A stretch of DNA of 64,000 bases, taken from positions 17,335 through 81,334 of the forward strand of contig CAISEW010000041.1 of assembly GCA_903884455.1 (NCBI GenBank), written 5' to 3'. The notes beneath the pieces are model-generated. The model worked only from the letters and a program-made list of their open reading frames with translations, made no database searches and was not told where the DNA came from. This stretch comes from an uncultured Chloroflexota bacterium. Its GTDB lineage: Bacteria > Chloroflexota > Dehalococcoidia > GIF9 > AB-539-J10. Shown piece after piece: positions 1 through 64,000 of this stretch. Each line of letters begins with the position of its first letter. Position 1 is the stretch's first letter. The position numbers were made by a program, and so were the translations under genes.

Positions 1-492
1 AGCCCTTTTGATTGCTTTCTCAATGAGTATCTGAGCATCTTCGGTTGTTCTAGTGGCTGATATGTGAGATGCCAGCAAGTACCTTGATTTCGCATCTATG
101 ACATCCCAAAACCAGACATTGCGATTCCCCACGTTTACTCCAGTCTCATTGGCAAGCCAGACATTGCCTACTTTCGGTTTGAAATCCTTTGCCTTTACAA
201 TAGCCTCTTTGGTGAATCGTACTATCCATTTATAGATTGCTGGCTCTGATAAATGCTTGTCGTACTCTTGCTTTAGCTGTGTTTGTATGGCATCAATAGG
301 CATACCGCCATAGTACATATTGAGCACAGAGCCTATCTCGTTAATAGGTGTTTTCATCTTAGGTAAGGTGTCTAGCTCTGTAAACTTACGCTGGCAATCT
401 TTACACCAGTAACGCTGGATGCCCTGAAAAGTGCCAAACTTAATTATGTTCGGTGATTGACAGTATTTGCATATCGGCTGCTCATTTTCCAT
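1..492 (-). mobile_element. IS6/IS1-like DDE transposase, N-terminal part (runs off window edge)
   Basis: Manual translation from ATG at 492: MENEQPICKYCQSPNIIKFGTFQGIQRYWCKDCQRKF (CxxC..CxxC zinc ribbon), an HTH-like region, then VGNVWLANETGVNVGNRNVWFWDVIDAKSRYLLASHISATRT, typical of IS6-type DDE cores. Not in the ORF track because it is truncated. Confidence 0.8.
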
Positions 493-1099
493 GTCTAGCC
501 TCTCTATCATTCCTTATCTCCTCAACCAGCTTCTCGATGCTCTTTGTTAATCGGCTTATGTCTTCACTGTTTTGCTTGGCGTTGTCACTTAATGCCTTGT
601 TGCTCGCAATCAACTTATCTAGTTTTGCGTTTATATCTCTTTCGAAACGTACTTCGTGGCTATGCTGATATATTTTCCAGTACATCCAAATGACAAATAT
701 CACCGTTAATGCTATGTAGTACTGCATATGAGTTCTCGAATCCAAATCCAATAGCTGCCAAAAACTGTATTGCGGGTAGGTCTGACCATACTCCTGAATA
801 GCTTGCAATCTCTGAACAAGTGTGACCAATGCGTAGCCGTAAAATACAGGGTCAATAAGAACGATGGCGGTAGATTCCCACCACCACACAGCGGATACTT
901 TGTGCCTATTCCACCATTCTTGGCGTCTCTGACGAAGGCGAATAAAGAATCCACGTTGGGATAACCATTTGTAGAACATCGTGCCAAGCTTGTAAACAAG
1001 CGAAAAGAAACCAAAGAACACGGCTGCAAAGCCCAACGTGATAAGTATGAGCATAAGGGCGCCAAGAATGACGTTTGGAATATTGATGCCCGATTCCAT
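482..1099 (-). CDS. hypothetical membrane protein with C-terminal coiled coil, overlapping the transposase start
   Basis: 205-aa ORF with about 3 hydrophobic segments; 11-nt overlap with the transposase; TGnTAAAAT just upstream of the ATG. Confidence 0.6.
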   Translation of the reverse strand: MESGINIPNVILGALMLILITLGFAAVFFGFFSLVYKLGTMFYKWLSQRGFFIRLRQRRQEWWNRHKVSAVWWWESTAIVLIDPVFYGYALVTLVQRLQAIQEYGQTYPQYSFWQLLDLDSRTHMQYYIALTVIFVIWMYWKIYQHSHEVRFERDINAKLDKLIASNKALSDNAKQNSEDISRLTKSIEKLVEEIRNDREARHGK

Positions 1100-1195
1100 A
1101 ATTCTATTTTAGCATCCTGCCAACCACGAGTATACTTAACCGATGATTTACAATTAAAGTGGAATGCTTTATAATCCAAGATTTATAATCAAGAT

Positions 1196-1354
1196 ATGAG
1201 AGTGCATGCATTACACGGGTGGGAGGTGCGCGTTGCCCGGGCAAGGGAAATACAATTGAGCCTGGCGAAAAAGGTGGTAACTGAAAACGAAGTTATTAAC
1301 CTACCCCATTCTGTTGATGGTCAAGGGATGGCTCATCCCAGGAGGTTTAACTAA
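1196..1354 (+). pseudogene. internally deleted nfi duplicate forming a 52-aa mini-ORF coupled to hppA
   Basis: MRVHALHGWEVRVARAREIQLSLAKKVVTENEVINLPHSVDGQGMAHPRRFN* matches the Nfi N-terminus and the DGQGIAHPRR motif of 3917..4618; its TAA overlaps the hppA ATG (TAATG). Confidence 0.85.
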
Positions 1355-3666
1355 TGAATATAACACTGTTTGAAGTCTTCCGTACTGGCGTTGCCACTGA
1401 CTTTGAAAGGTATGCTTTAATCGCTGTCCTAGTAGTGGCTGTATGTGGTTTACTTTATGCCGCTTTTCTTAACCGCCAGATCATGAGGGAGCCGGAGGGG
1501 ACGGAAAAAATGAAGCGTCTATCCATGGCTATCCGCACTGGCGGCAATGCTTATCTTAGGCGGCAGTTCCGCACTATACTCGTGATTTTCTTTGTCTTAG
1601 CAGTGTTTGTATTTTTCACCGGGTGGTTTTCTCCATCAAAATACAACCCCAACTGGGTTATCGGTCTGGGTCGCGCTGGTGGCTTCTTGATAGGTGCTCT
1701 ATTCTCTGCCCTGGTAGGTTACCTGGGTATGAATATGGCGATGCGAGGCAATGTCAGGGTGGCTCAAGCTGCCCGCAGCAGTTTTGCCAAGGCTCTCAAG
1801 ATAGGCTATCGCACCGGCACTGTAACCGGCATGCTCACCGACGGTCTTGGGCTTCTCGGTGGCACTGTACTCTTCATTATCTTCTTTAAGGATGCTCCCT
1901 TGGTGCTAATAGGCTTTGGTTTCGGCGGCACGCTACTTGCCCTGTTTATGCGTGTTGGTGGTGGCATTTATACCAAAGCTGCTGATGTTGGGGCTGACCT
2001 GGTGGGTAAGGTAGAAAAGGGTATCCCTGAGGATGACCCCCGAAATGCCGCGGTGATTGCTGACCAGGTTGGCGATAACGTAGGTGACTGTGCCGGAATG
2101 GCAGCCGATATCTTTGAGTCTTACGAAGTTACCATTGTTGCTGCTTTAATCTTAGGGATTTTGCTAACCATTGCCACTGGCGCCCTTTACTGGATTATCT
2201 TGCCGCTTTTGATACGGGCTTGCGGCGTTCTGGGTTCCATTATTAGCACCTATACGGTTGGGCGTGGTAAGGGGGAGAATGCGATGGATGCTATACACCG
2301 TGCTTACTGGCTCGGTGCGGCAATCACTTGTGTATCTGCCTTCCTTTTTGCCCATTTTTACTGCCACGACCTTCGTTTCTTCTGGGTGATAATGATAGGT
2401 GTATTCTTAGCCATAGCCACAAACTATATCGCCGATTACTACACTGGAGACAGACATGCCCCAGTAAAGGAAATCGCCAAATCAACCAAAACTGGACCAG
2501 CTACTGTCATCCTCTCCGGGTTTGGCTGGGGATTTGAGAGCACTGTTATGGCTATACTTGCTATTGCATTAGCCATCTTAGGCTCAGCAATCGTGTGGCG
2601 GAATGGTATCCCCGGTTTCGACATGATATCAGGCATGCCAGCAAGTTTACTCTGCATATTCTACGGCGTAGCTCTTTGCGGCATTGGTCTACTTACCTTG
2701 ACCGGCAACAATATTGCCATGGATACCTTTGGTCCCGTGGTTGATAATGCCAATGGCATCGGGGAAATGGCAAAGCTCGAACCTGAGACTCGCCAGACTT
2801 TGAATGACCTGGATGCGGTAGGCAACACTACCAAGGCTATCACCAAGTGCATTGCTATCGCTTCGGCAGTCCTGGCAGCAGTGGCTCTATTTGCTGCCTT
2901 CTACGCCGACTATCAGCTTAAAACAATTGACTTAATTCAGTGGAAGGTCTTCGTTGCCTTCCTTATCGGGGGTGCCATACCGTTTCTGTTCAGTTCTCTC
3001 ACCATTAGAGCTGTGGGTAGAGCGGCACATGAGATTATAAATGAGGTGCGTTACCAGTTTGCCAATGTTAAAGGAGTCTGGGAAGGCACAGTTGACCCTG
3101 ACTATGCTAGGGTGGTTTCTATTTGCACTGGAGCGGCTCAGAGAGAGTTGATCACTCCGGCACTTTTGGCTGTCCTTTCACCCATAGCCATAGGCTTACT
3201 CCTTGGCCTGGAAGCGCTGGCAGGATTCCTGGCAGGGGTGATACTGGTGGGGCAACTCCTGGCAGTATATATGGCAAATACGGGGAATGCCTGGGACAAT
3301 GCCAAGAAGTCCATTGAAGACGGGTTATACGGTGGCAAAGGCTCCGAGGCGCACAAGGCAGCGGTGATAGGCGATACCGTAGGTGACCCGCTTAAAGACA
3401 CCGCCGGGCCAGCTTTGAACCCGCTGATTAAAGTCATTAACCTGGTTTCGGTCCTTGCTGCCGCACTGATGGTGGTAGTAGTGAACGGTCAAATTGTGCC
3501 GCGGGGACTCACACCGGTTACCGTCAGCGTAGCGGTGGCAGCGATTATAGTCATACTTGTAGCCGTCTGGCGTTCGAGGAAAGAGGAATCCTTCGGTCGC
3601 GAATACGAAACAATGGAAGGGGTTTCCACAACGAATCCAGGAAAACAGGGCCCGCCCAACAAATGA
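1354..3666 (+). CDS. hppA: membrane-bound H+-translocating pyrophosphatase, K+-independent type
   Basis: Motifs GGGIYTKAADVGADLVGKVE, DDPRN, GDNVGDCAGMAAD, GDTVGDPLKDTAGP; GNTTKA carries the Lys signature of K+-independent enzymes. Confidence 0.95.
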   Translation: MNITLFEVFRTGVATDFERYALIAVLVVAVCGLLYAAFLNRQIMREPEGTEKMKRLSMAIRTGGNAYLRRQFRTILVIFFVLAVFVFFTGWFSPSKYNPNWVIGLGRAGGFLIGALFSALVGYLGMNMAMRGNVRVAQAARSSFAKALKIGYRTGTVTGMLTDGLGLLGGTVLFIIFFKDAPLVLIGFGFGGTLLALFMRVGGGIYTKAADVGADLVGKVEKGIPEDDPRNAAVIADQVGDNVGDCAGMAADIFESYEVTIVAALILGILLTIATGALYWIILPLLIRACGVLGSIISTYTVGRGKGENAMDAIHRAYWLGAAITCVSAFLFAHFYCHDLRFFWVIMIGVFLAIATNYIADYYTGDRHAPVKEIAKSTKTGPATVILSGFGWGFESTVMAILAIALAILGSAIVWRNGIPGFDMISGMPASLLCIFYGVALCGIGLLTLTGNNIAMDTFGPVVDNANGIGEMAKLEPETRQTLNDLDAVGNTTKAITKCIAIASAVLAAVALFAAFYADYQLKTIDLIQWKVFVAFLIGGAIPFLFSSLTIRAVGRAAHEIINEVRYQFANVKGVWEGTVDPDYARVVSICTGAAQRELITPALLAVLSPIAIGLLLGLEALAGFLAGVILVGQLLAVYMANTGNAWDNAKKSIEDGLYGGKGSEAHKAAVIGDTVGDPLKDTAGPALNPLIKVINLVSVLAAALMVVVVNGQIVPRGLTPVTVSVAVAAIIVILVAVWRSRKEESFGREYETMEGVSTTNPGKQGPPNK

Positions 3667-3916
3667 AAGCTAAGGGGCCGTAATACTAGATGATGTAACG
3701 CTCCCTCGGGCTTGGTTTCTATCACTCACAGGAAGCGTAGAAGCGTACCTGGATACTCTCCCTGGTGGGGGTTTAGAGGGGGAAATTTCACAAGGTTTCA
3801 CCTCGGCTATTCCTCTCCCTTGGAAGGACAGGAATTCTATACAAAGCCATGGGAAAGACTATAAATTGTTGTTTTCGAGCTTTGTCATAAAGTAGCAATG
3901 CTTTATAATAAGCTGT

Positions 3917-4618
3917 ATGGTAGTGCACAAATTACACGACTGGGAGGTGAGCGTTGCCCGAGCGAGGGAAATACAATTGAGCCTGGCGAAAAGGGTGGTA
4001 ACTGAAAACGAAGTTATTAACCCACACCTCGTTGCCGGTATTGACATATCTTCTCCTGATGCTCAGGGCGTAGCCAGAGGAGCAGTGGTAGTTCTCCGTT
4101 ACCCCGAGTTTAGCATGGTCGAGGTAAAGGTAGTGGAAGGTAAGATTACATTTCCCTATATTCCTGGTCTATTGTCTTTTCGAGAAAGTCCCTTGATTCT
4201 GGCTGCCTGTGAAAAAATAAATAATACTCCCGACCTTATTCTGATTGATGGTCAAGGGATTGCTCATCCCAGGAGATTGGGGCTCGCCTCACATGTGGGA
4301 CTCTTTCTCGATTTGCCTACTATAGGCTGTGCAAAATCTATCCTTTGTGGCCAGCATCGGCCTGTGGGAGAAGAGGCTGGCTCTCATGCTGAACTGCTTG
4401 ATAATGGGGAGCTTGTTGGAGCAGCGTTAAGGACTAAATCTGGAGTGAGGCCAATATATGTTTCTGTGGGTCATAAAATTGACCTGGCATCGGCTTTACA
4501 ATGGGTGATAAAGTGCTGCCGTGGTTATAGACTTCCTGAACCTACCCGCTTGGCTCACCTTGCTGCCGGAGGAATGTTGACCTCCGAACCGAGCTGCCAA
4601 GGGAAATTATTTAATTAA
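3917..4618 (+). CDS. nfi: endonuclease V
   Basis: AGIDIS, FPYIPGLLSFRE, DGQGIAHPRRLGLASH, IGCAKS and RLPEPTRLAH motifs. Confidence 0.95.
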   Translation: MVVHKLHDWEVSVARAREIQLSLAKRVVTENEVINPHLVAGIDISSPDAQGVARGAVVVLRYPEFSMVEVKVVEGKITFPYIPGLLSFRESPLILAACEKINNTPDLILIDGQGIAHPRRLGLASHVGLFLDLPTIGCAKSILCGQHRPVGEEAGSHAELLDNGELVGAALRTKSGVRPIYVSVGHKIDLASALQWVIKCCRGYRLPEPTRLAHLAAGGMLTSEPSCQGKLFN

Positions 4619-4630
4619 GGAGTATTTCAG

Positions 4631-5729
4631 ATGCAAGAAGAGAAAGAAAACCTAGAAGCCTTGCTTCGCCAAATCTCAGACATCATGGTGCATCTTTGAC
4701 GTCCCGGGCAGGGAAAAAGAAATTGCCAGGATAGAGGCAGAGTCAGCCCAACCTGATTTTTGGCGTGACCCGGCTAAAGCTCAAGCTATCATGCGGGAGC
4801 TCAGGGGCCAGAAGAATCTAGCCAATGTTTGGCGCGGGCTGGAGAAGAAAGCCACCGATCTGCTGGAAATGATTGTTCTAGCTATTGGGGAGGAAGATTA
4901 CTCTCTTAAGGAAGAGATACAACTGGAACTAAAAAAGCTGAGCTCTCGGTTTGAACAGTTGGAGAGCCAGCAGCTTTTTACTGGCGATTACGATAGTCGA
5001 AATGCCATGCTTGCCTTTCATGCTGGTGCTGGTGGCACAGAGTCTCAGGATTGGGCAAACATGTTGCTCAGGATGTACTTGAGGTGGGCAGAGCGGCATG
5101 ATTATGAAGCTGAAGTCTTAGATGTCTCCCCGGGAGAAGAGGCTGGTATCAAAAGTGCTATCGTGGAGATTAAGGGGGATTATGTCTATGGCTATCTCAA
5201 AAGTGAGCATGGGGTACACAGATTGGTACGGCTGTCCCCCTTTGATGCTGACCATGCTCGCCACACATCTTTTGTCCTGGTGGAAGTCCTCCCTGAAGCT
5301 GAAGAGACGGTGGATGTCAAAATAAACCCGGAAGACTTGAGAATAGATACTTTCAGATCCAGTGGTCCTGGCGGGCAACATATGCAGAAGACAAGCAGCG
5401 CTGTCAGGATAACTCACTTACCTACAGGGCTGGTAGCTACTTGCCAAGGTCAGAGGTCTCAGCACCAAAACAAGGAAGCTGCGTTGAAAGTCCTTTATTC
5501 TCGCCTCCTAGAACTTGACCGCAAGAAGAAAGAGGAGGAGAGAGCCAAGATAAAAGGTGAGCGTATTGAAGCGAGTTGGGGAAATCAAATTAGAAGTTAT
5601 GTTCTTCACCCCTACAAAATGGTGAAGGATCACCGCACCGATTATGAGGTTCACGATGCCGAAGCTGTGTTAGATGGAGAACTAGATGGATTTATCACTG
5701 ACTACCTTCGGTCTAGAGTAGGGGAATGA
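4631..5729 (+). CDS. prfB: peptide chain release factor 2 with programmed +1 frameshift
   Basis: 22-codon ORF from ATG 4631 ends at CTT TGA C (4694-4700); the +1 frame continues DVPGREKE...DFW and contains SPF and GGQ motifs. Confidence 0.95.
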
Positions 5730-6964
5730 TTAGACGCATTGCTTTATTAACTTGGGCGCTTCTCATGCTTTTAAGCCCCTCCCTCGTCGCAGCCCAGGTT
5801 GGTATTACAGTTACAGCTAGCAATGTGGATGTGAGTTTCCCAAGCCAGGCTGTGTTCACTGTTAATGCTGAAAGCTATGTTGATATCGTTGATGTCCGTC
5901 TTTATTACCAGGTGAATAAGATGAACTACGCTGAAGTTGTCAGTGAGGGTTGGGCTGATTTTACTCCAGCAAGCAAGGTAGAGGCTAATTGGACGTGGGA
6001 TATGACGAATGCCAGCTTGCCCCCTGGTGCTGAAGTCACATATTGGTGGAGGATTGAGGATGCTGCCGGGAACAAAATTGAGACCTCACCCAAGATAATG
6101 CATTTCGATGACGGTCGCTATACTTGGCAGAGCTTGACTGGTACCGTACCTCAGGATGGCGAGCTGACCCTTTTCTGGTATACAGGCAGCGATTCTTTCG
6201 CCCGAGAGTTGATGGATGCTTGTCAAGAAGGACTTGCCAGATTGACCCAGGATATTGGTACCTATCCAAAGAGGCCCATCAAGATATATATTTATGCCTC
6301 CGATAGTGATTTAAAGGGGGCTATGATTTCTTCTAACGAATGGAGTGGCGGCGTTGCCTTTACTGATTTTGGCATAATCGCTATTAGTATTTCACCGAGC
6401 GAACTTGATTGGGGCAAAAAGGCGCTGGTTCACGAGCTGACGCATCTTGTTGTTCGTCAGGCGACTTTTAGCCCCTATGGGCAGCTTCCTCTCTGGCTTG
6501 ACGAAGGATTAGCTATGTATAACGAGGGCGGGCTTGACCCTGTTCTTCGCTCCTATCTAGAAGAGGCTATTTTGAAAGATGAACTTATTTCTGTGCGCAG
6601 CCTGTGCAGTCCCTTTTCCGCTTACTCTGAAAAAGCTTACCTTTCCTATGCTGAAAGCTATAGCCTTGTGGAGTACCTTCTGGATAATTATGGACAGGAC
6701 AAGATGCTCGATTTATTAGCTCTTTTGAAGCAGGGTAATACCTATGATGAAGCTTTGACCGAAGTCTATGGTTTTGATATGGATGGTCTTGATGCTTGTT
6801 GGCGCGCAACGCTGACGAGCCCGGTAGTTCCAGCTCCAAGGACATCGCTACCTCCTGCTTTGATTGCTGTGTTAGCGGCATTAGCGACAACACTGACCTT
6901 ATGGGGTGCTCTGGCTCTGGAGAAGCGGACCTGGCGAAGGTCGTCTGGGAAATCAACCATGTAA
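5726..6964 (+). CDS. secreted, membrane-anchored peptidase MA family metallopeptidase
   Basis: Signal peptide, HELTH..PLWLDEGLA gluzincin motif, C-terminal TM helix. Confidence 0.8.
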   Translation: MIRRIALLTWALLMLLSPSLVAAQVGITVTASNVDVSFPSQAVFTVNAESYVDIVDVRLYYQVNKMNYAEVVSEGWADFTPASKVEANWTWDMTNASLPPGAEVTYWWRIEDAAGNKIETSPKIMHFDDGRYTWQSLTGTVPQDGELTLFWYTGSDSFARELMDACQEGLARLTQDIGTYPKRPIKIYIYASDSDLKGAMISSNEWSGGVAFTDFGIIAISISPSELDWGKKALVHELTHLVVRQATFSPYGQLPLWLDEGLAMYNEGGLDPVLRSYLEEAILKDELISVRSLCSPFSAYSEKAYLSYAESYSLVEYLLDNYGQDKMLDLLALLKQGNTYDEALTEVYGFDMDGLDACWRATLTSPVVPAPRTSLPPALIAVLAALATTLTLWGALALEKRTWRRSSGKSTM

Positions 6965-6972
6965 GATAAGCC

Positions 6973-7662
6973 ATGAAAGACTCTTTTACTGTTCACGATT
7001 TACCCCTCAGTGAGCGCCCCCGGGAGAGGCTGCTTAAGCTGGGTAGCGAAGCTCTTTCTGCCCAGGAAATTTTAGCCTTAATCCTGGGTCGAGGAATTAA
7101 AGGTGAGTCTGTCATGGTGACTAGCCAGAAGCTGTTAAGCCGATTTGGCAATCTCAAGGGCGTTGCCAATGCCTCTATGGAGGAGTTGACTCAGACGAGA
7201 GGTATTGGGCCAGCCAAGGCGGCGCAAATTAAAGCTGCCCTTGAATTAAGTAAAAGGCTGGAAGCCGATGCCGATGAGAACCCCAAGCCGATGCTCAAGT
7301 CCCCGGAGGATGTGGCTGCCGAGGTGAGGAGCCAGTTGAAAGGCAAGAAGAAGGAACATTTTTTGGTACTTTGCCTGGATACTAGAAACAGGTTAATAAA
7401 TTGCAAGCCAGTTTCCATAGGCAGTTTGGACACCAGCATCGTCCATCCCCGTGAAGTGTTTAAGGAGGCGATATCTTCCTGCGCCGCCTCGGTAATTTTT
7501 GCTCATAATCATCCTTCGGGTGACCCTGAGCCATCCAAAGAGGATGTTGAGCTAACCAAGCGGCTGGCTAAAGCTGGTGAAATCATAGGAATTGATGTCC
7601 TTGATCACATCATTGTCTGCGATAAAAGCTATTTAAGTCTGAAGGCTAGAAATTTGTTCTAA
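6973..7662 (+). CDS. radC: RadC family JAB-domain protein
   Basis: ERPRERL, GIGPAKA, VHPREVF, HNHPSGD and DHII motifs. Confidence 0.95.
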   Translation: MKDSFTVHDLPLSERPRERLLKLGSEALSAQEILALILGRGIKGESVMVTSQKLLSRFGNLKGVANASMEELTQTRGIGPAKAAQIKAALELSKRLEADADENPKPMLKSPEDVAAEVRSQLKGKKKEHFLVLCLDTRNRLINCKPVSIGSLDTSIVHPREVFKEAISSCAASVIFAHNHPSGDPEPSKEDVELTKRLAKAGEIIGIDVLDHIIVCDKSYLSLKARNLF

Positions 7663-7715
7663 ATCAATTTACTGCGGCTTAATTTCTGAGATATACTATT
7701 GGGCAAGCGAGTATC

Positions 7716-8831
7716 ATGAAAACTAGCGAAAGAAGCGAGGTTTTCTTTTTCCCCTATGATAGAGGCAGAGCTTTCCTCAGAGGGTTGAGGATTCTTTTCT
7801 CTAAAGTAGCCAATGTTGTTTCTACGGGTGATTCAGTAGCGGTGAAAGTTCATATGGGAGAATATGGCGGTAGTGCTTACCTTCGCCCGCCGATAGTGCG
7901 CCGAGTATGTGATTTGATTAAGGAAGCTGGGGGCAAACCGTTTGTCACGGATACCACTACTCTTTATCCCATGGGGAGATTCACTGCCAGCAAATATCTG
8001 TCTACAGCAGCCTACAATGGCTTTACCGAGGAATCGGTAGGAGCGCCTGTGGTTATCGCTGATGGAGAACGAGGCTATGACGGAGAGTGGGTGGATATTC
8101 CCAGGCAGGTTTCTGATTGCTCTTTAGATAAGATAAAGATAGCCAAGAAAATTTTCAATGCCGACTCTCTGATAGTTCTTTCTCATGTGAAAGGGCATGA
8201 TCTAGCTGGCTTTGGCGGCTCTATCAAGAATGTGGCTATGGGCTGTGTTACCAAGGAATCGAAGGCTGCTCAACATAGGGTAAATCGTGGTGTCATCGAC
8301 CTCTCTAAATGCACAGGTTGTGGACAATGCGTTGAAGCTTGCCCCTTCAAAGTTTTGTCGTTACTTGAGGAGAAAATGGTTCGTGACGAAGAGAAATGCA
8401 TGAATTGCAATAGTTGTCTTTATCTTTGCCCGGAGAGTGTTTATTCCATGCCTCCCCAGGCACAGGAAAGGTTTCAAGTTTCTCTAGCTCACGCTGCCAC
8501 GGGGGTGCTAAGCCGGTTTCACTCTAAAGTGGCTTTCATCAATTTCGTCCAGGATGTAACGCGATCGTGTGACTGTGTCGCGCCGTCAGGTTTTCCAGTA
8601 GTTCCCGATATTGGCATCCTCGCTTCCACAGATGTGGTAGCTATTGACAAGGCATCGTTGGACTTGATTGCTCAAAGCAAGCCCCTAGGCAAATTTGCTA
8701 GCATCAACTCTCCCGATATACTAGGCAAGATAAATGGGACGGATAGCCTGGTTCAAATAAGAACCGCCCAGGAGCTTGGCTTGGGCAACATGACATATGA
8801 GCTAAAAGAGCAAAATAAAAATGCAAAATGA
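7716..8831 (+). CDS. DUF362 family protein with 2x[4Fe-4S] ferredoxin domain
   Basis: KVHMGE, SHVKGH..FGGSIKN, CTGCGQC/CMNCNSC, CDC, DVVAIDKAS. Confidence 0.85.
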   Translation: MKTSERSEVFFFPYDRGRAFLRGLRILFSKVANVVSTGDSVAVKVHMGEYGGSAYLRPPIVRRVCDLIKEAGGKPFVTDTTTLYPMGRFTASKYLSTAAYNGFTEESVGAPVVIADGERGYDGEWVDIPRQVSDCSLDKIKIAKKIFNADSLIVLSHVKGHDLAGFGGSIKNVAMGCVTKESKAAQHRVNRGVIDLSKCTGCGQCVEACPFKVLSLLEEKMVRDEEKCMNCNSCLYLCPESVYSMPPQAQERFQVSLAHAATGVLSRFHSKVAFINFVQDVTRSCDCVAPSGFPVVPDIGILASTDVVAIDKASLDLIAQSKPLGKFASINSPDILGKINGTDSLVQIRTAQELGLGNMTYELKEQNKNAK

Positions 8832-8930
8832 CAAGGCAAAATTTCAAAATGGATTTAAGGGGCAAAGGAAGCAAATGGTTTTTGCATTTTAATTTGTAAT
8901 TTTGATTTTTTATCTTTGCTTTTTGATATT
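8810..8930. repeat. AT-rich imperfect inverted short-unit repeat (CAAAAT..ATTTTG)
   Basis: Repeated AAAATG/CAAAAT units followed by complementary TTTTGC/TTTTGA units. Confidence 0.5.
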
Positions 8931-8974
8931 CCTCTCAAGATTTAATCACTGTTTAGAACACTATACAGAGTAAT

Positions 8975-9400
8975 ATGGAAGATATTGACCTGGCTCGCTC
9001 TCTTTTGGAGGAAGAGAAATGGAATCTCGTTATAGTGAAGGGAGGGCAAGTTCTTTTCAGCTCCAGAGAGCGCGGAGTAGCCCCCTTTTTCCAGGCTGTT
9101 CAGAGTATGAGAAAGAGTTTACATAATGCTGCAGTGGCTGACCGCATCGTGGGCTTAGCTGTAGCTATGCTTTGCCTTCATGCCCGGATAGCCGCGGTGT
9201 ATGCTGTCATAGCAAGCCAGGGAGCACTTGACATGCTCAAGAAGAAAGGAGTGGCCGTTAGTAGTAAGAACACAGTTTCTCATATCTCTAACTATGATGG
9301 CACAGACTTGTGTCCTTTCGAGAAGCTGGCAGGAAGTTGCCAAAAGCCTTCTCAATTGTTGGCGGCGTTACAGTCTCTTTTTGCCGAAGGTGACCAGTGA
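8975..9400 (+). CDS. DUF1893 (TM1506-like) protein
   Basis: RGVAP, ADRIVGLA, ISN..G...CPFE motifs. Confidence 0.75.
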   Translation: MEDIDLARSLLEEEKWNLVIVKGGQVLFSSRERGVAPFFQAVQSMRKSLHNAAVADRIVGLAVAMLCLHARIAAVYAVIASQGALDMLKKKGVAVSSKNTVSHISNYDGTDLCPFEKLAGSCQKPSQLLAALQSLFAEGDQ

Positions 9401-10980
9401 AAAGAATTTGGCAGCTTGCATTATTAGCTCTTCTCGTCGCTGCTTTATTGTTTTTGCCTTTGACTGCTTGCCAGCCATCTTCCAGCGGTCAAGGCGTCCT
9501 TAATCTATGGGATACTGGCCCTCTAACGCTTGACCCGGCGATTGCTGCCGACATGTCTTCTTATGTCTATGTCATGCACATCTTCTCTGGATTGGTTCGC
9601 CTTGACCAGAGTCTGAACATAGCGCCCGATATTGCTGAGAGCTGGGAGCCAAGCTCTGATAACAAAACATATACCTTCCACCTGCGCCAGGGAGTGAAAT
9701 TTCATGACGGCAGGGAGGTTAAAGCTGCCGATTTCAAATACTCCTGGGAACGAGCTTGCGACCCTGCTACTGGCTCTGGCACGGCCGCTACGTATCTGGG
9801 CGATATCGTTGGTGCCAAAGATATGCTGGCGGGAAAAACGGGAGAAATCCCTGGAGTCAAAGTCCTTGATGACTATACTCTTCAGGTTACCATTGATGCT
9901 CCCAAGGCTTACTTCTTGAACAAGCTGGCTTATCCTACCGCCTTCGTGGTTGATAGGGCTAATGTGGAATCCGGGAAGAATTGGTGGCGGGAACCAAACG
10001 GGACAGGCCCATTTAAGCTAAAGGAATGGAAAGAAGGGCAGCGGCTGATTTTGGAGCGTAGCCAGATTTATTACGGCGAACCTGCCAAATTGGGGCAGGT
10101 CGTCTTTCGCTTTCTCGCTGGTGTGCCCATGGCTCTCTACGAAACAGGGCAGATTGATGTTTCCCCTGTTTCCACGAGTTACATTGACGAGGTTAGTGAT
10201 GTGACTAATCCGCTTCATCAAGAGTTAACTGTAACGCCTGAGCTCAGCCTCTATTATATTGGCTTCAACACTGCCCAACCTCCTTTCGACGACGTTAACA
10301 TCCGCCGTGCCTTTTGTCTAGCTGTGAATAAAGAGCATATCGCTAAGGTGATATTGAAGGATATGGTAAATGAAGCTGAGGGTATTTTGCCGCCGGGCAT
10401 GCCTGGCTATAATGAGACTCTCGAGGGACTGGACTACGATGTGGAAAAGGCGAAAGAGCTCATCGCCGCCTCGAAATACGGAGATGTCTCGAACTTGCCC
10501 CCTATCACCCTGACTATGGAAGGCTATGGCAATAGCGTTCCCAGTTATCTTGGCGCCATCATCCAGGAATGGCAGCAAAATCTCGGCGTGGAAATCTCGG
10601 TGAGGCAACTGGAAACAGAGAATTTCCTCTATAACCTGAAACAAGAGAAGGATGAGCTGTTCATACTGGGCTGGGTAGCTGACTATCCCGACCCCCATAA
10701 TTTCCTGGATATTCTCTTTTATACCGGAAGCGAAAATAATATCTTCGAATACAGCAACCCCACCCTGGATGCTTTACTTGACCAGGCAGCTATAGAACAG
10801 AATAAGGCTGACCGCCTGGATATGTACCAGCAAGCTGAGCAGCTGGTAGTTGATGATGCTCCTTGCCTCCCCCTGTTCCATGGCACTAACTATATCCTGG
10901 TGAAGCCTTATGTCAAAGACTATGCGCTCAGTCCCTTGGGTATTCCCGACCTGAGCAAGGTGTATATCGACAGGGGCTAG
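9397..10980 (+). CDS. ABC peptide transporter substrate-binding lipoprotein (family 5)
   Basis: Lipobox LTAC; TLDPA, PDIAESW, YTFHLRQGVKFHDG, GTGPFKL. Confidence 0.9.
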   Translation: MKRIWQLALLALLVAALLFLPLTACQPSSSGQGVLNLWDTGPLTLDPAIAADMSSYVYVMHIFSGLVRLDQSLNIAPDIAESWEPSSDNKTYTFHLRQGVKFHDGREVKAADFKYSWERACDPATGSGTAATYLGDIVGAKDMLAGKTGEIPGVKVLDDYTLQVTIDAPKAYFLNKLAYPTAFVVDRANVESGKNWWREPNGTGPFKLKEWKEGQRLILERSQIYYGEPAKLGQVVFRFLAGVPMALYETGQIDVSPVSTSYIDEVSDVTNPLHQELTVTPELSLYYIGFNTAQPPFDDVNIRRAFCLAVNKEHIAKVILKDMVNEAEGILPPGMPGYNETLEGLDYDVEKAKELIAASKYGDVSNLPPITLTMEGYGNSVPSYLGAIIQEWQQNLGVEISVRQLETENFLYNLKQEKDELFILGWVADYPDPHNFLDILFYTGSENNIFEYSNPTLDALLDQAAIEQNKADRLDMYQQAEQLVVDDAPCLPLFHGTNYILVKPYVKDYALSPLGIPDLSKVYIDRG

Positions 10981-11120
10981 ATTCCAAATCCCAAAGGCGC
11001 TCCGCTTCAAATCCCAAATTCTAAGCACTAAATACCAAACAAATACTAAATTCAAAATCCTAAATGTTCGGTCATTTGTGCTATGATATTGTTTAGGATT
11101 TAGAAATTAGTATTTAGAGT
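10981..11120. repeat. AT-rich imperfect inverted short-unit repeat (CTAAAT..ATTTAG)
   Basis: aaatcccaaattctaagcactaaatacc...tttaggatttagaaattagtatttag; related stretches at 16662-16690 and 21326-21370. Confidence 0.55.
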
Positions 11121-11210
11121 TTTCCCCTTCAGGGATTGTCCTCGCCTACAGCACTGCCAAGCCGTCTCGAAGCTATGTTGGTGGTGTCCGTGGTGGTATA
11201 ATGATAAGGG

Positions 11211-12221
11211 ATGGAAAGGGAGGCGATGCTCTATGAGACACTCCCTGGTGGCAGGGCGAGGTGTCATGTTTGCCAGTGGAGGTGCCTTATTAATCCCGGT
11301 AAGCTTGGCGTCTGCCGTATGCGCATCAATCGGGATGGCAAGCTCTTTAGCATGAATTATGCCGAGGTATCCTCCATGGCGGCTGACCATATTGAGAAAA
11401 AACCTCTATTTCATTTCTTCCCTGGTACCTACGCCTTCTCCTTAGGCACCTGGGGATGCAATTTCCACTGCAAGGGATGCCAGAACTGGGAGATTTCCTG
11501 TGTGGATATTCCGCGGGGTTCCCAGCAATTGCTCCCGGAAAGAGAGATAGAGCTGACCAAGAGGTATAACTGCCAGGGCATTGCCTGGACTTACAATGAG
11601 CCGGCGATTTGGTTTGAATACACCTTGGACTCAGCCAAACTGGCTAAGAAGAATAATCTATACACTGTGTATGTGACCAATGGCTATGCCACGCCTGAAG
11701 CTCTGGATACCATAGGTCCCTGGCTTGATGCCTGGAGGGTGGATGTCAAGGGCTTCACCGACGGGTTCTATCGGCAGCTAGCCAAGATCCCTCAGTGGCA
11801 GGGCATTCTGGACGTCGCTAAGCGGGCTAAAGAGAAATGGCATATGCATGTTGAGGTGGTGACCAATATCATTCCTGCGATGAATGACGACGAGGAGCAG
11901 CTCAGGAACATTGCTACCTGGATTCGAGATAATCTAGGTGAGCTCACTCCCTGGCACGTAACTCGTTTCCATCCCCTGCACGAATTTACCCATCTGTCGG
12001 CTACTCCGCTATCCACTTTAGAAAGGGCATATAAGATTGGGAAAGAGGCGGGGCTGAAATTTGTCTATCTGGGCAATGTGCCGGGGCATGAGTATGAAAA
12101 TACCGTATGTTATTCTTGTGGCAAGAAGGTTGTTCAGCGCATTGGCTATGATACCCAGGTAGTGGGGCTGGATGGCTCAAGGTGTAAATTCTGCGGAACT
12201 GAGCTTGGTTTCCGGACATGA
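11211..12221 (+). CDS. amrS: AmmeMemoRadiSam system radical SAM enzyme
   Basis: DHIEKKPLFHFFPG, GCNFHCKGCQNWEIS, IAWTYNEP, VYLGNV. Confidence 0.9.
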   Translation: MEREAMLYETLPGGRARCHVCQWRCLINPGKLGVCRMRINRDGKLFSMNYAEVSSMAADHIEKKPLFHFFPGTYAFSLGTWGCNFHCKGCQNWEISCVDIPRGSQQLLPEREIELTKRYNCQGIAWTYNEPAIWFEYTLDSAKLAKKNNLYTVYVTNGYATPEALDTIGPWLDAWRVDVKGFTDGFYRQLAKIPQWQGILDVAKRAKEKWHMHVEVVTNIIPAMNDDEEQLRNIATWIRDNLGELTPWHVTRFHPLHEFTHLSATPLSTLERAYKIGKEAGLKFVYLGNVPGHEYENTVCYSCGKKVVQRIGYDTQVVGLDGSRCKFCGTELGFRT

Positions 12222-12233
12222 GAGAGGTGCTTT

Positions 12234-12749
12234 ATGGCAAGGGGACTTCATCCTGTGGTAAAACTGGCTAAGGAGGCTGTGGAAAGCTATGTTCGAGCTG
12301 GGAAAATGCCCAAGCCGAAGGAGTTGACTCCGGAAATGAGAGAGCGGGCAGGGGTTTTTGTTTCCCTTCATAAGCATGGGCAATTAAGAGGATGTATTGG
12401 CACCTTTGAGCCAACCAAGGATAATGTGGCTGAAGAAATCATGGCCAACGCTATTAGCTCATCTACCGCAGACCCTCGCTTTCCCCCGGTGGCTGCGTCT
12501 GAGCTTGATGACCTGGAATATAGTGTGGATATCCTTACTAAGCCTGAGCCAGTCACAGATATCAACCAACTTGACCCTCTGACATACGGCGTTATCGTGG
12601 AGAGTGGTTGGAAAAGGGGACTTTTACTGCCTGCTCTGGAAGGTGTAGATAGCGTTGAGGAGCAAATCGCTATTTGCCGGCTCAAGGCGGGGATATCAGC
12701 CAGCGAGCCGATTGAACTTTATCGCTTTCAGGTGAGAAGATTCAAGTAA
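12234..12749 (+). CDS. amrA: AmmeMemoRadiSam system protein A (AMMECR1 domain)
   Basis: GVFVSL...LRGCIGT, DPRF, GLLLP. Confidence 0.9.
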
Positions 12750-12768
12750 CAGATTGTGATTACCAATA

Positions 12769-14112
12769 ATGGACAGGATGCCTCTTTTCGACCTACCGGA
12801 GGAAAAGGACTTACCTCAGAGTATGCCCTTGGCGGCAAGGATGCGACCACAGACGTTTGCTGAGTTCGTGGGGCAGGAACATTTGGTTGGCGAGGGACGG
12901 GTGCTCCGGAAATGCATCGAGGCAGACCAGCTACCTTCTATGGTATTCTGGGGACCGCCAGGCAGCGGAAAAACAACTCTGGCTCACATTATCGCCAATG
13001 TGACCAGAGCGCACTTCAGCTCTCTTAGTGCCGTGAGTGCCGGGGTAGCTGATTTGCGGCGTGTTATCGGGGAAGCTAAAAAGAGACTGAAATCATCGGG
13101 ACAGAGAACCATTCTTTTCGTTGATGAGATTCACCGTTTTAATAAGGCGCAACAGGACGCCGTATTGCCTTTCGTGGAAAATGGTACAGTGACTTTCATT
13201 GGAGCCACTACGGAAAATCCCTCCTTCGAAATTATCTCTCCGCTTCTTTCCCGGTGCCGGGTTTTTCGATTGAATCTGCTGAGTGACGACGAGGTCAGGC
13301 TCATTGTGGAGCGAGTCATTGAGAATAAAGAAAGAGGGCTGGGGAAGTTCCAGATTACCATAGGTGAGGAAGCTCTGCGCCACTTGGTGACCATGTCCAA
13401 TGGAGATGCCCGGGTGGCATTGAACGCTTTAGAGATGGCGGTATTTGCTACTTTGCCTGACAGTGATGGCTTGCGGTCAATAGACCTGCCGGCCATTGAG
13501 GAGGCACTACAGCACCGTGCTTTGCTGTATGATAAGAGCGGTGACCAGCATTATGACCTGATTTCGGCACTGCATAAATCCTTACGAGGCTCCGACCCCG
13601 ATGCTGCTTTATATTGGTTGGGGCGTATGCTTGAAGCCGGGGAGGACCCTTTGTATATCGCCCGTCGCCTGGTGCGCTTTGCTTCTGAGGACGTTGGCGT
13701 GGCTGACCCTCAAGCACTGGTGATAGTGGTAGCTGCCCAGCAGGCAGTGCACTTCGTGGGCTTACCCGAAGGGAATCTTGCTTTAGCTGAGGCCGTGGTT
13801 TATCTGGCCGTTGCTCCTAAAAGCAACTCGTTGTACCAGGCTTACTCCCGGGTTCAACAGGACATCCAGCATGGCCGAAATGAGCCTGTGCCACTCCACC
13901 TGCGTAACCCGGTAACCGGCTTGATGCGGCAGACGGGATATGGCCGGGGCTATAAATATGCCCATGATTATCCTGACCATTTTGTCAAGCAACAAAACCT
14001 ACCGCCTTCGCTTCAGGGAAAACGCTATTACACCCCCGGTGACCAGGGCTATGAAAAGGAGATTGCTGACAGGCTAAAGAAGTGGTGGGGGAAGTCGCAT
14101 GAAGAGGTGTAA
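12769..14112 (+). CDS. rarA: replication-associated recombination protein A (MgsA/RarA AAA+ ATPase)
   Basis: PLAARMRP, GPPGSGKTT, DEIHRFNKAQQD, ISALHKSLRGSD, YKYAHD. Confidence 0.95.
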   Translation: MDRMPLFDLPEEKDLPQSMPLAARMRPQTFAEFVGQEHLVGEGRVLRKCIEADQLPSMVFWGPPGSGKTTLAHIIANVTRAHFSSLSAVSAGVADLRRVIGEAKKRLKSSGQRTILFVDEIHRFNKAQQDAVLPFVENGTVTFIGATTENPSFEIISPLLSRCRVFRLNLLSDDEVRLIVERVIENKERGLGKFQITIGEEALRHLVTMSNGDARVALNALEMAVFATLPDSDGLRSIDLPAIEEALQHRALLYDKSGDQHYDLISALHKSLRGSDPDAALYWLGRMLEAGEDPLYIARRLVRFASEDVGVADPQALVIVVAAQQAVHFVGLPEGNLALAEAVVYLAVAPKSNSLYQAYSRVQQDIQHGRNEPVPLHLRNPVTGLMRQTGYGRGYKYAHDYPDHFVKQQNLPPSLQGKRYYTPGDQGYEKEIADRLKKWWGKSHEEV

Positions 14113-14204
14113 AGCATAGTGGGAGTTTCTTACCGCGTGCTATAATGCGAGACGGACCTGAGGGGATCCTGGAGATAGAAGGTATGTATTGATGGAGGTG
14201 CACT

Positions 14205-14837
14205 TTGGCTAAGTTTTCCCTAATCCCTAGAGATATGAAGTTCTACGACCTGTTCGAACAGGAGACGGCTAATCTGGTCGTTGCTGCCGAAAAGCTGGTT
14301 GACCTCTTTAACAACTACGAAAACGTGGAAGCAAAAGCAGGAGAGCTTAAGGATTTCGAACATAGAGGCGACGTTATAACACACGAGATAATAGCCCGGG
14401 TGCATCGGAGCTTTGTGACACCCATTGACAGAGAGGATATTACTCTTCTCGCCCACAGCTTGGACGATGTCATGGATTTCATTGAGGCTGCGGGCAGGAC
14501 AGCCTACCTTTATCATATTGCTCAACCCACGGAGAGGGCCCGAGAGCTGGCCCAAATTGTGGATAAGATGGCACGCAAATTGAACGAGGTAATGCCTCAG
14601 TTACGTCATCGTGACAAGTTCAAATGGATTCTAAAGCAATGTGTGGAGATTAACACTCTGGAAAACGAAGCTGATGATGTGCAACATGCTGCCCTGGCTG
14701 AGCTGTTCGAAGCCTGTGCCGGTAACGCATGTGAGGTAATCAAATGGCGCGAACTGTATGGACACTTGGAAGATGCCACTGACCGAGGGGAAGATGTCGC
14801 CAATGTACTTGAGGGGGTAGTCCTCAAGTATGCCTGA
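14205..14837 (+). CDS. DUF47/PhoU-like phosphate transport regulator
   Basis: EHRGD, FVTPIDRED, LENEAD motifs; lies upstream of pit; TTG start with GGAGG RBS. Confidence 0.85.
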   Translation: MAKFSLIPRDMKFYDLFEQETANLVVAAEKLVDLFNNYENVEAKAGELKDFEHRGDVITHEIIARVHRSFVTPIDREDITLLAHSLDDVMDFIEAAGRTAYLYHIAQPTERARELAQIVDKMARKLNEVMPQLRHRDKFKWILKQCVEINTLENEADDVQHAALAELFEACAGNACEVIKWRELYGHLEDATDRGEDVANVLEGVVLKYA

Positions 14838-15027
14838 CGGCAGCTTTCTTCTGATAGCCGCTTTAGTATTAGTGCTGGCCGCCGAGTTTGTTAATGGCTG
14901 GACGGACGCTCCCAATGCTATCGCTACCGTGGTTTCTACTCGTGTCCTTTCCCCATCTCAGGCTGTGCTTATGACTGCTGTCCTTAATCGCACCGTGATT
15001 AGTGTTGCACTGAGGACTTTATGGTGA
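14830..15027 (+). pseudogene. truncated N-terminal fragment of a second PiT transporter
   Basis: EFVNGWTDAPNAIATVVSTRVLSP is a PiT signature; the ORF ends after 65 aa and overlaps the full pit gene. Confidence 0.8.
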
Positions 15028-16031
15028 CATTAGGCCTGCCATTCATAATCTTTGTCATCATTATAGCCCTTACGTTCGATTTCACCAACGGCATGCATGA
15101 TGCCGCTAATTCAATTTCCACTATTGTCTCTACCAGGGTCCTATCACCGAGACTGGCTGTCATCTGGGCAGCTTTCTTCAACTTTATCGCTTTTCTTATA
15201 TTTGGCACTACTGTGGCGTCGACAATTGGAAGGGGAATGATTAATGTCAATGCAGTAACTCCGACTGTGGTCTTTGCCGGATTGCTTGGAGCTATATCAT
15301 GGAATCTGATTACCTGGTATTTCGGGCTGCCCAGCAGTTCTTCTCATGCTCTAATCGGCGGATACGCCGGAGCAGCGATAGCAAAGAGCGGCCTGGGAGT
15401 ACTAATCGCCGCTGGCTGGTACAAGACATTGATTTTTATTGCCCTGGCGCCCATAATCGGCCTAGTTCTCGGTTTCTTTCTAAAGATTGCTGCCACCTGG
15501 ATGATATATTTGAATAAACAAGCTCCAGCTACTGTTGACAGATGGTCTCGGATATTGCAACTTTTTTCTGCGGCAGCCTATAGCCTGGGCCATGGTAGTA
15601 ATGATGCACAGAAGACCATGGGTATCACCACCAGTCTTCTTTTTGCCGGCGGGTTGATTTCTGAATTCAAGATACCTCTGTGGGTTATTCTCAGCGCACA
15701 TGCCGCCATAGCTCTGGGCACGCTCAGTGGCGGCTGGCGGATTGTCAAAACAATGGGGCAAAGGATTACCAAATTACAGCCAATTGATGGTTTTTGCGCC
15801 GAAACATCCAGTGCAGCCAGTATTTTCTTGGCTACACATCTCGGTATTCCGGTGAGTACCACCCATGTTATCACCGGGGCAATATCTGGTGTTGGTTCTG
15901 CCAATCGGCTTTCTGCTGTCCGCTGGAACGTGACCATCCGCATTGTTTGGGCCTGGATTTTCACCATCCCAGCTGCCGCTGTAATGTCTGGCCTCATCTA
16001 TTTCCTGGCTAGGGTATTTCTTCCTGCCTAG
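15021..16031 (+). CDS. pit: inorganic phosphate transporter (PiT family)
   Basis: NGMHDAANSISTIVSTR, GLPSSSSHAL, HGSNDAQK, PVSTTH. Confidence 0.95.
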   Translation: MVTLGLPFIIFVIIIALTFDFTNGMHDAANSISTIVSTRVLSPRLAVIWAAFFNFIAFLIFGTTVASTIGRGMINVNAVTPTVVFAGLLGAISWNLITWYFGLPSSSSHALIGGYAGAAIAKSGLGVLIAAGWYKTLIFIALAPIIGLVLGFFLKIAATWMIYLNKQAPATVDRWSRILQLFSAAAYSLGHGSNDAQKTMGITTSLLFAGGLISEFKIPLWVILSAHAAIALGTLSGGWRIVKTMGQRITKLQPIDGFCAETSSAASIFLATHLGIPVSTTHVITGAISGVGSANRLSAVRWNVTIRIVWAWIFTIPAAAVMSGLIYFLARVFLPA

Positions 16032-16136
16032 ATGAAGTGGTTTTAGATAAATGTCTGGCTGTCATCATCGTACATTTAGTCTGGTACGACGCCCGGCTGG
16101 GTAATAGCGTCGCTTCTGAAGATTGCCTTGTGAAGT

Positions 16137-16177
16137 GACAAAACCTCTTTGTCTCTTTAGAACACCTGTGCCATAAT
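16137..16177 (+). promoter_or_regulatory. sigma70 promoter with LexA-like box, upstream of the terminase operon
   Basis: -35 TTGTCT (16149), 17-bp spacer, -10 CATAAT (16172); AGAAC-ACCT-GTGCC at 16159-16172; 26/35 ungapped identity to 27414-27448. Confidence 0.65.
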
Positions 16178-16222
16178 TTAGCTTCGCTAAATGGGTAATA
16201 AGGGTTCAATAAGGAAAGTAGA

Positions 16223-16369
16223 TTGAGTTTGAAGCTATTGCCGGCGGCTCTTCAGAGGCAAGATTACAACCTGGCAGCTCATGTTCTCGTCTATGGCTTG
16301 GTCAAAGCCTCGGTAGAAAACCCCAAAAAGTGTTATGGCAGCAAAAGGAAAAGGCCAGAGAAAGAGTAG
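16223..16369 (+). CDS. small hypothetical protein (48 aa), first gene of the terminase operon
   Basis: TTG start after AAGGAAAG; MSLKLLPAALQRQDYNLAAHVLVYGLVKASVENPKKCYGSKRKRPEKE*; overlaps the next gene; below the ORF-track cutoff. Confidence 0.5.
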   Translation: MSLKLLPAALQRQDYNLAAHVLVYGLVKASVENPKKCYGSKRKRPEKE

Positions 16370-16691
16370 CCCACGGGGTTTCTATAGCCGGGCCTTGGAC
16401 GAGGCAGAAAAGCTCGAGCTGGAAGAAGCTTCTCATGTCGAAGGAATCGACGAGGAGATTGCCCTTCTCAGAGTAAAGCTCAGGGAACTTCTGGAAGAGC
16501 AGCCAGAGCGAATCGACCTGCACTTCGAGGCTGCCAATATCATAGCCCGGCTGGTAAGAACCCGATATCAAATTACCAAAGAGCAAAAGAAGTCCCTCAA
16601 GGAAGCCATCCAGAAAGTCTTGACCGAAGTCGCTATGCCCCTGGGGGTTGGGGTGGGCGGAAAAATCCTAAGCACTAAATCCCGAAATTAA
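16335..16691 (+). CDS. putative terminase small subunit
   Basis: Basic N-terminus, then GFYS..L...E....IDEEIALLR helical pattern; directly upstream of TerL. Confidence 0.6.
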   Translation: MAAKGKGQRKSSPRGFYSRALDEAEKLELEEASHVEGIDEEIALLRVKLRELLEEQPERIDLHFEAANIIARLVRTRYQITKEQKKSLKEAIQKVLTEVAMPLGVGVGGKILSTKSRN

Positions 16692-16759
16692 TAGTCAGTA
16701 GTCAGTAGATTCCTCTACTGGCTACTGGATTCTGTATTCTTGTTACTACCACTATTTTT
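16688..16759. repeat. heptamer-built palindromic element (AGTAGTC/AGAATTC...CTACTG), copy 1
   Basis: taatagtcagtagtcagtag...ctactggattctgtattcttgttactacc; near-identical inverted copy at 21371-21455; relatives at 31405-31480 and 32686-32746. Confidence 0.75.
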
Positions 16760-18161
16760 ATGGAACTAAGACCTTATCAAATGGAAGTAGCGCGGGCGGC
16801 TATGGACTCTATCCAGAAGGGAATGGGACTGACCTTTTCTGTGGAGATTGCTAGGCAAGGCGGCAAAAACGAGCTTTCAGCGCATCTGGAAATTCTGCTG
16901 TTAACGCTCTATATGGCTAAGGGAGGCAATCTTATAAAGTGCTCCCCGACCTTTAAGCCTCAAACCATTATATCTATAGAAAGGTTAAAGCAGAGGCTGG
17001 ATGATTTCGGTTTTGCCGGCATTTATCGTCTCCAGATGGGCTATATTGTTCAGCTCGGCAACGCTAAAGCCATCTTTCTATCGGCTGAGGGCTCGTCTTC
17101 AGTGGTGGGACACACCCGCTGACATACTTCTGGAGATTGATGAATCGCAAGATATTAGCAAGGAAAAGTACACCAGGGAATTCCGCCCCATGGGTTCCGC
17201 TACCAACGTGACTACGATTCTTTATGGCACTACCTGGGATGATAGCACCTTGCTGGAAGAGGTAAAGCAGGCTAATCTGGAACTGGAAAGAGAGGACGGC
17301 ATTAAGCGCCACTTTAGATATGATTGGCAGGAGGTAGGCCGGTACAATCCTGACTATGTCAAGTTCGTCCAGGCGGAGCGGCAAAGACTGGGTGAAGAGC
17401 ATCCCCTGTTCAGGACTCAATATGCTTTATTACCTATCACCCATGGCGGGGGCTTCCTATCACGGCAACAGATAGCTCTGGTGCTGGGAGAACACCACAG
17501 GCAATCGCAGCCTGAGGGGAAGAGGACTTATATTGCTGGTGTAGATTTGGCCGGAGAACATGAGCCGGAAATGACAGGGGAAGACGCTCCTGACAATAAT
17601 AGGGGAAAAGGATGTGATTCCACAGTAATCACCATTGCCGAGGTGGATGCCCGCCTGCCAAGCCTTGGCGGGCAGGCCACCAATCCATCACAGCCACTGT
17701 TGAAAGTTGTGGAGCAATACCGGTGGACGGGAACGCCCCATAGCCAACTTTTTACCCAGATGACGGATATCCTTAAGAACGTCTGGAACTGCCGCAGGAT
17801 AGTGGTGGACGCCACCGGCATTGGTCAGCCTGTAGCTAGCTTTCTCAGAAAGGAACTGGGAAGCCGGATCATCCCATTTGTCATTACCTCCAAAAGCAAA
17901 TCCGACATGGGCTTTGAGCTATTGTCCTTTATCAATTCCGGGAGGCTTAAACTCTACAAGCAGGATGGCTCCAGGGAGTATAAGGAGACCCTGTTTGAGC
18001 TAGAAAGAGCCAGGGTGCAATATCGCCCCAACCAAACGATGAACTTTTATGTTGACCCTCAAGAGGGGCATGATGATCTTCTCGTGAGTCTGGCTCTGGT
18101 GATCCAGGCCGCTAAAGGTCTTAGCCCCCGGGGAGCCAAAGGTTGGCTCCGGGAAAGCTAG
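16760..18161 (+). CDS. terL: terminase large subunit (one apparent extra base at about 17115-17117)
   Basis: LRPYQ adenine motif, ARQGGKN Walker A, LLEIDE Walker B, YGTT coupling motif, RNase H-like nuclease IAGVDLA..DATGIG..HDDLL; removing one C from ACCCGCT joins the two ORFs (GHT-ADILLEIDE). Confidence 0.85.
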
Positions 18162-18186
18162 GCAGGGGTCGGGCTTGCCCCCGGCT

Positions 18187-19365
18187 TCATTCCAATTTAG
18201 GCAAGTCTTTGCCTAGCTCAGCCAGGGATTCAATCCTCTTCTTAGTTTCTTCTAATTGTCCCTTATGTTCATGGGCAAACTGCGTAGCTTGCTCGTAAAA
18301 CTCTTTTATCCTGGGCACAAAGGCTAACTGGGATAATATCAAGGTAACGTCGATGTAGTGCTTTTCTCCGGGAAAATCGCCGCCGCGAATCAGGGCGGTG
18401 GGTGCCAGTTCCTTGATGTAATCGCTAATGTTCTTGACCATGTCCATATTCAGATCTTTTTCCGGACCAGATATGATATATATAGCTTTGCCGGCATCCT
18501 TAGGGCTACAAGTAAGGGAAAGGTCAGAGATGGTGGCGTCTAGGGCTTGTGTCCCCCTGAAGCTTTCCAGAGCTTTGTCGCGGAAAGTCTTCTTCCTTAT
18601 CTCCCAGGGAAAACGGAATGAAGGAAGCTCAGTTCTCCCCAGGCCAATGGTGGTCCATCCCTCTAGGCTGGCAATTATGTCCCCGGCGTCTATCGTCCGC
18701 GAACCTACGTATTTGGCCTTGGTTACCTCACCGGCGCACATTAAATCATAGAAGGGCTCGGCAATCATCCTGTTTATTATATCTATGTTACTAACGAGAC
18801 TGGCATCTTTTCTCACATACCTCTGGTTATCCGCGAGAAAAACGGCATCCACTAAGTCATAAGTGGATTTCAGGCAAGTGGCGGTGTTATATGTGCTCCT
18901 GGACTCTGTGGTCTGCTCGTGCTCAAAAGGCAAAACTATCAGGGCATAAACTGGCTTGCCAATATATCTATCCTTAACTGCCTTGGCTATTATGGGTAGC
19001 GCTCCCGACCCTGTGCCGCCGGCAGCGCCAGCCATGAGAAGAAAACCATGTGTCTCGTAAAACTGTGAACTAGCTTTCACGGCATCCAGTACCTTATCAC
19101 CGTCCTCCTTAGCCAATTGAGCTCCTAGCTCGTTTATCTTGCCTACCCCGTGTCCCAGGGTCTGGCGCAAGCCCAGGAGCACCCGGTGCGTGTAGTCGTT
19201 CTTGATAAACCTTAGTCCGGTCAAATCAGCCTGATCTGTATTCACGGCAATGACGACGGGGGCTATGGTGGCCTTGCGCTGAGCATGCGCCTTGAGATTT
19301 AGCCTGGCAAAGTGGTCAGCAATCCGGCATCCACACTGCCCCAGTCCAATAACTGTTAGCTTCAT
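18187..19365 (-). CDS. tubulin/FtsZ superfamily GTPase, CetZ-like
   Basis: MKLTVIGLGQCG, AVNTDQADL, GHGVG..NELGA, AGGTGSG, CAGEV..IDAGDII; closely parallels archaeal CetZ and lacks the FtsZ C-terminal linker/peptide. Confidence 0.85.
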   Translation of the reverse strand: MKLTVIGLGQCGCRIADHFARLNLKAHAQRKATIAPVVIAVNTDQADLTGLRFIKNDYTHRVLLGLRQTLGHGVGKINELGAQLAKEDGDKVLDAVKASSQFYETHGFLLMAGAAGGTGSGALPIIAKAVKDRYIGKPVYALIVLPFEHEQTTESRSTYNTATCLKSTYDLVDAVFLADNQRYVRKDASLVSNIDIINRMIAEPFYDLMCAGEVTKAKYVGSRTIDAGDIIASLEGWTTIGLGRTELPSFRFPWEIRKKTFRDKALESFRGTQALDATISDLSLTCSPKDAGKAIYIISGPEKDLNMDMVKNISDYIKELAPTALIRGGDFPGEKHYIDVTLILSQLAFVPRIKEFYEQATQFAHEHKGQLEETKKRIESLAELGKDLPKLE

Positions 19366-19407
19366 TTTTCCCTCCTTCTTTCTTTACCGTTGTTTACCCT
19401 CTTGTTG

Positions 19408-19558
19408 GTCATTGCGAGCGGAGCGAATGCGGAGCGCGGCAATCTCCTTCCCCCGTAGCCCCTCCGAGATTGCTTCGTCGCCCCGATGAATCGAGGCTCC
19501 TCGCAATGACAAAGGGGAGGGTATTGCTTCGGCTGACGGAGTCAGCCTCGCAATGACA
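19408..19558. repeat. cluster of 3 TGTCATTGCGA..GCAATC palindromic elements
   Basis: Copies at 19408-19446 (+), 19466-19511 (-), 19523-19558 (-). Confidence 0.9.
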
Positions 19559-19589
19559 GGAAGGGACCGTGCCTGGCAATGGCGCTCCT

Positions 19590-21152
19590 TTAGTAGTAGT
19601 AATGTGTTCTTCTCCTTATTACGAAAAAGTAAACCAGGGCGCCGATGAGCACCACTATTGCGACTATGCTGGCAATGAATACCCATAGGGGCAGGAGTCC
19701 AGCATGTAAGGAACGGGCTGCGGTCCAGTTGCCTGCGTTCTCTGCTCTATCTACGGCTTGCACAATCCAGTAGTAGGTGCCATAAGGCAGGGCTTCTGTC
19801 GCATTCAAGGTATAGTTCGTTCCGACTATGTCCGGAACTGAAACTATGGGGTCAGCAAATCCTTCAGTGGTGATGTTGGCACTGGTCGCTATCTGCAGGC
19901 TATAGCGAACTCCACTGGGATCGGATACCGCCGACCATTCAAATGTCGGCCTCACCTTGCCTATGAATCCCACGCGGCTTCCGTCGGCTGGCGATTTGAG
20001 TTCCGGCACAGGTGGAGGGACTGATTCCATGGTGAAGTTGGCGGTGGCGTTGTTCCCGGCAGTATCGCCGGCTGTTACCGGGCGCTCGCCGTGTTGACTT
20101 TCAGGCACGGCAAAACTTGCCTCAAAGTTGCCGTTGTCGTTGGTTTCGGCTGTCGCTTTCTGGCTACCATCGTACTTTATGGACACATCTTCGGTGGCGG
20201 CAAATCCGCGACCGGTGACGGTCAGGTTTGTGCCCACGTGTCCTTCGTCAGGAGACAGCACGATGCCAGGCTCTATCTTGAAGCTGAGTGCAGTGATGGC
20301 GGCTTTTGGAGTCGATTCTCCGTAGGCAGTCACGTTATACGTGCCTTTGGGCATTTCGGGCACCTCGAAGCTTTTTTCCCAGTAACCTTCGTCGTCAGCA
20401 TCAACCCTGATTTCTGTCCCCACTTCCTCTCCTGCAAATAATATCCTGATGTACCTGTCGTTAGCATAAAATCCGTTGCCTGTCATAGTTATGTTGTCGC
20501 CTACGGTGCCCGATGATTTATCCAGGCTTATCCCCGGCGTTACTTCGAAGGTGGCATCCTTGACTTGATAGAAGCTGCTGCTGGCACCCTGGGCGTCTAT
20601 TTTATGGTTTCCCGTGGTGGAAGGAGGAATTTGGAAACTCCGCTGCCAATTGCCCGTGGCATTCGCCGTGATATTCCCTGGTATCGGTGCATAGCCGGTG
20701 CTATTGAGGTAATACCTCAGCTCGATGCCTGTTTCATTCTTGGCAAATCCATGGCCTTGCACGGTAACATTAGTGCCCACAGGACCTTTGGCAGGACTTA
20801 TTGTCAGCCCCGGCTTCACGGTAAAGTTTTCCGTAGCTTGAGGGGTAGTGTCTATATCAGCACGCACTTCGTGTGCGCCTTTGCAGCTTTCGGGAACGGT
20901 GAAGGTGACATTGAAGCTTCCCGTACTGGTGGTCTGGACATCTATCATCCAGTCCCCGGCATAGTAAATATCAACCCACTTACGAGCCGTAAAGTTATAG
21001 CCATAGACGGTAACCTCTGTTCCGGGCACTCCGTCACCGGGGTCGAGCGTGATAGAAGGTCCTATGCCATCGGCTTGTGCAGGCGTAGCCGGCAGGGCCA
21101 TAGCTACAAGGCAAACGATGAAAACAACCAGTAACCGAGATAGCACACGCAT
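19590..21152 (-). CDS. surface protein with Ig-like (IPT/TIG-type) repeats and C-terminal TM anchor
   Basis: Signal peptide (AQA); four G-x-x-G-T-x-V-T-V-x-G-x-x-F repeats; FN3-like GTYYWIVQAVD; TM helix then RRR. Confidence 0.8.
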   Translation of the reverse strand: MRVLSRLLVVFIVCLVAMALPATPAQADGIGPSITLDPGDGVPGTEVTVYGYNFTARKWVDIYYAGDWMIDVQTTSTGSFNVTFTVPESCKGAHEVRADIDTTPQATENFTVKPGLTISPAKGPVGTNVTVQGHGFAKNETGIELRYYLNSTGYAPIPGNITANATGNWQRSFQIPPSTTGNHKIDAQGASSSFYQVKDATFEVTPGISLDKSSGTVGDNITMTGNGFYANDRYIRILFAGEEVGTEIRVDADDEGYWEKSFEVPEMPKGTYNVTAYGESTPKAAITALSFKIEPGIVLSPDEGHVGTNLTVTGRGFAATEDVSIKYDGSQKATAETNDNGNFEASFAVPESQHGERPVTAGDTAGNNATANFTMESVPPPVPELKSPADGSRVGFIGKVRPTFEWSAVSDPSGVRYSLQIATSANITTEGFADPIVSVPDIVGTNYTLNATEALPYGTYYWIVQAVDRAENAGNWTAARSLHAGLLPLWVFIASIVAIVVLIGALVYFFVIRRRTHYYY

Positions 21153-21234
21153 TTAACTCACCTCCCTTTTGCTATTATAAACGAAAATGACCAGAAAAAG
21201 TAAGTAGTCTTGACTATTTTGGGACAAATTTGTT

Positions 21235-21319
21235 GAGATTGCTTCGGCTGATTTCATCAGCCTCGCAATGACAGGAAGGGAATGTCATTGCGAGCACCTG
21301 AAAGGTGCGTGGCAATCCC
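21235..21319. repeat. pair of TGTCATTGCGA..GCAATC elements
   Basis: 21235-21273 (-) and 21283-21319 (+). Confidence 0.9.
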
Positions 21320-21370
21320 CACAGTTAAATTCCAAAATCCAAACTCCAAACAAATCCCTTCAAAATGCAA

Positions 21371-21455
21371 AAATAGCGGTAGTAACAAGAATACAGAATC
21401 CAGTAGGGAAATCTTCTGAATACTGAATTCTGACTACTGGCTACTGACTATTACT
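21371..21455. repeat. heptamer-built palindromic element, inverted copy of 16688-16759
   Basis: Reverse complement shares taatagtcagtag.cagtag and ctactggattctgtattcttgttactacc.ctattt with copy 1. Confidence 0.75.
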
Positions 21456-23013
21456 AGTAGTAGTATCTTCTCCTTATTACCAAAGCGCGAATCAAAGCGC
21501 CGAGAAGCACCGCTATTGCCACTATGATGAGAATGAATGCCCACATAGGCAAGAGTCCAGCACGGAAAGAGTGAGCCGCAGTCCAGCCTCTTTCGTTCCC
21601 TGCGCCGTCTACGGCTTGCACAATCCAGTAGTAAGTGCCATCAGGCAGGGCATCTGTCGCATTCAGGGTGTAGTTCGTCCCGACTATGTCCGCAACTGAA
21701 ACTATGGGGTGAGCGAATTCTCCGGTGGTGGTGACGTTGGCACTGGTTGCTATCTGCAGGCTATAGTGAACTCCACTGTCATCGGATACTGCTGACCAAC
21801 TGAACGTCGGCGTCACCTTGCCCATGAGTCCCGCCCAACCTCCGTTGGATGGTGAAATGAGTGTTGGTATGTCCGGAGGATGTGATTCCATGATGAGGAT
21901 AGCAGTGGCATTATTCCCCCCAACATCCGTGGCTATTATTTGGCGCTCACCATGTGGGCTCTCAGGCACGACAAAGATTGCCTCAAAGCTGCCTGTGTCG
22001 TTGGTCGTGGCTGTTGCTTTCTGGTTACCATCGTACATTATGACCACATCTTTGTTGGCGGCGAATCCATGGCCCGTGACGGTCAAGTTCATGCCCACGT
22101 ATCCTTCGTCGGGGGGCAACACGATGTCCGGCTCTATCTTGAAGCTGAGCTCGCTGATATCTTCTTTCTTAGTCCATTCTCCCTCGGCGGCCACGCTATA
22201 CGTGCCTGCGGGCATTTCGGGCACCTCGAAGCTTCCCTCCCAGTTACCTTGAGAATCGGCTTTGATGCCTGTGACCACTGCCTCCCCATCAAACAATATC
22301 TGGATGTTCTTTTCATAAGCCACAAATCTGCTGCCCGTCATGGTTATTGCATCGCCCATGCTGCCCCATGGTTTATCTAGGCTTACCTCTGACGTTACTC
22401 TAAAAATGGCATCTTGGACCTCATAAAACTGGCTCTCAGCACCCTGGGCATCTATCTTATGTTCTCCCTTGGTGGAGGGGGGAATTGAGAAACTCGTCTC
22501 CCAACTGCCCGTGGCATTGGCTACTATACGCCTTTGTATCGTTTGGTAGTTGTCATTGAGGTAATACATCAACTCGATGCCCTGTTCATTCTGGGCAAAG
22601 CCCTGTCCTGTCACGGTAACATTAGTGCCCACAGGACCTTCGGCAAGACTTATTGTCAACCCCGGCTTCACGGCGAAGTAAGTATCTACTCTGACAGTCC
22701 CTATGTAGGTCCCTACCACAGCGAGTAATTTGTGGTCTCCCTTACAGCTTTCAGGGATGGTGAGGTGGATTGTGAAATCTCCACTGCCATCGGTCTGGCC
22801 TGTGGCTACGTGGGTCTCGTCATAATAGATGTCCACATACTTGCCGTCATCAAAGTACTGGCCAGTGACGATGATCTCTGTTCCGGGGGCTCCTGAGCCA
22901 GGGGAGAGCTGGATGGAAGGTCCTCCACACTGAGCCTGTGCGGGCACAGCTGGCAGGGTCATAGTGACAAGGCAGACGACGAGAACGATGACCAATCGAG
23001 ATAGTAAGCGCAT
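21454..23013 (-). CDS. tandem paralogue of the Ig-repeat surface protein
   Basis: Same architecture and long near-identical stretches (e.g. DIVGTNYTLNAT, YYWIVQAVD) as 19590..21152. Confidence 0.8.
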   Translation of the reverse strand: MRLLSRLVIVLVVCLVTMTLPAVPAQAQCGGPSIQLSPGSGAPGTEIIVTGQYFDDGKYVDIYYDETHVATGQTDGSGDFTIHLTIPESCKGDHKLLAVVGTYIGTVRVDTYFAVKPGLTISLAEGPVGTNVTVTGQGFAQNEQGIELMYYLNDNYQTIQRRIVANATGSWETSFSIPPSTKGEHKIDAQGAESQFYEVQDAIFRVTSEVSLDKPWGSMGDAITMTGSRFVAYEKNIQILFDGEAVVTGIKADSQGNWEGSFEVPEMPAGTYSVAAEGEWTKKEDISELSFKIEPDIVLPPDEGYVGMNLTVTGHGFAANKDVVIMYDGNQKATATTNDTGSFEAIFVVPESPHGERQIIATDVGGNNATAILIMESHPPDIPTLISPSNGGWAGLMGKVTPTFSWSAVSDDSGVHYSLQIATSANVTTTGEFAHPIVSVADIVGTNYTLNATDALPDGTYYWIVQAVDGAGNERGWTAAHSFRAGLLPMWAFILIIVAIAVLLGALIRALVIRRRYYY

Positions 23014-23093
23014 TTGACTATTCTTTCGTTATTATAACCGAAAAGTATACCAGAAAGTAAAGCGGGCTACCCCTGCCACTATGCTTTTCTATA

Positions 23094-23182
23094 TGTCATT
23101 GCGAGTCCCGATTTATCGGGACGTGGCAATCCCTGCCCCTCCGAGATTGCTTCGGCTGACTAAAGTCAGCCTCGCAATGACA
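23094..23182. repeat. pair of TGTCATTGCGA..GCAATC elements
   Basis: 23094-23132 (+) and 23143-23182 (-). Confidence 0.9.
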
Positions 23183-23209
23183 AATGGGAATACACTGAGC
23201 ATTTGTGGA

Positions 23210-23241
23210 AAAAGGGAGGGGCGGCTTTCGCCGCCCCTCTT
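23210..23241 (-). terminator. putative intrinsic terminator of the S-layer gene
   Basis: GAGGGGCGG stem with short loop; CCTTTT follows on the minus strand. Confidence 0.6.
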
Positions 23242-23290
23242 GGAAATCACCTTTACCTCTCCCTCGAAGAGAGGGTTAGGTGGGGTGTGC

Positions 23291-26200
23291 TTATACCCGA
23301 CGAGTCCTGAAGATGAGCACTATGACCACAATCACCAGAACCGCGCCGATGGCGATAACTACCCACACCCAGAATGGGGTTGCGGGAGCTGGGTGCGACG
23401 TAGCTTCGTGCGCTTGCAGTGCCGCCGCACTGTCGAAGCACAGACCGTCAATTGGATCACAGAACGCACCCTGTGCTCCTGTGGTAAAGGTGCCTATGAC
23501 GCTCGTGCTTATGACAGCACCTGCATTGTAGGCGGTCACCTGCCAGTAGTAGGTGGTGCCGTGGGTCAGCGTTCCGGTATAAGTGCAGGCTGTGGTGGTC
23601 AGGCCGGTCTTGGTTTGGAGGGGGCTGGAAAGATCAGCGTTGGCCGACAGCACCCACTTGAACGCATCAGCAGTAGCTGTCATGTGCCAGCTGAAGCCCA
23701 CATTCATTGTACCCACACCGGTGGCTCCGGGCGCAGGAGCGACAAGGTCGATCGCGGCAGCTCCCACACTGGGAGCAATTGTGACCTTCATGGGATCAGA
23801 CCACCAGCTGTGGATTACTTGACAGGTCCCAGCCTGGGTAGCTCTGACTCTCATGTAGTAGGTGGTTTCACAAGAAAGCCCTTCTCCACCCACTCCTCCC
23901 GCGACCAAGTAGCTAGTAGGGGTTTTACTGCCTTCGCGAGGAGCTGATATGGTGTCAAACACAGCGGTGAAGTCCTCGTCCAGTGCAAACTGTATTTCAT
24001 AGTGGCAGGCATCGCACAGGCCGTCCCACGTGATGCCAAACGGTGCATTGTAGCATGAGCAGGGGTCGGCTTTGATGGTCGTGTTGCCAGTAGGAGATGT
24101 CACGTCGGGAGCCTTCTTGGCATAGCAGTCCTCGAAGGTCCAGACAGCGCCATCTTCGTGATTGGACATGTCGTAGCCATATTCCGAGGCGCCCCAGGAG
24201 TCAATGGCAAAGAGCTTGCTGTTGCTATCTGGAGTCAGACAACCGCAGATCTTCAGGGCATTGGGCGTTGCCTGGAAGCCTACCTCGTAGTCAAGGCCCA
24301 CAGTCAGGTAATCCCACTCAACACACGTCGCGCACTCTATGGTTTCGGCAGGGTTGAGCGAGCGGGCCACGCCGGTCTGCCAACACGTCCAGGTGTTACA
24401 GTCAGGGGCACCGGCGTAGTCACAATACTCTCTGGTGAAGCTGGCGTAGAGGACGCCGCCGGTGGCAGCGCTGGTGTAGGGATTGCCATTAATATTGCTC
24501 AGTACCAGGCCGGTGTAGCTCAAGTCATGCCTGGCACCCGTGTCTGCCCAGTCATCGCTTGTGCCAAGGACCCAGCGGTAGATGCCGCCGTTGTAGTCGT
24601 CGCCGCCCCATCCCTCTATAGCAGCGTAGATTATATTATTGGTGTCGAAGTAGGTATCGAAAGCCACGCTGGTGTGGCCCTCAACGGGAGTCGTCGCGTC
24701 GTTGCCAGCTGCATCCTGCAGATGGGTGAAGGTCTCACCTCCATCGTCGGAGTAAGCAACCTCACCATCAAACATGCCGCCGACAAGGACATAGTCGCCA
24801 TGGACAGCGATGCTCCAACCATAAGTGTTCAGCTTGCTGTCCACCGCGTCATGCCAGCCATCAGAATCGTACATGGAAACGTCGCCATTATAATCCAGGG
24901 CATAGAGGGTATCGGCGTCTTTGGCGACCAGGTCCACGATCTCGGTTAGCGTGGTGGATGGTAAGGGGGTCCAGCAACCCAGGGTTTCCAGGTCATTCCG
25001 GTACACATTGCTGGTCCCATAGTCCACGAGATAGACGGTATCTCCGGTTGTTTCAGTCAGAGGCAGCCTGAGCAAGCCCGCTTCGGAACCATCTGTGTAT
25101 TCATACCATGTTGTGCCTGTGAGCTCGCCGCACCAGGTCCTCAGCCATTTGCCGCTGTATTCCTCAGCCTCGGGAAGGCTCGTAGCTTTGAGCCAGACGC
25201 TGTCACAGCCAGCACCCTGACGCTGCCCGTTATTAACGCTGACAAGCATCATCTTGTTGCAGTCGGGCGAGACCGCGACATCGGACAGGTAGTCGATCGC
25301 AGTGTCAACCAGGCTGAGCTGGTTCCAGGTATTGCCGCCGTCGAAAGTTACCGACCAGGCGCCCTCGTCGTAATCGAAAACGCCCTGGAGGGCGACAGCG
25401 TAAGCCTTGTCTGCGCTGACAAAGGATACCGCCATGGCGGTCTCTCCGGTGGGTGGCTTGCAAGCCTTCAGCCATCGCTGACAGCAGATATCCATGTTGT
25501 GGATGCCCGTGTTGCGATAGACCTGGACGCCCGCACAGCCGCCACCGTTATAGAGGCTGGTTCCGCTGCCTAGCACGCCGGCGATAGCCTCACCTTCGGC
25601 TATGGTACCGTAGTAGGAGACATTGGTCAGCCAGAGTTCGCCGTTCTTGACCTGCTGTACTACGGGGTCGGCGGAGTCATTGTCCACCCGCACTATCTTG
25701 CATGCGGAATAGCCCGTATTATAATCATAGTAGTTCACCCAGACCCAGAGAACTCTGGTATCGGTGCTCTTACTGTTGTAGTCGCTGGGCAGGGTCAGGC
25801 CGGCTATTGATCTGACGTCGTACGAGATACCGCTTGATAGCAGATTCTCATTGTGTAGTACGAGCACAGCGTCGATGCCCAGAGTGGACTTCGCGTTCCA
25901 GCCCGGGGTTGATAGCATACTACCGGACTGCAGGTAGATATCCGAGTAGGGCATGTTGTAGGGAACAACGGTGGTAACCAGGAGGGTCTTGTCCGTCGCA
26001 TAGCTGGGTGAGAATTCCATGAAGGTAACGCCAATCGAGGTAAAGCTGGCAGCGGTAGAGCTGCCGACGTTATCCCAGCCAGCATAGGCTGTGGCATCCT
26101 GCCAGGCACCGGCGCTCTCTCCGGTAACCGTGCAGCGGAAAAGCAGGGAGTATCCGCTCAAATCGGAGCCACCGGCGACGATATCCCGCTTGCCGGCCAC

Positions 26201-26767
26201 TTCGGGGGAGACGGCGAGGTCAGCGACTGACCCGCCTGAGGGGTTGAAGTATTTGCCGTTATCCGTAACTTCGCCGGCGTCATTGAAGGTCGTGCCGCCG
26301 TCGTTGGAGAAGTAAACACGGAGTTCAGTGGTATTAGTCCAGAAAACGACAGCCACGAAGTTGGGGTCCACCCCGTCGGTCTCGACTCGCAGCAATTGAC
26401 TTATGCTGACTGTCTTGTCTACTTTCGCCAGTGCATCGGTGAGGTCGGTCCAGGTGGCAGCGCCGTCATCGGACTTCAGCACGCGATAACTCTGATTACT
26501 CCAACTCTCATCATATCCATATACCACGGCGTAGGTCACTGCTCCTTCGGAAGCCAGGGCATAATCGATAATCGTGCTCTGTGGTGACAGGACCCAGCCG
26601 GCCATGGTGGGAGTGTCCGTCATGCTCCATTCGGCCTTTACATTATTATTGCCATTGGCGGCGCTCACCTTGTGGGCGGGTGCCGCTGTAATAAACAGAC
26701 TGAGCGCCAGTGCCGCAGCGATGAGTATATACATCGCCCTCACTGGCCACTCTCTTGATTTAATCAT
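23291..26767 (-). CDS. large BNR/Asp-box, Cys-rich cell-surface (S-layer-like) protein with C-terminal TM anchor
   Basis: Start reassigned to ATG 26767 after AAAGGAGG; signal peptide; Asp-boxes KSDDGAATW, FSNDGGTTF, TFDGGNTW, YSDDGGETF; FN3-like TTYYWQV; TM helix then FRTRRV. Confidence 0.8.
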   Translation of the reverse strand: MIKSREWPVRAMYILIAAALALSLFITAAPAHKVSAANGNNNVKAEWSMTDTPTMAGWVLSPQSTIIDYALASEGAVTYAVVYGYDESWSNQSYRVLKSDDGAATWTDLTDALAKVDKTVSISQLLRVETDGVDPNFVAVVFWTNTTELRVYFSNDGGTTFNDAGEVTDNGKYFNPSGGSVADLAVSPEVAGKRDIVAGGSDLSGYSLLFRCTVTGESAGAWQDATAYAGWDNVGSSTAASFTSIGVTFMEFSPSYATDKTLLVTTVVPYNMPYSDIYLQSGSMLSTPGWNAKSTLGIDAVLVLHNENLLSSGISYDVRSIAGLTLPSDYNSKSTDTRVLWVWVNYYDYNTGYSACKIVRVDNDSADPVVQQVKNGELWLTNVSYYGTIAEGEAIAGVLGSGTSLYNGGGCAGVQVYRNTGIHNMDICCQRWLKACKPPTGETAMAVSFVSADKAYAVALQGVFDYDEGAWSVTFDGGNTWNQLSLVDTAIDYLSDVAVSPDCNKMMLVSVNNGQRQGAGCDSVWLKATSLPEAEEYSGKWLRTWCGELTGTTWYEYTDGSEAGLLRLPLTETTGDTVYLVDYGTSNVYRNDLETLGCWTPLPSTTLTEIVDLVAKDADTLYALDYNGDVSMYDSDGWHDAVDSKLNTYGWSIAVHGDYVLVGGMFDGEVAYSDDGGETFTHLQDAAGNDATTPVEGHTSVAFDTYFDTNNIIYAAIEGWGGDDYNGGIYRWVLGTSDDWADTGARHDLSYTGLVLSNINGNPYTSAATGGVLYASFTREYCDYAGAPDCNTWTCWQTGVARSLNPAETIECATCVEWDYLTVGLDYEVGFQATPNALKICGCLTPDSNSKLFAIDSWGASEYGYDMSNHEDGAVWTFEDCYAKKAPDVTSPTGNTTIKADPCSCYNAPFGITWDGLCDACHYEIQFALDEDFTAVFDTISAPREGSKTPTSYLVAGGVGGEGLSCETTYYMRVRATQAGTCQVIHSWWSDPMKVTIAPSVGAAAIDLVAPAPGATGVGTMNVGFSWHMTATADAFKWVLSANADLSSPLQTKTGLTTTACTYTGTLTHGTTYYWQVTAYNAGAVISTSVIGTFTTGAQGAFCDPIDGLCFDSAAALQAHEATSHPAPATPFWVWVVIAIGAVLVIVVIVLIFRTRRV

Positions 26768-27206
26768 TATTTCCTCCTTTATAGGTATCCAACTTATCTT
26801 CACTCTCGCCCGAGGTCGACCCCTCAGGGCTCGAGTCATTGGAAACGTTTTTTCAGTAAACCTAGTTTTAAGCCTGCCTCATTTCAGGCTGCCCTTTTTG
26901 AGATTGCGGAGCTTGTTCCGAGTGAAACAAGGAATCTCGCTCCTCGCAATAGCTTCTTGCCCGGGCCAGGCATTGTTCTCTTCCCCTCGACTCCTCGCAA
27001 TGGCGATTCGCTTCGGGACTTTGCCATAGGCGTCACCTCCTTTCCATTTTATTGAGTAATGCCATTCTGAGGAGCCCCGATTCATCGGAGCTGGCTCAGA
27101 ATGACCGGCAAATGTCATCTAACAATATTCAATTATTAAAGTTCCAACAAAATCAAATTTCTCGCCAAAAGCCATAGTAATAGGCTTTAGGCCTACCTAA
27201 CCTTCT

Positions 27207-27301
27207 ACTTTAAACCTATATATCTATTTTGTCAATAGGTGAATTAAGAAATTTGCCAAAATAGCTTAGGTTTATTATAACCCCCAGCTTTCTTTTGTCA
27301 A
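27207..27301 (-). promoter_or_regulatory. two tandem near-consensus sigma70 promoters for the S-layer gene
   Basis: TTGACA(27235-27230)-17-TAAAGT(27212-27207) and TTGACA(27301-27296)-16-TATAAT(27279-27274). Confidence 0.7.
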
Positions 27302-27413
27302 TATGCCTCATATAGCGAGGTATAAGTGAGGCAGGGACAATCCCCCTCCTGTCATTGCGAGGCTGACTTCGTCAGCCGAAGCAATCTCGGGTCGGGATGG
27401 TTGAGGCTAACAG

Positions 27414-27459
27414 GACAAAAATTCCTTGCCCTTTTAGAACAAAGGTGCTAATTTATACT
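27414..27459 (+). promoter_or_regulatory. promoter with LexA-like box, upstream of the virion operon
   Basis: GACAAAA-N5-TTGCCC; AGAAC-AAAG-GTGCT at 27436-27449; TATACT at 27454; same spacing as 16137-16177. Confidence 0.65.
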
Positions 27460-27464
27460 CTATT

Positions 27465-27848
27465 ATGGAAAATGGATTGCTCTGGGATTTGTTGCCCGAG
27501 GAATTCCCCTACGAAGATAAAGGCTGTGAGCTCTTTTCCTCCTGTCTTAACTGCCCCTTTCCTGATTGTCTTGAAGAGGAGCCCTGGGGGAAGGAGAGAT
27601 TCTTAAAGCGCAGGCGAGCCGGGAGAATGCTGGAGTTGAAGCGGGAAGGGAAAAGCGTTAAGGAGATTGCCCGCATATTTGAGGTGAGCCCGAGAACGGT
27701 ACAGAGATGGTTGAAGGCGGTGGAAGCAGCTACCCCCTCTGTCGTTGCGAGAAGCCGAGATTCCTCGTTTCACTCGGAACCTGCTCCGCAATCCCATGGG
27801 GCTGTTGACGATGGAGATTGCCACGCACCTTTCAGGTGCTCGCAATGA
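27465..27848 (+). CDS. Cys-rich HTH regulator (sigma70 region 4-like HTH); C-terminus extended by repeat elements
   Basis: C-x5-CxxCP-x3-C, then GKSVKEIARIFEVSPRTVQRWL; residues after about 27740 and the stop codon come from palindromic elements. Confidence 0.75.
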   Translation: MENGLLWDLLPEEFPYEDKGCELFSSCLNCPFPDCLEEEPWGKERFLKRRRAGRMLELKREGKSVKEIARIFEVSPRTVQRWLKAVEAATPSVVARSRDSSFHSEPAPQSHGAVDDGDCHAPFRCSQ

Positions 27849-27927
27849 CACTCCCTTCATGTCGTTGCGAGGCTGATTTCGTCAGCCGAAGCAATCTTGT
27901 GGAGGACAGCTAAAGGAGGCTTAAGAG

Positions 27928-29454
27928 ATGACTGATTTTACCCCATCCCAACTAGCCCGCATGGACACCCAACGCCTGGCTAATTACCGTGCTAACCTGG
28001 ACTTTTACCAGGGCAATCACTGGCCCACGCAGTCACGTCACCGCCAGCTCGTCTTTAATTACGCCAAGGTCTCCATTGACAAGGTCACCAGCTTCCTTAT
28101 GCCGGGGCTGGGCTTTGCCTGCTACCCCAGCGGCGCCCCCTTGTCATTGCGAGGAGCGCAGCGACGAAGCAATCTCGAAAGTGAAGAGGCTCGGGTGAGA
28201 AAGGCCGAGCAGCTCCTTCGCCAGGTCTATGAGCAAAACAACCTCCAGCAGCTTGATTACGAGACGGAGATTGACACCGCCATCTTGGGCGACGGTTGCT
28301 ATAAGGTCATCTGGGATACTGGCGAGAAGCGAGTCCGTATCACCGCCCCTGATGTCTCAGGCATCTATGCCTGGTGGCTGGGAGACGATGCGTCACGAGT
28401 GTGGAGAGTCGCTTCACGCTACACCCTCACCCAGGACGAAATCCAGATGCTTTATGGTGATGTCATTGCGAGCACAGCGAAGCAATCTCAAGGGATTGCC
28501 ACGTCGCCCCGATTCATCGGAGCTCCTCGCAATGACACCCCTCTGTCATTGCGAGGCACGCCAGTGCCGAAGCAATCCCAAGGAAAGGACAGAGTCGTGG
28601 TAACCGAGCTCTGGACGGCTAAGGACTTTGAGCTTTACCTGGATAACGACCTTATACAGTCCAAGCCCAACCCCTACGGCTTCATCCCCTTTATTATCTT
28701 CCCCAACATCAAGCAGCCCAAGAAGTTCTGGGGAGAGTCGGACATTCCCATCCTTATGCAGCCTCAGCGGGAGCTTAATAGAGCCCTGAGCCAGTTATCC
28801 CGCATCCTGGAGCTTTCTGGCAATCCCATCGCCGTTCTCGAAAACATCGCCTCAGCCGAGGACATCAAGGTCCAGCCCGGCGCCCTGTGGACGATACCGG
28901 AGGACGCTAAGGCATATCTTCTGGACTTACTGCAAGGCGGTGGAGTCAGGCTTCATGTCGATTACATCGAGTTGCTATACCGCTCGTTGCACGACATCTC
29001 CGAGCTTCCAAAGGCCGCCTGGGGAGGCGCTGAGAGAGACCTCTCAGGCTCAGCTATGAGGATTGAGCTCGGTAGCCTTATCCAGAAGGTAGTCAGGAAA
29101 CGCACCATCAGGATGAACGTGTATCACCAGCGAAACGACATGATATTGAAGCTCGCTGAGAGATATATGGACGAGAACTTTGAGGGAGTAAACCACAGAG
29201 TAGTCTGGGGCCCTATCTTGCCACAGGATGCAGATAGGCAAGCCCAGACCGAGCAGCTTTTGGTCCAGGCGGGAGTCCACTCACGAAGAACCGCTATAGA
29301 CGAAATGGGAATCCAGGACCCCGATGAGGAGTTTAACAGGTGGCTAGAGGAGAGGGAGAAAATCCTGGAAATGAACAGGGAGTTTAGGGCAGCGTCCACT
29401 CGTGGCGGAGCGAGAGAGAGAGCGGTAGCCGCAGAGATGGAAGTGCCTGAGTAA
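27928..29454 (+). CDS. phage portal protein (SPP1 gp6-like) with in-frame repeat insertions
   Basis: LDFYQGNHW, LVFNYAK, ILGDG, NPYGFIPF, WGESD, LSGSA, VWGPILPQD; AAGGAGG RBS. Confidence 0.85.
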   Translation: MTDFTPSQLARMDTQRLANYRANLDFYQGNHWPTQSRHRQLVFNYAKVSIDKVTSFLMPGLGFACYPSGAPLSLRGAQRRSNLESEEARVRKAEQLLRQVYEQNNLQQLDYETEIDTAILGDGCYKVIWDTGEKRVRITAPDVSGIYAWWLGDDASRVWRVASRYTLTQDEIQMLYGDVIASTAKQSQGIATSPRFIGAPRNDTPLSLRGTPVPKQSQGKDRVVVTELWTAKDFELYLDNDLIQSKPNPYGFIPFIIFPNIKQPKKFWGESDIPILMQPQRELNRALSQLSRILELSGNPIAVLENIASAEDIKVQPGALWTIPEDAKAYLLDLLQGGGVRLHVDYIELLYRSLHDISELPKAAWGGAERDLSGSAMRIELGSLIQKVVRKRTIRMNVYHQRNDMILKLAERYMDENFEGVNHRVVWGPILPQDADRQAQTEQLLVQAGVHSRRTAIDEMGIQDPDEEFNRWLEEREKILEMNREFRAASTRGGARERAVAAEMEVPE

Positions 29455-29530
29455 TAACTCAACCCCTTGTCATTGCGAGCCCTGAGCTCGGCAAAGGGCG
29501 AAGCAATCTCAAGAGGAATAGGAGAAATGT

Positions 29531-30043
29531 ATGGAAAACGAAACTCAAGAAACCTTGGAAACTCAAGAACCCGGGAATACTGCCCCAGACCCTGAGGACT
29601 TATCAATCATCAAGGCCGAGCTTGAGGAGGGGAGGAAGGCGAAGGCCGAAATCGAGGCAGCGTTAGCCGACAGAGCTAAACGTATCACCGAGCTGGAGGC
29701 CTCGCTAAATGTAGTCTCTCAGGCCAGCGAGGCGGCGGCAGCCGAGCTCGCCGCAGTGAAGGGCGCTAGCTCGAAGGCCGTCTCTAAATACCTCGAGGCC
29801 GCCAGAGCTCTTAATTCCACCATCCCCAAAGACGTCATCTCTGGCCAGACTATTGAGGAGATAGACGCCTCTGTGGAGAAGGCGAAGGCCATCGCCAATG
29901 CCGTCAGGGCTAACCTCGAAGCTCAGGCCAAAGAGGCTAAGGTCCCGGCAGGAGCACCCACCAGAAGTGAGATATCCCTTGAGGGACTTTCCCCCCGGGA
30001 GAAGATCGCCGCTGGAATAATGTCATTGCGAGGAACGCAGTGA
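29531..30043 (+). CDS. putative capsid scaffolding protein
   Basis: Acidic Ala/Glu-rich coiled coil ending LSPREKIAAG; position between portal and capsid; last codons and stop come from a repeat element. Confidence 0.7.
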   Translation: MENETQETLETQEPGNTAPDPEDLSIIKAELEEGRKAKAEIEAALADRAKRITELEASLNVVSQASEAAAAELAAVKGASSKAVSKYLEAARALNSTIPKDVISGQTIEEIDASVEKAKAIANAVRANLEAQAKEAKVPAGAPTRSEISLEGLSPREKIAAGIMSLRGTQ

Positions 30044-30074
30044 CGAAGCAAACTCAAAAAGGAGGAACAAGCTA

Positions 30075-30305
30075 ATGCAAGACATCATCGAAATGGGAGT
30101 TTGGGCTATTATTGGAATAGCCATTCTCAGTGTGCTAGCCACGCTGTCCATCCACTTCCTGTCGCAGCGTTCGCAGCAGCACATGAACGAAACCTCCCAG
30201 TCTAACCTCTACAACCTACACTCGTTGGGCATCCAGGCCATTATCGGAGCTAACGAGATGAAGATTGTGGACGATAGCCTGCAAGACACCGAAAAGAAAA
30301 GCTAA
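30075..30305 (+). CDS. small single-TM protein between scaffold and capsid genes
   Basis: AAGGAGG RBS; N-terminal hydrophobic helix; flanked by duplicated AAAAAGGAGGAAC(A/T)AGCTA. Confidence 0.55.
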   Translation: MQDIIEMGVWAIIGIAILSVLATLSIHFLSQRSQQHMNETSQSNLYNLHSLGIQAIIGANEMKIVDDSLQDTEKKS

Positions 30306-30325
30306 AAAGGAGGAACTAGCTAGAC

Positions 30326-31398
30326 ATGACAATATCTTTAGCAGAAGCCAGTAAACTCTCGAGCGATATCCTGCTTAAAGGTATCATCGAGACAATAATC
30401 AAGGACAGCCCCATCTTAGAGAGGCTGCCCTTCATTCAAATCGTCGGCAATAGCCTTAAATACAACAGGGAGAAGACCTTGCCGACCGTTGGCTGGTATG
30501 CCCCGGTAACCGGTACCTGGACTCAGTCCGAGCCGGCTTTTGAGCAGTGCTCGGCCAGCCTGGGCGTCCTCGGCGGAGACGCCGACGTGGACAACTTTCT
30601 TAAGGCCACCCGGAGCAACATCCAGGACCTCGAGGCCGCCGTCATCGAGCAGAAGGCCAAGGCTCTCAGGCACGAGTTCGAGAACACCTTCCTTAACGGA
30701 GACTCGGGCGTCGACGCCAACCAGCCCGATGGCCTCTATAAGACCATGAAAGGCACCGCCTGGGCAGCCAGCACCGCCTATACATTAGGCCAATTTGTCG
30801 TGCCCACGGCCGGCCTCGAAAACGGATTCCGTTACGAGTGCACCACCGCCGGCACCTCAGGATCCTCAGCGCCTACCTGGCCCACCACGGAAGGGGCCAC
30901 GGTAGCCGACAACACCGCCGTCTGGACCTGCCGTTACGGCAGCCATCAGGGCTCAGGAGCCAACGGAGCCACCCTTTCCTTGACCAGCCTGGATAAGCTT
31001 ATTGACCTGGTCAGAGGCGGCAAGCCCGACTTACTCTTAATGAGCCGCCGGTCCCGCAGGAAGATTGTGACCCTGGCCAGAGCTGCGGGCACCAATCTAC
31101 TTATCGGAGAGGGCGCGCTCGGCCAGGTCGTTGAGTACTTTAACGGCATCCCTGTGGCCATCTCCGACTGGGTAAAGGATAACTACACCGTCGGCACGTC
31201 GTCCGACTGCTCTGCCATCTTCGCCTTCCAGATGGGTGAGGGGGGAGTCTGTGGACTTACAGCCCTGAGATGATTCAGGTTGAGCGTCTTGGCTCACTGG
31301 AGACTAAGGACGCCACCAGAACCAGGGTCAAGTGGTATGTATCACTGGCTCTCTTTTCCGTAGTGAAGGCTGCCATGCTGACGGGGGTGAGAGACTAA
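30326..31398 (+). CDS. HK97-fold major capsid protein (one apparent missing base at about 31260)
   Basis: IIETIIKDSPILERLPF, YNREKTLP, LGGDADVDNFL, FNGIPVAISDW; adding one C at CTTACAGC gives GLTSPEMIQVERLGSLETKDATRTRVKWYVSLALFSVVKAAMLTGVRD* ending at 31398. Confidence 0.85.
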
Positions 31399-31404
31399 CA
31401 GAAA

Positions 31405-31480
31405 GCGGGAGTCAGGAGAAAGCAGTAGTCAGTAGTCAGAATTCAGAATCTACTGGCTCCTGACTCCTGTCTACTGACCA
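31405..31480. repeat. heptamer-built palindromic element
   Basis: agcagtagtcagtagtcagaattcagaatctactggctcctgactcctgtctactgac. Confidence 0.7.
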
Positions 31481-31488
31481 GGTGAACT

Positions 31489-32079
31489 ATGAACCTAACC
31501 CAAATGAGAGCCAGGGTCCGACAGGACCTCCAGGATACTGATAGCCAGAACTACTGCTGGACGGACGACGAAATCGAAGCAGCTATCCAGAGAGTAGCAT
31601 TGGAGTATTCTCTCCATGCTCCCATCGAGCAGCAGACCGATATCGCCACCACCTACGGAAGCACCGAGCTCGATATATCAGGACTGCAAGGAGCCCTTAG
31701 AATCGAGTCCGTCGAGTTTCCCATCGGCAAGACCCCGAAATATATACAGAGGTTTGAGTACTGGGGCACCAGCCTGCACATGGAAGACCAGGGAAACGGC
31801 CAGAACGCCCGGGTGAGATGGCTAAAGAAGCACACGCTCACAACCGAGTCCACGACCATCCCAACCGAGCACGACGAAATCATTATCCTGGGGGCCACAG
31901 GCTACCTGGCTATGTCAGCGTCAGCCTATACAGTGGACAGAGCCACTATCGCTGGGCGTTACGGCACCACGAGCTACAAGGCCTGGGGTCAAGAACGCCT
32001 TGACCGCTACGACAAGCAGCTCAAGGCCGTTAGCCGTTCTAACCAAGTTGTTCGGAAGGAGCTCTATACAGATGATTGA
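31489..32079 (+). CDS. putative head-tail adaptor
   Basis: MNLTQMRARVRQDLQD..WTDDEIEAAI adaptor-like N-terminus; directly after capsid. Confidence 0.65.
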   Translation: MNLTQMRARVRQDLQDTDSQNYCWTDDEIEAAIQRVALEYSLHAPIEQQTDIATTYGSTELDISGLQGALRIESVEFPIGKTPKYIQRFEYWGTSLHMEDQGNGQNARVRWLKKHTLTTESTTIPTEHDEIIILGATGYLAMSASAYTVDRATIAGRYGTTSYKAWGQERLDRYDKQLKAVSRSNQVVRKELYTDD

Positions 32080-32281
32080 AAAAGGCATCCTACGAAGCTA
32101 CGACCCTATTAACCACAGAGCCAGCGTTCAGCTCATGGGCTCTTTGACCACCTATTTTGACAACGTCCGAGTTGCCAGGAATATCCCTTCCCTTGAAATG
32201 GTACTCGGCCGACACGTGTTTATAGCCATTCCCGAGAACAACCCCGGGAACGCCGCTATCATCGCCATTTTTGACCCGTAG
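32072..32281 (+). CDS. small beta-rich (OB-fold-like) putative spike/baseplate protein
   Basis: ATG at 32072 after AAGGAG; MIEKGILRSYDPINHRASVQL..VLGRHVFI pattern recalls the gp5/gpV N-terminal OB fold. Confidence 0.45.
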   Translation: MIEKGILRSYDPINHRASVQLMGSLTTYFDNVRVARNIPSLEMVLGRHVFIAIPENNPGNAAIIAIFDP

Positions 32282-32290
32282 CACCAAACT

Positions 32291-32327
32291 ACCCCTCTTA
32301 AATTAAGAGGGGATAGGGGAGTTATGA
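32291..32327. repeat. CCCCTCTTAA..TTAAGAGGGG palindromic element
   Basis: acccctcttaaattaagaggggataggggagttatga; relatives at 60265-60400. Confidence 0.65.
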
Positions 32328-32346
32328 CAGCGAAAAGGAGGGAAAC

Positions 32347-32685
32347 ATGAGTAAACTAACAGAAGCACTTACAAAGGAGAAAACCAAGGAGGGCCTCCCC
32401 AAAGAAGCCTTCGCCATCGTGGAAGACCCTGATGACCCCAGCACCTGGAAGCTTCCCCATCACACCAAAGCTATACTGAGAGCTCTTAAAGGCCGTCTCG
32501 ATATCGAAAAGACTGTGGACTGGGATAGAATGCCAGCAGCCATCGCCGCTCTCAGCAGAGGCGGATATCGGGGGGAGAGGGTCCAAGCCTCAGAGGAGGA
32601 CATCATCAAGGCCGCCCGTCACTTAGCGGCCCACTATGAAAAGGCCGACAAGTCCGTCCCCGACACCCTGGGCGCCCTCATTTGA
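32347..32685 (+). CDS. phage-type hypothetical protein
   Basis: AFAIVEDPDDPSTWKLPHH motif of the kind seen in phage head-region proteins; strong RBS. Confidence 0.55.
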   Translation: MSKLTEALTKEKTKEGLPKEAFAIVEDPDDPSTWKLPHHTKAILRALKGRLDIEKTVDWDRMPAAIAALSRGGYRGERVQASEEDIIKAARHLAAHYEKADKSVPDTLGALI

Positions 32686-32746
32686 GCAGAAGACAGTAGT
32701 CAGAATCCAGAATCTACTGTCTACTGACTCCTGACTACTGATTACT
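32686..32746. repeat. heptamer-built palindromic element
   Basis: agacagtagtcagaatccagaatctactgtctactgactcctgactactg. Confidence 0.7.
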
Positions 32747-32757
32747 ACGGAGGAACC

Positions 32758-33936
32758 ATGGCTAAATCAGGACTCAAGCATATAGACGTCGGAGCAGAGC
32801 TCACCAAAACCGAGTGGGAGAGTGAGGAGAGCCACGAGGTCGTTCACGGCACCAGCTTCTCATCCTCGCCCGTCGAACGTCAGCTCTTTTATCGGGACGA
32901 CGAGCACAAGTGGTACGTCTACAACGGCTCAACCTGGGTGTGGCTCGGTGGAGGCGGAGTAAGCACATTCCTTCAGCTTACAGACACGCCGTCCAGCTAC
33001 TCGGGCCAGGGCGGGAAAGTCGCCAAAGTAAAGTCCTCAGAGGACGGCCTCGAATTCGGCCAGGTCACTGGCATGCAGGAGCACGGCAACGAGTATCACG
33101 ACCCCGACTTCGCCGAAGTATCCCACACGCACTCCGACCTGTCCCCCGCCCACAAGGACCAAGCAACTGGCGTTCATGGAGTAGGGGGGAGCGCAGTCGA
33201 AAGTGCCTCTGGCTCTCAAGCCAAAGTCGACGCCCACAAAGACCTCCCCACCGGCGTTCACGGCGTGGGGGTGGGAACAATCGCCAAAGTGGCGGACATA
33301 GCCGTCGATAGCAACCTGTCTTCTGCGGCTCAGGACGCAATCAGTAAGAGGCATACACAGAATACCGACACCGAAATCAGGGATACCGATAACGATACCC
33401 AAGTTGACGTCGAGCAGTCTGCAGATGAAGACCAAGTCCGCATGAAGGTCGCAGGCACTGAGGCTTTTTTGCTCTATAACAATGGGGTATTAACTCTAAA
33501 CAAACAAAGTGGATTTAGAGCCTATAGGACAGCAACCCAGAGTGTAAGCCCTATGACATGGACTAAGGTTCAATACAACACCGAGGAATACGATATTCAG
33601 GGTGAATATGACCATGTAACAAATTTCAGGTTTACGGCTACAAAAGCTGGAAGATACTTAGTAACAGCTATATGTGGACTTGACAACCTATCTGATGGGA
33701 AAGCCGTAACACTCGTAGTAGTTAGGAATGGTGATACAACTACTTGGGTGGGAGCTAGGCGATTAGTCACCGCAACCACTGGTGCTGCTGGAGGCCTTTG
33801 CTTCTCTGGCTCAGGCACAATGAACTTAGCAGCTAACGACTACATTGAAATCTACATACTTCACACTGACACCGCAGCAAAAAACACCCCAGCAGAGGCA
33901 ATGTCTGTGTCGGTTGAGGTAATTAAGGTAGCCTAA
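32758..33936 (+). CDS. tail fibre-like protein with C1q/TNF-like C-terminal head
   Basis: FLQLTDTPSSYSGQ and HKD..TGVHGVG fibre repeats; C-terminal FRAY..Q....WTKVQYNTEEYD..F.F.ATKAGRYLV. Confidence 0.7.
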   Translation: MAKSGLKHIDVGAELTKTEWESEESHEVVHGTSFSSSPVERQLFYRDDEHKWYVYNGSTWVWLGGGGVSTFLQLTDTPSSYSGQGGKVAKVKSSEDGLEFGQVTGMQEHGNEYHDPDFAEVSHTHSDLSPAHKDQATGVHGVGGSAVESASGSQAKVDAHKDLPTGVHGVGVGTIAKVADIAVDSNLSSAAQDAISKRHTQNTDTEIRDTDNDTQVDVEQSADEDQVRMKVAGTEAFLLYNNGVLTLNKQSGFRAYRTATQSVSPMTWTKVQYNTEEYDIQGEYDHVTNFRFTATKAGRYLVTAICGLDNLSDGKAVTLVVVRNGDTTTWVGARRLVTATTGAAGGLCFSGSGTMNLAANDYIEIYILHTDTAAKNTPAEAMSVSVEVIKVA

Positions 33937-33943
33937 GACATCT

Positions 33944-36107
33944 ATGAAAACCTTAACCTCCACTCTGCTCGCAAGCCAGAAGAAAGCCAACCACCTCCCC
34001 TACGTCGAGGCTAAAGTCTATGACTATGAGGCGGGCATCAAGAGGCTATCCTGGACACGCATTTATGAAGGCAGCGAGCCCGACAACCATCACGGCATTG
34101 CCTTCGACGGCCAGGGCTCTATGCACCGCATCAGGAGCCAGGGCAACAATCTTTATTATCAGAAGCAGACGCTTCCTTTTGGTGTCCCGTCATCCTTCCC
34201 CCTTATCTTCCCCGTCTCCCTGGTCGACGGCCCAGCCCTTGACCAGTGGACGTTAATAGCGGAGGACTGCTACGGTCCCTGCGCTATCGCTGCCTATGGC
34301 AGCAAGGTCTATATCTTCTACAAACCCAACGAACCCAACAAACTCAACAAACTCTATAGTCATGACTACGGCCAGTCCTGGAATAATGCTCAGCTCGCAG
34401 CCTACGATGAGGTCGTTTCCCTGGCGGCGTGTTGGTGGAGGACAGGGAACAATGTCGTCTGCTTCGCTCTCAAAGGGAGCTATCCAGTCAAGATCAACGG
34501 CATAGTCTTAGACACCTCCGACCAGAGCACCAGCCAGCACGAATGGTACGACGCCACCCACCCTTTGTTGGACACCTATGGCATCGGAGCTACCTTTAAT
34601 CCTTTCTGGCCTGCTATCGAGATCATCTTCGCTGGCAGGGAGTCTGATTCCCCCTATAATCACTATGACCTTTTCCGTACCAAGTTTAGTTCATCATACA
34701 ACTTCCTGGCCCTGGAAAGCTTTCTCATGGCCCCCGATGGAGAGGGCATCACCTATGAATACCCCGACTGCCATTTACCCGCCGTAGCCTCCGGCGAAGG
34801 CGGGCCGGACTACGAGACTAACCGCATTGTCGCCGTCGAGAAGTTCATGGGGACGACCGCCTACACCCGCCCTATTACTTGCCACGTGGTAAAAGGAACA
34901 TACTGGTCCGATACCACTTTTACTGAGCCCAAGCCCCTCCCTGTCATTGCGAGCGGAGCGTGGCAATCTCCCTACGGGCTCAGAATCGCCAGCACCGCCG
35001 ATTATTGGTGGCTCTCCGAAGCCCGACGGAGTCTGGAGAGCCACCCGCCCCGCCGACTCGCCCCTCGACTTGACTGGCGATATTGTCTCCGTCACCTTAA
35101 CCCAATCACCCCAACAAACTCAAAGAACTCAAGGAACTCTCATTATCGAGCTCAACAACTCCAAGGGACAGTATGCCAACCCTGGCAGCGGAGTCCTTGC
35201 TTCTCTTCGCTTCCGCAGTGAAGTCGTCCTTAAGCTCGGCTATAAGACCTCTGTCGGGAACGAAGCTGTCGAAGTTGGGACTTACTGGATTGATTCCTGG
35301 GAGTACCAGTCCGTGTCATTGCGAGGCGAAAGCCGAAGCAATCTCAGCACTTTCACCCTCACCTGCCTGGACGGCTGGGGGCTCATGAACCGCTGGTCAG
35401 CTCGCTACCAGATGCGCTGGAACAAGGACGCCGTCAACCCCAAGTCCGTCTGGCAAATCCTCTATCAACTCTTAGCCAGGGTCGGCATCAAGCTCACCAA
35501 CACCCCACCCAAACCCCAGTCCTCCGCCATCAACAACTTCTATCCCGACTTCACCATTAACCCTGGCACCAAGGGGGATGCTGCTATCAGGAGGCTGCTT
35601 TCCTTCGTCCCCGACCAGCTCGTCTTCAGAGGCCAGGAAGCCTTCACCAAGAACCCTTTACCCGCCGAAGCCCCCTCTTACTCCTACGGCGTAGGCGCGG
35701 CCGCCCACCCCATCATCTCCGGCCGATACCAGGACGCCGTCACCGCTTCCCGGGCCCGTGCCATCGGCCAGGACGAAGATGCCAACCGCATCGTTAGAGA
35801 CGCCTTTGATTGGGATTTACTGAAGCTTGACATTGATATATTAGAACAAGACTATGACCCTAACCTTAGCGAGGAGGCCAGGGCCCAGGAGAGAGCCGAT
35901 GCCCTCCTAAGGGAGGCGTCATTGCGAGCGGAGCGTGGCAATCTCGTAGTCCCCACCAACGTCGGCCAAGAGCTCTTAGATGTCGTGGGGTTCACCGACG
36001 CCCGCTGCGGCGTCGACCAGGAGAACTACCGGGTCCAGGGGATTCGAACCCTCTACGACCGCCGTCAGGGACGATACGAGCAGGCTCTAACCTTGGGAGC
36101 ACCGTGA
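33944..36107 (+). CDS. large tail/baseplate-hub-like protein (one apparent extra base at about 35016)
   Basis: N-terminal propeller with Asp-box YSHDYGQSW; C-terminal hub-like region (LKLGY, ELLDVV..YRVQGI..Y..TLGAP); removing one C gives WWLSKPDGVWRA; three in-frame repeat inserts. Confidence 0.6.
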
Positions 36108-36118
36108 TTTGTTTCCCG

Positions 36119-36673
36119 TTAGCTAATTAATGCTTGCTTCAAATCATTGAGCCTTGGGGTAAAAGCTTCAACGAGCTCCTGCCGGGCTAGTTGCCATTGG
36201 TTGTTAGTTTCGATATTGATAGCATCCACTGCTGTTCCTGAGATTCTCAATTGGTGCAGGGTTTCCCTGTAGTTGCTTTCTAGGTCCTGTCTTATCTTCT
36301 GTTCTGCCTCTTCATATTCTTGAACAAGCTGGCCTATTTCTTCTGCCTTTGGCTGCAATTCAGGCCTTAAGCTGCTTATCGCCTCGACTACCCTTTTCAC
36401 GCTATTTATACCCTGGGTAGTTGTAAACCCGATAGCCTCTACGAGGTGCTCGATTACGGCCTGCTTTATGATGTCTCTCCCCTTCTCTTCATGCTTGTTT
36501 AGCTCCGCAGTCATATCCAGTTGTCGGGAACTGTCTAGCCATTTTTGTGCCAGCACCTGACCGATTTGACGATACCCTTGTCTTTCTTGCTGTTCCTTTT
36601 CCTCGGTTGACAGCTTGCCCAATCTATTTGCTCTCTCTTGAGCAATTTCCCAGGAACTCTTTAACTCACCCAT
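36119..36673 (-). CDS. hypothetical helical protein
   Basis: 184-aa ORF (MGELKSSWEIAQER); convergent with the virion operon and marks its end. Confidence 0.7.
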   Translation of the reverse strand: MGELKSSWEIAQERANRLGKLSTEEKEQQERQGYRQIGQVLAQKWLDSSRQLDMTAELNKHEEKGRDIIKQAVIEHLVEAIGFTTTQGINSVKRVVEAISSLRPELQPKAEEIGQLVQEYEEAEQKIRQDLESNYRETLHQLRISGTAVDAINIETNNQWQLARQELVEAFTPRLNDLKQALIS

Positions 36674-36755
36674 ACAGGCCTTCAGTTTATTAGCACTAGC
36701 AGTGCATTTTAGCCTATAATATTGAGGGGTTCAACAAAGCGAGTTTGAGGTTATA

Positions 36756-37487
36756 GTGATGATTTATTATAAATCTGTGAAGTTGGCCGAGTATTTTTAT
36801 TGTTATGTATGGCAAGGCAGGGGCAATAACTGCAATGCCATTCTCTGGCCCTCGGTTTTAAGGGGGGAGCGTCCGCACGTATTAATTGACCCTGGCCATG
36901 TTAGGAATGAGCTTGGGGAGCCCTGTTTTGATTCACTGGCTCAGGCTATAGAGAAGGATGGCTTCAAAATGGAGGATATTGGCCTGGTGATTGGCACCCA
37001 TAGCCATCCTGACCATATTGAAGCCACCGATTTGGTAGTGGGAAAAAGCGGAGCTTTGTTTACTTTATCCCGTGAGGAGGATGAATTTTATCGCACGATG
37101 GGGAAGATGTTCTTTCAGGCATTTGGCGGTAAGCCGCCGCAGGTTAATCCCTTCTTTTATCTTAAGGAGGGCGATTTGTCTCTGGGGGCTAAAAATAATA
37201 AAGTCGCGGTCAAGGTTTTCCTTACCCCGGGACATTCTCCCGGTTCTATTTCCCTTTATCTGGAAGAGGATAAAATATTGATCAGCGGTGACGTGGTCTT
37301 TGCGGGCAGCATAGGTAGGACTGATTTCCCTGGTGGCAGCCCTTCCTTGCTACGGAAGAGCATTGATGAGCTGTCTCAGCTTGATGTGGAATACCTTGTT
37401 CCTGGTCACAGCACCGAAGCGGGCAGCATAATTGTCGGCAAGGATAAAGTAAGGCGTAACTTTTACACGGTCAAGATGTTTATTTAA
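36756..37487 (+). CDS. metallo-beta-lactamase fold hydrolase
   Basis: THSHPDH, TPGHSPGS, SGDVVF, PGH. Confidence 0.9.
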   Translation: MMIYYKSVKLAEYFYCYVWQGRGNNCNAILWPSVLRGERPHVLIDPGHVRNELGEPCFDSLAQAIEKDGFKMEDIGLVIGTHSHPDHIEATDLVVGKSGALFTLSREEDEFYRTMGKMFFQAFGGKPPQVNPFFYLKEGDLSLGAKNNKVAVKVFLTPGHSPGSISLYLEEDKILISGDVVFAGSIGRTDFPGGSPSLLRKSIDELSQLDVEYLVPGHSTEAGSIIVGKDKVRRNFYTVKMFI

Positions 37488-37539
37488 CAAATGATAAGGA
37501 GTGAAGAGCTTAGAATAACAGGTTGAATTGGGGTCTATT

Positions 37540-38214
37540 ATGGAGACGGATGACAAAGTTAAATATGCTCTGGAGCACACGGAATTAATCCGAGCACCAC
37601 AGCAAAACCTGGCCACTTTTGGCAGTTCTGTTATTGATTATTACGTTGTCACTGAACTGGTGGGGAATCTCAGTGTGGTCCGGGATGGGAAGGTAATTGC
37701 GGAAAGACCCAAAATTGTCACTCCTGCTTACCTGGTCAATGTTGAAGGATTCAGTGAGCAGGCGAGAAGATACATAGCGATGATGGCTCGGGAGCGCCCT
37801 TATGAGTCGGGCATTTTTTACCGATATAAGAACGAACCCAAGGGGATGAATGTTGTCTCCGAGCCTATCAGGCAGGTGATAGAAAAGCTCAGCTCTCAAA
37901 TAGAGGAGCAGAATAACCCCTTAAGCACCATAATCAGAGGGGTGGAGGAACTATGGGATGTATCTTTGCTCATGTTCATCTATGAGATAACTAACAGGTC
38001 GGTTCGCACTAATGTAGTCGAATTTAATCGTCGGGGCTTTTTAGAAGTAGATGCCGGTGGAGTGCCTCAGGGTGCCCGAGATTACATTGAGGAACTTTTC
38101 GAGCAAGCGAGTCGCAACCTTTCCCGAGCCCCGGAGCTGGTGGTTGAGTTAAACCGCTGGGGTCTATTCCCGGAATATCAAGACCGTTTCTTTGCCCTGT
38201 TCAGAAGAAAGTGA
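37540..38214 (+). CDS. conserved hypothetical protein
   Basis: Long ORF with LATFG, ERPKIVTP and L..WGLF.EYQDRFF. Confidence 0.7.
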   Translation: METDDKVKYALEHTELIRAPQQNLATFGSSVIDYYVVTELVGNLSVVRDGKVIAERPKIVTPAYLVNVEGFSEQARRYIAMMARERPYESGIFYRYKNEPKGMNVVSEPIRQVIEKLSSQIEEQNNPLSTIIRGVEELWDVSLLMFIYEITNRSVRTNVVEFNRRGFLEVDAGGVPQGARDYIEELFEQASRNLSRAPELVVELNRWGLFPEYQDRFFALFRRK

Positions 38215-38225
38215 GCCTGCCCGAG

Positions 38226-38999
38226 TCACCACAGTCCCAGGTACCAGCTTAGTATATTACTTCCCCAGAGTAGTGTTACCATGGCGGCTAGGGCCAGGAA
38301 GGGACCGAAAGGAATCGTCTCCCGGCGTTTTCTCTTTTTAGCTATCATCAAGACCACAGCCACTATGCCACCGATGATAGCTCCCATAATAATGGCGAGA
38401 AGAACCAGAGGAAAGCCGGTTGCCAGGCCAATCAAAGCCGCGAGCTTAACATCTCCCCAACCCATGCCCCCACGGGAGACTATGGCAATCACAAGGAATA
38501 GAGCAAAACCAATGCCTCCGCCTAGAGCGGCGTAAGCAACTCGCATAACTATCGAATCAGTAAGCCATGGCCAGGGATATAAAGACAGGAGCAAAGCCAC
38601 AACCATGCCGGGATAGACTACCTTGTTCAGGATGAGCCCCTGCTCCAGGTCGATGACGAAAATGATAATGAATAGGCAGGCGTAGAAAGCCATAACTCCC
38701 AGCTCCGCACTTAAGCCATAGTGCCAGTAGAGTAAAGCGAATATCAGGCCGGTGGCCAGCTCCACCCAGAATATCCTGCGGGGTATGGAAGCCTGACAGT
38801 ACCGACAGCGACCACGAAGCCGGAGGTAGCTAAATACGGGAATGTTGTCTTTAGCGGCTAGCTTGTGCTGGCAAGCTTCGCAATGAGACGGTGGAAGTAC
38901 AATGGACTTGTTCTGGGGTAGACGGTCAATGCATACATTAAGGAAGCTGCCTATAGCCAGACCCAGAAGGGCAAATATGAATATCAAAAGTATTTCCAC
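38226..38999 (-). CDS. pilD: type IV prepilin peptidase
   Basis: GSFLNV, SHC..C, GRCRYC, MGWGDVKL, IPFGPFLA. Confidence 0.95.
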   Translation of the reverse strand: MEILLIFIFALLGLAIGSFLNVCIDRLPQNKSIVLPPSHCEACQHKLAAKDNIPVFSYLRLRGRCRYCQASIPRRIFWVELATGLIFALLYWHYGLSAELGVMAFYACLFIIIFVIDLEQGLILNKVVYPGMVVALLLSLYPWPWLTDSIVMRVAYAALGGGIGFALFLVIAIVSRGGMGWGDVKLAALIGLATGFPLVLLAIIMGAIIGGIVAVVLMIAKKRKRRETIPFGPFLALAAMVTLLWGSNILSWYLGLW

Positions 39000-39083
39000 G
39001 GGTGTTTATTGTGGACGTATTATGTGCCTGAAGTCAATACCTGCTCTGATAAAATCGGAGTTATTGCCAGGCGTAGCTTCTTC

Positions 39084-39196
39084 TGTCGTTGCGAGGAGCG
39101 TAGCGACGAAGCAATCTCGTGGAGCCAATGAGATTGCCACACTTCGCTAGCAACGACAATATAACCGTACCTCCGCCCTTAGGGGCGGAGGTACGG
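39084..39196. repeat. two TGTC(A/G)TTGC elements plus a 14-bp-stem GC hairpin
   Basis: 39084-39118 (+), 39130-39158 (-); ccgtacctccgccc-ttag-gggcggaggtacgg at 39165-39196. Confidence 0.75.
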
Positions 39197-39204
39197 GGGA
39201 AAAT

Positions 39205-40350
39205 TCAATTGAGATCCCAGCCGCCGACATTGCACTGACCATTGGAGTTCCATCCCACGGCGACCACAGCGCCGTTGGACTTAAGCCCCACTGTGTGGAA
39301 GACGCCTGTAGCGACCTGGACGATGTCCGTCCAGTTGCCGACATCATACTGCCCGAAGGCGTTAGATCCCACGGCGACCACGGTGCCGTTGGCACAAAGC
39401 CCCACCGTGTACAAGCCGCCTGCGGCGACCTGGACAATGCTCGTCCAGTTGCCGACATCACACTGCCCGGAGGTATTATCTCCCACGGCGACCACGGTGC
39501 CATCGAGCTTAAGCCCCACCGTGTGACCGCCACCTGCGGCGACCTGGATGATGTTCGTCCAGTTGCCGACATCACACTGCCCGTAGGTGTCATTTCCCAC
39601 GGCGACCACAGTGTCGTCGAGCTTAAGCCCCACCGTGTGACCGCCGCCTGCGGCGGCCTGGACGATGCGCGTCCAGTTGCCGACGTCGCACTGCCCGGAG
39701 TCGTTCAATCCCACGGCGACCACGGTGCCGTCAGGCTTAAGCCCCACTGTGTCTGAGCCGCCCGCAGCGACCTGGATGATGTCCGTCCAGTCGCTGACAT
39801 TACACTGCCCGTCCCAGTTCAATCCCACGGCGACCACAGTGACGTCGGATTTAAGCCCCACCGTGTGATACCTGCCGGCGGCGACCTGGACGATGTGCGC
39901 CCAGCCGCTGACATCCAACTGATGATAGTAATTGCTCCCCATGGCGACCACGGTGCCGTCGGACTTAAGCCCCACTGTGTGCTTCTCGCCTGCAGCGAGG
40001 CCATATTGCTTGACAAAGTTGGCTGTTACAGAGTAGTTGTGGCCCATCGTGATGGTAGTTGTGGCGGCATTGACATTGGCAATCGTGCCTGCGTCACCAG
40101 TCCAGCTGGCAAACAGATAGCCGTTATCAGGAGTCGCCACCAGGTGGACCACCGTTCCGTTAGAATAGGTAAAATTCCCCCCTCCAGGGGTGGTTACCAA
40201 CCCTCCAGCGGTACTGGCGATAGTGAGGGTATAATAAGAACGAGTAGTCTGAGCACAGCTTACCATCCCGCCAATTAAGGCTACCGCAATCAAAAGGATG
40301 CTAACTCTGGCCACGTAACAGTGTTTCCTCAAGCTAAGTATTATCCTCAT
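39205..40350 (-). CDS. lipoprotein with InlB B-repeat-like domain and about 7 RCC1-like repeats
   Basis: Lipobox MVSC; W-T-G-D B-repeat; 37-aa (111-bp) repeats QVAAGGxHTVGLKxDGTVVAVG. Confidence 0.85.
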   Translation of the reverse strand: MRIILSLRKHCYVARVSILLIAVALIGGMVSCAQTTRSYYTLTIASTAGGLVTTPGGGNFTYSNGTVVHLVATPDNGYLFASWTGDAGTIANVNAATTTITMGHNYSVTANFVKQYGLAAGEKHTVGLKSDGTVVAMGSNYYHQLDVSGWAHIVQVAAGRYHTVGLKSDVTVVAVGLNWDGQCNVSDWTDIIQVAAGGSDTVGLKPDGTVVAVGLNDSGQCDVGNWTRIVQAAAGGGHTVGLKLDDTVVAVGNDTYGQCDVGNWTNIIQVAAGGGHTVGLKLDGTVVAVGDNTSGQCDVGNWTSIVQVAAGGLYTVGLCANGTVVAVGSNAFGQYDVGNWTDIVQVATGVFHTVGLKSNGAVVAVGWNSNGQCNVGGWDLN

Positions 40351-40472
40351 TTTTCACCTCTAGATTCTTGTAGTTGCCTGATTCGGCGCAATAGAGTGCT
40401 CTTGCTTATGCCAACTATCTGGCAAACTTCAGCAGTTCCATAACAGATTCGGCTGTTTATTTTTACACGCAT
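40347..40472 (-). pseudogene. short MerR/excisionase-like HTH remnant
   Basis: MRVKINSRICYGTAEVCQIVGISKSTLLR; only 41 aa. Confidence 0.4.
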
Positions 40473-40882
40473 ATAGAACTCCCTCACAAGACTAATTGAA
40501 TATAGTCTAAGATCTGTTCGCTTCTCCGTCAATCACCCATTAGTAACCGTACTTTCGTAAGGGAAGGCTTGTCCTCTCCCGATTGGTAGGAGCACACAAG
40601 GAGTTCTCTGTAGAAAATCTCATTACCACAGTACCAATCAAGCCTACTATAAATTAGGTATTATTTCCCCAGAATAATCCGGTTTGCCCAGACTAGGGGT
40701 CAATGAAGTTTGAGGATAGCTTGAGGCTTTATCGGAGGATTGAGCAACTCTTGTCATTGTGGGGCACTTTTCTCTTGTCATTGCGAGGAGCGAAGCCCCG
40801 AAGCAATCTCAATTATGAGACTGGACACTGGATTAGGATGATAATATAGTAATGTGGTTGCCAAAATCGGGGGTGAGGCAAT

Positions 40883-41614
40883 ATGTCAGTGAAGTACTAT
40901 GTTGGTTGCAGTGGCTGGCATTATGAGCACTGGCGCGGGCTTTATTACCCCGAGGAATTGCCCAGGCCGAAATGGTTGCCATTTTACGCCCGGCAATTTA
41001 CTACCGTAGAGCTCAATAACAGTTTTTATCATATGCCTTCGGAGAAAGCGTTCACCACCTGGAGAGAATCTACACCCGACAACTTTATTTTTGCTGTTAA
41101 GGTGAGTCGATTCATCACGCACATAAAAAGGTTAAGGAATTTAGGTTCAGCGGTGGAGAACTTTCTATCGCGGGCTAGTTTTTTGGGAGAAAAACTGGGT
41201 CCCTTGCTGTACCAACTGCCTCCTAGCATGAAGCGCAACGATGAGCTATTACAGAATTTTTTATCTTCATTGCCGCCAAAATATCAGCATGTAGTTGAAT
41301 TTCGCCACGAGTCATGGATTGACGATGCTGTGTTCGATATTTTACGAGGACACAATGTTGGGTTGTGCGTTTTTGACATGCCGGGCTTTAGCTGCCCCCT
41401 TGTCGCTACCAGTGATTTTGCCTATGTCCGTTTCCATGGCAGCGAGGGTCTATATTCCAGTTGTTACTCCGACGAAGAGCTTTCCCAATGGGCACAAAGA
41501 ATTGCTCGGCTGGGGCAAAACGTTAGGGCTAGCTATATCTATTTTAATAACGATGCAGAGGCATTTGCGGTTAAGAATGCTATAACGTTGAGGAATCTTT
41601 TAAATATTCCTTAA
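40883..41614 (+). CDS. DUF72 family protein
   Basis: GCSGWHY..W, VELNNSFY, LYQLPP, EFRHESW, YVRFHG, YFNND. Confidence 0.9.
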   Translation: MSVKYYVGCSGWHYEHWRGLYYPEELPRPKWLPFYARQFTTVELNNSFYHMPSEKAFTTWRESTPDNFIFAVKVSRFITHIKRLRNLGSAVENFLSRASFLGEKLGPLLYQLPPSMKRNDELLQNFLSSLPPKYQHVVEFRHESWIDDAVFDILRGHNVGLCVFDMPGFSCPLVATSDFAYVRFHGSEGLYSSCYSDEELSQWAQRIARLGQNVRASYIYFNNDAEAFAVKNAITLRNLLNIP

Positions 41615-43400
41615 CTTTCTTCGCCAGGACTGGGGTTATGCCTTCTGTCTGGCTGAGCTCCTCTAACGAAGCTTCCTTGATAGCTTGAATTGAGCCAAGC
41701 TTTTTTAGCAGAGCCTTTTTTCGCTTTGGCCCGATGCCGGGTATGTTATCCAGAGCGGAAGCGATGACTTCTTTGTGGCGCAACTTCCGGTGGTAGCTTA
41801 TAGCGAAGCGGTGGGCTTCATCCCGGGCTCTTTGTAGGATATGAAGGGCCGGAGAGTCTTTAGCTATATAAACCGGCTGGGGGTCGCCGGGTATAAATAC
41901 CTCCTCATTTTCTTTAGCTAGGCTGACCATGGGGATAGAGTCTAGCCCTAATTCTTGCCTCACCTCCAGAGCGGCATTGAGTTGTCCCTTGCCGCCATCA
42001 ATGAGGACAAGGTCGGGAATAATTGCCCAGGTGCCTTCGCCTGTCAGGCCCCGTTTAAACCTGCGCCTCAATGTCTCTTGAATCATGGCATAATCGTCAG
42101 CGCCAGTCACAGTTTTGATACGGAAGCGGCGATAATGTGCCGGTTTAGGCCAGCCTTTTTCCAGAACAACCATGCTGCCCACAGCCAAAGCGCCCTGAAT
42201 ATTAGAGACATCATAACATTCTATTCTCCGGGGCATCTTAGGCAAGTGTAGTCTGTTTTTTAGCTCTTGTAAGCCGGAGCTTATAGTCTCTACCTTCATC
42301 TCTTTAGCTTGGGCTAGTTCTAAACCTTGTGCAGCGTTTTCGGCTGCTGTGTCCACCAGCTTCTTTTTGGCTCCCCTTTGAGGCACTTGAAGCTCCACCC
42401 TGCTCCCTCTTTGCTGTTCAAGCCATTCCGAAAGCACTGCTGGCTCGTCCACGGGGTGCTGAAGCAATATCAGCGGTGGGATATATGAAGCCGAGGCATA
42501 GTATTGTTTCACGAAACTGGTCATTATTTGCCCGGGAGACTCGCCCTGGATGCCTTCCATAATAAAATGGTCTTGGCTGATAAGTTTATTATTGCGAATA
42601 GAAAAGAGCTCGACATAAGCCTGTTTTTCATTTTGTGCCAGACCAATGACGTCCTTTTCCCCTTGTAATGTTATAGCAATCCTCTGCCCCTCTATGACTT
42701 TTCCTATGGCGTTAATTTGGTCGCGCAACAAAGCTGCCCTCTCAAACTGAAGCTGCTGCGCTGCGGCTTTCATCTTGGTGTTTAATTCACGAAGAATAAG
42801 TTCCTGCTTCCCCTGTAAGAATAAGATGACCTGGTTTATTACGTCGTGGTATTCCTGTTTTTCCACTGCCCCAATGCATGGTCCGAGACAGCGGTGGATA
42901 TAATAATCGAGACAGGGCCGCTTATCTTTACCCTCGATGCGCTTGCTGCAGCTACGAAAAGGAAAGATTTTCTTTATTAACCTTAAGGTTTTGCGTACTG
43001 AGCCAGCACTGGCAAAAGGTCCAAAGTATCTAGCTCCGTCTTTCTGAACCCGGCGAGTGATGTAGACACCCGGCCAATCTTCGTTAATGTCTATCTTGAG
43101 GTACGGGAAAGTCTTGTTATCTTTAAGGCGCACATTGTACCTGGGGGTATATTTCTTTATCATGTTGCATTCTAGGATAAGCGCCTCTTGCTCGGAATTG
43201 GTAACTACGAACTCGAAATCTTGTATTTTTGACACTAATCGTTGAATCTTGGATGATAGGTTGGAAGGAGCGCCAAAATAACTCCTTACCCGACTGTTCA
43301 AGTTGGCAGCCTTGCCAACGTAGATAACCTTACCCTCGTTGTCCTTAAACAGATAAACTCCGGGCTTTGCTGGCAAAACTTTTAATTGCTCTGATTTCAC
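41580..43400 (-). CDS. uvrC: excinuclease ABC subunit C
   Basis: PGVY..IYVGKA GIY-YIG, IECYDVS, DDY, DGGKGQ, RDEAHRFA, HhH; GTG start at 43400. Confidence 0.95.
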   Translation of the reverse strand: MKSEQLKVLPAKPGVYLFKDNEGKVIYVGKAANLNSRVRSYFGAPSNLSSKIQRLVSKIQDFEFVVTNSEQEALILECNMIKKYTPRYNVRLKDNKTFPYLKIDINEDWPGVYITRRVQKDGARYFGPFASAGSVRKTLRLIKKIFPFRSCSKRIEGKDKRPCLDYYIHRCLGPCIGAVEKQEYHDVINQVILFLQGKQELILRELNTKMKAAAQQLQFERAALLRDQINAIGKVIEGQRIAITLQGEKDVIGLAQNEKQAYVELFSIRNNKLISQDHFIMEGIQGESPGQIMTSFVKQYYASASYIPPLILLQHPVDEPAVLSEWLEQQRGSRVELQVPQRGAKKKLVDTAAENAAQGLELAQAKEMKVETISSGLQELKNRLHLPKMPRRIECYDVSNIQGALAVGSMVVLEKGWPKPAHYRRFRIKTVTGADDYAMIQETLRRRFKRGLTGEGTWAIIPDLVLIDGGKGQLNAALEVRQELGLDSIPMVSLAKENEEVFIPGDPQPVYIAKDSPALHILQRARDEAHRFAISYHRKLRHKEVIASALDNIPGIGPKRKKALLKKLGSIQAIKEASLEELSQTEGITPVLAKKVKEYLKDSSTL

Positions 43401-43459
43401 GGCAAATTTATTGTAGCAAGCGGCTGGCATAGAGGCAAAATGACTCGGATTATGTTAAA

Positions 43460-44314
43460 ATGACTCTGATGAAGCTAGATATCGAAGCCTTCCTTCAGTA
43501 TTTGACCAAGGACAAAGGCTATTCCCAGAATACTGTGGCTGCTTACCACAATGATTTGACTCAAATGGCAGCCTTTATTACCGCAGAGCAAGCCAAGGGC
43601 ATAATCACGTCCTACGATGGGCTTTTAAAGGGCTATTTGCTCAAGCTCAGGGAGAAGAGATACGCTGTGGCAACAACCGCTCGCAAAGTTGCATCAGCCA
43701 AATCATTCTTCAAATTTATGGTTGATTCGGGGAGGATGAGGGAGAATCCAACACAAAATTTGCCCTCTCCTCAAGTTAGCAAGCATGCACTCAGGTTCTT
43801 ATCTCCGTCTGAGTACCAAAAGTTACTTGCCGAGCCAGCCAAGCTATCCTCTCCGGAAGCTAAAAGAGATGCGGTGATGCTGGAATTACTATATGCCACT
43901 GGTGTACGCATAAGCGAGTTAGTGTCATTAAATGTTAAAAATATTGATTTGGAGCAAAATCGTGTGCATATTGATTCTAAAAGACAAGTTCCTTTTGACC
44001 ATCGCTTAAGCCTGATTTTAGGAAATTTCCTCAGAAGTGATAGGCTGGATTTATTATATGATGAGAGAGAGGAAGCCCTATTTCTTAACCGACGTGGTAA
44101 GAGGCTGACTCGACAGGGGTTCTGGCAGATTATTAAGGGTTATGCCTCTAAGGCAGGTCTGGGTGGCAAGATCACGCCGCAGACCTTGCGTCATAGCTTT
44201 GCCAGACGTAAATTACAGAGTGGCATTGAGCTCCGTCAACTCCAGCAACTTTTAGGTCACGCATATATTTCCAGTACAAGAATTTATAAGCAATCTGCAC
44301 CAAGGAGAGGATAA
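43460..44314 (+). CDS. XerC/XerD-family tyrosine recombinase
   Basis: LYATGVRISEL, LTRQGFW, QTLRHSFA, LLGH...T.IY. Confidence 0.85.
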   Translation: MTLMKLDIEAFLQYLTKDKGYSQNTVAAYHNDLTQMAAFITAEQAKGIITSYDGLLKGYLLKLREKRYAVATTARKVASAKSFFKFMVDSGRMRENPTQNLPSPQVSKHALRFLSPSEYQKLLAEPAKLSSPEAKRDAVMLELLYATGVRISELVSLNVKNIDLEQNRVHIDSKRQVPFDHRLSLILGNFLRSDRLDLLYDEREEALFLNRRGKRLTRQGFWQIIKGYASKAGLGGKITPQTLRHSFARRKLQSGIELRQLQQLLGHAYISSTRIYKQSAPRRG

Positions 44315-44586
44315 TGGCAAAAAAATCACGACGTGCTAAAGCTAAACAGCGGGCTAGAATGGCGAAGGCGGTAGAGCAGAGACAGCCACAACAACCAACA
44401 CAACAACCAATGTCAATGCCTACTAAGCTGCAATCACCGGCCCGAGTGTCTCCGAAAGCTCAAGCCCCAAAAGCTCAAGATTTAACCAGCCGCTATCAAT
44501 ATGTTCTGCCTGACGTAAAACGCATCGGCATCATTGCCGGCTCCATAATTGTGGTCCTCATAATCCTGTCTTTCATTCTTGGTTGA
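44314..44586 (+). CDS. small basic protein with C-terminal TM helix
   Basis: Lys/Arg-rich N-terminus, RYQYV..DVKRIGII, TM helix. Confidence 0.7.
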   Translation: MAKKSRRAKAKQRARMAKAVEQRQPQQPTQQPMSMPTKLQSPARVSPKAQAPKAQDLTSRYQYVLPDVKRIGIIAGSIIVVLIILSFILG

Positions 44587-44605
44587 CATCTTCGGCTGGT
44601 GAACT

Positions 44606-45244
44606 GTGGCGGATTTAGAGTGGGCTAGGGAAAATTTACTTAAATATCTTGACCACGAAATCGCTGACAAGCGTATAGTTGAAGCTATGAAGCATGTTCC
44701 GCGTGAAGCCTTTGTATCACCAGAGCAATATCATGCTGCTTATGACGATAGACCCTTGGGCATTGGCTTCGGGCAAACTATCTCTCAACCCTTCATTGTG
44801 GCTCTGATGGTGCAAGCTTTGGAGCTCAGGGAGAATGGAAAGGTGCTGGAGCTGGGTACTGGGAGCGGCTACGAAGCAGCGATATTAGCTGAGTTAGCTC
44901 AAAAGGTGGTTACCGTGGAGTGTATACCTGAATTGGCGGAATCGGCTAAGCAAGTTCTGGATAAGCTTGGTTATTCCAATATCGAGATTCACGTAGCTGG
45001 CAAAACTCTGGGTTGGCCAGAGGGAGCCCCTTACGATGCTATTATAGTTTCTGCTGGTGCTCCCAGTGTGCCTCAAGTTCTTTTGGAGCAACTAACTTGG
45101 GAGGGGCGATTGGTAATCCCTGTGGGCTCTCAATGGCAGCAAGACTTGCTCAAGATTACCAAGCTCAGAAAGGGTAACAGGATAGAGAACTTAGGTGGTT
45201 GCTACTTCGTGCCCCTTATTGGTGAAGGTGCTTGGGAGAAGTGA
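44606..45244 (+). CDS. pcm: protein-L-isoaspartate O-methyltransferase
   Basis: VPREAFV, GQTISQP, LELGTGSGY, APYDAIIV, FVPL. Confidence 0.95.
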   Translation: MADLEWARENLLKYLDHEIADKRIVEAMKHVPREAFVSPEQYHAAYDDRPLGIGFGQTISQPFIVALMVQALELRENGKVLELGTGSGYEAAILAELAQKVVTVECIPELAESAKQVLDKLGYSNIEIHVAGKTLGWPEGAPYDAIIVSAGAPSVPQVLLEQLTWEGRLVIPVGSQWQQDLLKITKLRKGNRIENLGGCYFVPLIGEGAWEK

Positions 45245-45344
45245 AAAGGGTAATTGGCAGTGGGAATGTTGTTGGTGCTGGAAGCGGAGAACTGTGAATG
45301 TCTATCGGAAGACCATCTGCAAAATAAGCTAACGGAGGTGAAAG

Positions 45345-46478
45345 ATGGATTTTAACTTGAGTCGAGAGCATGAGATGCTGAGGGATATGGTGAAGGAATT
45401 TGCTAACAATGAACTGGCGCCTCGCGCTTTGGAACTGGACAATAAAGGCGAATTTTTCTGGGAACAGGTGAAAAGATCAGGGCAGTTGGGTCTCATCGGG
45501 GTGATAAACTCCAAAGAGTATGGTGGCACGGCTATGGGTCATCTGGCCCGGATGATTCTAATCGAGGAAATCTCGCGCGTTTATCCACCGATGGGCTTCT
45601 TCCATCAGACGGGCAATCTGTTAATGTACGCCATAGAGACTTTTGGCAATGACCAGCAGAAGAAAAAGTATTTGCCTGCCCTCTGTAAAGGTGACAAGGT
45701 GAGTGCTTTTGCTCTTACTGAGGCTAGTGGCGGTTCTGACCCAGCCAATATGCAAACTGAGGCTACTCTGAAAGGCAACGATTACGTCATTAACGGTCGA
45801 AAGTGCTGGATCACTGCAGTCGACCCGGCAGATGTTGTGGGCTTTGTTGCCAAAACCGGGGATAAGTTCAGTGCATTTATCGTAGAAAAGGGCACACCAG
45901 GCTTTGAAGTCACCCGGAGGGAGGAAACTATAGGTCTGCGTTCTCTGCCGGTCAACGAATTTGCTCTGACCAACTGCCGCCTGCCTAAGGGAAACCTCAT
46001 AGGAGAGGAAGGACGTGGTCTTGTCTGTGCTCTGACCACTATTGCCACTATCGGCAGGACAGGTGCCGCCGGAGTAGCCTTGGGCATTGCCCGTGGCTGC
46101 TACGAGATAGCTTTGAAGTTCGCCAAAGAGCGTGTCCTCTATGGCAAGCCGATAGCTGCCCTCCAGGCGATACAGTTTATGCTGGCTGATATGAATGTGG
46201 AGATTGAAGCCGCCAAGTGGCTTTGCTACAGCACTGCCTGGCAGCTTGACCAGGGCAAGACATCCCGGGACCTGGCAGTGGATATAGCCAGATGTAAGCT
46301 CTATGCCGTTGATGTTGCTAACCGCTGCGCCTATAAGGCGGTGGATATCATGGGCGCTTACGGGTTGTCTCCCGAGTACCGTGTCATCGGTCTACTGAGA
46401 GATGCTCTAGAGCTGGGCGTGGCTGCTGGCAGTCAAGAGGTAATGAAGATTACCATCGGGGCAACCATTACAAGGTAA
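45345..46478 (+). CDS. acyl-CoA dehydrogenase
   Basis: FALTEASGGSD, INGRKCWIT, R..YGKPI..LQAIQF, MGAYG. Confidence 0.9.
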   Translation: MDFNLSREHEMLRDMVKEFANNELAPRALELDNKGEFFWEQVKRSGQLGLIGVINSKEYGGTAMGHLARMILIEEISRVYPPMGFFHQTGNLLMYAIETFGNDQQKKKYLPALCKGDKVSAFALTEASGGSDPANMQTEATLKGNDYVINGRKCWITAVDPADVVGFVAKTGDKFSAFIVEKGTPGFEVTRREETIGLRSLPVNEFALTNCRLPKGNLIGEEGRGLVCALTTIATIGRTGAAGVALGIARGCYEIALKFAKERVLYGKPIAALQAIQFMLADMNVEIEAAKWLCYSTAWQLDQGKTSRDLAVDIARCKLYAVDVANRCAYKAVDIMGAYGLSPEYRVIGLLRDALELGVAAGSQEVMKITIGATITR

Positions 46479-46487
46479 TCTGGCTCT

Positions 46488-47288
46488 ATGGGTCTTGAAA
46501 TCTTAGTTTGTATTAAACAGGTGCCGCACCCCGACCACTTCTCTGAAATCCGGCTGGATGTAGGCAGCGGGCACATTATCCGGGAGGGTGTCCCGGCAAT
46601 CATAAATCCACTGGACCGCAATGCCCTCGAAGAGGGGCTGAGGGTTAAGGAGAGGTTTTCAGGGAAGGTAACCGTGATAAGCATGGGGCCTCCCCAGGCT
46701 CAAAAAGCTCTGGAAGAAGCCCTGGCAATGGGTGCGGACAGGGGCATCCTCCTTTGCGATGTGGCATTTGCTGGAGCTGATACTCTGGCAACTGCCAATA
46801 CTTTATTTTATGCTGTCCGAAAGCTGGGCAAGTTCGACCTTATCTATTGTGGTAACGAGACGGTGGATAGCGGCACTGCCCAGGTTGGCCCTCAACTCGC
46901 AGAACTCCTTGATATTCCTCAGGTGAGCGGTGTTCAGGAAGTCGCTTTTGTTGACGAAAAGACCCTGGAGGTCAGGCGTGCCCTGGAGCACGGCTACATG
47001 AAGGTGAGGTTGAAGCTACCGGCTTTGCTTTGCGTAACCAGGGGTATTAATAGGCCTCGGTTGCCTACGGTGCAGAGTATTATGGAGGTGGCACAGAAAG
47101 AGATGATTATCTGGAAGGCGAAAGATATCGGGGCTCCACCGGAGAGCATTGGTCTCAAAGGTTCACCAACCTGTGCCGCCGGCGTTTACGAACACAAGGT
47201 GGGACGGCGGCGCGAAATAATGCAGGGCTCTACCGAAGAGCAAGTTCAAAGGACTGTGGCACGGCTTAAAGAGCTGGGAGCGATATAA
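46488..47288 (+). CDS. etfB: electron transfer flavoprotein beta subunit
   Basis: CIKQVP, INPLD, SMGPP, AGADTLAT, DSGTAQVG. Confidence 0.9.
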   Translation: MGLEILVCIKQVPHPDHFSEIRLDVGSGHIIREGVPAIINPLDRNALEEGLRVKERFSGKVTVISMGPPQAQKALEEALAMGADRGILLCDVAFAGADTLATANTLFYAVRKLGKFDLIYCGNETVDSGTAQVGPQLAELLDIPQVSGVQEVAFVDEKTLEVRRALEHGYMKVRLKLPALLCVTRGINRPRLPTVQSIMEVAQKEMIIWKAKDIGAPPESIGLKGSPTCAAGVYEHKVGRRREIMQGSTEEQVQRTVARLKELGAI

Positions 47289-47302
47289 CGAGGCGCGAAA
47301 GC

Positions 47303-48322
47303 GTGAGTAATTCCGGAGAAATATGGGTCATTGGCGAGCAGCGTCGGGGGAGGCTTGAAGAAGTCTCACTGGAGCTTTTGAGCAAGGGGACGGCACTATC
47401 TCAAAGAATGGGTGTGACCCTTTCTTCGGTGTTGTTGGGGGATGAGGTTGAGGAAATTGCCCGGGAGCTTGTCTTCCACGGTGCTGAAAAAGTTTACCTT
47501 CTTGAAGATGCCCGGCTTAGGTATTATCAGAGTGAGGCATATGCCAGGTTGCTGTCCGAGGTTATCAAGGAGCATGAGCCGCAGATAATTTTGATTGGTG
47601 CCACTGAAATTGGTATGGAGCTAGCACCTAAGGTTGCGGCTAAGTTGAGGACAGGGTTGACGGCGCACTGCATTGACCTCTATGTCGGCGAGGTTGATGA
47701 CACTCCTCATCTCATTCACGTAGTTCCTGGATGGGGTGGCAATTTGGTTATGCACATCATTTGCCCGCAAAGGAGACCGCAGGTGGTCACCGTGAAACCC
47801 GGCGTGCTACCCAAGGCGGTAAGGGATGAAAATAAGAAGGGCAAGATAATCAGGGTCAAACCTGATGTAAGAGATGAAGATTTCCGTTGGATAGAGACTG
47901 TGGAGGTGGTTGAGGAGCCGCCCCAGGGTAAATCACTGGAGTCGGCTGATGTTGTGGTTTGTGGGGGTTGGGGCATGAATGCTCTGGGTGACTTTTCCAG
48001 GGTGCAGGAACTGGCTGATATCCTGGGAGGAGTCGTTGCCGGCACCAGACCAGCCATGGATAAAGGCTGGGTTGAGGAAGCCTGGATGATAGGGCAGAGC
48101 GGTAAAACGGTTAGCCCGGGACTCTTCGTTAGCCTGGGAGCCTCAGGGGCGATGCATTACACTACCGGCTTTATGGGTTCTAAGGTAGTTCTGGCTGTGG
48201 ACCACAATCCGCAGGCTCCTATCTTTCATGTGGCTGACGTTGGCATTGTTGGCGACCTGCGCGAGGTTCTTCCCTGTCTCATTGCGGAGCTTAAGAAGGA
48301 CAGAATGCCCAGGAAATTCTAA
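47303..48322 (+). CDS. etfA: electron transfer flavoprotein alpha subunit
   Basis: GLTAHC, VVCGGWG, TRPAMD, IGQSGKTV.P, GASGA. Confidence 0.9.
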   Translation: MSNSGEIWVIGEQRRGRLEEVSLELLSKGTALSQRMGVTLSSVLLGDEVEEIARELVFHGAEKVYLLEDARLRYYQSEAYARLLSEVIKEHEPQIILIGATEIGMELAPKVAAKLRTGLTAHCIDLYVGEVDDTPHLIHVVPGWGGNLVMHIICPQRRPQVVTVKPGVLPKAVRDENKKGKIIRVKPDVRDEDFRWIETVEVVEEPPQGKSLESADVVVCGGWGMNALGDFSRVQELADILGGVVAGTRPAMDKGWVEEAWMIGQSGKTVSPGLFVSLGASGAMHYTTGFMGSKVVLAVDHNPQAPIFHVADVGIVGDLREVLPCLIAELKKDRMPRKF

Positions 48323-48347
48323 AAGAGATAAGGAGGAAAGCCAAGAC

Positions 48348-49037
48348 ATGGACATTGTTGAAGCTATCAATCAGAGGAAGAGCATTCGGGCTTTTAAATC
48401 CAACCCTGTGCCCAAAGAGATTCTGAAGGAGATAATGGAGCTGGCTTTACGAGCTCCCTCCTGGGGGAATACTCAGCCCTGGGAATTTGCCATAGTGACC
48501 GGGAAAAAGCTGGAGGAAATAAGGCAAGCCTTCGTGGAAAAGGCAGCAGAGGGACACAATCCAGACACAGACATCCCTCGTCCTCGAGAATTCCCCCAGC
48601 CCTACGATACTCGTTACCGCACTTTAGGTAGGAGAATTCTCGAACTAAAGGGAATAAGCAGGGAGGATAAGGAGAAGAGGGGGAGGTGGCTCTTGCAAGG
48701 CTTGAGACTATTTGGAGCTCCTTGCGTCATCTACATCTATATTGACCGCTCTTTCTACCGGCAAGGCGAAGGGTTGAATATTTGGCCTGTATTCGATTGT
48801 GGTTTAGTGGCTGAGAACATCATGCTGCTGGCTACCAAGTATGGGCTGGGAACTATTCCTCAAATACAGGCTGTCGTGTATCCTGATGTATTGAGGAAGG
48901 TGTTGGGAATACCAGATTCCAAGCTTATAGTGCTGGGAATAGCCGTTGGCTACCCTGACTGGGATGACCCTGTAAATCAGCTCCGCTCCGAAAGAGAGCC
49001 GTTGGATAATGTGAGCACCTGGTACGGCTTTGATTAA
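48348..49037 (+). CDS. nitroreductase family protein
   Basis: Start reassigned to ATG 48348 after AAGGAGG; RKSIRAF, APSWGNTQPW, GIAVGYPD. Confidence 0.9.
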   Translation: MDIVEAINQRKSIRAFKSNPVPKEILKEIMELALRAPSWGNTQPWEFAIVTGKKLEEIRQAFVEKAAEGHNPDTDIPRPREFPQPYDTRYRTLGRRILELKGISREDKEKRGRWLLQGLRLFGAPCVIYIYIDRSFYRQGEGLNIWPVFDCGLVAENIMLLATKYGLGTIPQIQAVVYPDVLRKVLGIPDSKLIVLGIAVGYPDWDDPVNQLRSEREPLDNVSTWYGFD

Positions 49038-49143
49038 AAGATACAAGCGGTTTGTCCCTGAGCGTAGAAGTCACTGGCGTGATGGAGCCTGAAAAACAGG
49101 TGTATAATCAAGCAGATTTTACTACCTCGTGAGGATATGAGGT

Positions 49144-49815
49144 ATGGCTGTGCAGTTGGAGTTTTTGAAGAGCATTCTATACTTTTCCGATCTTGGCCTT
49201 GCTGAACTTGAGTCAATCAGAAAGCTCGTCTTTGAGAAAACTGCTGACAGAGCAGAAGTGGTCTTGCTTGAGGGTGAATCGGCTGCGAATCTGTATTTTG
49301 TCGCTTCGGGGGCGGTGAAAGTGTTCAAGACCTCGGCCGAAGGAAAGGAGCAGATCTTGGACATCGTGCGCCCCGGTGAGTCCTTCAATGATGTCCCTAT
49401 CTTTGATGGTGGTCCAAATCCCGCCAGTGCTCGGACTATGGGACCTGTTCTTCTTTATGGGATAAAGAAGAATGACATGGAAGCTATTCTCCGGGACCAT
49501 CCACAGATAGCATTGAATGTAATTAAGGTGCTGGCAAAGCGAGTGCGTCACCTCGTGTCGCTGGTTGAGGATCTGTCTTTCAGGCATGTCATCAGCAGGG
49601 TAGCCAAGATACTCTTTGAGCACATCGGAGGTGAAATGGGCCGTGGGCCACGGCTTACACAGCAAGAAATGGCAGCTATGGCAGGTACCGCCCGGGAGGT
49701 AGTGGGCAGGTCGCTAAAGGCATTGGAAGAGGAGGGGGCGATCAAGTTGGATCGCCATCGCATAATAATTACGGATAAAGAAGCTCTCCAGGAGATAATG
49801 GAGGTGACTTCTTGA
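49144..49815 (+). CDS. Crp/Fnr family transcriptional regulator
   Basis: cNMP beta-roll (SGAVKV, GKEQIL, PGESF); HTH LTQQEMAAMAGTAREVVGR. Confidence 0.92.
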   Translation: MAVQLEFLKSILYFSDLGLAELESIRKLVFEKTADRAEVVLLEGESAANLYFVASGAVKVFKTSAEGKEQILDIVRPGESFNDVPIFDGGPNPASARTMGPVLLYGIKKNDMEAILRDHPQIALNVIKVLAKRVRHLVSLVEDLSFRHVISRVAKILFEHIGGEMGRGPRLTQQEMAAMAGTAREVVGRSLKALEEEGAIKLDRHRIIITDKEALQEIMEVTS

Positions 49816-49855
49816 GACAAAAATCACAGACAGGTATCGCCCTTTACTCTAAAAT
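49813..49855 (+). promoter_or_regulatory. Crp-type site plus -10 element (class II) upstream of the ferredoxin gene
   Basis: TGAGA-CAAAAA-TCACA at 49813-49828; TAAAAT at 49850. Confidence 0.7.
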
Positions 49856-49878
49856 AATCAACATGGAGACTGAAAAAC

Positions 49879-50085
49879 GTGGCTGAAATGCCGATTATAG
49901 ACACCAGGAAGTGCGACGGGTGTGGGTTATGCGTTAGCGTGTGCCACTGCAATGCTCTGGAGGTAGTTAACAATATTATTACCATTATTGAAACAGTGGA
50001 GTGCGACTGGTGTACAGACTGCGAAGCCGTTTGTCCCACCGGGGCCATAAGTTGCCCTTTTGAGATAATTATCCAAGAGCTCTAG
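49879..50085 (+). CDS. 2x[4Fe-4S] ferredoxin
   Basis: CDGCGLCVSVC and CDWCTDCEAVCP. Confidence 0.9.
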   Translation: MAEMPIIDTRKCDGCGLCVSVCHCNALEVVNNIITIIETVECDWCTDCEAVCPTGAISCPFEIIIQEL

Positions 50086-50179
50086 ATACCAACTAAGACC
50101 TTTTATACAATATTTTCACCTGCTTTCCTGACTGATCTTTTAATGTCCCGTGTTTCCCTATACCATCGCCATGTCTGTA

Positions 50180-50222
50180 TGAGACAAAAGTCGCATACAA
50201 GGATTGCCTCCTTACCTATAAT
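50180..50222 (+). promoter_or_regulatory. Crp-type site plus -10 element (class II) upstream of the sigma factor gene
   Basis: TGAGA-CAAAAG-TCGCA at 50180-50195; TATAAT at 50217, same 37-nt offset as the first site. Confidence 0.7.
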
Positions 50223-50276
50223 GATCTTGCATGAAAGATGCAGTTGCCCGAGCGAAGAGTATAAAGGAGGCTGAAG

Positions 50277-51695
50277 ATGATAACGGTTTTAAAAAACGTT
50301 AAAGATAGAGAACAAGTCTCTTCCGAGGATGGGGAATTGCATTTGGCTGGTGAGGAGGCTGGTCAGGAAGAGGAATTATCTGAGCTTGAGATTACTCCTC
50401 AAAAGCGGGAGCTTGAACTTGGTGAGGATTTGTTGAATTTATACTTAGATGAAGTGGGGCAAACTCCTCTCCTCAATGCCGAGGAGACAAAAATGCTGAC
50501 CAGCCAGATAGAGGATGAGAAGCATCTTGTCCGACTTGAGAAGGACTGGAGTGCCGAACATGGTGCTCAGCCGTCGGCAATCGATTTATTGTTGGCATTG
50601 GCGGAGCGCTTCAGTCGGGCGCGCGCGCTTTTTGAAGCCCTTTACCAGTGTCTTAAACTTCCTGCTCACGGAAGTATAGCAGAGAAGGTATCGCACCCAG
50701 AGCTACGTCGCGCAATCGATGGCAATATCGATCAGCATCTATCCAGCGCTATAGCTAAAATCACCGGGGCAAGCCAAACTAGAATCGAGAAGACCGTGAT
50801 TGAATTGTCGCTGGACAGCCGGCTGATACCCTGGCATATCATGGAAGAGGCAGGCCGGAAAAGTTCCCTGGCCGAATTTGAGAAAGTGCTGCAGTCGCCG
50901 GAATTCCATGACAAATTGGAAGCGCATCGCTCAGAAATTGTCAAGCACTTTGAGCAAATAAGAGAAATGACACGCCAGGCAACCAACCACATGATTAAAG
51001 CCAATTTGCGCCTGGTGGTAAGCGTGGCCAAGGGATATATTAGCTGGGGCGTGCCTCTGTCTGACCTCATCCAGGAAGGCAATATTGGGTTAATGCAGGC
51101 AGTGCAGAAATTCGACCACCGCAGAGGCTATAAGTTCAGTACCTACGCTATTCTCTGGATCTGGCAGGCAATCAACAGGGCAGCTGATGACCAGTCACGC
51201 ATTGTGCGCCTGCCGGGACACGTGGTTGACAATCTGACGAAGCTATCACGGGTAAGGAAGAACTTAGCTCAGAAGCTCGGCCGCCAGCCGATTGAGAAGG
51301 AGCTAGCTTCTGAGATGGGACTGCCGTCCGAGAAGATAGAATCGCTGCTTAAGCTGAGCTCTGGGGTGCCTGTTTCTTTTGAGACACCTGTAGGAGAAGA
51401 GGGAAGCCAACTCGGTGATTTCATCGCAGATGAGGCGATTCTGCAGCCTGATGAACAGTCCACTGCAAGCTTGCTCAGGGAAGAATTGAGCAAAACATTA
51501 GAGTCGCTGACACCCCGAGAACGACGCATAATTGAGTTGAGGTTTGGGCTGGGCAATGAGTACAGTCGGACCCTGGCAGAGGTTGGCACAGAGTTAGGTC
51601 TCAGCAAGGAGCGAATCCGCCAGATTGAAAAAGAAGCACTGGCTAAGCTGCGCCATCCAAGTCACAGCCGCGAGTTGATAGGGTATCTCGGATGA
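50277..51695 (+). CDS. RpoD/SigA-like sigma70 factor (probable non-primary paralogue)
   Basis: [50 protein letters not shown]; region 2.4 diverged ([10 protein letters not shown]). Confidence 0.88.
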
Positions 51696-51753
51696 CGGGT
51701 TTTTAGGCTGGTTAAATTTGATTTAATTCTCGCAGAAAAAAAGGAAACAGAGA

Positions 51754-51796
51754 GTGAGCCGTACAGGATTCGAACCTGTGACACCCTGATCAGAAG
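51754..51796 (-). other. 3' half of a tRNA gene (att-like remnant, possibly tRNA-Lys)
   Basis: Reverse complement ..ATCAGGGTGTCACAGGTTCGAATCCTGTACGGCTCAC has a T-arm and acceptor strand but no 5' half. Confidence 0.7.
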
Positions 51797-52085
51797 ATAC
51801 AAAAAATATATCCCTGGGCGTGAAAAGAAGTAATTCCTGATACCTTTTTACTGGCGATTTAGCTTCGATTTGTACCGCCAGGTCACTCTTGGTTTTTTAT
51901 GGTGGGGAAAAATTCATTAGCAAAAATGTTGGCAAGTGACGATGGATTTAGGCAGAAACATAGACCGCCAAACAACTTAAAGTTGATAGTTATTGAATAC
52001 AACGATTTAAAGTGTTAACATACTATGCTTGGAATAATAGAATCACTAGATATATATAGGCGCGAATAGTAGTGAGAGCAATGAA

Positions 52086-53333
52086 ATGACTGCGGAAATA
52101 GCAATACTAAATAAGGAGGCTGTAGCGTTAGCTGCGGACAGTGCGGTGACGGCTGGTGAAGGGGAAGGTATGAAGATATTCACTACAGGAAATAAGATAT
52201 TTGAGCTGTCTCCGAAGATGCCTGTGGGTGTTATGGTGTATAACAATGCACAATTCATTGGGGTGCCGTGGGAGACTATAATATGCGAGATACGTAAGCA
52301 AGTCCCAGCAGATGGATTCAAGAGTTTAGATGGATATATAAGATTATTCTTATCGTACTTTGAAAAAGGGAGCTATCTATTTCCGGAGAAGAAACAAAGA
52401 ACATATTTCATGGAGCATATATATTATTGCTGTTGGAGGACAAAAGATATAATAGTTGAGAGAGTGGACAAGGAGCTTGAGAAGCGTAAGCCTCTGAGTG
52501 AAAGGTCGATTAAAATTCTAGTATCAAACGTAATTAGGGACGAATTGAATGATTGGAGAAGTTTGGAGGAATATGAGAGGTCTTCATCTATCAAATTAAA
52601 TATGGGTGGGGAATTGATAAAATACTATCGGAGTTCGATTCAACAAATTATAGATACGGTCTTCCAAAAGATACCGATGTCTAAAGATACTAGGAAAAAT
52701 ATGTTCGAAATAATAAAGCGCTTCGTTTCGTATGGAACTGATGAAATACAAAATACAGGGATAGTAATTGCTGGTTTTGGTGAAGAAGAAGCGTTTCCTT
52801 CATTAAGGTCATTTATTTTTGACGGTCTATTTAATGGTAAGCTCAAGTATTCTAAGGGACCTAGGAGTGTTATTGGGGAAAATATTGCAGCGAGTATTTT
52901 CCCATTCGCACAAGGAGAGATGGTAGCTAGATTCATGGAAGGAGTAGACCCTGATTACCGGCAAGCTGAGCGAGATTTTATGTCAGAGTTATCAGAGAAA
53001 TTTGCTGGTGCAATAGTGAAAAATTTAAAAAAATACAGTTCACGAGAAAAAGAGAATTTGTCAGCACAAATAAAAGATGAGTGTAAGAGAATATTCAATA
53101 ATTATGACAAAGGCATGGATAGGGAGATAGAAGAACACTTTACTACTCCGATAACAGGAGTTGTAGCGGTACTACCTAAAACTGAGATGGCCAAACTTGC
53201 CGAGGCATTAGTGAACCTAACCTCTATAAAGAGAAAATTTTCTAGTGTAAGTGAAACCGTAGCCGAACCAATAGATGTTGCAGTGATTAGTAAAAGTGAC
53301 GGATTTGTATGGATAAAGAAGAAAAGTTACTAG
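52086..53333 (+). CDS. low-GC hypothetical protein with Ntn-hydrolase/proteasome-beta-like N-terminus
   Basis: M-T-AEIAILNKEAVALAADSAVT..NKIFEL, IVIAGFG, ETVAEPIDVAVISK.DGFVWIK. Confidence 0.7.
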   Translation: MTAEIAILNKEAVALAADSAVTAGEGEGMKIFTTGNKIFELSPKMPVGVMVYNNAQFIGVPWETIICEIRKQVPADGFKSLDGYIRLFLSYFEKGSYLFPEKKQRTYFMEHIYYCCWRTKDIIVERVDKELEKRKPLSERSIKILVSNVIRDELNDWRSLEEYERSSSIKLNMGGELIKYYRSSIQQIIDTVFQKIPMSKDTRKNMFEIIKRFVSYGTDEIQNTGIVIAGFGEEEAFPSLRSFIFDGLFNGKLKYSKGPRSVIGENIAASIFPFAQGEMVARFMEGVDPDYRQAERDFMSELSEKFAGAIVKNLKKYSSREKENLSAQIKDECKRIFNNYDKGMDREIEEHFTTPITGVVAVLPKTEMAKLAEALVNLTSIKRKFSSVSETVAEPIDVAVISKSDGFVWIKKKSY

Positions 53334-53358
53334 TGTACTTGAGGTAAAGGAGAGGGCA

Positions 53359-53529
53359 ATGCAGAAAACAAAAAATAGAAAACGTCTTATTTACAGCACC
53401 AGAGAATTTGAGAGAGCGTATCTCCCAAAGACAACAAAGAGGCTAGAAATTCCTGCTGGAAATAGCACGAGTGACTTTGGTGTTAATTTAGCAAAAAAGA
53501 TTATGAGTAGAATAAATGTAAAAGTATAA
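53359..53529 (+). CDS. small basic hypothetical protein (56 aa)
   Basis: AAAGGAG RBS; MQKTKNRKRLIYSTREFERAYLPK...; followed by a terminator-like hairpin. Confidence 0.5.
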   Translation: MQKTKNRKRLIYSTREFERAYLPKTTKRLEIPAGNSTSDFGVNLAKKIMSRINVKV

Positions 53530-53562
53530 TGAAACATTGCTACATTAGCAATAACGATTGCT

Positions 53563-53593
53563 AAAAAGGCCCGCATTTTATGGGTCTTTTTTT
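53563..53593 (+). terminator. intrinsic terminator
   Basis: aaaaaggccc-gcattttat-gggtcttttttt. Confidence 0.6.
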
Positions 53594-53624
53594 ATACTAC
53601 TTGACAAGGTGAACAGGCAGGGGC

Positions 53625-53730
53625 CTAGGCCCGCAGCATCTCCTTCTTCCGTAGCACCTTCTCTGCATCCTTCTTGGCACCGACCTTCTGGAATGTGACA
53701 AGTGCTTCATCGATTAAGAGATAGATGTAC
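53625..53730 (-). pseudogene. C-terminal remnant of a TPR-type protein
   Basis: LLIDEALVTFQKVGAKKDAEKVLRKKEMLRA* with no start codon, abutting the tRNA 3' end. Confidence 0.4.
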
Positions 53731-53738
53731 GTAAGAAA

Positions 53739-53812
53739 TGCCCCCAAGGGGATTCGGACCCCTGATCTTCAGCTTGAAAGGCTGATGTCCTAGGCCGCTA
53801 GACGATGGGGGC
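53739..53812 (-). tRNA. tRNA-Glu (TTC), CCA not encoded
   Basis: GCCCCCATCGTCTAGCGGCCTAGGACATCAGCCTTTCAAGCTGAAGATCAGGGGTCCGAATCCCCTTGGGGGCA cloverleaf. Confidence 0.92.
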
Positions 53813-54075
53813 AACGTTAAGCATTTTACGGGTAAATGGCTAAATGTGCAAGGTCTGACTAAAGTATAGCTTGCTTCGGCTTGCTAATAACTTGGATATG
53901 AGGTATTATGTGGCGGTTGTTATGCCCACAACTGGTAATCTCAAACTGAAAGGAATTGTCCGAAAGCGCTAAGAACATGGGCTGGGCTGTTCGCTCTCGG
54001 TGATACCTGCGCTCTACTTGTTTGGTTTGAGAAAGGATGATTCTCGAGGTCAATGAATAGGACTCAAAAGGAGGT

Positions 54076-55902
54076 TTGATAAATATGATGAAAGAGACAG
54101 ATAGAGTTGCTTCGCGAATTGAGGAAGTAATTGATGAAGCCAGCGGGAAGGCATATTTGCCTCCTTGTCAGGTTCGCTGTCCTCTTAAAATAGATATTCA
54201 ACGCAATCACGTTATGATTTCATGCCTTCCCCTGGATGAGAAGGAGGCCTCCAGCCAGATATTAAAGATAGGCGATGAAATCTATGACAAAAACCCTTTA
54301 TTTCCAATCCTCTGCAGCTACGTTTGTGGGCTTTGCGAGAAAGAGTGTAATTATGAAGAACAAACCGGAGCAGTGAGAAGAAAATTGCTGCTGCGGTTTA
54401 TCGCCGATCATTATCTACCCTACTTGGAAACAAAACCTTCATATGCTGCTCCTACCAGGGAAAAAGTGGCGGTGATTGGAGGAGGACCGGCAAGCCTGAT
54501 GTGTGCTTATACGCTGAGCAGGCAGGGTTACCGGGTCACTATTATGGAGAGAAGTTCGAAGTTGGGGGGTGCCCTGAGATGGATTCCCAAATATCGCCTT
54601 CCTGAAGATATCATGGATGCTACCTTGAATAATTTAGTCAGGATTGCTCATATAGATGTCAAGCTCGGCTACATAATGAAAGATGGTGAGAAAACGCTGG
54701 ACGAACTCAGAAAAGAAGGTTATCAGGCCATATTTATCGCTACTGGCACCCCTTCTCCAAGACCCCTTAGCTTTGAAGGGAAACTCGTGGCGGGAGCAGA
54801 TCTGGATGGAGTCATGTTTGGTTTGAACCTCCTCTCTGACGTGAGCCAGAAGAAAGTTCGTCCTCGGCTCTTCGAGGGCAAAAGGGTGATAGTAATCGGA
54901 GGCGGTAATGTGGCTTTTGATGCTGCGAGAACCGCCCGACGACTTGGCGGGAAAATTACACTCGTGTGCCTGGAATGTGAAGACAAATCTTCCAAGGATG
55001 GAATTCCAGCTGATATCGAAGAAATCGAAGGCGCCACTGAGGAAGGAATTCAAATCGTCTATTCCCGGGGTGTAGAAGAGATAATTGGCGAGGATGGGAA
55101 ATTCCGGAAGATAAAGTGCCCTCGGTGCACATCGGTCTACGACCAGATGGGATATATTGGATTTAATCCCAAGTTCGACAAGAGTGACGTGATATATCTT
55201 GAAGGAGATGTGCTACTCGTTACCATCGGACAAGGTGCGGAGAGAAAATTCTTTCAGCAAGAGGATTTATTGGATGAAAGAGGCAGGATTGACGTCGACC
55301 CACTTACTCTGATGAGCAATCGCAAAAAGGGGATTTTCATCGGAGGCGATGTCAGGAGAATAGGCTTTGCCTCAGAGGCAATGAGAGAAGGGATGATAGC
55401 TGCCGAGTCTATAGACCGCTACCTCAAGGGCGAAGACCTTAAGAAAGGAAGAGAGAGGGACTATGAGAAGGCAGCTATTCCCAGAGCTGCAGAGTACAAG
55501 TCTCAACCTGAGCTTAAATGGTTGTCGGCGAAAAAAAGGATAAACTTCAAACCTTTTGAGAAGGGATTTACCCTGGAACAGGCGGTGGAAGAGGCTGGGA
55601 GATGTCTATACTGCGGCCCGTGTAAGAGTTGTAAAGCATGTGTGATGCTAGAGCTTCAAATTGAGATACCAGAAATTGAGCTCAATCGGGAGATATGTAG
55701 CGGATGTGGGGTCTGTGTTCTCCTGTGCAGCTATGATGCCATCAAATTGGAGAAATCTGGGGATAGGGCTGTAGCAGTTATCAATAACCTCAGGTGCAAA
55801 CGATGCGGGGTGTGTGCTGCTGCTTTCCCCAGCGCGGCAATTGCCCCTGAACATTTCACTGACAAAGAAATTATGGCTGAAATCGAGGGCGTGTTGGTAT
55901 AA
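54076..55902 (+). CDS. GltD/NfnB-like FAD/NAD(P) Fe-S oxidoreductase fused to an HdrA-type C-terminal ferredoxin domain
   Basis: PPCQVRCP, GGGPAS, IGGGNVAFDAAR, EAGRCLYC, CSGCGVC, CKRCGVC, HFTDKEIMAEIEG. Confidence 0.8.
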   Translation: MINMMKETDRVASRIEEVIDEASGKAYLPPCQVRCPLKIDIQRNHVMISCLPLDEKEASSQILKIGDEIYDKNPLFPILCSYVCGLCEKECNYEEQTGAVRRKLLLRFIADHYLPYLETKPSYAAPTREKVAVIGGGPASLMCAYTLSRQGYRVTIMERSSKLGGALRWIPKYRLPEDIMDATLNNLVRIAHIDVKLGYIMKDGEKTLDELRKEGYQAIFIATGTPSPRPLSFEGKLVAGADLDGVMFGLNLLSDVSQKKVRPRLFEGKRVIVIGGGNVAFDAARTARRLGGKITLVCLECEDKSSKDGIPADIEEIEGATEEGIQIVYSRGVEEIIGEDGKFRKIKCPRCTSVYDQMGYIGFNPKFDKSDVIYLEGDVLLVTIGQGAERKFFQQEDLLDERGRIDVDPLTLMSNRKKGIFIGGDVRRIGFASEAMREGMIAAESIDRYLKGEDLKKGRERDYEKAAIPRAAEYKSQPELKWLSAKKRINFKPFEKGFTLEQAVEEAGRCLYCGPCKSCKACVMLELQIEIPEIELNREICSGCGVCVLLCSYDAIKLEKSGDRAVAVINNLRCKRCGVCAAAFPSAAIAPEHFTDKEIMAEIEGVLV

Positions 55903-56017
55903 ACTTGACTGAATATTGCATTCCTCAGGAATCGTCTTATAAACTAACCCCAGGCGAATTTTGATTTTAAATTAAGCGGGGTCCCACGAAAATCGCAAGA
56001 TTTTCGTGGGTTAGTGT

Positions 56018-58408
56018 ATGTCAAAAGCAGCAAGACAGTCCCTCAAATCAGCTTCTATTAGCGTCCGGGGCATCGTTCAGGGCGTGGGCTTCAGGCCTTT
56101 TGTCTACGGACTAGCTGTTAAACACAACCTTAAGGGATGGGTTTACAACACTTCAGAGGATGTCAAGATTGAGGTAGAAGGTGCAGCAGAGGCTATTAAG
56201 AAATTTGAGCGGGAACTCGAGACAAAAGCCCCACCGCTGGCTCACATCGAGAACATAACTATCGAGTATCACCCACCCCACGGTTATAAAAATTTTGAAA
56301 TTCGACAGAGCCAGGCACAGGCAGGGAAATATCAGCTTATCTCTCCGGATGTCGCTACCTGCCAGGCTTGCCTTGGTGAGTTGCTAAATTCTGAAGACCG
56401 CCGCCACCGCTATCCCTTTACCAACTGCACCAATTGCGGCCCACGCTTTACCATAATTGAAGATATGCCCTATGACCGCCCCAAGACAACCATGCGCTAC
56501 TTCCAGATGTGCTCCCAATGCCAGGCGGAATATGATAATCCCTTGGATCGCCGCTTCCATGCTCAACCCAACGCCTGCCCGAAATGCGGTCCCCAGGTCC
56601 AGTTAGTTGATAACCGGGGCAAGCTGGTAACCAAGTCGAATCCTATTGCCGCTGCCAGTCAGCTCCTTAAAGAAGGGAAAATCGTGGCTATTAAGGGCTT
56701 AGGGGGTTTTCTCCTGGCTTGCGATGCCACGAACGATACCGCAGTTAAAACGCTGCGGCAGAGGAAGAAGCGCTCCTCCAAGCCCTTTGCCATAATGGTA
56801 ACCGATGTAGACGAAGCTAAGAGGCATTGCTATGTCTCGCCAGAGGAGGAAAATTTACTTACCTCACCTCAAAGCCCCATCGTACTCATGAAGTGGCGGG
56901 AGGACTCATCTGGGTCTCGAGAGGTAGCGCCCAATTTACAATTCTTAGGGGTTATGCTGCCGTATACCCCGCTTCACCACATACTGCTCAGGGACACGGG
57001 CCGGCCTTTAGTAATGACCAGCGGCAATCTCAGTGAAGAGCCTATCGCCAGAGACAACGATGAAGCCTTATGGAGGCTTTCCGGTATTGCCGATTACTTT
57101 CTAATCCATAATCGGGATATCTATTCCCGCTACGATGATAGCGTGGCCATAGTAGAAAGGGGCACAAGCCAGCTTATAAGGCGAGCGCGTAGCTACGCTC
57201 CCTATCCCATCCGCCTGCCGTTTAAAACCAGGCAGGTGCTTGGTTGCGGCGCCGAGGAGAAAAATACGTTCTGCCTGACCAAAGATAACTATGCCTTCCT
57301 ATCGCAGCATATCGGCGATATGGAGAACATGGAAACTCTGGAGCATTTTGACAGCACTATATCCCTGTATAAAAGGCTTTTCCATGTAGAGCCTGAAATC
57401 ATTGCCCATGACCTCCACCCTGATTATCTGGCCACCAAATATGCCCGGGAGTTAGGCGAGTCCGGTATAAAGCTTATTCCTGTGCAGCACCACCATGCCC
57501 ATATCGCCAGTTGCCTGGCTGATAATGGGCTGGAGTCCCCGGTTATCGGCGTGGCCTTCGATGGCACGGGGATGGGTGTGGATGGGAATATCTGGGGAGG
57601 GGAATTCCTGGTCGCCGACTACCGTAATTTTCGCAGAGCAGGACATCTGGAATATTTGCCTTTGCCTGGAGGAGCCGCAGCTATAAAAAGACCTTACCGC
57701 ACCGCCATCGGCTATATTCTCACTCTATTAGGGGAAAATGCCCTCAACGCTGTCATTGCGACCCTGAACGAAGTGAAGGGGAAGCAATCCCAGTTGGCTT
57801 CTATCGGGCAAATGAGCGAAGTTGAAATAGAGGTTATCAAGCGCCAGATCGAAAGAAGGATAAATTCACCACTTAGCTCGAGCATGGGACGCCTTTTTGA
57901 TGCCATATCAGCCCTGCTGGGCATAAGGGGCGAAATAGATTACGAAGGACAGGCGGCGGTGGAACTGGAGATGGCTGCCCTCTCCTCTGTCATTGCGAGG
58001 CCTGTCCCGAGCGAAGCGAGGGAACTCGACGAAGCAATCTCCGGTAATAATGAAAGTTACCCATACCACATAGTACAAGATAAGGGAATAAGAATCGTGC
58101 GCCTGAAGGACCTGCTCGCAGCCGTAATAGAAGACTTACATCAGGGTATATCAAAGGGGAGGATATCAGTCAAATTCCACAATACCGTAGCCCGGATGAT
58201 AAACGAGATGTGCCACTTGATAGCCGACGAAACAGGCATCAGCCAGGTAGCATTAAGCGGCGGCGTATTCCAGAATCGTTTGCTGTTGAGTAAAACAGTC
58301 AGCTTACTGGAAAGCAGCGGTTTCCAGGTTTTTACCCACAGGCAGGTGCCCTGTAATGACGGCGGCATCTCCCTGGGTCAAGCCGTTATTGCCAATTTCG
58401 TCGTATAA
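56018..58408 (+). CDS. hypF: [NiFe]-hydrogenase maturation carbamoyltransferase with two in-frame repeat inserts
   Basis: GIVQGVGFRPF, CTNCGPR, RRFHAQPNACP, QHHHAH, SSMGRLFD, NDGGISLGQ. Confidence 0.95.
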   Translation: MSKAARQSLKSASISVRGIVQGVGFRPFVYGLAVKHNLKGWVYNTSEDVKIEVEGAAEAIKKFERELETKAPPLAHIENITIEYHPPHGYKNFEIRQSQAQAGKYQLISPDVATCQACLGELLNSEDRRHRYPFTNCTNCGPRFTIIEDMPYDRPKTTMRYFQMCSQCQAEYDNPLDRRFHAQPNACPKCGPQVQLVDNRGKLVTKSNPIAAASQLLKEGKIVAIKGLGGFLLACDATNDTAVKTLRQRKKRSSKPFAIMVTDVDEAKRHCYVSPEEENLLTSPQSPIVLMKWREDSSGSREVAPNLQFLGVMLPYTPLHHILLRDTGRPLVMTSGNLSEEPIARDNDEALWRLSGIADYFLIHNRDIYSRYDDSVAIVERGTSQLIRRARSYAPYPIRLPFKTRQVLGCGAEEKNTFCLTKDNYAFLSQHIGDMENMETLEHFDSTISLYKRLFHVEPEIIAHDLHPDYLATKYARELGESGIKLIPVQHHHAHIASCLADNGLESPVIGVAFDGTGMGVDGNIWGGEFLVADYRNFRRAGHLEYLPLPGGAAAIKRPYRTAIGYILTLLGENALNAVIATLNEVKGKQSQLASIGQMSEVEIEVIKRQIERRINSPLSSSMGRLFDAISALLGIRGEIDYEGQAAVELEMAALSSVIARPVPSEARELDEAISGNNESYPYHIVQDKGIRIVRLKDLLAAVIEDLHQGISKGRISVKFHNTVARMINEMCHLIADETGISQVALSGGVFQNRLLLSKTVSLLESSGFQVFTHRQVPCNDGGISLGQAVIANFVV

Positions 58409-58425
58409 AGAGTTACTTCCCCATC

Positions 58426-58464
58426 TGTCATTGCGAGGCTGCCAAAGCCAGCCGAAGCAATCTC
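58426..58464. repeat. TGTCATTGCGA..GCAATC element between convergent genes
   Basis: tgtcattgcgaggctgccaaagccagccgaagcaatctc. Confidence 0.9.
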
Positions 58465-58489
58465 GTTGTGAAAAAGAGTTACCCCCCTT

Positions 58490-59554
58490 TTACGGCTGCC
58501 AGCTCAAGAAGGGATAGGTCACTCCATTGACGATATTCCAGATGTAGGCGGGGTTAGTCTGGTTCAGAGCGACTGCGGTTATGTTCCAGCTTGCCCCTGA
58601 GAAAGTGGTGATATTCTTCATTTCGGTGGTGGTCTTGCCTGTCCCGCCAGATGAAGTAGCTTGTCCGCTGGTTTGGATGTCCCAGAAGGAGGTGCTCACA
58701 GTGCCACTATTGTCTCCCACCAGACCGCCAACTGACGAATTGCCAGTCGCGCTGCCGGTGGAATAGGAGTTGCTCACAGTGCCCGCATTACCTCCCACCA
58801 GACCGCCAACCCACTGATAGCCAGTGACGTTGCCGGTGGAATAGGAGTTGTTCACAGTGCCACTACTAGCTCCCACTAGACCGCCAACACCATAATAGCC
58901 AGTGACGTTGCCGGTGGAATAGGAGTTGCTCACAGTGGCGCCGTTACCTCCCACCAGACCGCCAACATGTCCCTGGCCGGTCACGCTGCCGCTGGAATAG
59001 GAGTTGCTCACAGTGCCTCCATTCAATCCCACCAGACCGCCAACCTCAGCGCTCCCGCCATTAACGTTGCTGCTGGAATAGGAGTTGCTCACAGTACCCA
59101 CATTCACTCCCACCAGACCGCCAACACTCGAATTGCCAGTCACAGTGACGTTCACCACGCCGATATCTTCGATGCCCCCTCCCGTATTAACAATACCAAA
59201 AAGGCCGACATAATTCTCGTCAGGGCGGTTGCTAAACAGGTCACGTATCTCGTATTCTTGTCCGTCGAAAGTCCCGGTGAATGTGTTGTTCTGAGTTCCA
59301 ATTGGCTGCCAACCCTTTCCCCCATTGGCTGTTGGGCTTGCCAGCTCAGTATAACCGGCAGTAGTGGAATCGAGGTCGTTCATTAGAGTGTAATTGCCGC
59401 CCAAGTTGTTCCTGACGGCATCCAAATCATACCAGGTCCGTATTTCCAGGCTTCGGGAAGGAAAAAGAGAACAGCCTGCCATCCCGGCAATTAAGGCTAC
59501 CATAATTAAAAGGATGCTAAGTCTTTTCACGCAACAGTTTAGTTTTTCCAACAT
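58490..59554 (-). CDS. GLUG-motif (beta-helix) surface lipoprotein
   Basis: Lipobox MAGC; 22-aa repeats VGGLVG.N.GTVSNSYSTGNVTG. Confidence 0.85.
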   Translation of the reverse strand: MLEKLNCCVKRLSILLIMVALIAGMAGCSLFPSRSLEIRTWYDLDAVRNNLGGNYTLMNDLDSTTAGYTELASPTANGGKGWQPIGTQNNTFTGTFDGQEYEIRDLFSNRPDENYVGLFGIVNTGGGIEDIGVVNVTVTGNSSVGGLVGVNVGTVSNSYSSSNVNGGSAEVGGLVGLNGGTVSNSYSSGSVTGQGHVGGLVGGNGATVSNSYSTGNVTGYYGVGGLVGASSGTVNNSYSTGNVTGYQWVGGLVGGNAGTVSNSYSTGSATGNSSVGGLVGDNSGTVSTSFWDIQTSGQATSSGGTGKTTTEMKNITTFSGASWNITAVALNQTNPAYIWNIVNGVTYPFLSWQP

Positions 59555-59648
59555 CTCTAGCTTATAGTATTATTATATCACGTCCTACGCAACGTTAAGG
59601 GGTTGATTTGGCATGTGCGCCAATTGGGATATCACATCACAGGCGAGT

Positions 59649-60188
59649 CTACTTCCCTGGCCGTGTAAAGAGGAACATGAGCAGGGCAGCGATGCTTTTG
59701 GCATCGCAGATTTCGCCCGAGGCAATAAGTCGGGGTATCTCATCCGGGGAAACGCGGACCAACTCGATATCGTCAGTATCCTCAGCCACGAGACGGGCGG
59801 GCACAAGGTCGGTAGCCAAAAAACAATAGAGGTACTCCGTGCCATAGCCCGGGGTGGCATAAAAGCCCCCCAATTTGTCTATTTTCCGGGGGAAGTAACC
59901 AATTTCCTCCTGTAATTCGCGGCGCACAGAGTCAATGGGCTCTTCGCCGGGGTCAATGCCACCAGCCGGTATTTCCAGAAGAAACCTGTCCACGGCATGG
60001 CGGAACTGGCGAACCAGAAGGACATTATCTTGTTCATCAAGGGCCACTACAGCTATACAATCGCTGTGCTCCACCACCTCTCTAGTAGTCTTTGTGCCGC
60101 TAGCTTTCTCCACGGTGTCCACGCGTATATTTACCGCGCGCCCGTGATAAATCTGTTGGGTGGCTAACTTCTTTTCCGGCTTCAACAT
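59649..60188 (-). CDS. NUDIX hydrolase (ADP-ribose pyrophosphatase-like)
   Basis: LEIPAGGIDPGE...RRELQEEIG Nudix box; DAKS. Confidence 0.9.
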   Translation of the reverse strand: MLKPEKKLATQQIYHGRAVNIRVDTVEKASGTKTTREVVEHSDCIAVVALDEQDNVLLVRQFRHAVDRFLLEIPAGGIDPGEEPIDSVRRELQEEIGYFPRKIDKLGGFYATPGYGTEYLYCFLATDLVPARLVAEDTDDIELVRVSPDEIPRLIASGEICDAKSIAALLMFLFTRPGK

Positions 60189-60239
60189 ACTTTAGTTACA
60201 TCCACTTGTTCAATAGTTTAGCTTTTTCCGCAAGTTCCA

Positions 60240-60400
60240 TCTTAAAATTAGGGGTCTCTCCTTCGTAACTCCCCTTGCCCCTCTTATCTTAAGAGTGGGA
60301 ATCTCCCTAACATGGGGATTCTCTTCTTATCCCCTTTAAGATAGGAGGCTCTCACCTTCAATATCCCCCTTAAGATAAGGGGGAATAAAGGGGGTTATGA
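60240..60400. repeat. cluster of CCCCTTAAGATAAGGGG-type palindromic elements
   Basis: Several degenerate copies, e.g. ccccttaagataagggggaataaagggggttatga; related to 32291-32327. Confidence 0.6.
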
Positions 60401-60459
60401 ATGCTTCTCAACATACTCTTGCTACTTGGCTAAAATGGCATCGCTTTGCCTGTCGAGCT

Positions 60460-60924
60460 TCAAAGGTGGAGAATAAGAGCTACCTCATCGCAGTCGGGAA
60501 ACTTGGGACAGCGATAGCATTCCGCCCAGACCTTGTGGGGCAGCTCCGCTTTGTCAATTAATTGGAAGCCATGTTTTTCAAAAAAAGCCGGCTTACGAAC
60601 GAGACAAAAAACCCTGGGTATAGCTAATTCCTTAGCCTCTTCCAGACAGGCCTGGACCAGCGCAGAGCCAACCCTCTGGTTCTGTGCCTGTTCATCGACA
60701 GCCAGAGACCTGATTTCAGCTAAATCAACCCAGGTAACGTGCAATGCCGCACAAGCGATAACCCGACCTCTTTTCCTGACTACGAAGTAATCTCTAATAT
60801 CCTCATATATCTCAGATAAGGCGCGAGGCAACACCTCCCCCTTATCAGCAAAATGACTGATCAGCCGGTGCATAGAGTTAGCATCGCTCACCCTTGCCCT
60901 ATCAACCTTTATATCAGCTTTCAT
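60460..60924 (-). CDS. GNAT N-acetyltransferase (short ArgA-type amino-acid acetyltransferase)
   Basis: LPRAL..YEDIRDY, LAEIRSLAV, LPHKVWAECYRCPKFPDCDE. Confidence 0.85.
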   Translation of the reverse strand: MKADIKVDRARVSDANSMHRLISHFADKGEVLPRALSEIYEDIRDYFVVRKRGRVIACAALHVTWVDLAEIRSLAVDEQAQNQRVGSALVQACLEEAKELAIPRVFCLVRKPAFFEKHGFQLIDKAELPHKVWAECYRCPKFPDCDEVALILHL

Positions 60925-61735
60925 TTCTTCTTCCTCCCAGTTTTTGCCACAGCGAACTATAGAAATAGGTTGGCTCGTGAATTCTTAAGAAGCAAGCTAT
61001 GTGAGGGCTGAGCTTCACTCTGACATTCTGCCCATCGGATAATGGCAATTCAACCTGTCCGTCCATGCTAAGTATGACCTTTTCTCTGCGGGCAACCTTC
61101 AAATCAACTATGCTCTGCGGAGGCAGCACCAGGGCATGACTCAATCCCAGGTGGCAGGATATTGGTTGAAGGACGATTTCCCTGGATTGAGGATGAAGAA
61201 TTGGTCCGCCGGATGCCAGGGAATAGCTGGTGCTCCCGGTAGCGGTGGCTACAATTAGGCCATCAGCCCGGTAAGTGGTTATTGCTGTGCCATCAATTTC
61301 GGCTTCTATGTTAACCAGGCGAACCGCCACACTTCGTAGGACGACATCATTTAAGGCATGAAAGCTTTTGTCTTCAACTTGAGCCTCGAGCATGGCCCTT
61401 TCCTCAATCCAGCCTTTCCCCTTAAGCAAACCGGGCAAATGAGACAAGACCTCGTCGCCATCTATCTCCGTGATGAATCCCAGCCTGCCCAGGTTTATAC
61501 CTAAAATGGGCACCGACAAGGAAGCTACGATTCGAGCAACACGGAGGATAGTGCCATCTCCGCCAATACTGAGAATTAACTCCGTGCCGGCCATCTGGGA
61601 TTTAGCTTCATCCTCATCCCTGGTTGAGCATCGCCACGAAGAGACTCCCCGAGAGGATAGAAACTCTTCCAGTTTCTTAGCTAAGTCTCGGGCTTTCTCA
61701 CGTAGAGGGTGATATAGAATACCAATACGCTTCAC
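60914..61735 (-). CDS. nadK: NAD kinase
   Basis: GGDGT, GINLGRLGF, LND, DGLIVATATGSTSYSLASGG. Confidence 0.95.
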   Translation of the reverse strand: MKRIGILYHPLREKARDLAKKLEEFLSSRGVSSWRCSTRDEDEAKSQMAGTELILSIGGDGTILRVARIVASLSVPILGINLGRLGFITEIDGDEVLSHLPGLLKGKGWIEERAMLEAQVEDKSFHALNDVVLRSVAVRLVNIEAEIDGTAITTYRADGLIVATATGSTSYSLASGGPILHPQSREIVLQPISCHLGLSHALVLPPQSIVDLKVARREKVILSMDGQVELPLSDGQNVRVKLSPHIACFLRIHEPTYFYSSLWQKLGGRRNES

Positions 61736-61780
61736 AGGTGAACGAAGTGTAGCACTGGCGAATTCTGGCTGTCAAACCAT

Positions 61781-62785
61781 CTAGCAGATACGGGGGAGCA
61801 ATTCCCCGGATAGCATATCCACGATTCGGGAGGGGCCGAGCTTTGTTTTCATTATTACCTTTCCCGGGTGCTCCTTGGTTACTTCGCCGATGATGGCAGC
61901 ATCTCTGCCATAGCGATTTTTTCTCATTCGGGCAAGAATCTTATCAGCATCGGCGGGGTCGACTATGGCTACCAGCTTGCCTTCGTTGGCCACATAAATG
62001 GGGTCCAGTCCCAGGAGCTCGCAGGCAGCTTTAACCTCTTCCTTCACTGGTATCTTTGCCTCCTCTACCACAATGCCCACCTTCGATTGCCGGGCCAATT
62101 CGTTGAGCGTGGTGGCTAGCCCACCCCTGGTTGGGTCACGCATACAATGAATCCTGGAGGAGATATCCAGCATCTGAGACACTAATTTATTCAATGGAGC
62201 GCAGTCGCTTTTCAAAGTCATGGAGAACTTTAATCCTTCGCGCTGACTCATTATAGCTATACCGTGGTCACCAATGGTGCCGCTCAGCAGGACCTTATCC
62301 CCGGCTCTGGCGTTAGCTCCTGAGATATCAACTCCGGGAGAAATTATCCCTACTCCCGATGTGGTGAGAAACAACTTGTCAGCTTGTCCTCGATTTACCA
62401 CCTTGGTATCCCCAGCGATTATACTTACCTCGGCTTCTTCAACAGCTTTCTTGATTGATTGCACTATCCGCTCAAGCTCACTTAAGAGAAAGCCTTCTTC
62501 TATGATTGCCGAGAGACTCAAATATAGAGGCTTGGCTCCATTCATAGCTAAGTCGTTCACCGTGCCGCAAACGGCTAGCTTGCCGATATCACCGCCGGGG
62601 AAAAAGATGGGATTTACTACGTAGCCATCGGTAGTGAAAGCCAGTCGCCCGCTGGCTTCGAAAATAGCTGAGTCATCTAATTTATTCAATGCCGGATTAG
62701 CCAGGAAGGGCAGGAATTTTTTCTCCACCAGCTCGTGGCTCAATTTGCCACCACTGCCATGTGCTAAAAGAATGCTGTCATCCAT
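61781..62785 (-). CDS. hypE: hydrogenase maturation protein HypE
   Basis: LAHGSGG, FTTD, GTVNDL, RDPTRGG, C-terminal LPRIC. Confidence 0.97.
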   Translation of the reverse strand: MDDSILLAHGSGGKLSHELVEKKFLPFLANPALNKLDDSAIFEASGRLAFTTDGYVVNPIFFPGGDIGKLAVCGTVNDLAMNGAKPLYLSLSAIIEEGFLLSELERIVQSIKKAVEEAEVSIIAGDTKVVNRGQADKLFLTTSGVGIISPGVDISGANARAGDKVLLSGTIGDHGIAIMSQREGLKFSMTLKSDCAPLNKLVSQMLDISSRIHCMRDPTRGGLATTLNELARQSKVGIVVEEAKIPVKEEVKAACELLGLDPIYVANEGKLVAIVDPADADKILARMRKNRYGRDAAIIGEVTKEHPGKVIMKTKLGPSRIVDMLSGELLPRIC

Positions 62786-62805
62786 GAGCCTGCTCTATAT
62801 CTACC

Positions 62806-63909
62806 CTAAAAGTCTTGCAAATTTTCAGGAATCCCGTATTGATAATAGGCGGCGCAGGCGCCTTCACTGGAGACCATGCAGGGACCGACAGGGCTTTCCG
62901 GCGTGCAGGCCTTTCCAAATAGTTTGCACTCCAGCGGTGTCGCTGCGCCGCGGATTACGTCCCCGCACCGGCATCCCTTAGGCTCCCGTGGTGGTCTCAG
63001 GCTCACTGAAAAGGCCTTGTCGGCATCAAATTGCTCGTATTTTTTTCTAATTTTCAAGCCGCTTTGAGGGACAATTCCAATCCCCCGCCAGTTAGCTTCA
63101 CCAATCTTAAAAATATCCTCCATCAGTTGACGGGCTTTTCTATTTCCCTCGGGCTTTACTCCCCGGGGGTAAGCTATCTCCACTTTGGGCTCGCCCTTTT
63201 CAATTTGTTCCACCAGCTTATCTATGCATAACAAGATATCCAGTGGTTCAAATCCCGAGATGACACAGGCCACTCCATAATCCCTGGGGATGAATTCATA
63301 GGGATGAGAACCAATTATAACACTGACATGTCCGGGACAAACGATGCCGTCCAGCTTTACTTCGCCTGAGTCGAGCAGCGCTTTCATCACCGGCGGGGTC
63401 AGCTTATTAAGGGATAGAACGTAGAAGTTTTCTATTTTCTCCTGTTGTGCCTTAAGTATAGAAGCAGCTATAGTGGGCGCAGTGGTCTCAAAGCCGATGC
63501 CGATGAAGATGACTGATTTCACCGGGTTGGCTTTGGCTATCTCTACAGCGTCTGTAGTGGAATATACTATTCGGACATCTGCTCCCTCAGCTTTTGCCTT
63601 TTGCAGGCTCGAGTAGCTGCCGGGAACTCTTATCATGTCCCCAAAAGTAGTGATGATAACGTCGGGCAGGTGTGCCAGGGCGATGGCCTTGTCCAGGTCA
63701 GCAGTGGCTGTAACACAGACAGGGCAGCCCGGCCCTGATTTCATTTCCACCGTTTTGGGAACTAACTGGCGAATTCCATATCGCAATATGGCATGCGTGT
63801 GCCCACCGCAAAATTCCATTACTCTTATCGTTTTGGTGGAGCGCTGAGCAATTTTGCGTGCCAGTCCCCTGGCTAGCTTGCTGTCTTGATACTCGTCAAT
63901 GAACTTCAC
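62806..63909 (-). CDS. hypD: hydrogenase maturation protein HypD
   Basis: MEFCGGHT, GPGCPVC, GFETT, PGHVS, GPCMVSSEGAC. Confidence 0.97.
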   Translation of the reverse strand: MKFIDEYQDSKLARGLARKIAQRSTKTIRVMEFCGGHTHAILRYGIRQLVPKTVEMKSGPGCPVCVTATADLDKAIALAHLPDVIITTFGDMIRVPGSYSSLQKAKAEGADVRIVYSTTDAVEIAKANPVKSVIFIGIGFETTAPTIAASILKAQQEKIENFYVLSLNKLTPPVMKALLDSGEVKLDGIVCPGHVSVIIGSHPYEFIPRDYGVACVISGFEPLDILLCIDKLVEQIEKGEPKVEIAYPRGVKPEGNRKARQLMEDIFKIGEANWRGIGIVPQSGLKIRKKYEQFDADKAFSVSLRPPREPKGCRCGDVIRGAATPLECKLFGKACTPESPVGPCMVSSEGACAAYYQYGIPENLQDF

Positions 63910-64000
63910 TTAGACTTGCTATCTCTTCCAGGAGCTTCAGTGTCTCCTCGGCTTCGGCTTCATCTATAACGCCTATGGCATATCCCGTATGAAGCAATAC
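63896..64000 (-). CDS. hypC: HypC chaperone, C-terminal part (runs off window edge)
   Basis: VLLHTGYAIGVIDEAEAEETLKLLEEIASLSEVH*. Confidence 0.9.
   Translation of the reverse strand, partial: VLLHTGYAIGVIDEAEAEETLKLLEEIASLSEVH

Follow-up and report, generated by a model that had tools for sequence, protein, structure and literature searches.

A chromosomally grounded phage packaging and head-tail locus, split around host genes, as a candidate gene-transfer-agent-like system in Dehalococcoidia

Are the phage packaging and virion genes that lie in two separate pieces on a Dehalococcoidia chromosome part of a gene-transfer agent (GTA), the remains of a prophage, or a host function of another kind? 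The window analyzed here, the whole stretch of 64,000 nucleotides from contig CAISEW010000041.1 of an uncultured Chloroflexota bacterium, carries such a locus, and the original prediction had read it as a domesticated, GTA-like system in a housekeeping context. This context was recovered, with pit on the left (PHO4, 2.3e-92) and the genes of an MBL hydrolase (Lactamase_B, 6e-24) and of pilD (peptidase A24, 1.9e-35) on the right, as was the Dehalococcoidia type of the host; the TerS-like protein, TerL, portal, HK97 capsid, adaptor, C1q-tipped fibre and gp27-like hub listed there are likewise real genes. The packaging genes are located in the left piece:

16335-16691, + strand: g118, small terminase-like (TerS-like) partner of TerL, assigned by position and complex model
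16760-17122, + strand: N-terminal piece of TerL with the Walker A stretch, ending at a premature TGA
17115-17117, + strand: CCC run with one extra C, the frameshift site of TerL, read from the sequence
about 17112-18161, + strand: remainder of TerL in another frame, with Walker B and the nuclease domain (Terminase_6C 8.6e-06; phrog_5909 1e-06)

The g118 protein matched no Pfam or PHROG family; its gene stands directly upstream of TerL in every relative read, and its conserved C-terminal helix was placed on the ATPase domain (N-domain) of TerL in the predicted complex (model score 0.64 versus 0.01 for the best of three controls; partner pLDDT at least 48, run agreement at least 63%). TerL is present according to its family matches, but not as the single gene of the original prediction, which had missed the division into two frames. 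The N-terminal piece aligns with residues 1-119 of the undivided TerL in G098, G004, G107 and G020 at 87-94% identity, TerL being intact in these genomes and in G102; all catalytic stretches are conserved in the alignment. The frameshift, a 1-base insertion, is absent from two related populations and from 7/7 relatives read: the extra C is retained in the Logan contig of the likely source run (0 of a depth of 9.5 without the base) and missing from single contigs of two other studies (53.4/53.4 and 44.6/44.6). The break in TerL is recent in the present strain, which, TerL being frameshifted, lacks a complete intact gene set and could at most yield empty particles; its close relatives possess the full intact set.

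Between the two pieces, 9 kb are occupied by host genes on the opposite strand:

18187-19365, - strand: CetZ-like tubulin; core gene of the host, in convergent orientation to TerL (Tubulin 9.4e-33; CetZ_C 5.6e-20)
19590-21152 and 21454-23013, - strand: two paralogous TIG/Ig-domain surface proteins (TIG 2.5e-18 and 3.8e-15)
23291-26839, - strand: fast-evolving protein of 1182 aa

The tubulin gene, tail to tail with the TerS-TerL pair, was found in 171/202 genomes of the order, and the canonical FtsZ is located elsewhere in the genome. The paralogy of the TIG/Ig proteins (omega 0.29-0.47) was read from repeats D2-D4 and D7; the 1182-aa protein, without a family at the curated level, is 55-58% identical within the genus (omega 0.44-0.53). 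As originally predicted, the cluster is unable to excise as a unit, being split by these core host genes. The head-tail cassette and its border gene follow on the right:

27465-27848, + strand: small HTH_23-type DNA-binding protein, first gene of the head-tail operon (HTH_23 8.3e-10)
27928-29454, + strand: portal (SPP1_portal 1.9e-18; phrog_64 2.6e-26)
29531-30043, + strand: scaffold candidate, from its position between portal and capsid only
30326-31273, + strand: HK97-fold major capsid protein (Phage_capsid 4.5e-11; phrog_212 9.6e-51)
31489-32079, + strand: head-tail adaptor candidate (SU10_adaptor 0.0011, below the Pfam cut-off, and position)
32347-32685, + strand: g112, conserved virion-module protein (phrog_19463 1.5e-05)
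32758-33936, + strand: fibre with a C1q/TNF-like tip (phrog_11660 5.3e-17)
33944-35221, + strand: g425, tail protein, conserved beside the hub gene
34947-36107, + strand: gp27/Mu gp44-like tail hub, with homology from about 35019
36119-36673, - strand: g184, border gene of the cassette (phrog_19074 6.1e-07)

An HK97-type capsid, a portal and a TerL with ATPase and nuclease domains are all present, as in Caudoviricetes with an HK97-fold head. The HTH gene, whose 3' end extends into a REP-like element, precedes the portal in 108 of the 182 portal loci read. The scaffold of the original prediction is a gene in the right place that is kept in 80/80 IMG/VR loci read; it matched no Pfam or PHROG family and is named by position. 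The C-terminal 140 residues of the fibre are predicted to form a C1q/TNF jelly roll (pLDDT 84-93; TM to target 0.75-0.8); in G098 and G004, tblastn matches to the fibre were limited to short N-terminal stretches (residues 1-67 and 65-100), and the tip is thus not conserved there. The sole further lead for g425, which is fused with the hub gene in L188, was a weak BNR hint (score <0.9); the hub matched Mu gp44, gp27 and VgrG hubs (E 1e-7 to 1e-6), the mean pLDDT of its predicted structure being only 58.9. REP-like elements are scattered through the cassette and enlarge its intergenic gaps; two are inserted in frame into the portal (aa 71-88 and 179-222), the portal frames being open in nearly all genomes even with such in-frame elements. 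The composition of the cassette is phage-like (GC 0.55, AT skew +0.15; flanks: GC 0.47-0.50, AT skew near 0 or negative).

In agreement with the original prediction, no integrase, repressor or replication family was matched among the ORFs of at least 100 aa between 16.1 and 36.7 kb, and the locus thereby combines phage-like structural and packaging genes with a lack of integrase, excision and replication functions, as in GTAs. The nearest recombinase, of Xer type at 43460, has an 87% identical counterpart at the corresponding place in G020 and, by this comparison, is a conserved host neighbour; a "tRNA-His" near the locus was rejected as a false call inside a repeat gene. Contigs of four runs contained no excision joints other than repeat-borne ones. 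The border gene g184 is retained in G101 and G110, both of which lack the cassette; on the evidence of its dS (0.11-0.32 versus G098, G004 and G107; 0.69 versus the more distant G020), it is inherited like a host gene.

The split layout was found at the same chromosomal place and with the same flanks in G004, G020, G098 and G107 of the same genus, and the split order recurred in two other families (f2: G039; f3: G026 and G030). Among the HTH-portal loci that come from other species and have 5 kb or more of upstream sequence, 19/27 were accompanied by opposite-strand big/TIG genes and 0/27 by an integrase. TerL was detected in 127/202 genomes, including 61 without a detected portal (lists compared by hand); the TerS-TerL pair is intact in 62/78 high-quality genomes that span 41/50 genera. 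The portal was found in 70/202 genomes (38/78 of high quality); the cassette is cleanly absent from G101, and a g386 remnant is left in G110, which makes it dispensable. The head-tail part is thus patchy in its distribution.

Rates of substitution separated the two parts of the locus (dS by a simple Nei-Gojobori estimate, values above 1 being near saturation). Versus G098, G004 and G107, dS of the TerS-like, TerL and HTH genes was 0.19-0.48 and omega 0.08-0.22 (g118: 0.12-0.17, with host-like dS); versus G020, their dS of 0.57-0.82 resembled that of its flanks. With cetZ and g184 included, dS against the former three genomes amounted to 0.11-0.48 (flanks: 0.2-0.75), and omega to 0.07-0.22 for g118, TerL, cetZ and HTH and 0.23-0.69 for g184. 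The chromosomal TerLs of the genus constitute one 100* clade of 7, and the TerL tree (53 rows) is grouped by host genus with only 2 context changes needed. These sequence comparisons show that TerS, TerL and HTH are passed down together with the host genome and that purifying selection has retained them throughout the order. The cassette from portal to hub, in contrast, exhibited a dS of 0.67-1.92, i.e. 3-4 times the host level. The omega of the head-tail genes (0.06-0.37; g112: 0.06-0.13) also indicates purifying selection; given the high dS and the phage-like composition, this selection may have acted inside phages and not in the host.

The source of the divergent alleles is suggested by integrase-bearing, contiguous relatives ("type A": IMG/VR contigs such as L188; G006:C1 and G115:C26), whose proteins are 66-74% (portal), 72-83% (capsid) and 68-70% (TerL C-part) identical to those of the window. 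Unlike the grounded form, they possess an integrase of the tyrosine type (phrog_1, 4.9e-38), early genes, among them one for an exonuclease, and a compact one-strand layout with overlapping TerL and portal genes, and they do not adjoin cetZ or TIG genes; their density of REP-like motifs is about five times lower (0.051/kb versus 0.239/kb in the grounded form). In the portal tree, the form of the window is interleaved with orthologues from integrase-bearing elements with contiguous TerS-TerL-portal genes, a single clade of the integrase-bearing portals being rejected (p-AU 1e-05, for a subsample picked after the first tree had been seen); in G115, DNA identity between the grounded and the integrase-bearing forms is 89-94% from the start of the portal gene on. 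At the level of sequence, the head-tail cassette is thus shown to be optional and overwritten through recombination with related integrase-bearing temperate phages. Vertical inheritance was therefore observed for the packaging genes and HTH, not for the cassette, and the domestication proposed originally is supported for the packaging genes, not for the cassette, whose low dN/dS is possibly phage-earned: the head-tail part has a patchy distribution and a portal phylogeny interleaved with integrase-bearing elements, contrary evidence by the criteria of the original prediction.

Based on these data, the locus is tentatively regarded (rough probability 0.45) as a non-excising locus, grounded in the chromosome and derived from a short-tailed phage lineage of the HK97 type that is specific to Dehalococcoidia, with a putative GTA-like function; the recurrence of the split layout across the order makes it a candidate gene-transfer particle. 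The two pieces flank a conserved host locus (CetZ-like tubulin and surface proteins). The HTH-headed operon would provide portal, scaffold, capsid, adaptor, g112, C1q-tipped fibres, g425 and the gp27-like hub; the TerS-like protein and TerL would come from a second operon, located 10 kb upstream, and would dock on the portal and fill the heads with DNA. As the locus neither excises nor replicates, filled heads would hold mainly chromosomal DNA; particle release might proceed without a murein lysin because the host is without mraY, which was not found in the 99.5% complete genome.

A plain cryptic prophage remnant without a host role, its frames held open through overwriting by infecting or resident relatives for which it would serve as an allele store, is rather unlikely, even though it is the best-surviving alternative. 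The patchy cassette with its deletion scars (G101, G110), the frameshifted TerL and the REP-like insertions with widened gaps are signs of decay, and the raised dS, the interleaved portal tree and the near-identical G115 forms are those of overwriting. Against it, TerS and TerL have host-like dS and form their 100* clade with no overwriting within the genus; they are retained order-wide under selection (omega 0.04-0.22, and 0.04-0.12 even between two portal-less genomes), and neutral remnants should not outlast family-level divergence with all TerL catalytic stretches kept.

The order-wide retention of the pair, seen even in genomes in which portal and capsid were not detected, can also be read, although this is unlikely, as that of a core, vertically inherited host pair of the Dehalococcoidia order with its own function in the cell or against phages, which may, for instance, load host DNA into the procapsids of related infecting phages or block them; the cassette would then be an exchangeable add-on that would make the pair a self-sufficient GTA-like system, and the fast-evolving surface proteins between the halves could be particle receptors that are kept linked to the fibre genes. 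Still less probable is that the terminase pair alone was domesticated and acts on the procapsids of infecting or resident relatives, either packing host DNA into them (helper-dependent transduction) or sabotaging their packaging (defence), with the resident cassette as an optional extra. This would accommodate the 61 genomes with TerL and without detected portal; in G188 (one contig), G036 and G137, Phage_capsid and SPP1_portal had no match at E up to 0.01, yet both terminase genes are intact and their motifs conserved, although this capsid/portal search covered only two families and four genomes. Between G029 and G137, both without portal, omega is 0.04-0.08 for TerL and 0.07 for g118 at the same dS as cetZ, but the cassette losses may be recent, and past selection could account for these values. 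Potential helpers, namely related integrase-bearing phages whose TerL is 54-73% identical, occur frequently in these hosts, and the N-terminal basic stretch of the genus' four chromosomal g118 copies differs from that of 8/9 other aligned copies; however, we know of no system that works as a lone terminase pair without its own mobility. An intact, inducible temperate prophage is extremely improbable and already contradicted: although its structural module is full and comparable with the modules of the integrase-bearing L174 and L188, the locus lacks an integrase with attachment sites, lysogeny control, early and replication genes and a contiguous genome, keeps its place across genera and families around core host genes, has a broken TerL, and left only repeat-borne joints in the contigs.

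The preferred GTA-like reading is best judged against known systems. GTAs (the RcGTA type of Alphaproteobacteria, also BaGTA, VSH-1, Dd1 and VTA) resemble the locus in that head, tail and terminase genes of phage origin, unaccompanied by genes for integrase or replication, are fixed in the chromosome in more than one operon, the packaging genes being inherited with the host under purifying selection. In contrast to GTAs, only TerS, TerL and HTH act here as host genes, the optional cassette still exchanging with active phages, and the predicted tail is short (adaptor and hub, no tube or tape measure); identity to deposited phages does not exceed 23% for the portal and 42% for the capsid, so the lineage has no relationship to the GTAs known so far. 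Prophages that are cryptic or defective, e.g. those of E. coli K-12, recombine with infecting relatives, and the locus resembles them in its missing mobility genes, repeat insertions, frameshift and allele swapping, but differs in that several families of an order share its position and split layout and its terminase pair has been under purifying selection far longer than such prophages usually last. Capsid-forming phage satellites (cf-PICIs) likewise encode TerS, TerL, portal and capsid themselves but are not complete phage genomes; unlike PICIs and cf-PICIs, the locus shows no integrase of its own, replication module or sign of (helper-dependent) excision, and it has tail parts (fibre and hub).

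No description of the locus was found in the literature on Dehalococcoidia GTAs and prophage terminases, Dehalococcoides prophage capsids or Chloroflexi CetZ. Sediments and aquifers harbour abundant Dehalococcoidia, which are central to organohalide bioremediation; their genomes are tiny, gene flow among them is poorly understood and, to our knowledge, genetic tools do not exist. If the reading is true, an order-wide, chromosomally fixed particle system would offer these bacteria a candidate path for exchanging genes and, possibly, a naturally occurring means of delivering DNA to them; an orphan terminase retained without a capsid would represent an unusual host takeover of a phage gene, and a locus apparently standing between phage and host, with host-like packaging genes and head-tail genes still traded, would bear on the origin of GTAs.

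The source genome (1.56 Mb in 63 contigs, 99.5% complete, with a bacterial SSU rRNA) carries the phage-type genes listed in the original prediction, and these lie, as stated there, between a phosphate transporter gene on one side and the genes of an MBL hydrolase and a prepilin peptidase on the other.

Genes of the locus (window coordinates)
15021-16031, + strand: pit, PHO4-type phosphate transporter (PHO4 2.3e-92), left flank
16335-16691, + strand: g118, 118 aa, no family
16760-18161, + strand: large terminase TerL (Terminase_6C 8.6e-06; phrog_5909 1e-06)
18187-19365, - strand: tubulin-family protein (Tubulin 9.4e-33; CetZ-type C-terminal domain 5.6e-20)
19590-26839, - strand: two TIG/Ig proteins and a 1182-aa protein
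27465-27848, + strand: HTH_23 protein
+ strand: SPP1-type portal (1.9e-18; phrog_64 2.6e-26)
+ strand: scaffold candidate, 170 aa
+ strand: HK97-type capsid (phrog_212 9.6e-51)
+ strand: SU10-like adaptor (weak, 0.0011)
+ strand: g112, 112 aa
+ strand: tail protein, 392 aa (phrog_11660 5.3e-17)
+ strand, 3' of the 392-aa tail gene: g425 (425 aa) and the hub protein (386 aa)
Right flank: MBL hydrolase and type IV prepilin peptidase

No match to integrase, repressor or replication families was obtained among the ORFs of at least 100 aa at 16.1-36.7 kb, in agreement with what had been noticed from the sequence. The ~9 kb of minus-strand genes between TerL and the HTH_23 gene, formerly described as host envelope genes, turned out to be more specific in content: the insert encodes two paralogous TIG/Ig proteins, a CetZ-type tubulin and the 1182-aa protein, which belongs to no known family. 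CetZ is an archaeal cell-shape protein; a canonical FtsZ is encoded on another contig of the same genome, and a second CetZ-like paralogue (~40% identical) is often located beside rarA in other families. The TIG/Ig and 1182-aa genes, placed between the two phage-derived halves, evolve fastest in the region (identity within the genus 55-68%, omega 0.29-0.53); their products could belong to a surface layer and serve as receptors. A PDB sequence search with the capsid gave no match at E up to 0.1, and the portal profile matched one phage portal only (gp45 of 9gb3, 4e-08). A possible portal-scaffold fusion occurs in a relative of family f3 (L023, G026:C12, from 17387), where the portal ORF continues without a stop for 638 aa and enters the scaffold region in frame.

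According to the structure models, the 392-aa protein ends in a C1q/TNF jelly roll of 140 residues (pLDDT 84-93; TM-score 0.75-0.8 against C1q domains) that also resembles the short tail fibre tips of cyanophages, as the predicted C1q-tipped fibre had implied; the hub-like label of the 386-aa protein was likewise borne out by matches to the gp27, Mu gp44 and VgrG hubs (E 1e-7 to 1e-6), with a model of moderate quality (mean pLDDT 58.9). In the modeled complex of g118 and TerL, the conserved C-terminal helix of g118 (residues 84-105) lies on the N-terminal ATPase domain of TerL (partner pLDDT at least 48; contact agreement between runs at least 63%). TerS-TerL complexes are known, so that the score of 0.64 (versus 0.01 for the best of three controls), which passes a mark attained by 58 of 80 solved complexes and 2 of 110 mismatched pairs, may partly mirror likeness to solved structures. 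Based on the complex model and its fixed place before TerL, g118 is likely the small terminase. Searches of the ESM Atlas were not counted as evidence: g118 gave unnamed Chloroflexota clusters and terminase-small leads below 0.8 only, and g425 weak BNR leads, all below 0.9.

Among 202 genomes of the order (78 high-quality; 50 genera), the CetZ-like gene was found in 171 (73 high-quality; 48 genera), TerL in 127 (62; 41) and the portal in 70 (38; 26), and the capsid in 16 of 41 relatives; the relatives are all MAGs of varying completeness, many of them incomplete, so that absences are less certain than presences, and fast-evolving genes are under-counted because the other genomes were searched by tblastn with the proteins of the window. 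When the lists were compared by hand, TerL was present in 66 of the 70 portal-positive genomes and occurred in 61 genomes in which no portal was detected. The layout of the window is the same in four relatives of its genus (G004, G020, G098, G107): the left flank (rarA-phoU-pit; no rarA match there in G098; the G020 contig begins inside g118) is followed by g118-TerL on the plus strand, cetZ-TIG-TIG-1182-aa on the other strand, HTH-portal-scaffold-capsid-adaptor-g112-(fibre)-g425-hub, g184 and the right flank MBL-g228-pilD (the G107 stretch ends inside the scaffold gene). Families f2 (G039) and f3 (G026, G030) show the split order or its mirror image as well; three families of the order have this layout and position in common. 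The host genes g336 and g171 are nearby in G026, G030, G036, G029 and G186, as is rarA except in G026. Parts of the locus can be lost: the 95% complete G101 reads pit-cetZ-three TIG genes-1182aa-g184-MBL with neither phage-derived segment, and G110 retains g118-TerL but has lost cetZ and, save for a g386-like remnant beside g184, the whole cassette (the head-tail genes from portal to hub).

At least 577 relatives of the portal were found across GTDB, of which the best 80 nearly all carry a Dehalococcoidia or Chloroflexota label (one Brocadiaceae, one "uncultured bacterium"); IMG/VR held 415, the best 80 of which all lie on contigs of 4-20 kb. Two forms were distinguished. Type A is contiguous and compact, with all genes on one strand in the order tyrosine integrase, early genes, g118, TerL, portal and onward to the hub, and its TerL and portal genes overlap; in L188, a type A locus, the integrase matches phrog_1 (4.9e-38) and an early gene an exonuclease (phrog_10477, 1.7e-15). 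Type B corresponds to the arrangement seen in the window, where an HTH gene stands 5' of the portal. The 182 portal loci (some duplicates) comprised 108 of type B, 56 of type A and 18 undecided; for the 80 loci of other species the numbers were 56, 19 and 5. Where at least 5 kb upstream could be read in these 80, big/TIG genes were found in 19 of 27 type B loci, on the opposite strand, and in 0 of 9 type A loci, an integrase in 0 and 4, respectively. Type A elements also occur at other sites in congeneric genomes (e.g. G006:C1, G115:C26). The closest deposited phages are remote (portal at most 23% identical, 17 records; capsid ~31-33% full-length and at most 42% over 75% of its length, 283 records). 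IME1, an element described in a preprint (10.64898/2026.09.15.751708), is unrelated and tail-less. A short contig (L084, 3.5 kb) bearing a type A TerL-portal pair is assigned to a Brocadiaceae MAG, probably by a binning error.

The basic N-terminal stretch of g118 (alignment A5, residues 5-17) reads KGNQNARKHGFYS in 8 of 13 copies (two rows RGNQ... or AGNQ...), six of the type A lineage and two chromosomal; in the window's genus, all four chromosomal copies have a K/R/S-rich stretch there, and G186 has yet another. This change could alter the DNA recognition of the predicted small terminase.

The two phage-derived segments differ in their evolutionary history. Compared with relatives of the genus, the terminase pair and the HTH gene evolve as host genes under purifying selection, whereas the head-tail cassette is raised in dS, with a sharp shift at the portal start and the hub end.

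Nei-Gojobori estimates, window versus G098, G004 and G107 (dS above 1 is near saturation)
Flanking host genes: dS 0.2-0.75, omega 0.08-0.32
g118, both TerL pieces, cetZ, HTH: dS 0.19-0.48, omega 0.07-0.22
g184: dS 0.11-0.32, omega 0.23-0.69
Portal, scaffold, capsid, adaptor, g112, g425, hub: dS 0.67-1.46, omega 0.08-0.37
TIG proteins and 1182-aa protein: dS 0.46-0.86, omega 0.38-0.53

The shift also holds against the more distant G020, where the packaging genes (0.57-0.82) rise alongside the flanks (0.48-0.81) and the cassette reaches 0.75-1.92. In composition, the cassette (GC 0.55, AT skew +0.15) corresponds to type A contigs and differs from the flanks (GC 0.47-0.50, skew ~0 or negative), with TerL intermediate. 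The type A and type B copies of G115 share 89-94% DNA identity from the exact portal start onward, and their upstream genes differ. In the portal tree (FastTree, 97 rows) 13-14 changes of type are needed, starred branches forcing at least 7-9, and a single type A clade was rejected in a 42-row subsample picked after inspection of the first tree (log-likelihood difference 839, p-AU 1e-05). In the TerL tree (53 rows; a short IQ-TREE search, as for all trees except the large portal tree) two changes suffice, chromosomal TerLs cluster according to the genus or family of their host, and those of the window's genus form a clade of seven (100*); since a single type A clade was rejected here too (p-AU 0.0007), at least two switches in the context of TerL occurred as the order evolved. 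The head-tail cassette is optional and exchanges with related integrase-bearing elements; the vertical inheritance named in the original prediction as a support for domestication is seen in the terminase pair and the HTH gene, not in the cassette with its interleaved portals. On the left flank, pit (15021-16031, +) shares 39-44% identity with its positional counterparts in the relatives G004, G098, G101, G102, G107 and G110 of the genus, as against 80-91% for the neighbouring phoU-like gene, and from this comparison looks like a replaced allele.

TerL, correctly recognized in the original prediction, is broken in this strain, which had escaped notice: an N-terminal part of 119 residues containing the Walker A-like stretch stops at TGA 17120-17122, and the remainder, from just before the Walker B-like stretch, continues one base over because of one extra C in the CCC run at 17115-17117. 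The Logan contig from the run in which the DNA may have originated retains the base (0 of depth 9.5 without it), the single covering contigs in runs of two other studies do not have it (53.4/53.4; 44.6/44.6), and TerL is in a single frame in all seven relatives examined (G004, G020, G098, G102, G186, G188, G026); the break is therefore real in the source population, recent and strain-specific.

A REP-like palindromic element (158 core motifs genome-wide) accumulates in the locus, with 18 motifs within 19.4-35.9 kb (~10 times the genome mean); copies span 19395-40821 (e.g. 28130-28190, 28460-28580, 29456-29511, 30018-30066, 34930-34970, 35918-35956). Two are in-frame insertions in the portal (aa 71-88 and 179-222; also in G020, not in the portals of G004 and G026), and others lengthen the HTH and g425 frames. 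Type B modules contain 0.239 motifs per kb (149 in 625 kb; 44 inside portals) versus 0.051 in type A modules (16 in 313 kb; 2 inside portals), and intergenic gaps measure 73-283 nt in the window versus 3-112 nt in L188; insertions and wide gaps are signs of long residence. That the frames are nevertheless open points to selection or to frequent renewal of the cassette. With renewal, and with a broken TerL, the locus could be a functionless remnant whose frames are kept open by recombination, an explanation that the cassette exchange would accommodate and that the low omega of the terminase pair at host-like dS makes less likely.

Purifying selection on the pair could also mean that it is the truly domesticated part, acting on the capsids of related phages. 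In G188 (single contig), G029, G036 and G137, g118-TerL lies tail-to-tail with cetZ and the portal is absent; Phage_capsid and SPP1_portal at E up to 0.01 gave no match in G188, G036 and G137, and one unrelated capsid elsewhere in G029. Between the congeneric G029 and G137, omega was 0.04-0.08 for TerL and 0.07 for g118, with a dS of ~1.1 as for cetZ. TerLs of portal-less, type B and type A contexts all conserve the stretches taken as Walker A-like and Walker B-like motifs and three acidic stretches taken as those of the nuclease. Such a role for the pair alone appears improbable. Some g118-TerL pairs of the type A lineage stand alone, with no portal behind and no cetZ beside, at L212 (G107:C26, 9098-10815) and L213 (G108:C1, 9659-11376), 68-80% identical to the window's proteins, and a distant g118 paralogue (30% identity) in the window's own genome at L223 (G000:C55, 7492-7908), with no TerL downstream and a CAGTAG-type element directly upstream.

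This CAGTAG/CTACTG-type palindromic element has 23 core copies in the genome, five of them in the locus (sites 16689-16759, 21369-21453, 31399-31477, 32685-32746). A 38-nt stretch of it is found before TerL and again, inverted and 97% identical, in the gap that separates the two TIG genes; it was considered as their common promoter and rejected: with 23 dispersed copies, including those near a TIG paralogue region (contig C3) and before the g118 paralogue (C55), it is no proof of co-regulation. A tRNA-His attachment site at 39213-39300 (ARAGORN, 88 nt) was treated as false, lying inside an RCC1-repeat gene (39103-40350, -) with seven 114-nt tandem repeats and paralogues on contigs C29, C19, C16, C13 and C47. 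Direct repeats flanking the locus were only those of the dispersed REP-like and CAGTAG-type elements, and the search for excision or circular joints in Logan contigs of four runs yielded only repeat-element joints with short sides. The REP-like element reached a depth of 315-1726 versus ~10-100 nearby in contigs of four sediment metagenomes, and hence is common to many organisms there. The locus is split, phage-derived and non-excising, as had been claimed, and an active prophage is scarcely credible here.

We tentatively regard the locus as a candidate GTA-like system, with a probability of roughly 45%. Intact copies would form particles with short tails, into which the terminase, encoded separately, would package DNA. 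Their release would proceed without a murein lysin: mraY was not found in the 99.5% complete genome, so that none would be needed, which would explain the missing lysin gene. As the locus lacks excision and replication, the particles would carry mostly host DNA.

Follow-up and report, generated by a model that had tools for sequence, protein, structure and literature searches.

Prophages and bacteriocins under LexA control are already known, and host LexA directly switches mobile or phage-derived modules, such as the colicin operons, the CTX phage and phage GIL01, while its influence on the gene transfer agents (GTAs) of alphaproteobacteria is indirect. A J. Bacteriol. paper of 2002 is said to have reported that the LexA protein of Dehalococcoides binds GAAC-N4-GTTC. 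Published accounts give GAAC-N4-GTTC as the Bacillus subtilis, or Gram-positive, LexA site (PMC3323433), describe LexA sites predicted in silico at GTA cluster genes (PMC6473078), and present GafA as a direct activator of RcGTA, the GTA of Rhodobacter capsulatus (PMC6363796; PMC9638019).

The window, i.e., the whole 64,000-nucleotide stretch of DNA analysed here, belongs to an uncultured Dehalococcoidia/Dehalococcoidales MAG lineage and not to Dehalococcoides proper, which corrects the first-pass annotation. Colicin, CTX and GIL01 modules are single loci on mobile elements, whereas the predicted operator occurs here at two dispersed operons of an order-wide cluster that is probably fixed in the chromosome. 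The intergenic regions ahead of the terminase and portal operons share a 35-mer (Table 1). Its previously claimed ungapped identity was recovered on recomputation (26/35), as were a TTG 10 nt 5' of AGAAC in both copies (TTG at 16149 and 27426, AGAAC at 16159 and 27436) and, on the terminase side, TTGTCT followed after 17 bp by CATAAT with a TG ahead, which is a consensus-scan match. At least 26/35 was reached in 2 of 1000 shuffled pairs (first-order Markov, intergenic regions of 303 and 346 bp, both strands), the best ungapped 35-mer averaging 20.8 (sd 0.98). Since many region pairs had been open to the first-pass comparison, this significance is only moderate, and we regard conservation among relatives as the decisive evidence for the shared element.

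Read 5' to 3', the element consists of GACA, 8 nt, TTGnnn as the -35 and a 17-bp spacer containing the palindrome TAGAACAnnnGTGCTA, whose final TA opens the -10. At both window sites the spacer measures 17 bp, within the 16-18 bp of a sigma-70-type promoter, and the box fills it, having its last 2 nt in common with the -10. The terminase-side promoter matches the consensus at 9/12 positions, with TG before the -10. Its portal-side counterpart (TTGCCC, 17 bp, TAATTT) matches at 7/12, under the threshold of the scan and unlisted by it, and is identified through its alignment to 30 orthologous promoters, TAATTT standing at the -10 place in 11 of these, all portal-side. Since an ATG lies 10 nt 3' of TAATTT, the portal-operon mRNA would be leaderless or nearly so. 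The divergent minus-strand promoters nearby serve the Ig-domain genes that separate the two cluster halves; the SOS matrix described below finds no site of at least 9 bits there.

Table 1. Positions within the window of the two promoters, their predicted operators and the flanking genes.
Feature	Coordinates	Strand	Basis or remark
35-mer, terminase side	16137-16171	+	
GACA element (GACAAAA, about -47), terminase side	16137..16140	+	GACA offset kept in relatives
-35 TTGTCT, terminase side	16149..16154	+	consensus scan, 17-bp spacer
Predicted LexA-type operator TAGAACACCTGTGCCA, in spacer and overlapping -10	16158..16173	+	15.34 bits, rank 7
-10 CATAAT, TG before	16172..16177	+	consensus scan
58-nt leader, hairpin TTTAGC-TTC-GCTAAA, Shine-Dalgarno-like AAGGAAAG, strain-variable	16172..16229	+	
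Small conserved first gene, 48 aa	16223..16369	+	start TTG 16223 or 16229
118-aa ORF ahead of terminase	16335..16691	+	
Large terminase, two frames	16760..18161 (16760-17122, 17001-18161)	+	Terminase_6C and PHROG terminase matches
Two divergent sigma-70 promoters without box	27207..27301	-	TTGACA-16-TATAAT (12/12), TTGACA-17-TAAAGT; consensus scan
35-mer, portal side	27414-27448	+	
GACA element (GACAAAA), portal side	27414..27417	+	GACA offset kept in relatives
-35 TTGCCC (weak), portal side	27426..27431	+	alignment to orthologous promoters
Predicted LexA-type operator TAGAACAAAGGTGCTA	27435..27450	+	15.70 bits, rank 6; kept before HTH orthologues
-10 TAATTT, portal side	27449..27454	+	17 bp after -35
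127-aa Cys-rich protein, first gene, HTH_23 / sigma-70 region-4-like domain	27465..27848	+	
Portal, major capsid, adaptor-like and tail-like genes, one operon direction	27928..36107	+	Pfam and PHROG
Portal	27928-29454	+	
Major capsid protein	30326-31273	+	
Adaptor-like	31489-32079	+	

Thirty distinct orthologous promoters show the same architecture, 17 of them TerL-side and 13 portal-side, and relatives in several families of the order have it ahead of their small-ORF/TerL and HTH/portal/capsid operons. GACA stands 21 nt 5' of the box in 28 of these promoters, TTG 9 nt 5' of it in 25, and the right half-site is GTGC instead of the symmetrical GTTC in 29; the orthologous terminase-side sites of relatives read TAGAACAnnnGTGCTA. 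On the TerL side the promoter is present in 19 of 30 fetched loci; four further genomes have a matching site just beyond the fetched stretch of the same contig, and another four have one at the end of a different contig. On the portal side, where 160 nt per locus were inspected, 18 of the 21 distinct loci have it, and in L008 it lies farther upstream. The fetched locus of a related element in G006, in which terminase and portal are contiguous, contains no box. A search with the pattern TAGAACANNNGTNCTA returned 85 rows in 61 genomes as compared with 23 for the backwards control, and the motif is present in 44 of the 61. Moreover, a 42-nt matrix built from 28 promoters of relatives, with the own genome excluded (training range 26.1-59.6 bits), gave 53.6 and 45.7 bits for the sites of the window in a scan of the 1.56-Mb genome, the next best site reaching 18.9; exactly two such promoters thus exist in this genome. 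The shared sequence is best read as one fixed promoter used twice, ahead of the terminase and the portal/capsid operons. The proposed co-regulation of two operons 11 kb apart gains support from this conservation both within the genus and in other families, the halves lying ~11 to ~28 kb apart in relatives where one contig holds both sites.

Such conservation might also reflect a promoter and nothing more, its extended -10 'TGn' and spacer both descending from a single ancestral phage promoter that gained a second copy as the cluster split. Homology of the two promoters is probable, and GTGC-TA does place TG one base ahead of the -10, as in extended -10 promoters (the scan marks this TG at the terminase-side site). 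However, spacer sequence is normally unconserved, yet TAGAACA is invariant across families while the flanks of the cluster promoters diverge; GTACTA variants in other genera lack the TG, and unrelated SOS genes have operators that agree with the left half. Hence, we consider an explanation without any repressor unlikely.

The comparison with SOS genes relies on relatives. Outside the 30 loci already examined, 20 regions with exact pattern matches were fetched (and L124 was refetched). In seven of them the box is flanked by the TTGACA -35 and the TATAAT-like -10 of a promoter for a cassette of DUF6504 and a DnaE-family polymerase (one representative checked by Pfam and NCBIfam, the fragment fitting a replicative or an error-prone type); in another seven it lies within a promoter that has TTGACA and faces recN, and a second box follows downstream (here, too, one representative was checked; its truncated ORF matched TIGR00634 at 398 bits). 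In 12 relatives the TAGAACA half-site recurs in boxes of the lexA promoter, which stand in tandem in eight. These SOS operators vary at the same base as the cluster sites (GTTC, GTGC or GTAC), and the two classes are identical in form. Both window sites, as GAAC-N4-GTGC, agree with GAAC-N4-GTTC at 7 of 8 core positions, and recN operators of relatives deviate alike (e.g., TAGAACATCCGTGCTA). With the Gram-positive LexA operator ('Cheo box'), whose form is also seen at lexA and recN of relatives, the sites share a 4+4 inverted repeat, a 4-nt A/T-rich centre, the left GAAC and a position over the -35/-10; they differ from it in the right half, which is GTGC (GTAC in some genera) and not GTTC, and in being longer, with a conserved outer TA (TAGnAC-N4-GTnCTA).

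We then scored the sites with an SOS matrix of 30 distinct lexA, recN and polymerase-cassette operators, which includes zero cluster sites (training range 9.6-24.2 bits); its lexA sites were picked by palindrome (at most three mismatches) in lexA loci and are partly circular, and its recN and polymerase sites come from an unbiased genome-wide pattern search. The window sites reach 15.70 and 15.34 bits, ranks 6 and 7 of 1,554,650 genome positions, and score like the SOS operators of the clade, within the training range, although under the operator median (15.3-15.7 versus 19.4 bits). The matrix of SOS genes proposed by the first-pass annotation thus ranked both sites highly when made from operators of relatives, but the host's own genes gave it no footing: lexA, which follows rpsT, has no box, uvrA has no site of at least 9 bits, and neither recN nor DUF6504 was found, so the own genome offers no internal SOS reference.

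Taken with the boxes at the polymerase cassette, recN and lexA of relatives, these ranks support the earlier suggestion of SOS control, and we consider it likely that host LexA represses both operons and that both are SOS-inducible. The 16-bp palindrome TAGAAC-N4-GTGC(T/C)A would serve as operator for the LexA repressor encoded at C16:10441-11064 (TIGR00498, 166 bits, cut-off 110.95); a LexA gene was detected in 57 of the 61 genomes. With a LexA dimer bound, RNA polymerase would be shut out of both promoters, and DNA damage, through RecA-stimulated self-cleavage of LexA, would jointly derepress the two dispersed operons. The weak -35 and the conserved GACA, some 12 nt ahead of it, are peculiar to the cluster and probably call for a second factor; GACA does not occur at the recN and polymerase-cassette promoters inspected. 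A candidate for this factor is the product of the portal operon's first gene, an HTH protein (Pfam HTH_23 8.3e-10, Sigma70_r4_2 4e-6), an orthologue of which stands ahead of portal in 20 distinct loci of relatives and which may bind the GACA element. As with GafA, a weak promoter could here be assisted by a small DNA-binding protein that belongs to the cluster; we infer this role for the 27465 protein and claim no homology. Alternatively, in view of weak PHROG matches, it may be a small terminase subunit.

The first-pass annotation had also offered this 127-aa protein as the binder of the palindrome itself; it would then be an autoregulator whose operator resembles a LexA site by coincidence or mimicry. 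Its gene always comes first behind the portal-side motif copy, its domain is of the HTH_23 / sigma-70 region-4-like type, and the GTGC asymmetry retained in 29/30 cluster promoters would suit such a binder. Nevertheless, a 16-bp palindrome of LexA spacing is not expected from a small single-HTH protein, and recN, the DnaE-type polymerase cassette and lexA of relatives carry this palindrome too, with variation at the same base. Moreover, G028 has boxes at lexA although terminase, portal and cluster motif were not found there, which argues that the binder is not cluster-encoded. This suggestion consequently did not hold up, and we regard it as very unlikely. The persistent asymmetry could still mean that a different protein binds, or that the TG of an extended -10 or the like imposes a further constraint.

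In a further alternative, both promoters would be held by a phage repressor of CI type whose S24 domain is self-cleaving (own C5:713-1345), and induction would still be RecA-dependent, as it is in lambdoid prophages. The divergent intergenic region between the CI-like and cro-like genes contains a pair of similarly built boxes, TAGCACAAACTTTCTA at 13.0 bits and TAGAACATTTGTCCTA at 18.3 bits, which could equally well be LexA sites on another mobile element. In a CI/Cro switch the repressor gene should co-occur with its operators, whereas a true orthologue (54% identity) was found in a single one of the 60 other genomes, with matches of only 21-43% in a further 14, and terminase (41/61) and motif (44/61) spread far beyond it. 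Additionally, the locus of the orthologue, in G026, has no box. We give this possibility hardly any weight and retain LexA as the probable repressor.

The genes behind the terminase-side promoter are likewise conserved. Orthologues of the small first gene (48-62 aa) directly follow the promoter in 8 of 10 loci examined, own included (in the other two the script chose a different frame or returned none), and match no Pfam or PHROG family. The 118-aa ORF is kept in 40 loci of relatives at 60-95% identity; no Pfam or PHROG family exceeds the threshold, and it is possibly the small terminase subunit. The leader (16172-16229), single-copy in the own genome and without an Rfam match, is missing from a single contig in each of the runs X2 and X3; it recurs in G007 (96% identical) and, as a partial copy, at the portal-side promoter of G004. 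None of the runs listed as containing the stretch was an RNA run. TerL is frameshifted in the own assembly, the X2 and X3 contigs having one letter fewer at 17115, within the terminase, and most relatives have a single frame of ~450-560 aa. All 24 genomes from other families contain the terminase, and a CetZ-like gene adjoins it in 27 loci of relatives, across families.

Integrase and replication families are lacking among the ORFs of 11-43 kb (Pfam, PHROG). Like RcGTA and DsGTA (Dinoroseobacter shibae), the cluster has phage-derived particle genes at several loci and a probable tie to LexA. It differs in its phylum, Chloroflexota, and in having the LexA-type boxes directly in the terminase and portal/capsid core promoters, which would make LexA a direct repressor; packaging of host DNA by these particles is not implied. 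Our full-text literature search, which judged the LexA part by title and abstract, returned no description of a Dehalococcoidia GTA or of the shared promoter.

Genetic tools and known mechanisms of gene exchange are scarce in Dehalococcoidia. We tentatively speculate, at somewhat less than even confidence, that the Dehalococcoidales possess a phage-derived particle system (GTA- or tailocin-like) that is ancient and passed on vertically. Its packaging and structural operons would have drifted 11 to ~28 kb apart, possibly ~46 kb in G053, and nothing but control in trans would link them, through a direct LexA operator in each core promoter and an additional GACA site upstream, peculiar to the cluster, for the system's own HTH protein. 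The cluster would then be the main SOS output of a streamlined genome with no detected recN, DUF6504 cassette or lexA box. It is probably switched on by DNA damage. The finding matters as a predicted LexA-type operator in each core promoter of two dispersed operons, in a phage-derived cluster conserved across families of an uncultured, streamlined Chloroflexota lineage. If correct, it would define the LexA box of the order as TAGnAC-N4-GTnCTA and would mean that the separated halves of a domesticated virion cluster are maintained as one system via a common operator, and DNA damage would provide a handle to induce and isolate particles from Dehalococcoidia enrichments.

The first-pass annotation had singled out two 35-mers, one before the terminase operon (site 1) and one before the portal and capsid operon (site 2), and this claim was borne out: the two are identical, without gaps, at 26 of 35 positions, and their likeness ends at either edge of the block. 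When the intergenic regions holding the sites (16032-16334 and 27119-27464) were shuffled under a first-order Markov model and compared on both strands, the best 35-mer match averaged 20.8 ± 1.0, and 26 was reached in 2 of 1000 shuffles. Since a reader can compare many pairs of regions, we regard this match as suggestive, not decisive. The loose form of the LexA-type palindrome held by both sites is by itself not enriched in the host genome (2 exact and 19 one-mismatch occurrences against a rough expectation of about 1.5 and 44); only its context and its conservation make it significant. Around the -35 element, site 1 has a perfect inverted repeat (GACAA...TTGTC), which is not kept across the 30 promoters compared below and was discarded.

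The host belongs to an uncultured lineage of Dehalococcoidia/Dehalococcoidales, not to Dehalococcoides proper, and its assembly (1.56 Mb in 63 contigs, 47.7% G+C) is 99.5% complete. Between the two operons lie genes of the opposite strand, among them a member of the tubulin/FtsZ superfamily of the archaeal CetZ type, which reaches only 60 bits to bacterial ftsZ. The tandem promoters from which these minus-strand genes are driven contain no LexA-type box, and hence the genes separating the two halves stand outside the predicted regulon. No integrase or replication families were seen among the ORFs scanned.

Features of the window around the two promoter sites
Feature	Position	Strand	Remark
Host genes upstream of site 1	PHO4 ends 16031		radical SAM, AMMECR1, MgsA, PhoU-like, PHO4 phosphate transporter
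Site 1	16137-16171	+	box at 16158-16173
Leader	16172-16229		between promoter and first gene
48-aa ORF	16223-16369	+	behind site 1
118-aa ORF	16335-16691	+	behind site 1
Large terminase, two frames	16760-17122 and 17001-18161	+	behind site 1
CetZ-like tubulin	18187-19365	-	Pfam Tubulin + CetZ_C
Remaining genes between the halves		-	two TIG/Ig-domain proteins, 1182-aa protein, 79-aa ORF
Two tandem sigma-70 promoters	27207-27301	-	one perfect TTGACA-16-TATAAT; directed away from site 2, toward the Ig-domain genes
Site 2	27414-27448	+	box at 27435-27450
Cys-rich HTH protein, 127 aa	27465-27848	+	behind site 2
Portal, major capsid protein, adaptor-like and tail-like proteins	up to 36107	+	behind the HTH gene

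Conservation upstream of orthologues speaks for the two sites, as the promoter block recurs on both sides of the cluster in relatives. Searches of 61 related genomes recovered the portal in 27 and the terminase in 41, among them all 24 that belong to other families of the order. An HTH orthologue precedes the portal at 20 distinct loci of relatives. Within the 160 nt preceding the HTH gene, the block GACA, 8 nt, TTG, 6 nt, TAGnACAnnnGTnCTA is present in 18 of 21 distinct portal-side loci (own included); it sits farther upstream in locus L008, is reduced to AGAACA-N3-GTGCTA without GACA in L029, and is absent from these 160 nt in L033, a second copy in G056. On the terminase side, 19 of 30 fetched loci carry the block in the correct orientation. 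In G001, G024, G057 and G021 a matching site lies just beyond the fetched stretch on the same contig, and in G020, G012, G022 and G010 such a site was found at the end of another contig; contig ends truncate the loci of G033 and G034, and the fetched locus of G006, where terminase and portal are contiguous within a longer operon, contains no box.

Comparison of 30 distinct promoters (17 from the terminase side and 13 from the portal side) revealed a rigid architecture: GACA stands 21 nt before the box in 28 and TTG 9 nt before it in 25, and the hexamer that opens with the final two bases of the box fits TAnnnT in 29, site 1 with CATAAT being the exception. Given this conserved spacing, TTGnnn represents the -35 element, the box fills the 17-bp spacer, and its terminal TA opens the -10 element. 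Since the first gene usually begins 6-12 nt past the -10, the mRNAs would be leaderless or nearly so. A 42-nt matrix trained on 28 promoters of relatives picks out just two positions of the host genome that score inside the range of its training set, at 53.6 and 45.7 bits; the next reaches 18.9. Promoter-to-promoter distances on one contig are 11.3 kb in the window and 12.4 (G025), 13.6 (G004), 18.1 (G042), 19.7 (G038), 22.5 (G041) and 27.9 kb (G051) in relatives; thus, the halves keep one promoter type while drifting apart. Hence, co-regulation of both operons, as proposed in the first-pass annotation, is well supported by a shared promoter type that relatives have kept. Elsewhere in the host genome, a block GACA...TTGACA...TAGAATATTTGTGCCA-ATAT on a 1.7-kb contig (C21:239-276, minus strand) looks like the cluster promoter except that its spacing is shifted by one; downstream there is no clear ORF. 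Hairpin repeats of the form GTCATTGCGAGG...GAAGCAATC or GTCATTCTGAG... lie beside promoters in the window (27352-27392) and in L008, L011, L034, L111 and L115, and in several relatives short hairpin repeats are inserted between promoter and first gene.

The terminase operon of the window differs in two features from contigs of other sequencing runs. The 58-nt leader, comprising a hairpin TTTAGC-TTC-GCTAAA and a Shine-Dalgarno-like AAGGAAAG, is missing in contigs of runs X2 and X3. The single mismatch of the site 1 box (CCA for CTA) falls at the edge of this leader, and G007 carries the leader with the TA intact. A leader-related piece lies behind the portal-side promoter in G004 and G001; BLAST revealed no second copy of the leader in the host genome, and Rfam gave no match at E up to 1. 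Moreover, the run CACACCCGC contains an additional letter at 17115, which splits the large terminase (16760-18161) into two frames, while the terminase of relatives is mostly a single frame of about 450-560 aa. The extra letter is absent from one contig each of the sediment runs X2 and X3, and run X1, from the likely source sample, agrees with the window; the frameshift either is peculiar to this strain or arose in assembly.

The same palindrome occurs at SOS genes of relatives. The exact pattern TAGAACANNNGTNCTA gave 85 matches in the 61 genomes, against 23 for a backwards control. Its first 30 loci comprise 16 terminase-side and 10 portal-side promoters, two sites in a second related element (G017, G025), a site on contig C5 of the host genome and one intragenic site. 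We then consider 20 further regions with exact matches, none covered by these loci (L124 was re-fetched besides). In seven, the box is flanked by a TTGACA -35 and a TATAAT-like -10, and genes for a DUF6504 protein (82-83 aa) and a DnaE-family polymerase follow immediately; this cassette was identified by Pfam in L137 and by the near-identical small protein in the other six; NCBIfam, applied to a 391-aa polymerase fragment, does not separate the replicative from the error-prone type. In another seven, the box lies in the promoter facing recN with a second box just downstream, RecN being confirmed in L143 (TIGR00634, 398 bits, truncated ORF) and assigned in the other six by the conserved promoter block only. 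One region is a further terminase-side promoter, three adjoin an ORF distantly like the 118-aa ORF (31-33% identity), one precedes an uncharacterised 222-aa ORF, and one is intragenic. In 12 relatives, boxes sharing the TAGAACA half-site stand in the lexA promoter, in tandem in eight (e.g., ...ACTTGTTCTA TAGAACAyTCGTTA...). One half-site varies among GTTC, GTGC and GTAC at these SOS genes, as it does at cluster promoters. An autoregulated lexA, recN and a damage-inducible polymerase cassette make up the classical LexA regulon, and LexA itself is encoded in the host genome and found in 57 of the 61 genomes. Five genomes of one genus (G041, G051, G055, G057, G059) have two lexA genes each over the family cut-off; in G044, G052 and G053 (L142-L144) the far side of the recN promoter block is occupied by a TIR-domain gene (400-411 aa), some 170 nt away from the boxes.

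A matrix of 30 distinct SOS-gene operators, symmetrised and free of cluster sites (consensus TAGAACATATGTTCTA), gives 15.70 bits for site 2 and 15.34 bits for site 1, which thereby rank 6th and 7th among 1,554,650 positions in the host genome and fall inside the training range (9.6-24.2, median 19.4). LexA of D. ethenogenes reportedly binds GAAC-N4-GTTC, according to an experimental paper of 2002. PMC3323433 gives GAAC-N4-GTTC as the Gram-positive LexA motif, and the window operators match this strict core at 7 of 8 positions. Judged by sequence, the operator is predicted to work like a Gram-positive-type LexA box, its score lies within the range of the clade's SOS-gene operators, and LexA is probably the protein that binds the cluster palindrome, being the likeliest candidate. 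The alternative raised in the first-pass annotation, namely binding by the cluster's own HTH protein, is not supported: it cannot explain the lexA boxes of G028, where terminase, portal and cluster motif were searched for and not found. A CI-like HTH + S24 repressor of the host (C5:713-1345) stands beside a divergent cro-like gene at a contig start (C5:293-1345, L002), and the stretch separating the two genes holds a pair of boxes of this form (604-619 and 644-659). These boxes may themselves be LexA sites, and since a real orthologue was found in only one of 60 other genomes (G026), at a locus without a box, this repressor cannot be the general regulator. A palindrome that is pure promoter sequence, with its TG as an extended -10, is also unlikely, since neither the GTAC variants nor the invariant TAGAACA in the spacer would be accounted for. 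Sigma-54 (no GG at -24, wrong orientation) and ECF-sigma readings (nothing conserved 16-17 nt after GAAC) were dropped on inspection.

The SOS regulon of the host itself looks minimal. Its lexA directly follows rpsT without a box, uvrA has no site of at least 9 bits, and recN and the DUF6504 polymerase cassette were not found in the genome. The 34 perfect GAAC-N4-GTTC boxes are unusable as an internal reference, because they are mostly intragenic and none lies at lexA, recA or uvrA. The sites that score above those of the cluster, C31:79359 (intragenic), C62:905, C41:2841 (inside dnaG, ahead of an rpoD-like gene) and C48:7176, adjoin no clear SOS gene. At C62:905, the near-perfect box (AAGAACATATGTTCTA, 20.2 bits) is followed after about 240 nt by a CopG/Arc-like and PIN-like (vapBC-type) gene pair, named by eye.

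The terminase operon adjoins the convergent CetZ-like gene (57-98% identity) in 27 relatives' loci from all families sampled, and PHO4 lies upstream of it within the genus and in G060. The constancy of these neighbours, together with a terminase in all 24 genomes examined from other families and no integration or replication genes among the scanned ORFs, suggests that the element is old, domesticated and passed on vertically. In G006:C1, G021:C58 and G056:C5, terminase and portal are contiguous in ordinary phage order; these loci may show the ancestral state before the split, or may be true prophages of a related kind. As a system, the cluster comes closest to SOS-linked phage-derived modules: according to PMC9638019, LexA is required for RcGTA, but apparently acts via cckA, and PMC6473078 describes in-silico LexA sites at GTA cluster genes of D. 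shibae. Our full-text literature search returned no split, order-wide Chloroflexota cluster with a direct operator in each of its two core promoters.

Unlike SOS-gene promoters, which have TTGACA, the cluster promoters combine a weak -35 (TTGccc or TTGtct) with a conserved GACA about 12 nt upstream of it, where a second factor specific to the cluster may bind. In 29 of 30 cluster promoters, the right half-site has G at its variable base, which may reflect the TG of an extended -10 or selection for a weaker LexA site. In the ESM Atlas, the HTH protein matches only small HTH_23 proteins of viruses and Chloroflexota; given weak PHROG matches, it could equally be a small terminase subunit. It would also be the obvious candidate for the cluster-specific factor, and in that case the HTH gene would be under positive feedback.

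Follow-up and report, generated by a model that had tools for sequence, protein, structure and literature searches.

A CetZ-family GTPase gene kept beside an Ig-domain membrane protein gene across an order of Dehalococcoidia, and flanked here by islands of phage-derived genes

The CetZ-type GTPase gene in this 64,000-nucleotide stretch of DNA (the window) is a vertically inherited core gene of its bacterial host and very probably not phage cargo, and a whole order of predicted wall-less bacteria keeps it fixed beside the gene of one Ig-domain membrane protein. The virion genes on either side do not own the CetZ gene but are what remains of an old, tamed phage. Taken together, the results make it likely that the locus is a cytoskeleton-plus-envelope neighbourhood of the chromosome, in which CetZ is host-owned and paired with the Ig protein, and in which the virion islands are a split set of phage-derived genes. 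CetZ-like proteins of Dehalococcoidia have been published before, in one survey (PMC9871819); what is new here is that the Ig-CetZ pair is conserved and that surface and virion genes form a hypervariable island. For the connection between CetZ and the cell envelope, the Ig protein is a concrete candidate partner. The same region joins a packaging gene pair that evolves at the host's pace, a patchy and faster-diverging capsid and tail set with the same operator-like box, and the most variable surface proteins of the cell, and the locus should be useful for studying tamed phage genes together with surface variation in uncultured sediment bacteria.

The original prediction described four co-oriented minus-strand genes lying between a terminase and a portal gene, and this description holds: all four are open reading frames, and family searches recovered the terminase and the portal at their flanks (Table 1). 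It also read the GTPase as CetZ-type and not FtsZ, in agreement with the family matches, the structural matches, the tree and the motifs it had quoted, which are present. Specifically, the protein matches Pfam Tubulin (PF00091, E 9.4e-33) and CetZ_C (PF21011, E 5.6e-20; score 72 bits, cut-off 21.6), the latter a family that matched Haloferax volcanii alone among the control genomes. The best match in the PDB is 4b46, the CetZ1 of Haloferax (1.4e-45, residues 1-380), followed by 4b45 (CetZ2; 1.2e-27) and 3zid (the Methanosaeta CetZ; 2.7e-16), with FtsZ chains (about 1e-8) and tubulins (about 1e-6) behind them in the same comparison. The GTPase loops are intact, with T1 GLGQCG at residue 7, T4 GGTGSG at residue 116 and a T7-like DAGDII at residue 226, and the C-terminal peptide (...K-x-L-P) is conserved. 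Residues D226 and D229, which are invariant across 15 orthologues, line up with D215 and E218 of 4b46; in CetZ1, E218 is the acidic residue of T7 through which GTP hydrolysis in the adjoining subunit is activated.

Table 1. Features of the locus, with positions in the window
Feature	Position	Strand	Basis or remark
LexA-type box TAGAACACCTGTGC, upstream of TerS	16158..16171	+	one of 4 genome-wide matches
Candidate small terminase (TerS)	16335..16691	+	always upstream of TerL, in fixed and mobile copies
Terminase large subunit (TerL), convergent with CetZ	16760..18161	+	Terminase_6C
CetZ-family tubulin-like GTPase, 392 aa	18187..19365	-	Pfam Tubulin and CetZ_C
Ig1, type-I membrane protein, 520 aa, conserved upstream partner of CetZ	19590..21152	-	TIG 2.5e-18
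Ig2, 519 aa, tandem paralogue of Ig1	21454..23013	-	TIG/Ig-like domains; same architecture as Ig1
Intrinsic-terminator-like hairpin after the large gene	23216..23239	-	10-bp stem, 9 GC pairs, T run
BNR/propeller-type surface protein (large protein), S-layer candidate	23291..26767 (ORF opens 26839, 1182 aa)	-	BNR-like motifs, homology
Sigma-70-type promoter TTGACA-16-TATAAT, facing the large gene	27274..27301	-	12/12 consensus, pattern match alone
LexA-type box TAGAACAAAGGTGC, upstream of HTH-portal	27435..27448	+	sequence match
Second virion island, HTH to tail	27465..36107	+	family searches
HTH	27465-27848	+	second virion island
Portal	27928-29454	+	second virion island
ORF	29531-30043	+	second virion island
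Major capsid protein	30326-31273	+	second virion island
Adaptor-like	31489-32079	+	second virion island
Tail-protein-like	32758-33936	+	second virion island
Tail-fibre-like, frame break near 35014-35018	33944-36107	+	second virion island

In a quick LG+G4 tree search with a single outgroup and mostly unnamed representative sequences as rows, 16 of 16 labelled Dehalococcoidia rows fell within one clade of 39 rows (SH-aLRT 100). This clade lies nested among others in which archaeal rows occur, and the FtsZ of the same genome, a separate and normal protein, formed the distant outgroup; an archaeal anchor of the tree (P0155) is a Hydrothermarchaeota record that matches 4b46 at 3e-113. Sequence comparison places the GTPase in a bacterial branch of the CetZ family, outside FtsZ. 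It shares with CetZ1 and CetZ2 of H. volcanii and with the Methanosaeta protein the Tubulin and CetZ_C families, the T1, T4 and T7 loops and a full-length alignment. Unlike the archaeal CetZs, it has a bacterial host, an identity to them of about one third, a predicted function, and neighbouring genes here for a terminase and for a membrane protein with Ig domains. CetZ is still called archaea-specific in the field, as in the abstract of PMC11621097. Santana-Molina et al. 2023 (PMC9871819) describe sparse Dehalococcoidia CetZ-like groups whose C-termini match a CetZ_C model, and as described there these are the same proteins as those found here; the passages on these groups mention neither the Ig partner nor the genes for surface proteins nor the terminase nearby.

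CetZ was found in 59 of the 61 genomes of the order that are at least 90% complete (E<=1e-30). Its orthologues are 87-96% identical to it within the genus and about 60% identical over the order as a whole. Two genomes of the same genus, 93-95% complete, gave no match, so the gene can be lost. Its dS (0.19-0.50) and dN/dS (0.07-0.23) are similar to those of the flanking host genes, and a comparison with PHROG gave no match. These results bear on a reading in which the GTPase is a tubulin of the PhuZ or TubZ kind that belongs to a phage or mobile element and travels as cargo between its terminase and portal genes, as its place between TerL and the portal on the opposite strand might suggest. We regard this as extremely improbable, since the mobile copies of the element consist of contiguous TerS, TerL and portal genes with nothing between them, carry integrases and lack CetZ, and since CetZ is far more widespread than the portal (found in 33 of the 61 genomes) and has a host-like dS and no PHROG match. 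Moreover, in G006 the CetZ-Ig pair adjoins PHO4 without TerL, the element being on another contig, and the housekeeping genes rho, tal and pyrG occupy the same gap between the islands in other families (G039, G026).

The host had been taken for a Dehalococcoidia bacterium, which was borne out, and for one without peptidoglycan: the FtsW/RodA families gave no match in the 99.5%-complete genome and matched in 10 of 10 bacterial controls, and on this absence the host is predicted to be wall-less. In such a cell CetZ would most likely form GTP-dependent filaments under the membrane and help to set cell shape, and the surface proteins encoded beside it may work together with it.

The pairing with an Ig protein is conserved. 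A protein with five Ig domains and a C-terminal membrane anchor is encoded directly upstream of CetZ in 52 of the 55 order genomes that have the CetZ orthologue, across four families (a count made by manual reading of gene coordinates), and linkage of CetZ to an Ig-repeat membrane protein is hence not peculiar to this genome. The pair persists despite the gain and loss, next to it, of rho-tal-pyrG, the gene for the large surface protein and the portal island. Here Ig1 is accompanied by Ig2, with which it shares 64% identity, and a tandem pair of this type is also found in G004, G048, G069 and G079. Ig1 begins with a signal peptide, continues with five beta-sandwich domains of the Ig type and is anchored by a C-terminal TM helix, after which comes the tail RRRTHYYY. 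Its AF2 model (pLDDT 88.3) is all-beta with a helix at 489-519, the outer part being a rod of five Ig-like domains on a single-pass anchor. The cytoplasmic tail of the Ig proteins has 6-12 residues and is basic, and because it is short and differs between families a direct contact between CetZ and the tail finds no support in conservation.

The adjacency could also be inherited order only, with the Ig and BNR proteins acting as ordinary adhesins or surface enzymes that have no working tie to CetZ. Further copies of the Ig family lie away from CetZ (five matches here, as many as seven in other genomes), the intergenic gaps measure 66-363 bp, the large gene carries a promoter and a terminator of its own, the Ig tail is not conserved, and in the class's other orders no Ig gene adjoins the closest CetZ. 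This explanation is less likely than not, given that the pair has been kept in 52 of 55 genomes and four families despite the turnover of its neighbours and that the Ig1-CetZ gap contains no terminator-like site. Across the genus, the Ig1-CetZ intergenic sequence showed no conservation apart from its last 40-80 bases, ahead of the CetZ start.

The Ig proteins resemble the S-layer glycoprotein csg of H. volcanii (7ptp) in their chain of Ig-like domains and their C-terminal membrane anchor. Ig1 has 17 N-x-S/T sequons against 4.1 expected, Ig2 is enriched too, and an STT3 homologue is encoded elsewhere in the genome. In a fold search with the Ig model 7ptp_A ranked 11th (E 4.7e-13) among many tandem-Ig matches, and the likeness to csg is no more specific than that to many tandem-Ig proteins (TM-score 0.15-0.2). 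Unlike csg, they have no PGF-CTERM signal; exosortase/archaeosortase families were not found in the genome, and in a sorting-signal search of the C-terminal 50 residues all CTERM matches were sub-threshold.

The large protein shares with Ig1 and Ig2 an N-terminal hydrophobic signal region, a single C-terminal TM helix and a short basic tail (here RTRRV). Its likely start is M25, at 26767, and its signal peptide is followed by three BNR-like motifs, at 178, 498 and 697; no Pfam family scored above cut-off, and its atlas neighbours bear Sortilin-Vps10 and Ig_Rha78A_N. Its homologue, a 1025-aa BNR protein encoded beside rho in a 1.5-Mb genome of the same class (G102), matches colinearly (E 6e-17) with 29% identity over the last 350 residues, and the two proteins share the same C-terminal anchor, ending in ...LI[FV]RTRRV. 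The S-layer protein of Dehalococcoides is annotated BNR/Asp-box in PMC6646388, and the large protein resembles this annotated D. mccartyi protein at the level of class, through its BNR-like motifs, signal peptide and C-terminal anchor. Of the original description as S-layer-like, the homology to an anchored BNR/Asp-box protein of the S-layer-annotated kind stands, but the published Dehalococcoides S-layer peptide was absent from the homologues in G102 and G114. The protein evolves fast, with no more than 50-53% identity within the genus and a dN/dS of 0.45-0.53. It appears to be transcribed separately: the four minus-strand genes do not form one operon, the large gene being closed off by a terminator (23239-23216), and position 27301, where the original module ended, falls on the -35 hexamer of the large-gene promoter. 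A look for RNA runs covering 18187-27301 turned up none. In sum the large protein is a candidate S-layer protein of the BNR/propeller type, for whose abundance or lattice the consensus promoter, the strong terminator and the homology to the S-layer-annotated BNR class are only hints.

The virion genes form two islands of an old, integrase-less, phage-derived split set, whose mobile cousins elsewhere keep an integrase. No integrase was found among the larger ORFs, which were scanned from 16.3 to 36.1 kb, and nothing in the 15-38 kb region matched Rfam at E<=0.1. The candidate TerS matched no family above cut-off and has a dN/dS of 0.12-0.20. In 42 of 55 genomes, some of them without portal or capsid, TerL and CetZ converge at a distance of no more than 8 kb. 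In the window, as comparison with L016 and L024 shows, one extra base at about 17114-17117 breaks the TerL frame, a base that is kept in the X1 contig and absent in the X2 and X3 contigs; the last two ORFs of the second island are one reading frame in G079, G048, G004, G006, G026 and G030. The CetZ genes had been described as nested inside a virion cluster, which is true of their position but finds no support for function: the islands are separable, with rho, tal and pyrG found in the gap elsewhere, and both CetZ-Ig and TerS-TerL persist in genomes where portal or capsid was not found. The host genes between the islands, whether CetZ and Ig or rho, tal and pyrG, may be there by history.

Both islands carry a LexA-type box. 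The half-sites of the TerS box (TAGAACACCTGTGC) are conserved in 9 of 14 fixed copies and the HTH-portal box (TAGAACAAAGGTGC) is present in 8 of 9 split-locus copies; each differs at one position from the exact palindrome GAAC-N4-GTTC, which has no match in the window, and a perfect palindrome of the same type lies at a dinB-like gene in the genome. Because the same box is kept at both, the TerS-TerL and HTH-portal-tail islands still look like one regulon with an operator-like box. No such box was found at the CetZ, Ig or large-protein genes.

The original prediction had further suggested that the CetZ module may be linked to particle release or reception. In its strongest form, the surface proteins would be the receptor or exit site for particles of the split set, and the stretch from Ig1 to the tail genes one co-diversifying unit resembling a gene transfer agent (GTA). 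Nucleotide identity to G079 does drop to 70-82% from Ig1 to the tail genes (19575-36676), against 90% in the flanks. The dS is raised in the Ig and large-protein genes (0.46-0.86) and in the virion genes (0.74-1.5) alike, compared with 0.2-0.3 in the flanks; the virion genes of the second island are under purifying selection (dN/dS 0.08-0.27), and the box is retained at both islands. The portal-tail island diverges at 3-5 times the dS of the host flanks, while TerS-TerL is fixed and at host pace, with a TerL dS equal to that of the flanks. However, fast divergence of surface proteins is common in many microbes without any receptor link. The portal is also much patchier than the Ig-CetZ pair (33 of 61 against 52 of 55 genomes), TerL and the tail-fibre-like gene are frame-broken in this genome, and the box is missing from the CetZ, Ig and large-protein genes. 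We therefore consider this reading unlikely, and the proposed tie of the CetZ module to particles was not supported, the box being absent at the module and the Ig tail not conserved.

The split set is like GTAs of the RcGTA type in its phage-derived head, tail and packaging genes, the lack of an integrase among the scanned ORFs, its single chromosomal site, purifying selection and shared box. It is unlike them in being split by host genes and in its patchy portal-tail part with raised dS, and where a GTA would have intact particle genes this copy has two frame breaks, in TerL and the tail-fibre-like gene. Quite unlikely, in our view, is the combined proposal that a probably N-glycosylated Ig protein and CetZ make up an archaeal-style trans-envelope shape system, and that the LexA-box split set is GTA-like with tails co-diversifying with surface-protein receptors. 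Finally, depth spikes at 27.6-28.9 kb and many contig joints, among them 16705>32714, 28579>16663 and 23182>26902 (the last of which would skip the large gene), were rejected as deletions: the sides of the joints are 26-36 letters long, and spikes and joints lie at copies of short interspersed repeats and are read as repeat artefacts.

Sequence comparisons place the tubulin-family GTPase with CetZ and not with FtsZ, as the original prediction had it. The protein matches Pfam Tubulin at 9.4e-33 and CetZ_C with 72 bits (cut-off 21.6), and against all solved chains its top three hits were CetZ structures (4b46 at 1.4e-45 over residues 1-380, then 4b45 and 3zid), with FtsZ appearing from ~1e-8 and tubulins from ~1e-6. 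The T1, T4 and acidic T7 residues are present and invariant across 15 orthologues, whose alignment also shows a conserved K-x-L-P C-terminus. The genome carrying the locus (G000, 1.56 Mb, 99.5% complete) additionally encodes one canonical FtsZ on another contig, which served as the single outgroup in a quick LG+G4 tree of 99 rows (74 full-length representatives from the best 150 of 1609 matches, 16 labelled Dehalococcoidia, 8 from two archaeal genomes and the FtsZ; five near-identical same-genus rows were omitted). In this quick tree every labelled Dehalococcoidia row fell into one 39-row clade (SH-aLRT 100), nested (95) among clades holding archaeal rows, and the resident FtsZ was a distant outgroup. 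P0155, one of the archaeal anchors and from a Hydrothermarchaeota record, matches 4b46 at 3e-113. Proteins closely related to the GTPase carry NCBI names that assign them to Dehalococcoidia bacteria.

CetZ is widespread in the order: 59 of 61 genomes at least 90% complete matched at E<=1e-30, and the copy in the window has an orthologue in 55. Other families also have a second paralogue (~40% identity), sister to the first copy in the tree (99). At phylum level, CetZ_C matched 14/151 genomes: 14/17 of the same class and 0/134 of the other classes. A survey from 2023 already includes CetZ-like groups in Chloroflexota-Dehalococcoidia (PMC9871819), and an abstract from 2024 still terms CetZ archaea-specific (PMC11621097).

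Features of the locus in G000 (window positions unless a contig is named)
Feature	Position	Strand	Description
Outer left flank			host genes MgsA, PhoU, PHO4
PHO4	15021-16031		phosphate transporter
LexA-type box	16158-16171		upstream of TerS; pattern match
TerS	16335-16691	+	small ORF, candidate small terminase
TerL	16760-18161	+	terminase large subunit
CetZ to large protein	18187-26839	-	four ORFs
CetZ	18187-19365	-	tubulin-family protein, 392 aa
Ig1	19590-21152	-	TIG/Ig-like domains, ~520 aa; 64% identical to Ig2
Ig2	21454-23013	-	TIG/Ig-like domains, ~520 aa; Ig1 paralogue
Terminator	23239-23216	-	predicted, strong; large-protein gene
Large protein	23291-26839	-	1182 aa; no Pfam family above cut-off
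Promoter	27301-27274	-	predicted, perfect consensus; large-protein gene
LexA-type box	27435-27448		upstream of HTH-portal; pattern match
Second virion island	27465-36107	+	HTH gene, portal, major capsid protein, adaptor-like and tail-like genes
Outer right flank			host genes: metallo-beta-lactamase-fold protein, prepilin peptidase
~45-nt palindromic repeat	19468-19566, 21223-21281, 27343-27387, 27853-27897, 28142-28187, 28494-28537, 30021-30066
Second repeat family	16722-16759 / 21369-21406		38 nt, 97% complementary
Second repeat family	31421-31477 / 32685-32741		57 nt, 89% identical
tRNA-His	39213-39300	-	ARAGORN
RCC1-repeat ORF	39205-40350		381 aa
LexA-type box	contig C62, L061 906-919		perfect palindrome, 17 bases before dinB-type polymerase gene

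The linkage of CetZ to an Ig-family gene is not peculiar to G000. By our reading of coordinates such a gene lies directly upstream on the same strand in 52 of the 55 genomes, mostly with gaps <400 bp (maximum ~1.1 kb); of the other three, G028 and G064 have CetZ at the edge of a contig, and G031 lacks a neighbour of this kind. The Ig gene is missing from G027. The pair stays together while its surroundings vary: in G039 and G026 the genes for rho, transaldolase and CTP synthase separate the Ig gene of CetZ from the BNR-type genes, whereas in the genus of G000 they do not. For two further orders, the nearest CetZ adjoins glycolysis genes, not Ig genes. We read CetZ as a cytoskeletal gene of the host whose Ig-domain neighbour is conserved. 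Direct contact between CetZ and the Ig tail is argued against, because this tail is short (6-12 residues) and differs by family (RRR-x-YYY, R-R-D-E-W-K, LKQM-x-W-E), while CetZ keeps its K-x-L-P end.

A hydrophobic N-terminal signal region, a single C-terminal TM helix and a tail that is short and basic are common to Ig1, Ig2 and the large protein. Modelled with AlphaFold (11-row alignment, pLDDT 88.3), Ig1 is predicted to fold into five beta-sandwich domains plus a terminal helix; its fold matches were tandem-Ig proteins of varied kinds, all with low TM-scores, among which the Haloferax S-layer protein 7ptp ranked 11th. N-x-S/T sequons number 17 in Ig1 (4.1 expected; 17 reached by 0/2000 shuffles) and 8 in Ig2 (2.6 expected), with no enrichment for the large protein in the same count. 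G000 also encodes an STT3-family oligosaccharyltransferase homologue (C34:29339-30148, locus L052; 789-aa frame, 104.8 bits, above the Pfam cut-off), a family that among 14 control genomes matched in archaea only and exceeds the cut-off in 7/61 same-class genomes, including 4/4 sampled from this order. Together the sequon excess and this gene hint at glycosylation of Ig1. A full-text search found no literature joining Dehalococcoid with oligosaccharyltransferase. In G025 one STT3 copy lies ~10 kb from CetZ-Ig.

The large protein, predicted to be S-layer-like, carries three BNR-like motifs, has Atlas neighbours in Chloroflexota clusters with Sortilin-Vps10 and Ig_Rha78A_N domains, and is colinear (E 6e-17) with a 1025-aa BNR protein adjoining rho in a 1.5-Mb same-class genome, the C-terminal anchor being common to both. 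The Dehalococcoides mccartyi protein treated as the S-layer protein of that species is annotated as a BNR/Asp-box repeat protein (PMC6646388). These features make the large protein an S-layer candidate. A search of the 99.5%-complete G000 for the FtsW/RodA/SpoVE family found no member, 10/10 bacterial controls having one, which fits a peptidoglycan-free cell.

Divergence is uneven across the locus. Nucleotide identity to the relative G079 is 90% until 19381, 70-82% over 19575-36676 and 90% past 36676. Within the genus, host flanks, TerS, TerL and CetZ have dS ~0.2-0.3 (dN/dS 0.07-0.25), Ig1 and Ig2 0.46-0.84 (0.30-0.48), the large protein 0.70-0.86 (0.45-0.53) and the portal-to-tail genes 0.74-1.5 (0.08-0.27). 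The high divergence common to surface and virion genes is what would be seen if the surface proteins served the particles as receptor, and they may do so. We found nothing tying CetZ to particles, or its position to particle release or reception, as had been proposed. CetZ does lie between TerL and the portal, so its nesting in the virion cluster holds by position, and we infer that this placement reflects shared history.

The virion genes themselves exist in several forms. Contiguous mobile copies, each with an adjoining integrase, occur elsewhere in G006, G081 and G068 (integrase, small ORF, TerL, portal, scaffold-like ORF, capsid, adaptor, tail genes), and G044, G061 and G056 also have TerL-portal-capsid runs. 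The split form, with TerS-TerL convergent on CetZ and HTH-portal-tail past the surface genes, recurs in three families (G004, G048, G069 and G079; G039 and G076; G026 and G030). In 42/55 genomes TerL converges on CetZ at a distance of no more than 8 kb. TerL was found in 52/61 genomes, the portal in only 33/61. Four genomes 96-99% complete (G029, G036, G057, G050) have the TerS-TerL pair, but neither an SPP1-type portal nor a capsid of this element's family was found in them; despite this, TerL dN/dS between G029 and G039 is 0.05-0.09, and Walker and nuclease motifs are kept in 20/20 aligned TerL sequences, orphans included. In trees of TerL, portal and capsid, sequences cluster according to host family, and mobile copies are interspersed with fixed ones. 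TerS-TerL is the fixed part and portal-tail the exchangeable part of a phage-derived set. In relatives the pair stays intact at a single chromosomal site, under strong purifying selection, even where portal and capsid were not found.

A genome-wide search with the SOS-type operator pattern TAGAAC-N4-GT[GT]C gave four matches in G000, and the half-sites, with varying spacers, are kept in 9/14 fixed TerS copies and 8/9 split-locus HTH copies. We read the virion genes as parts of a split and tamed phage-derived set, probably under LexA control. TerL of G000 has one extra base at ~17115 relative to relatives. That base recurs in a second, independent assembly of what is probably the source sample, and contigs from two other studies lack it. 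In G000 the final tail gene is split over two frames (break near 35014-35018), whereas six relatives have it as a single frame.

G000 contains 48 exact-pattern copies (0 for a reversed control) of an interspersed repeat, ~45 nt long and palindromic (TCATTGCGAGG, a variable hairpin, then GAAGCAAT), whose hairpin stems covary. The portal ORF includes two copies that leave its frame unbroken, at points where relatives' portals show an alignment gap; they are reminiscent of the in-frame palindromic elements known from other bacteria. The second, intergenic repeat family sits between genes of both virion islands and the Ig genes, possibly as recombination sites. Outside the virion islands, the tRNA-His overlaps the 3' end of the RCC1-repeat ORF, and the bounds given for one or the other may be wrong. 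Finally, PHO4 is 39-43% identical to the same-place gene in five same-genus genomes, its neighbours being 80-95% identical, and by this comparison looks like a replaced allele.
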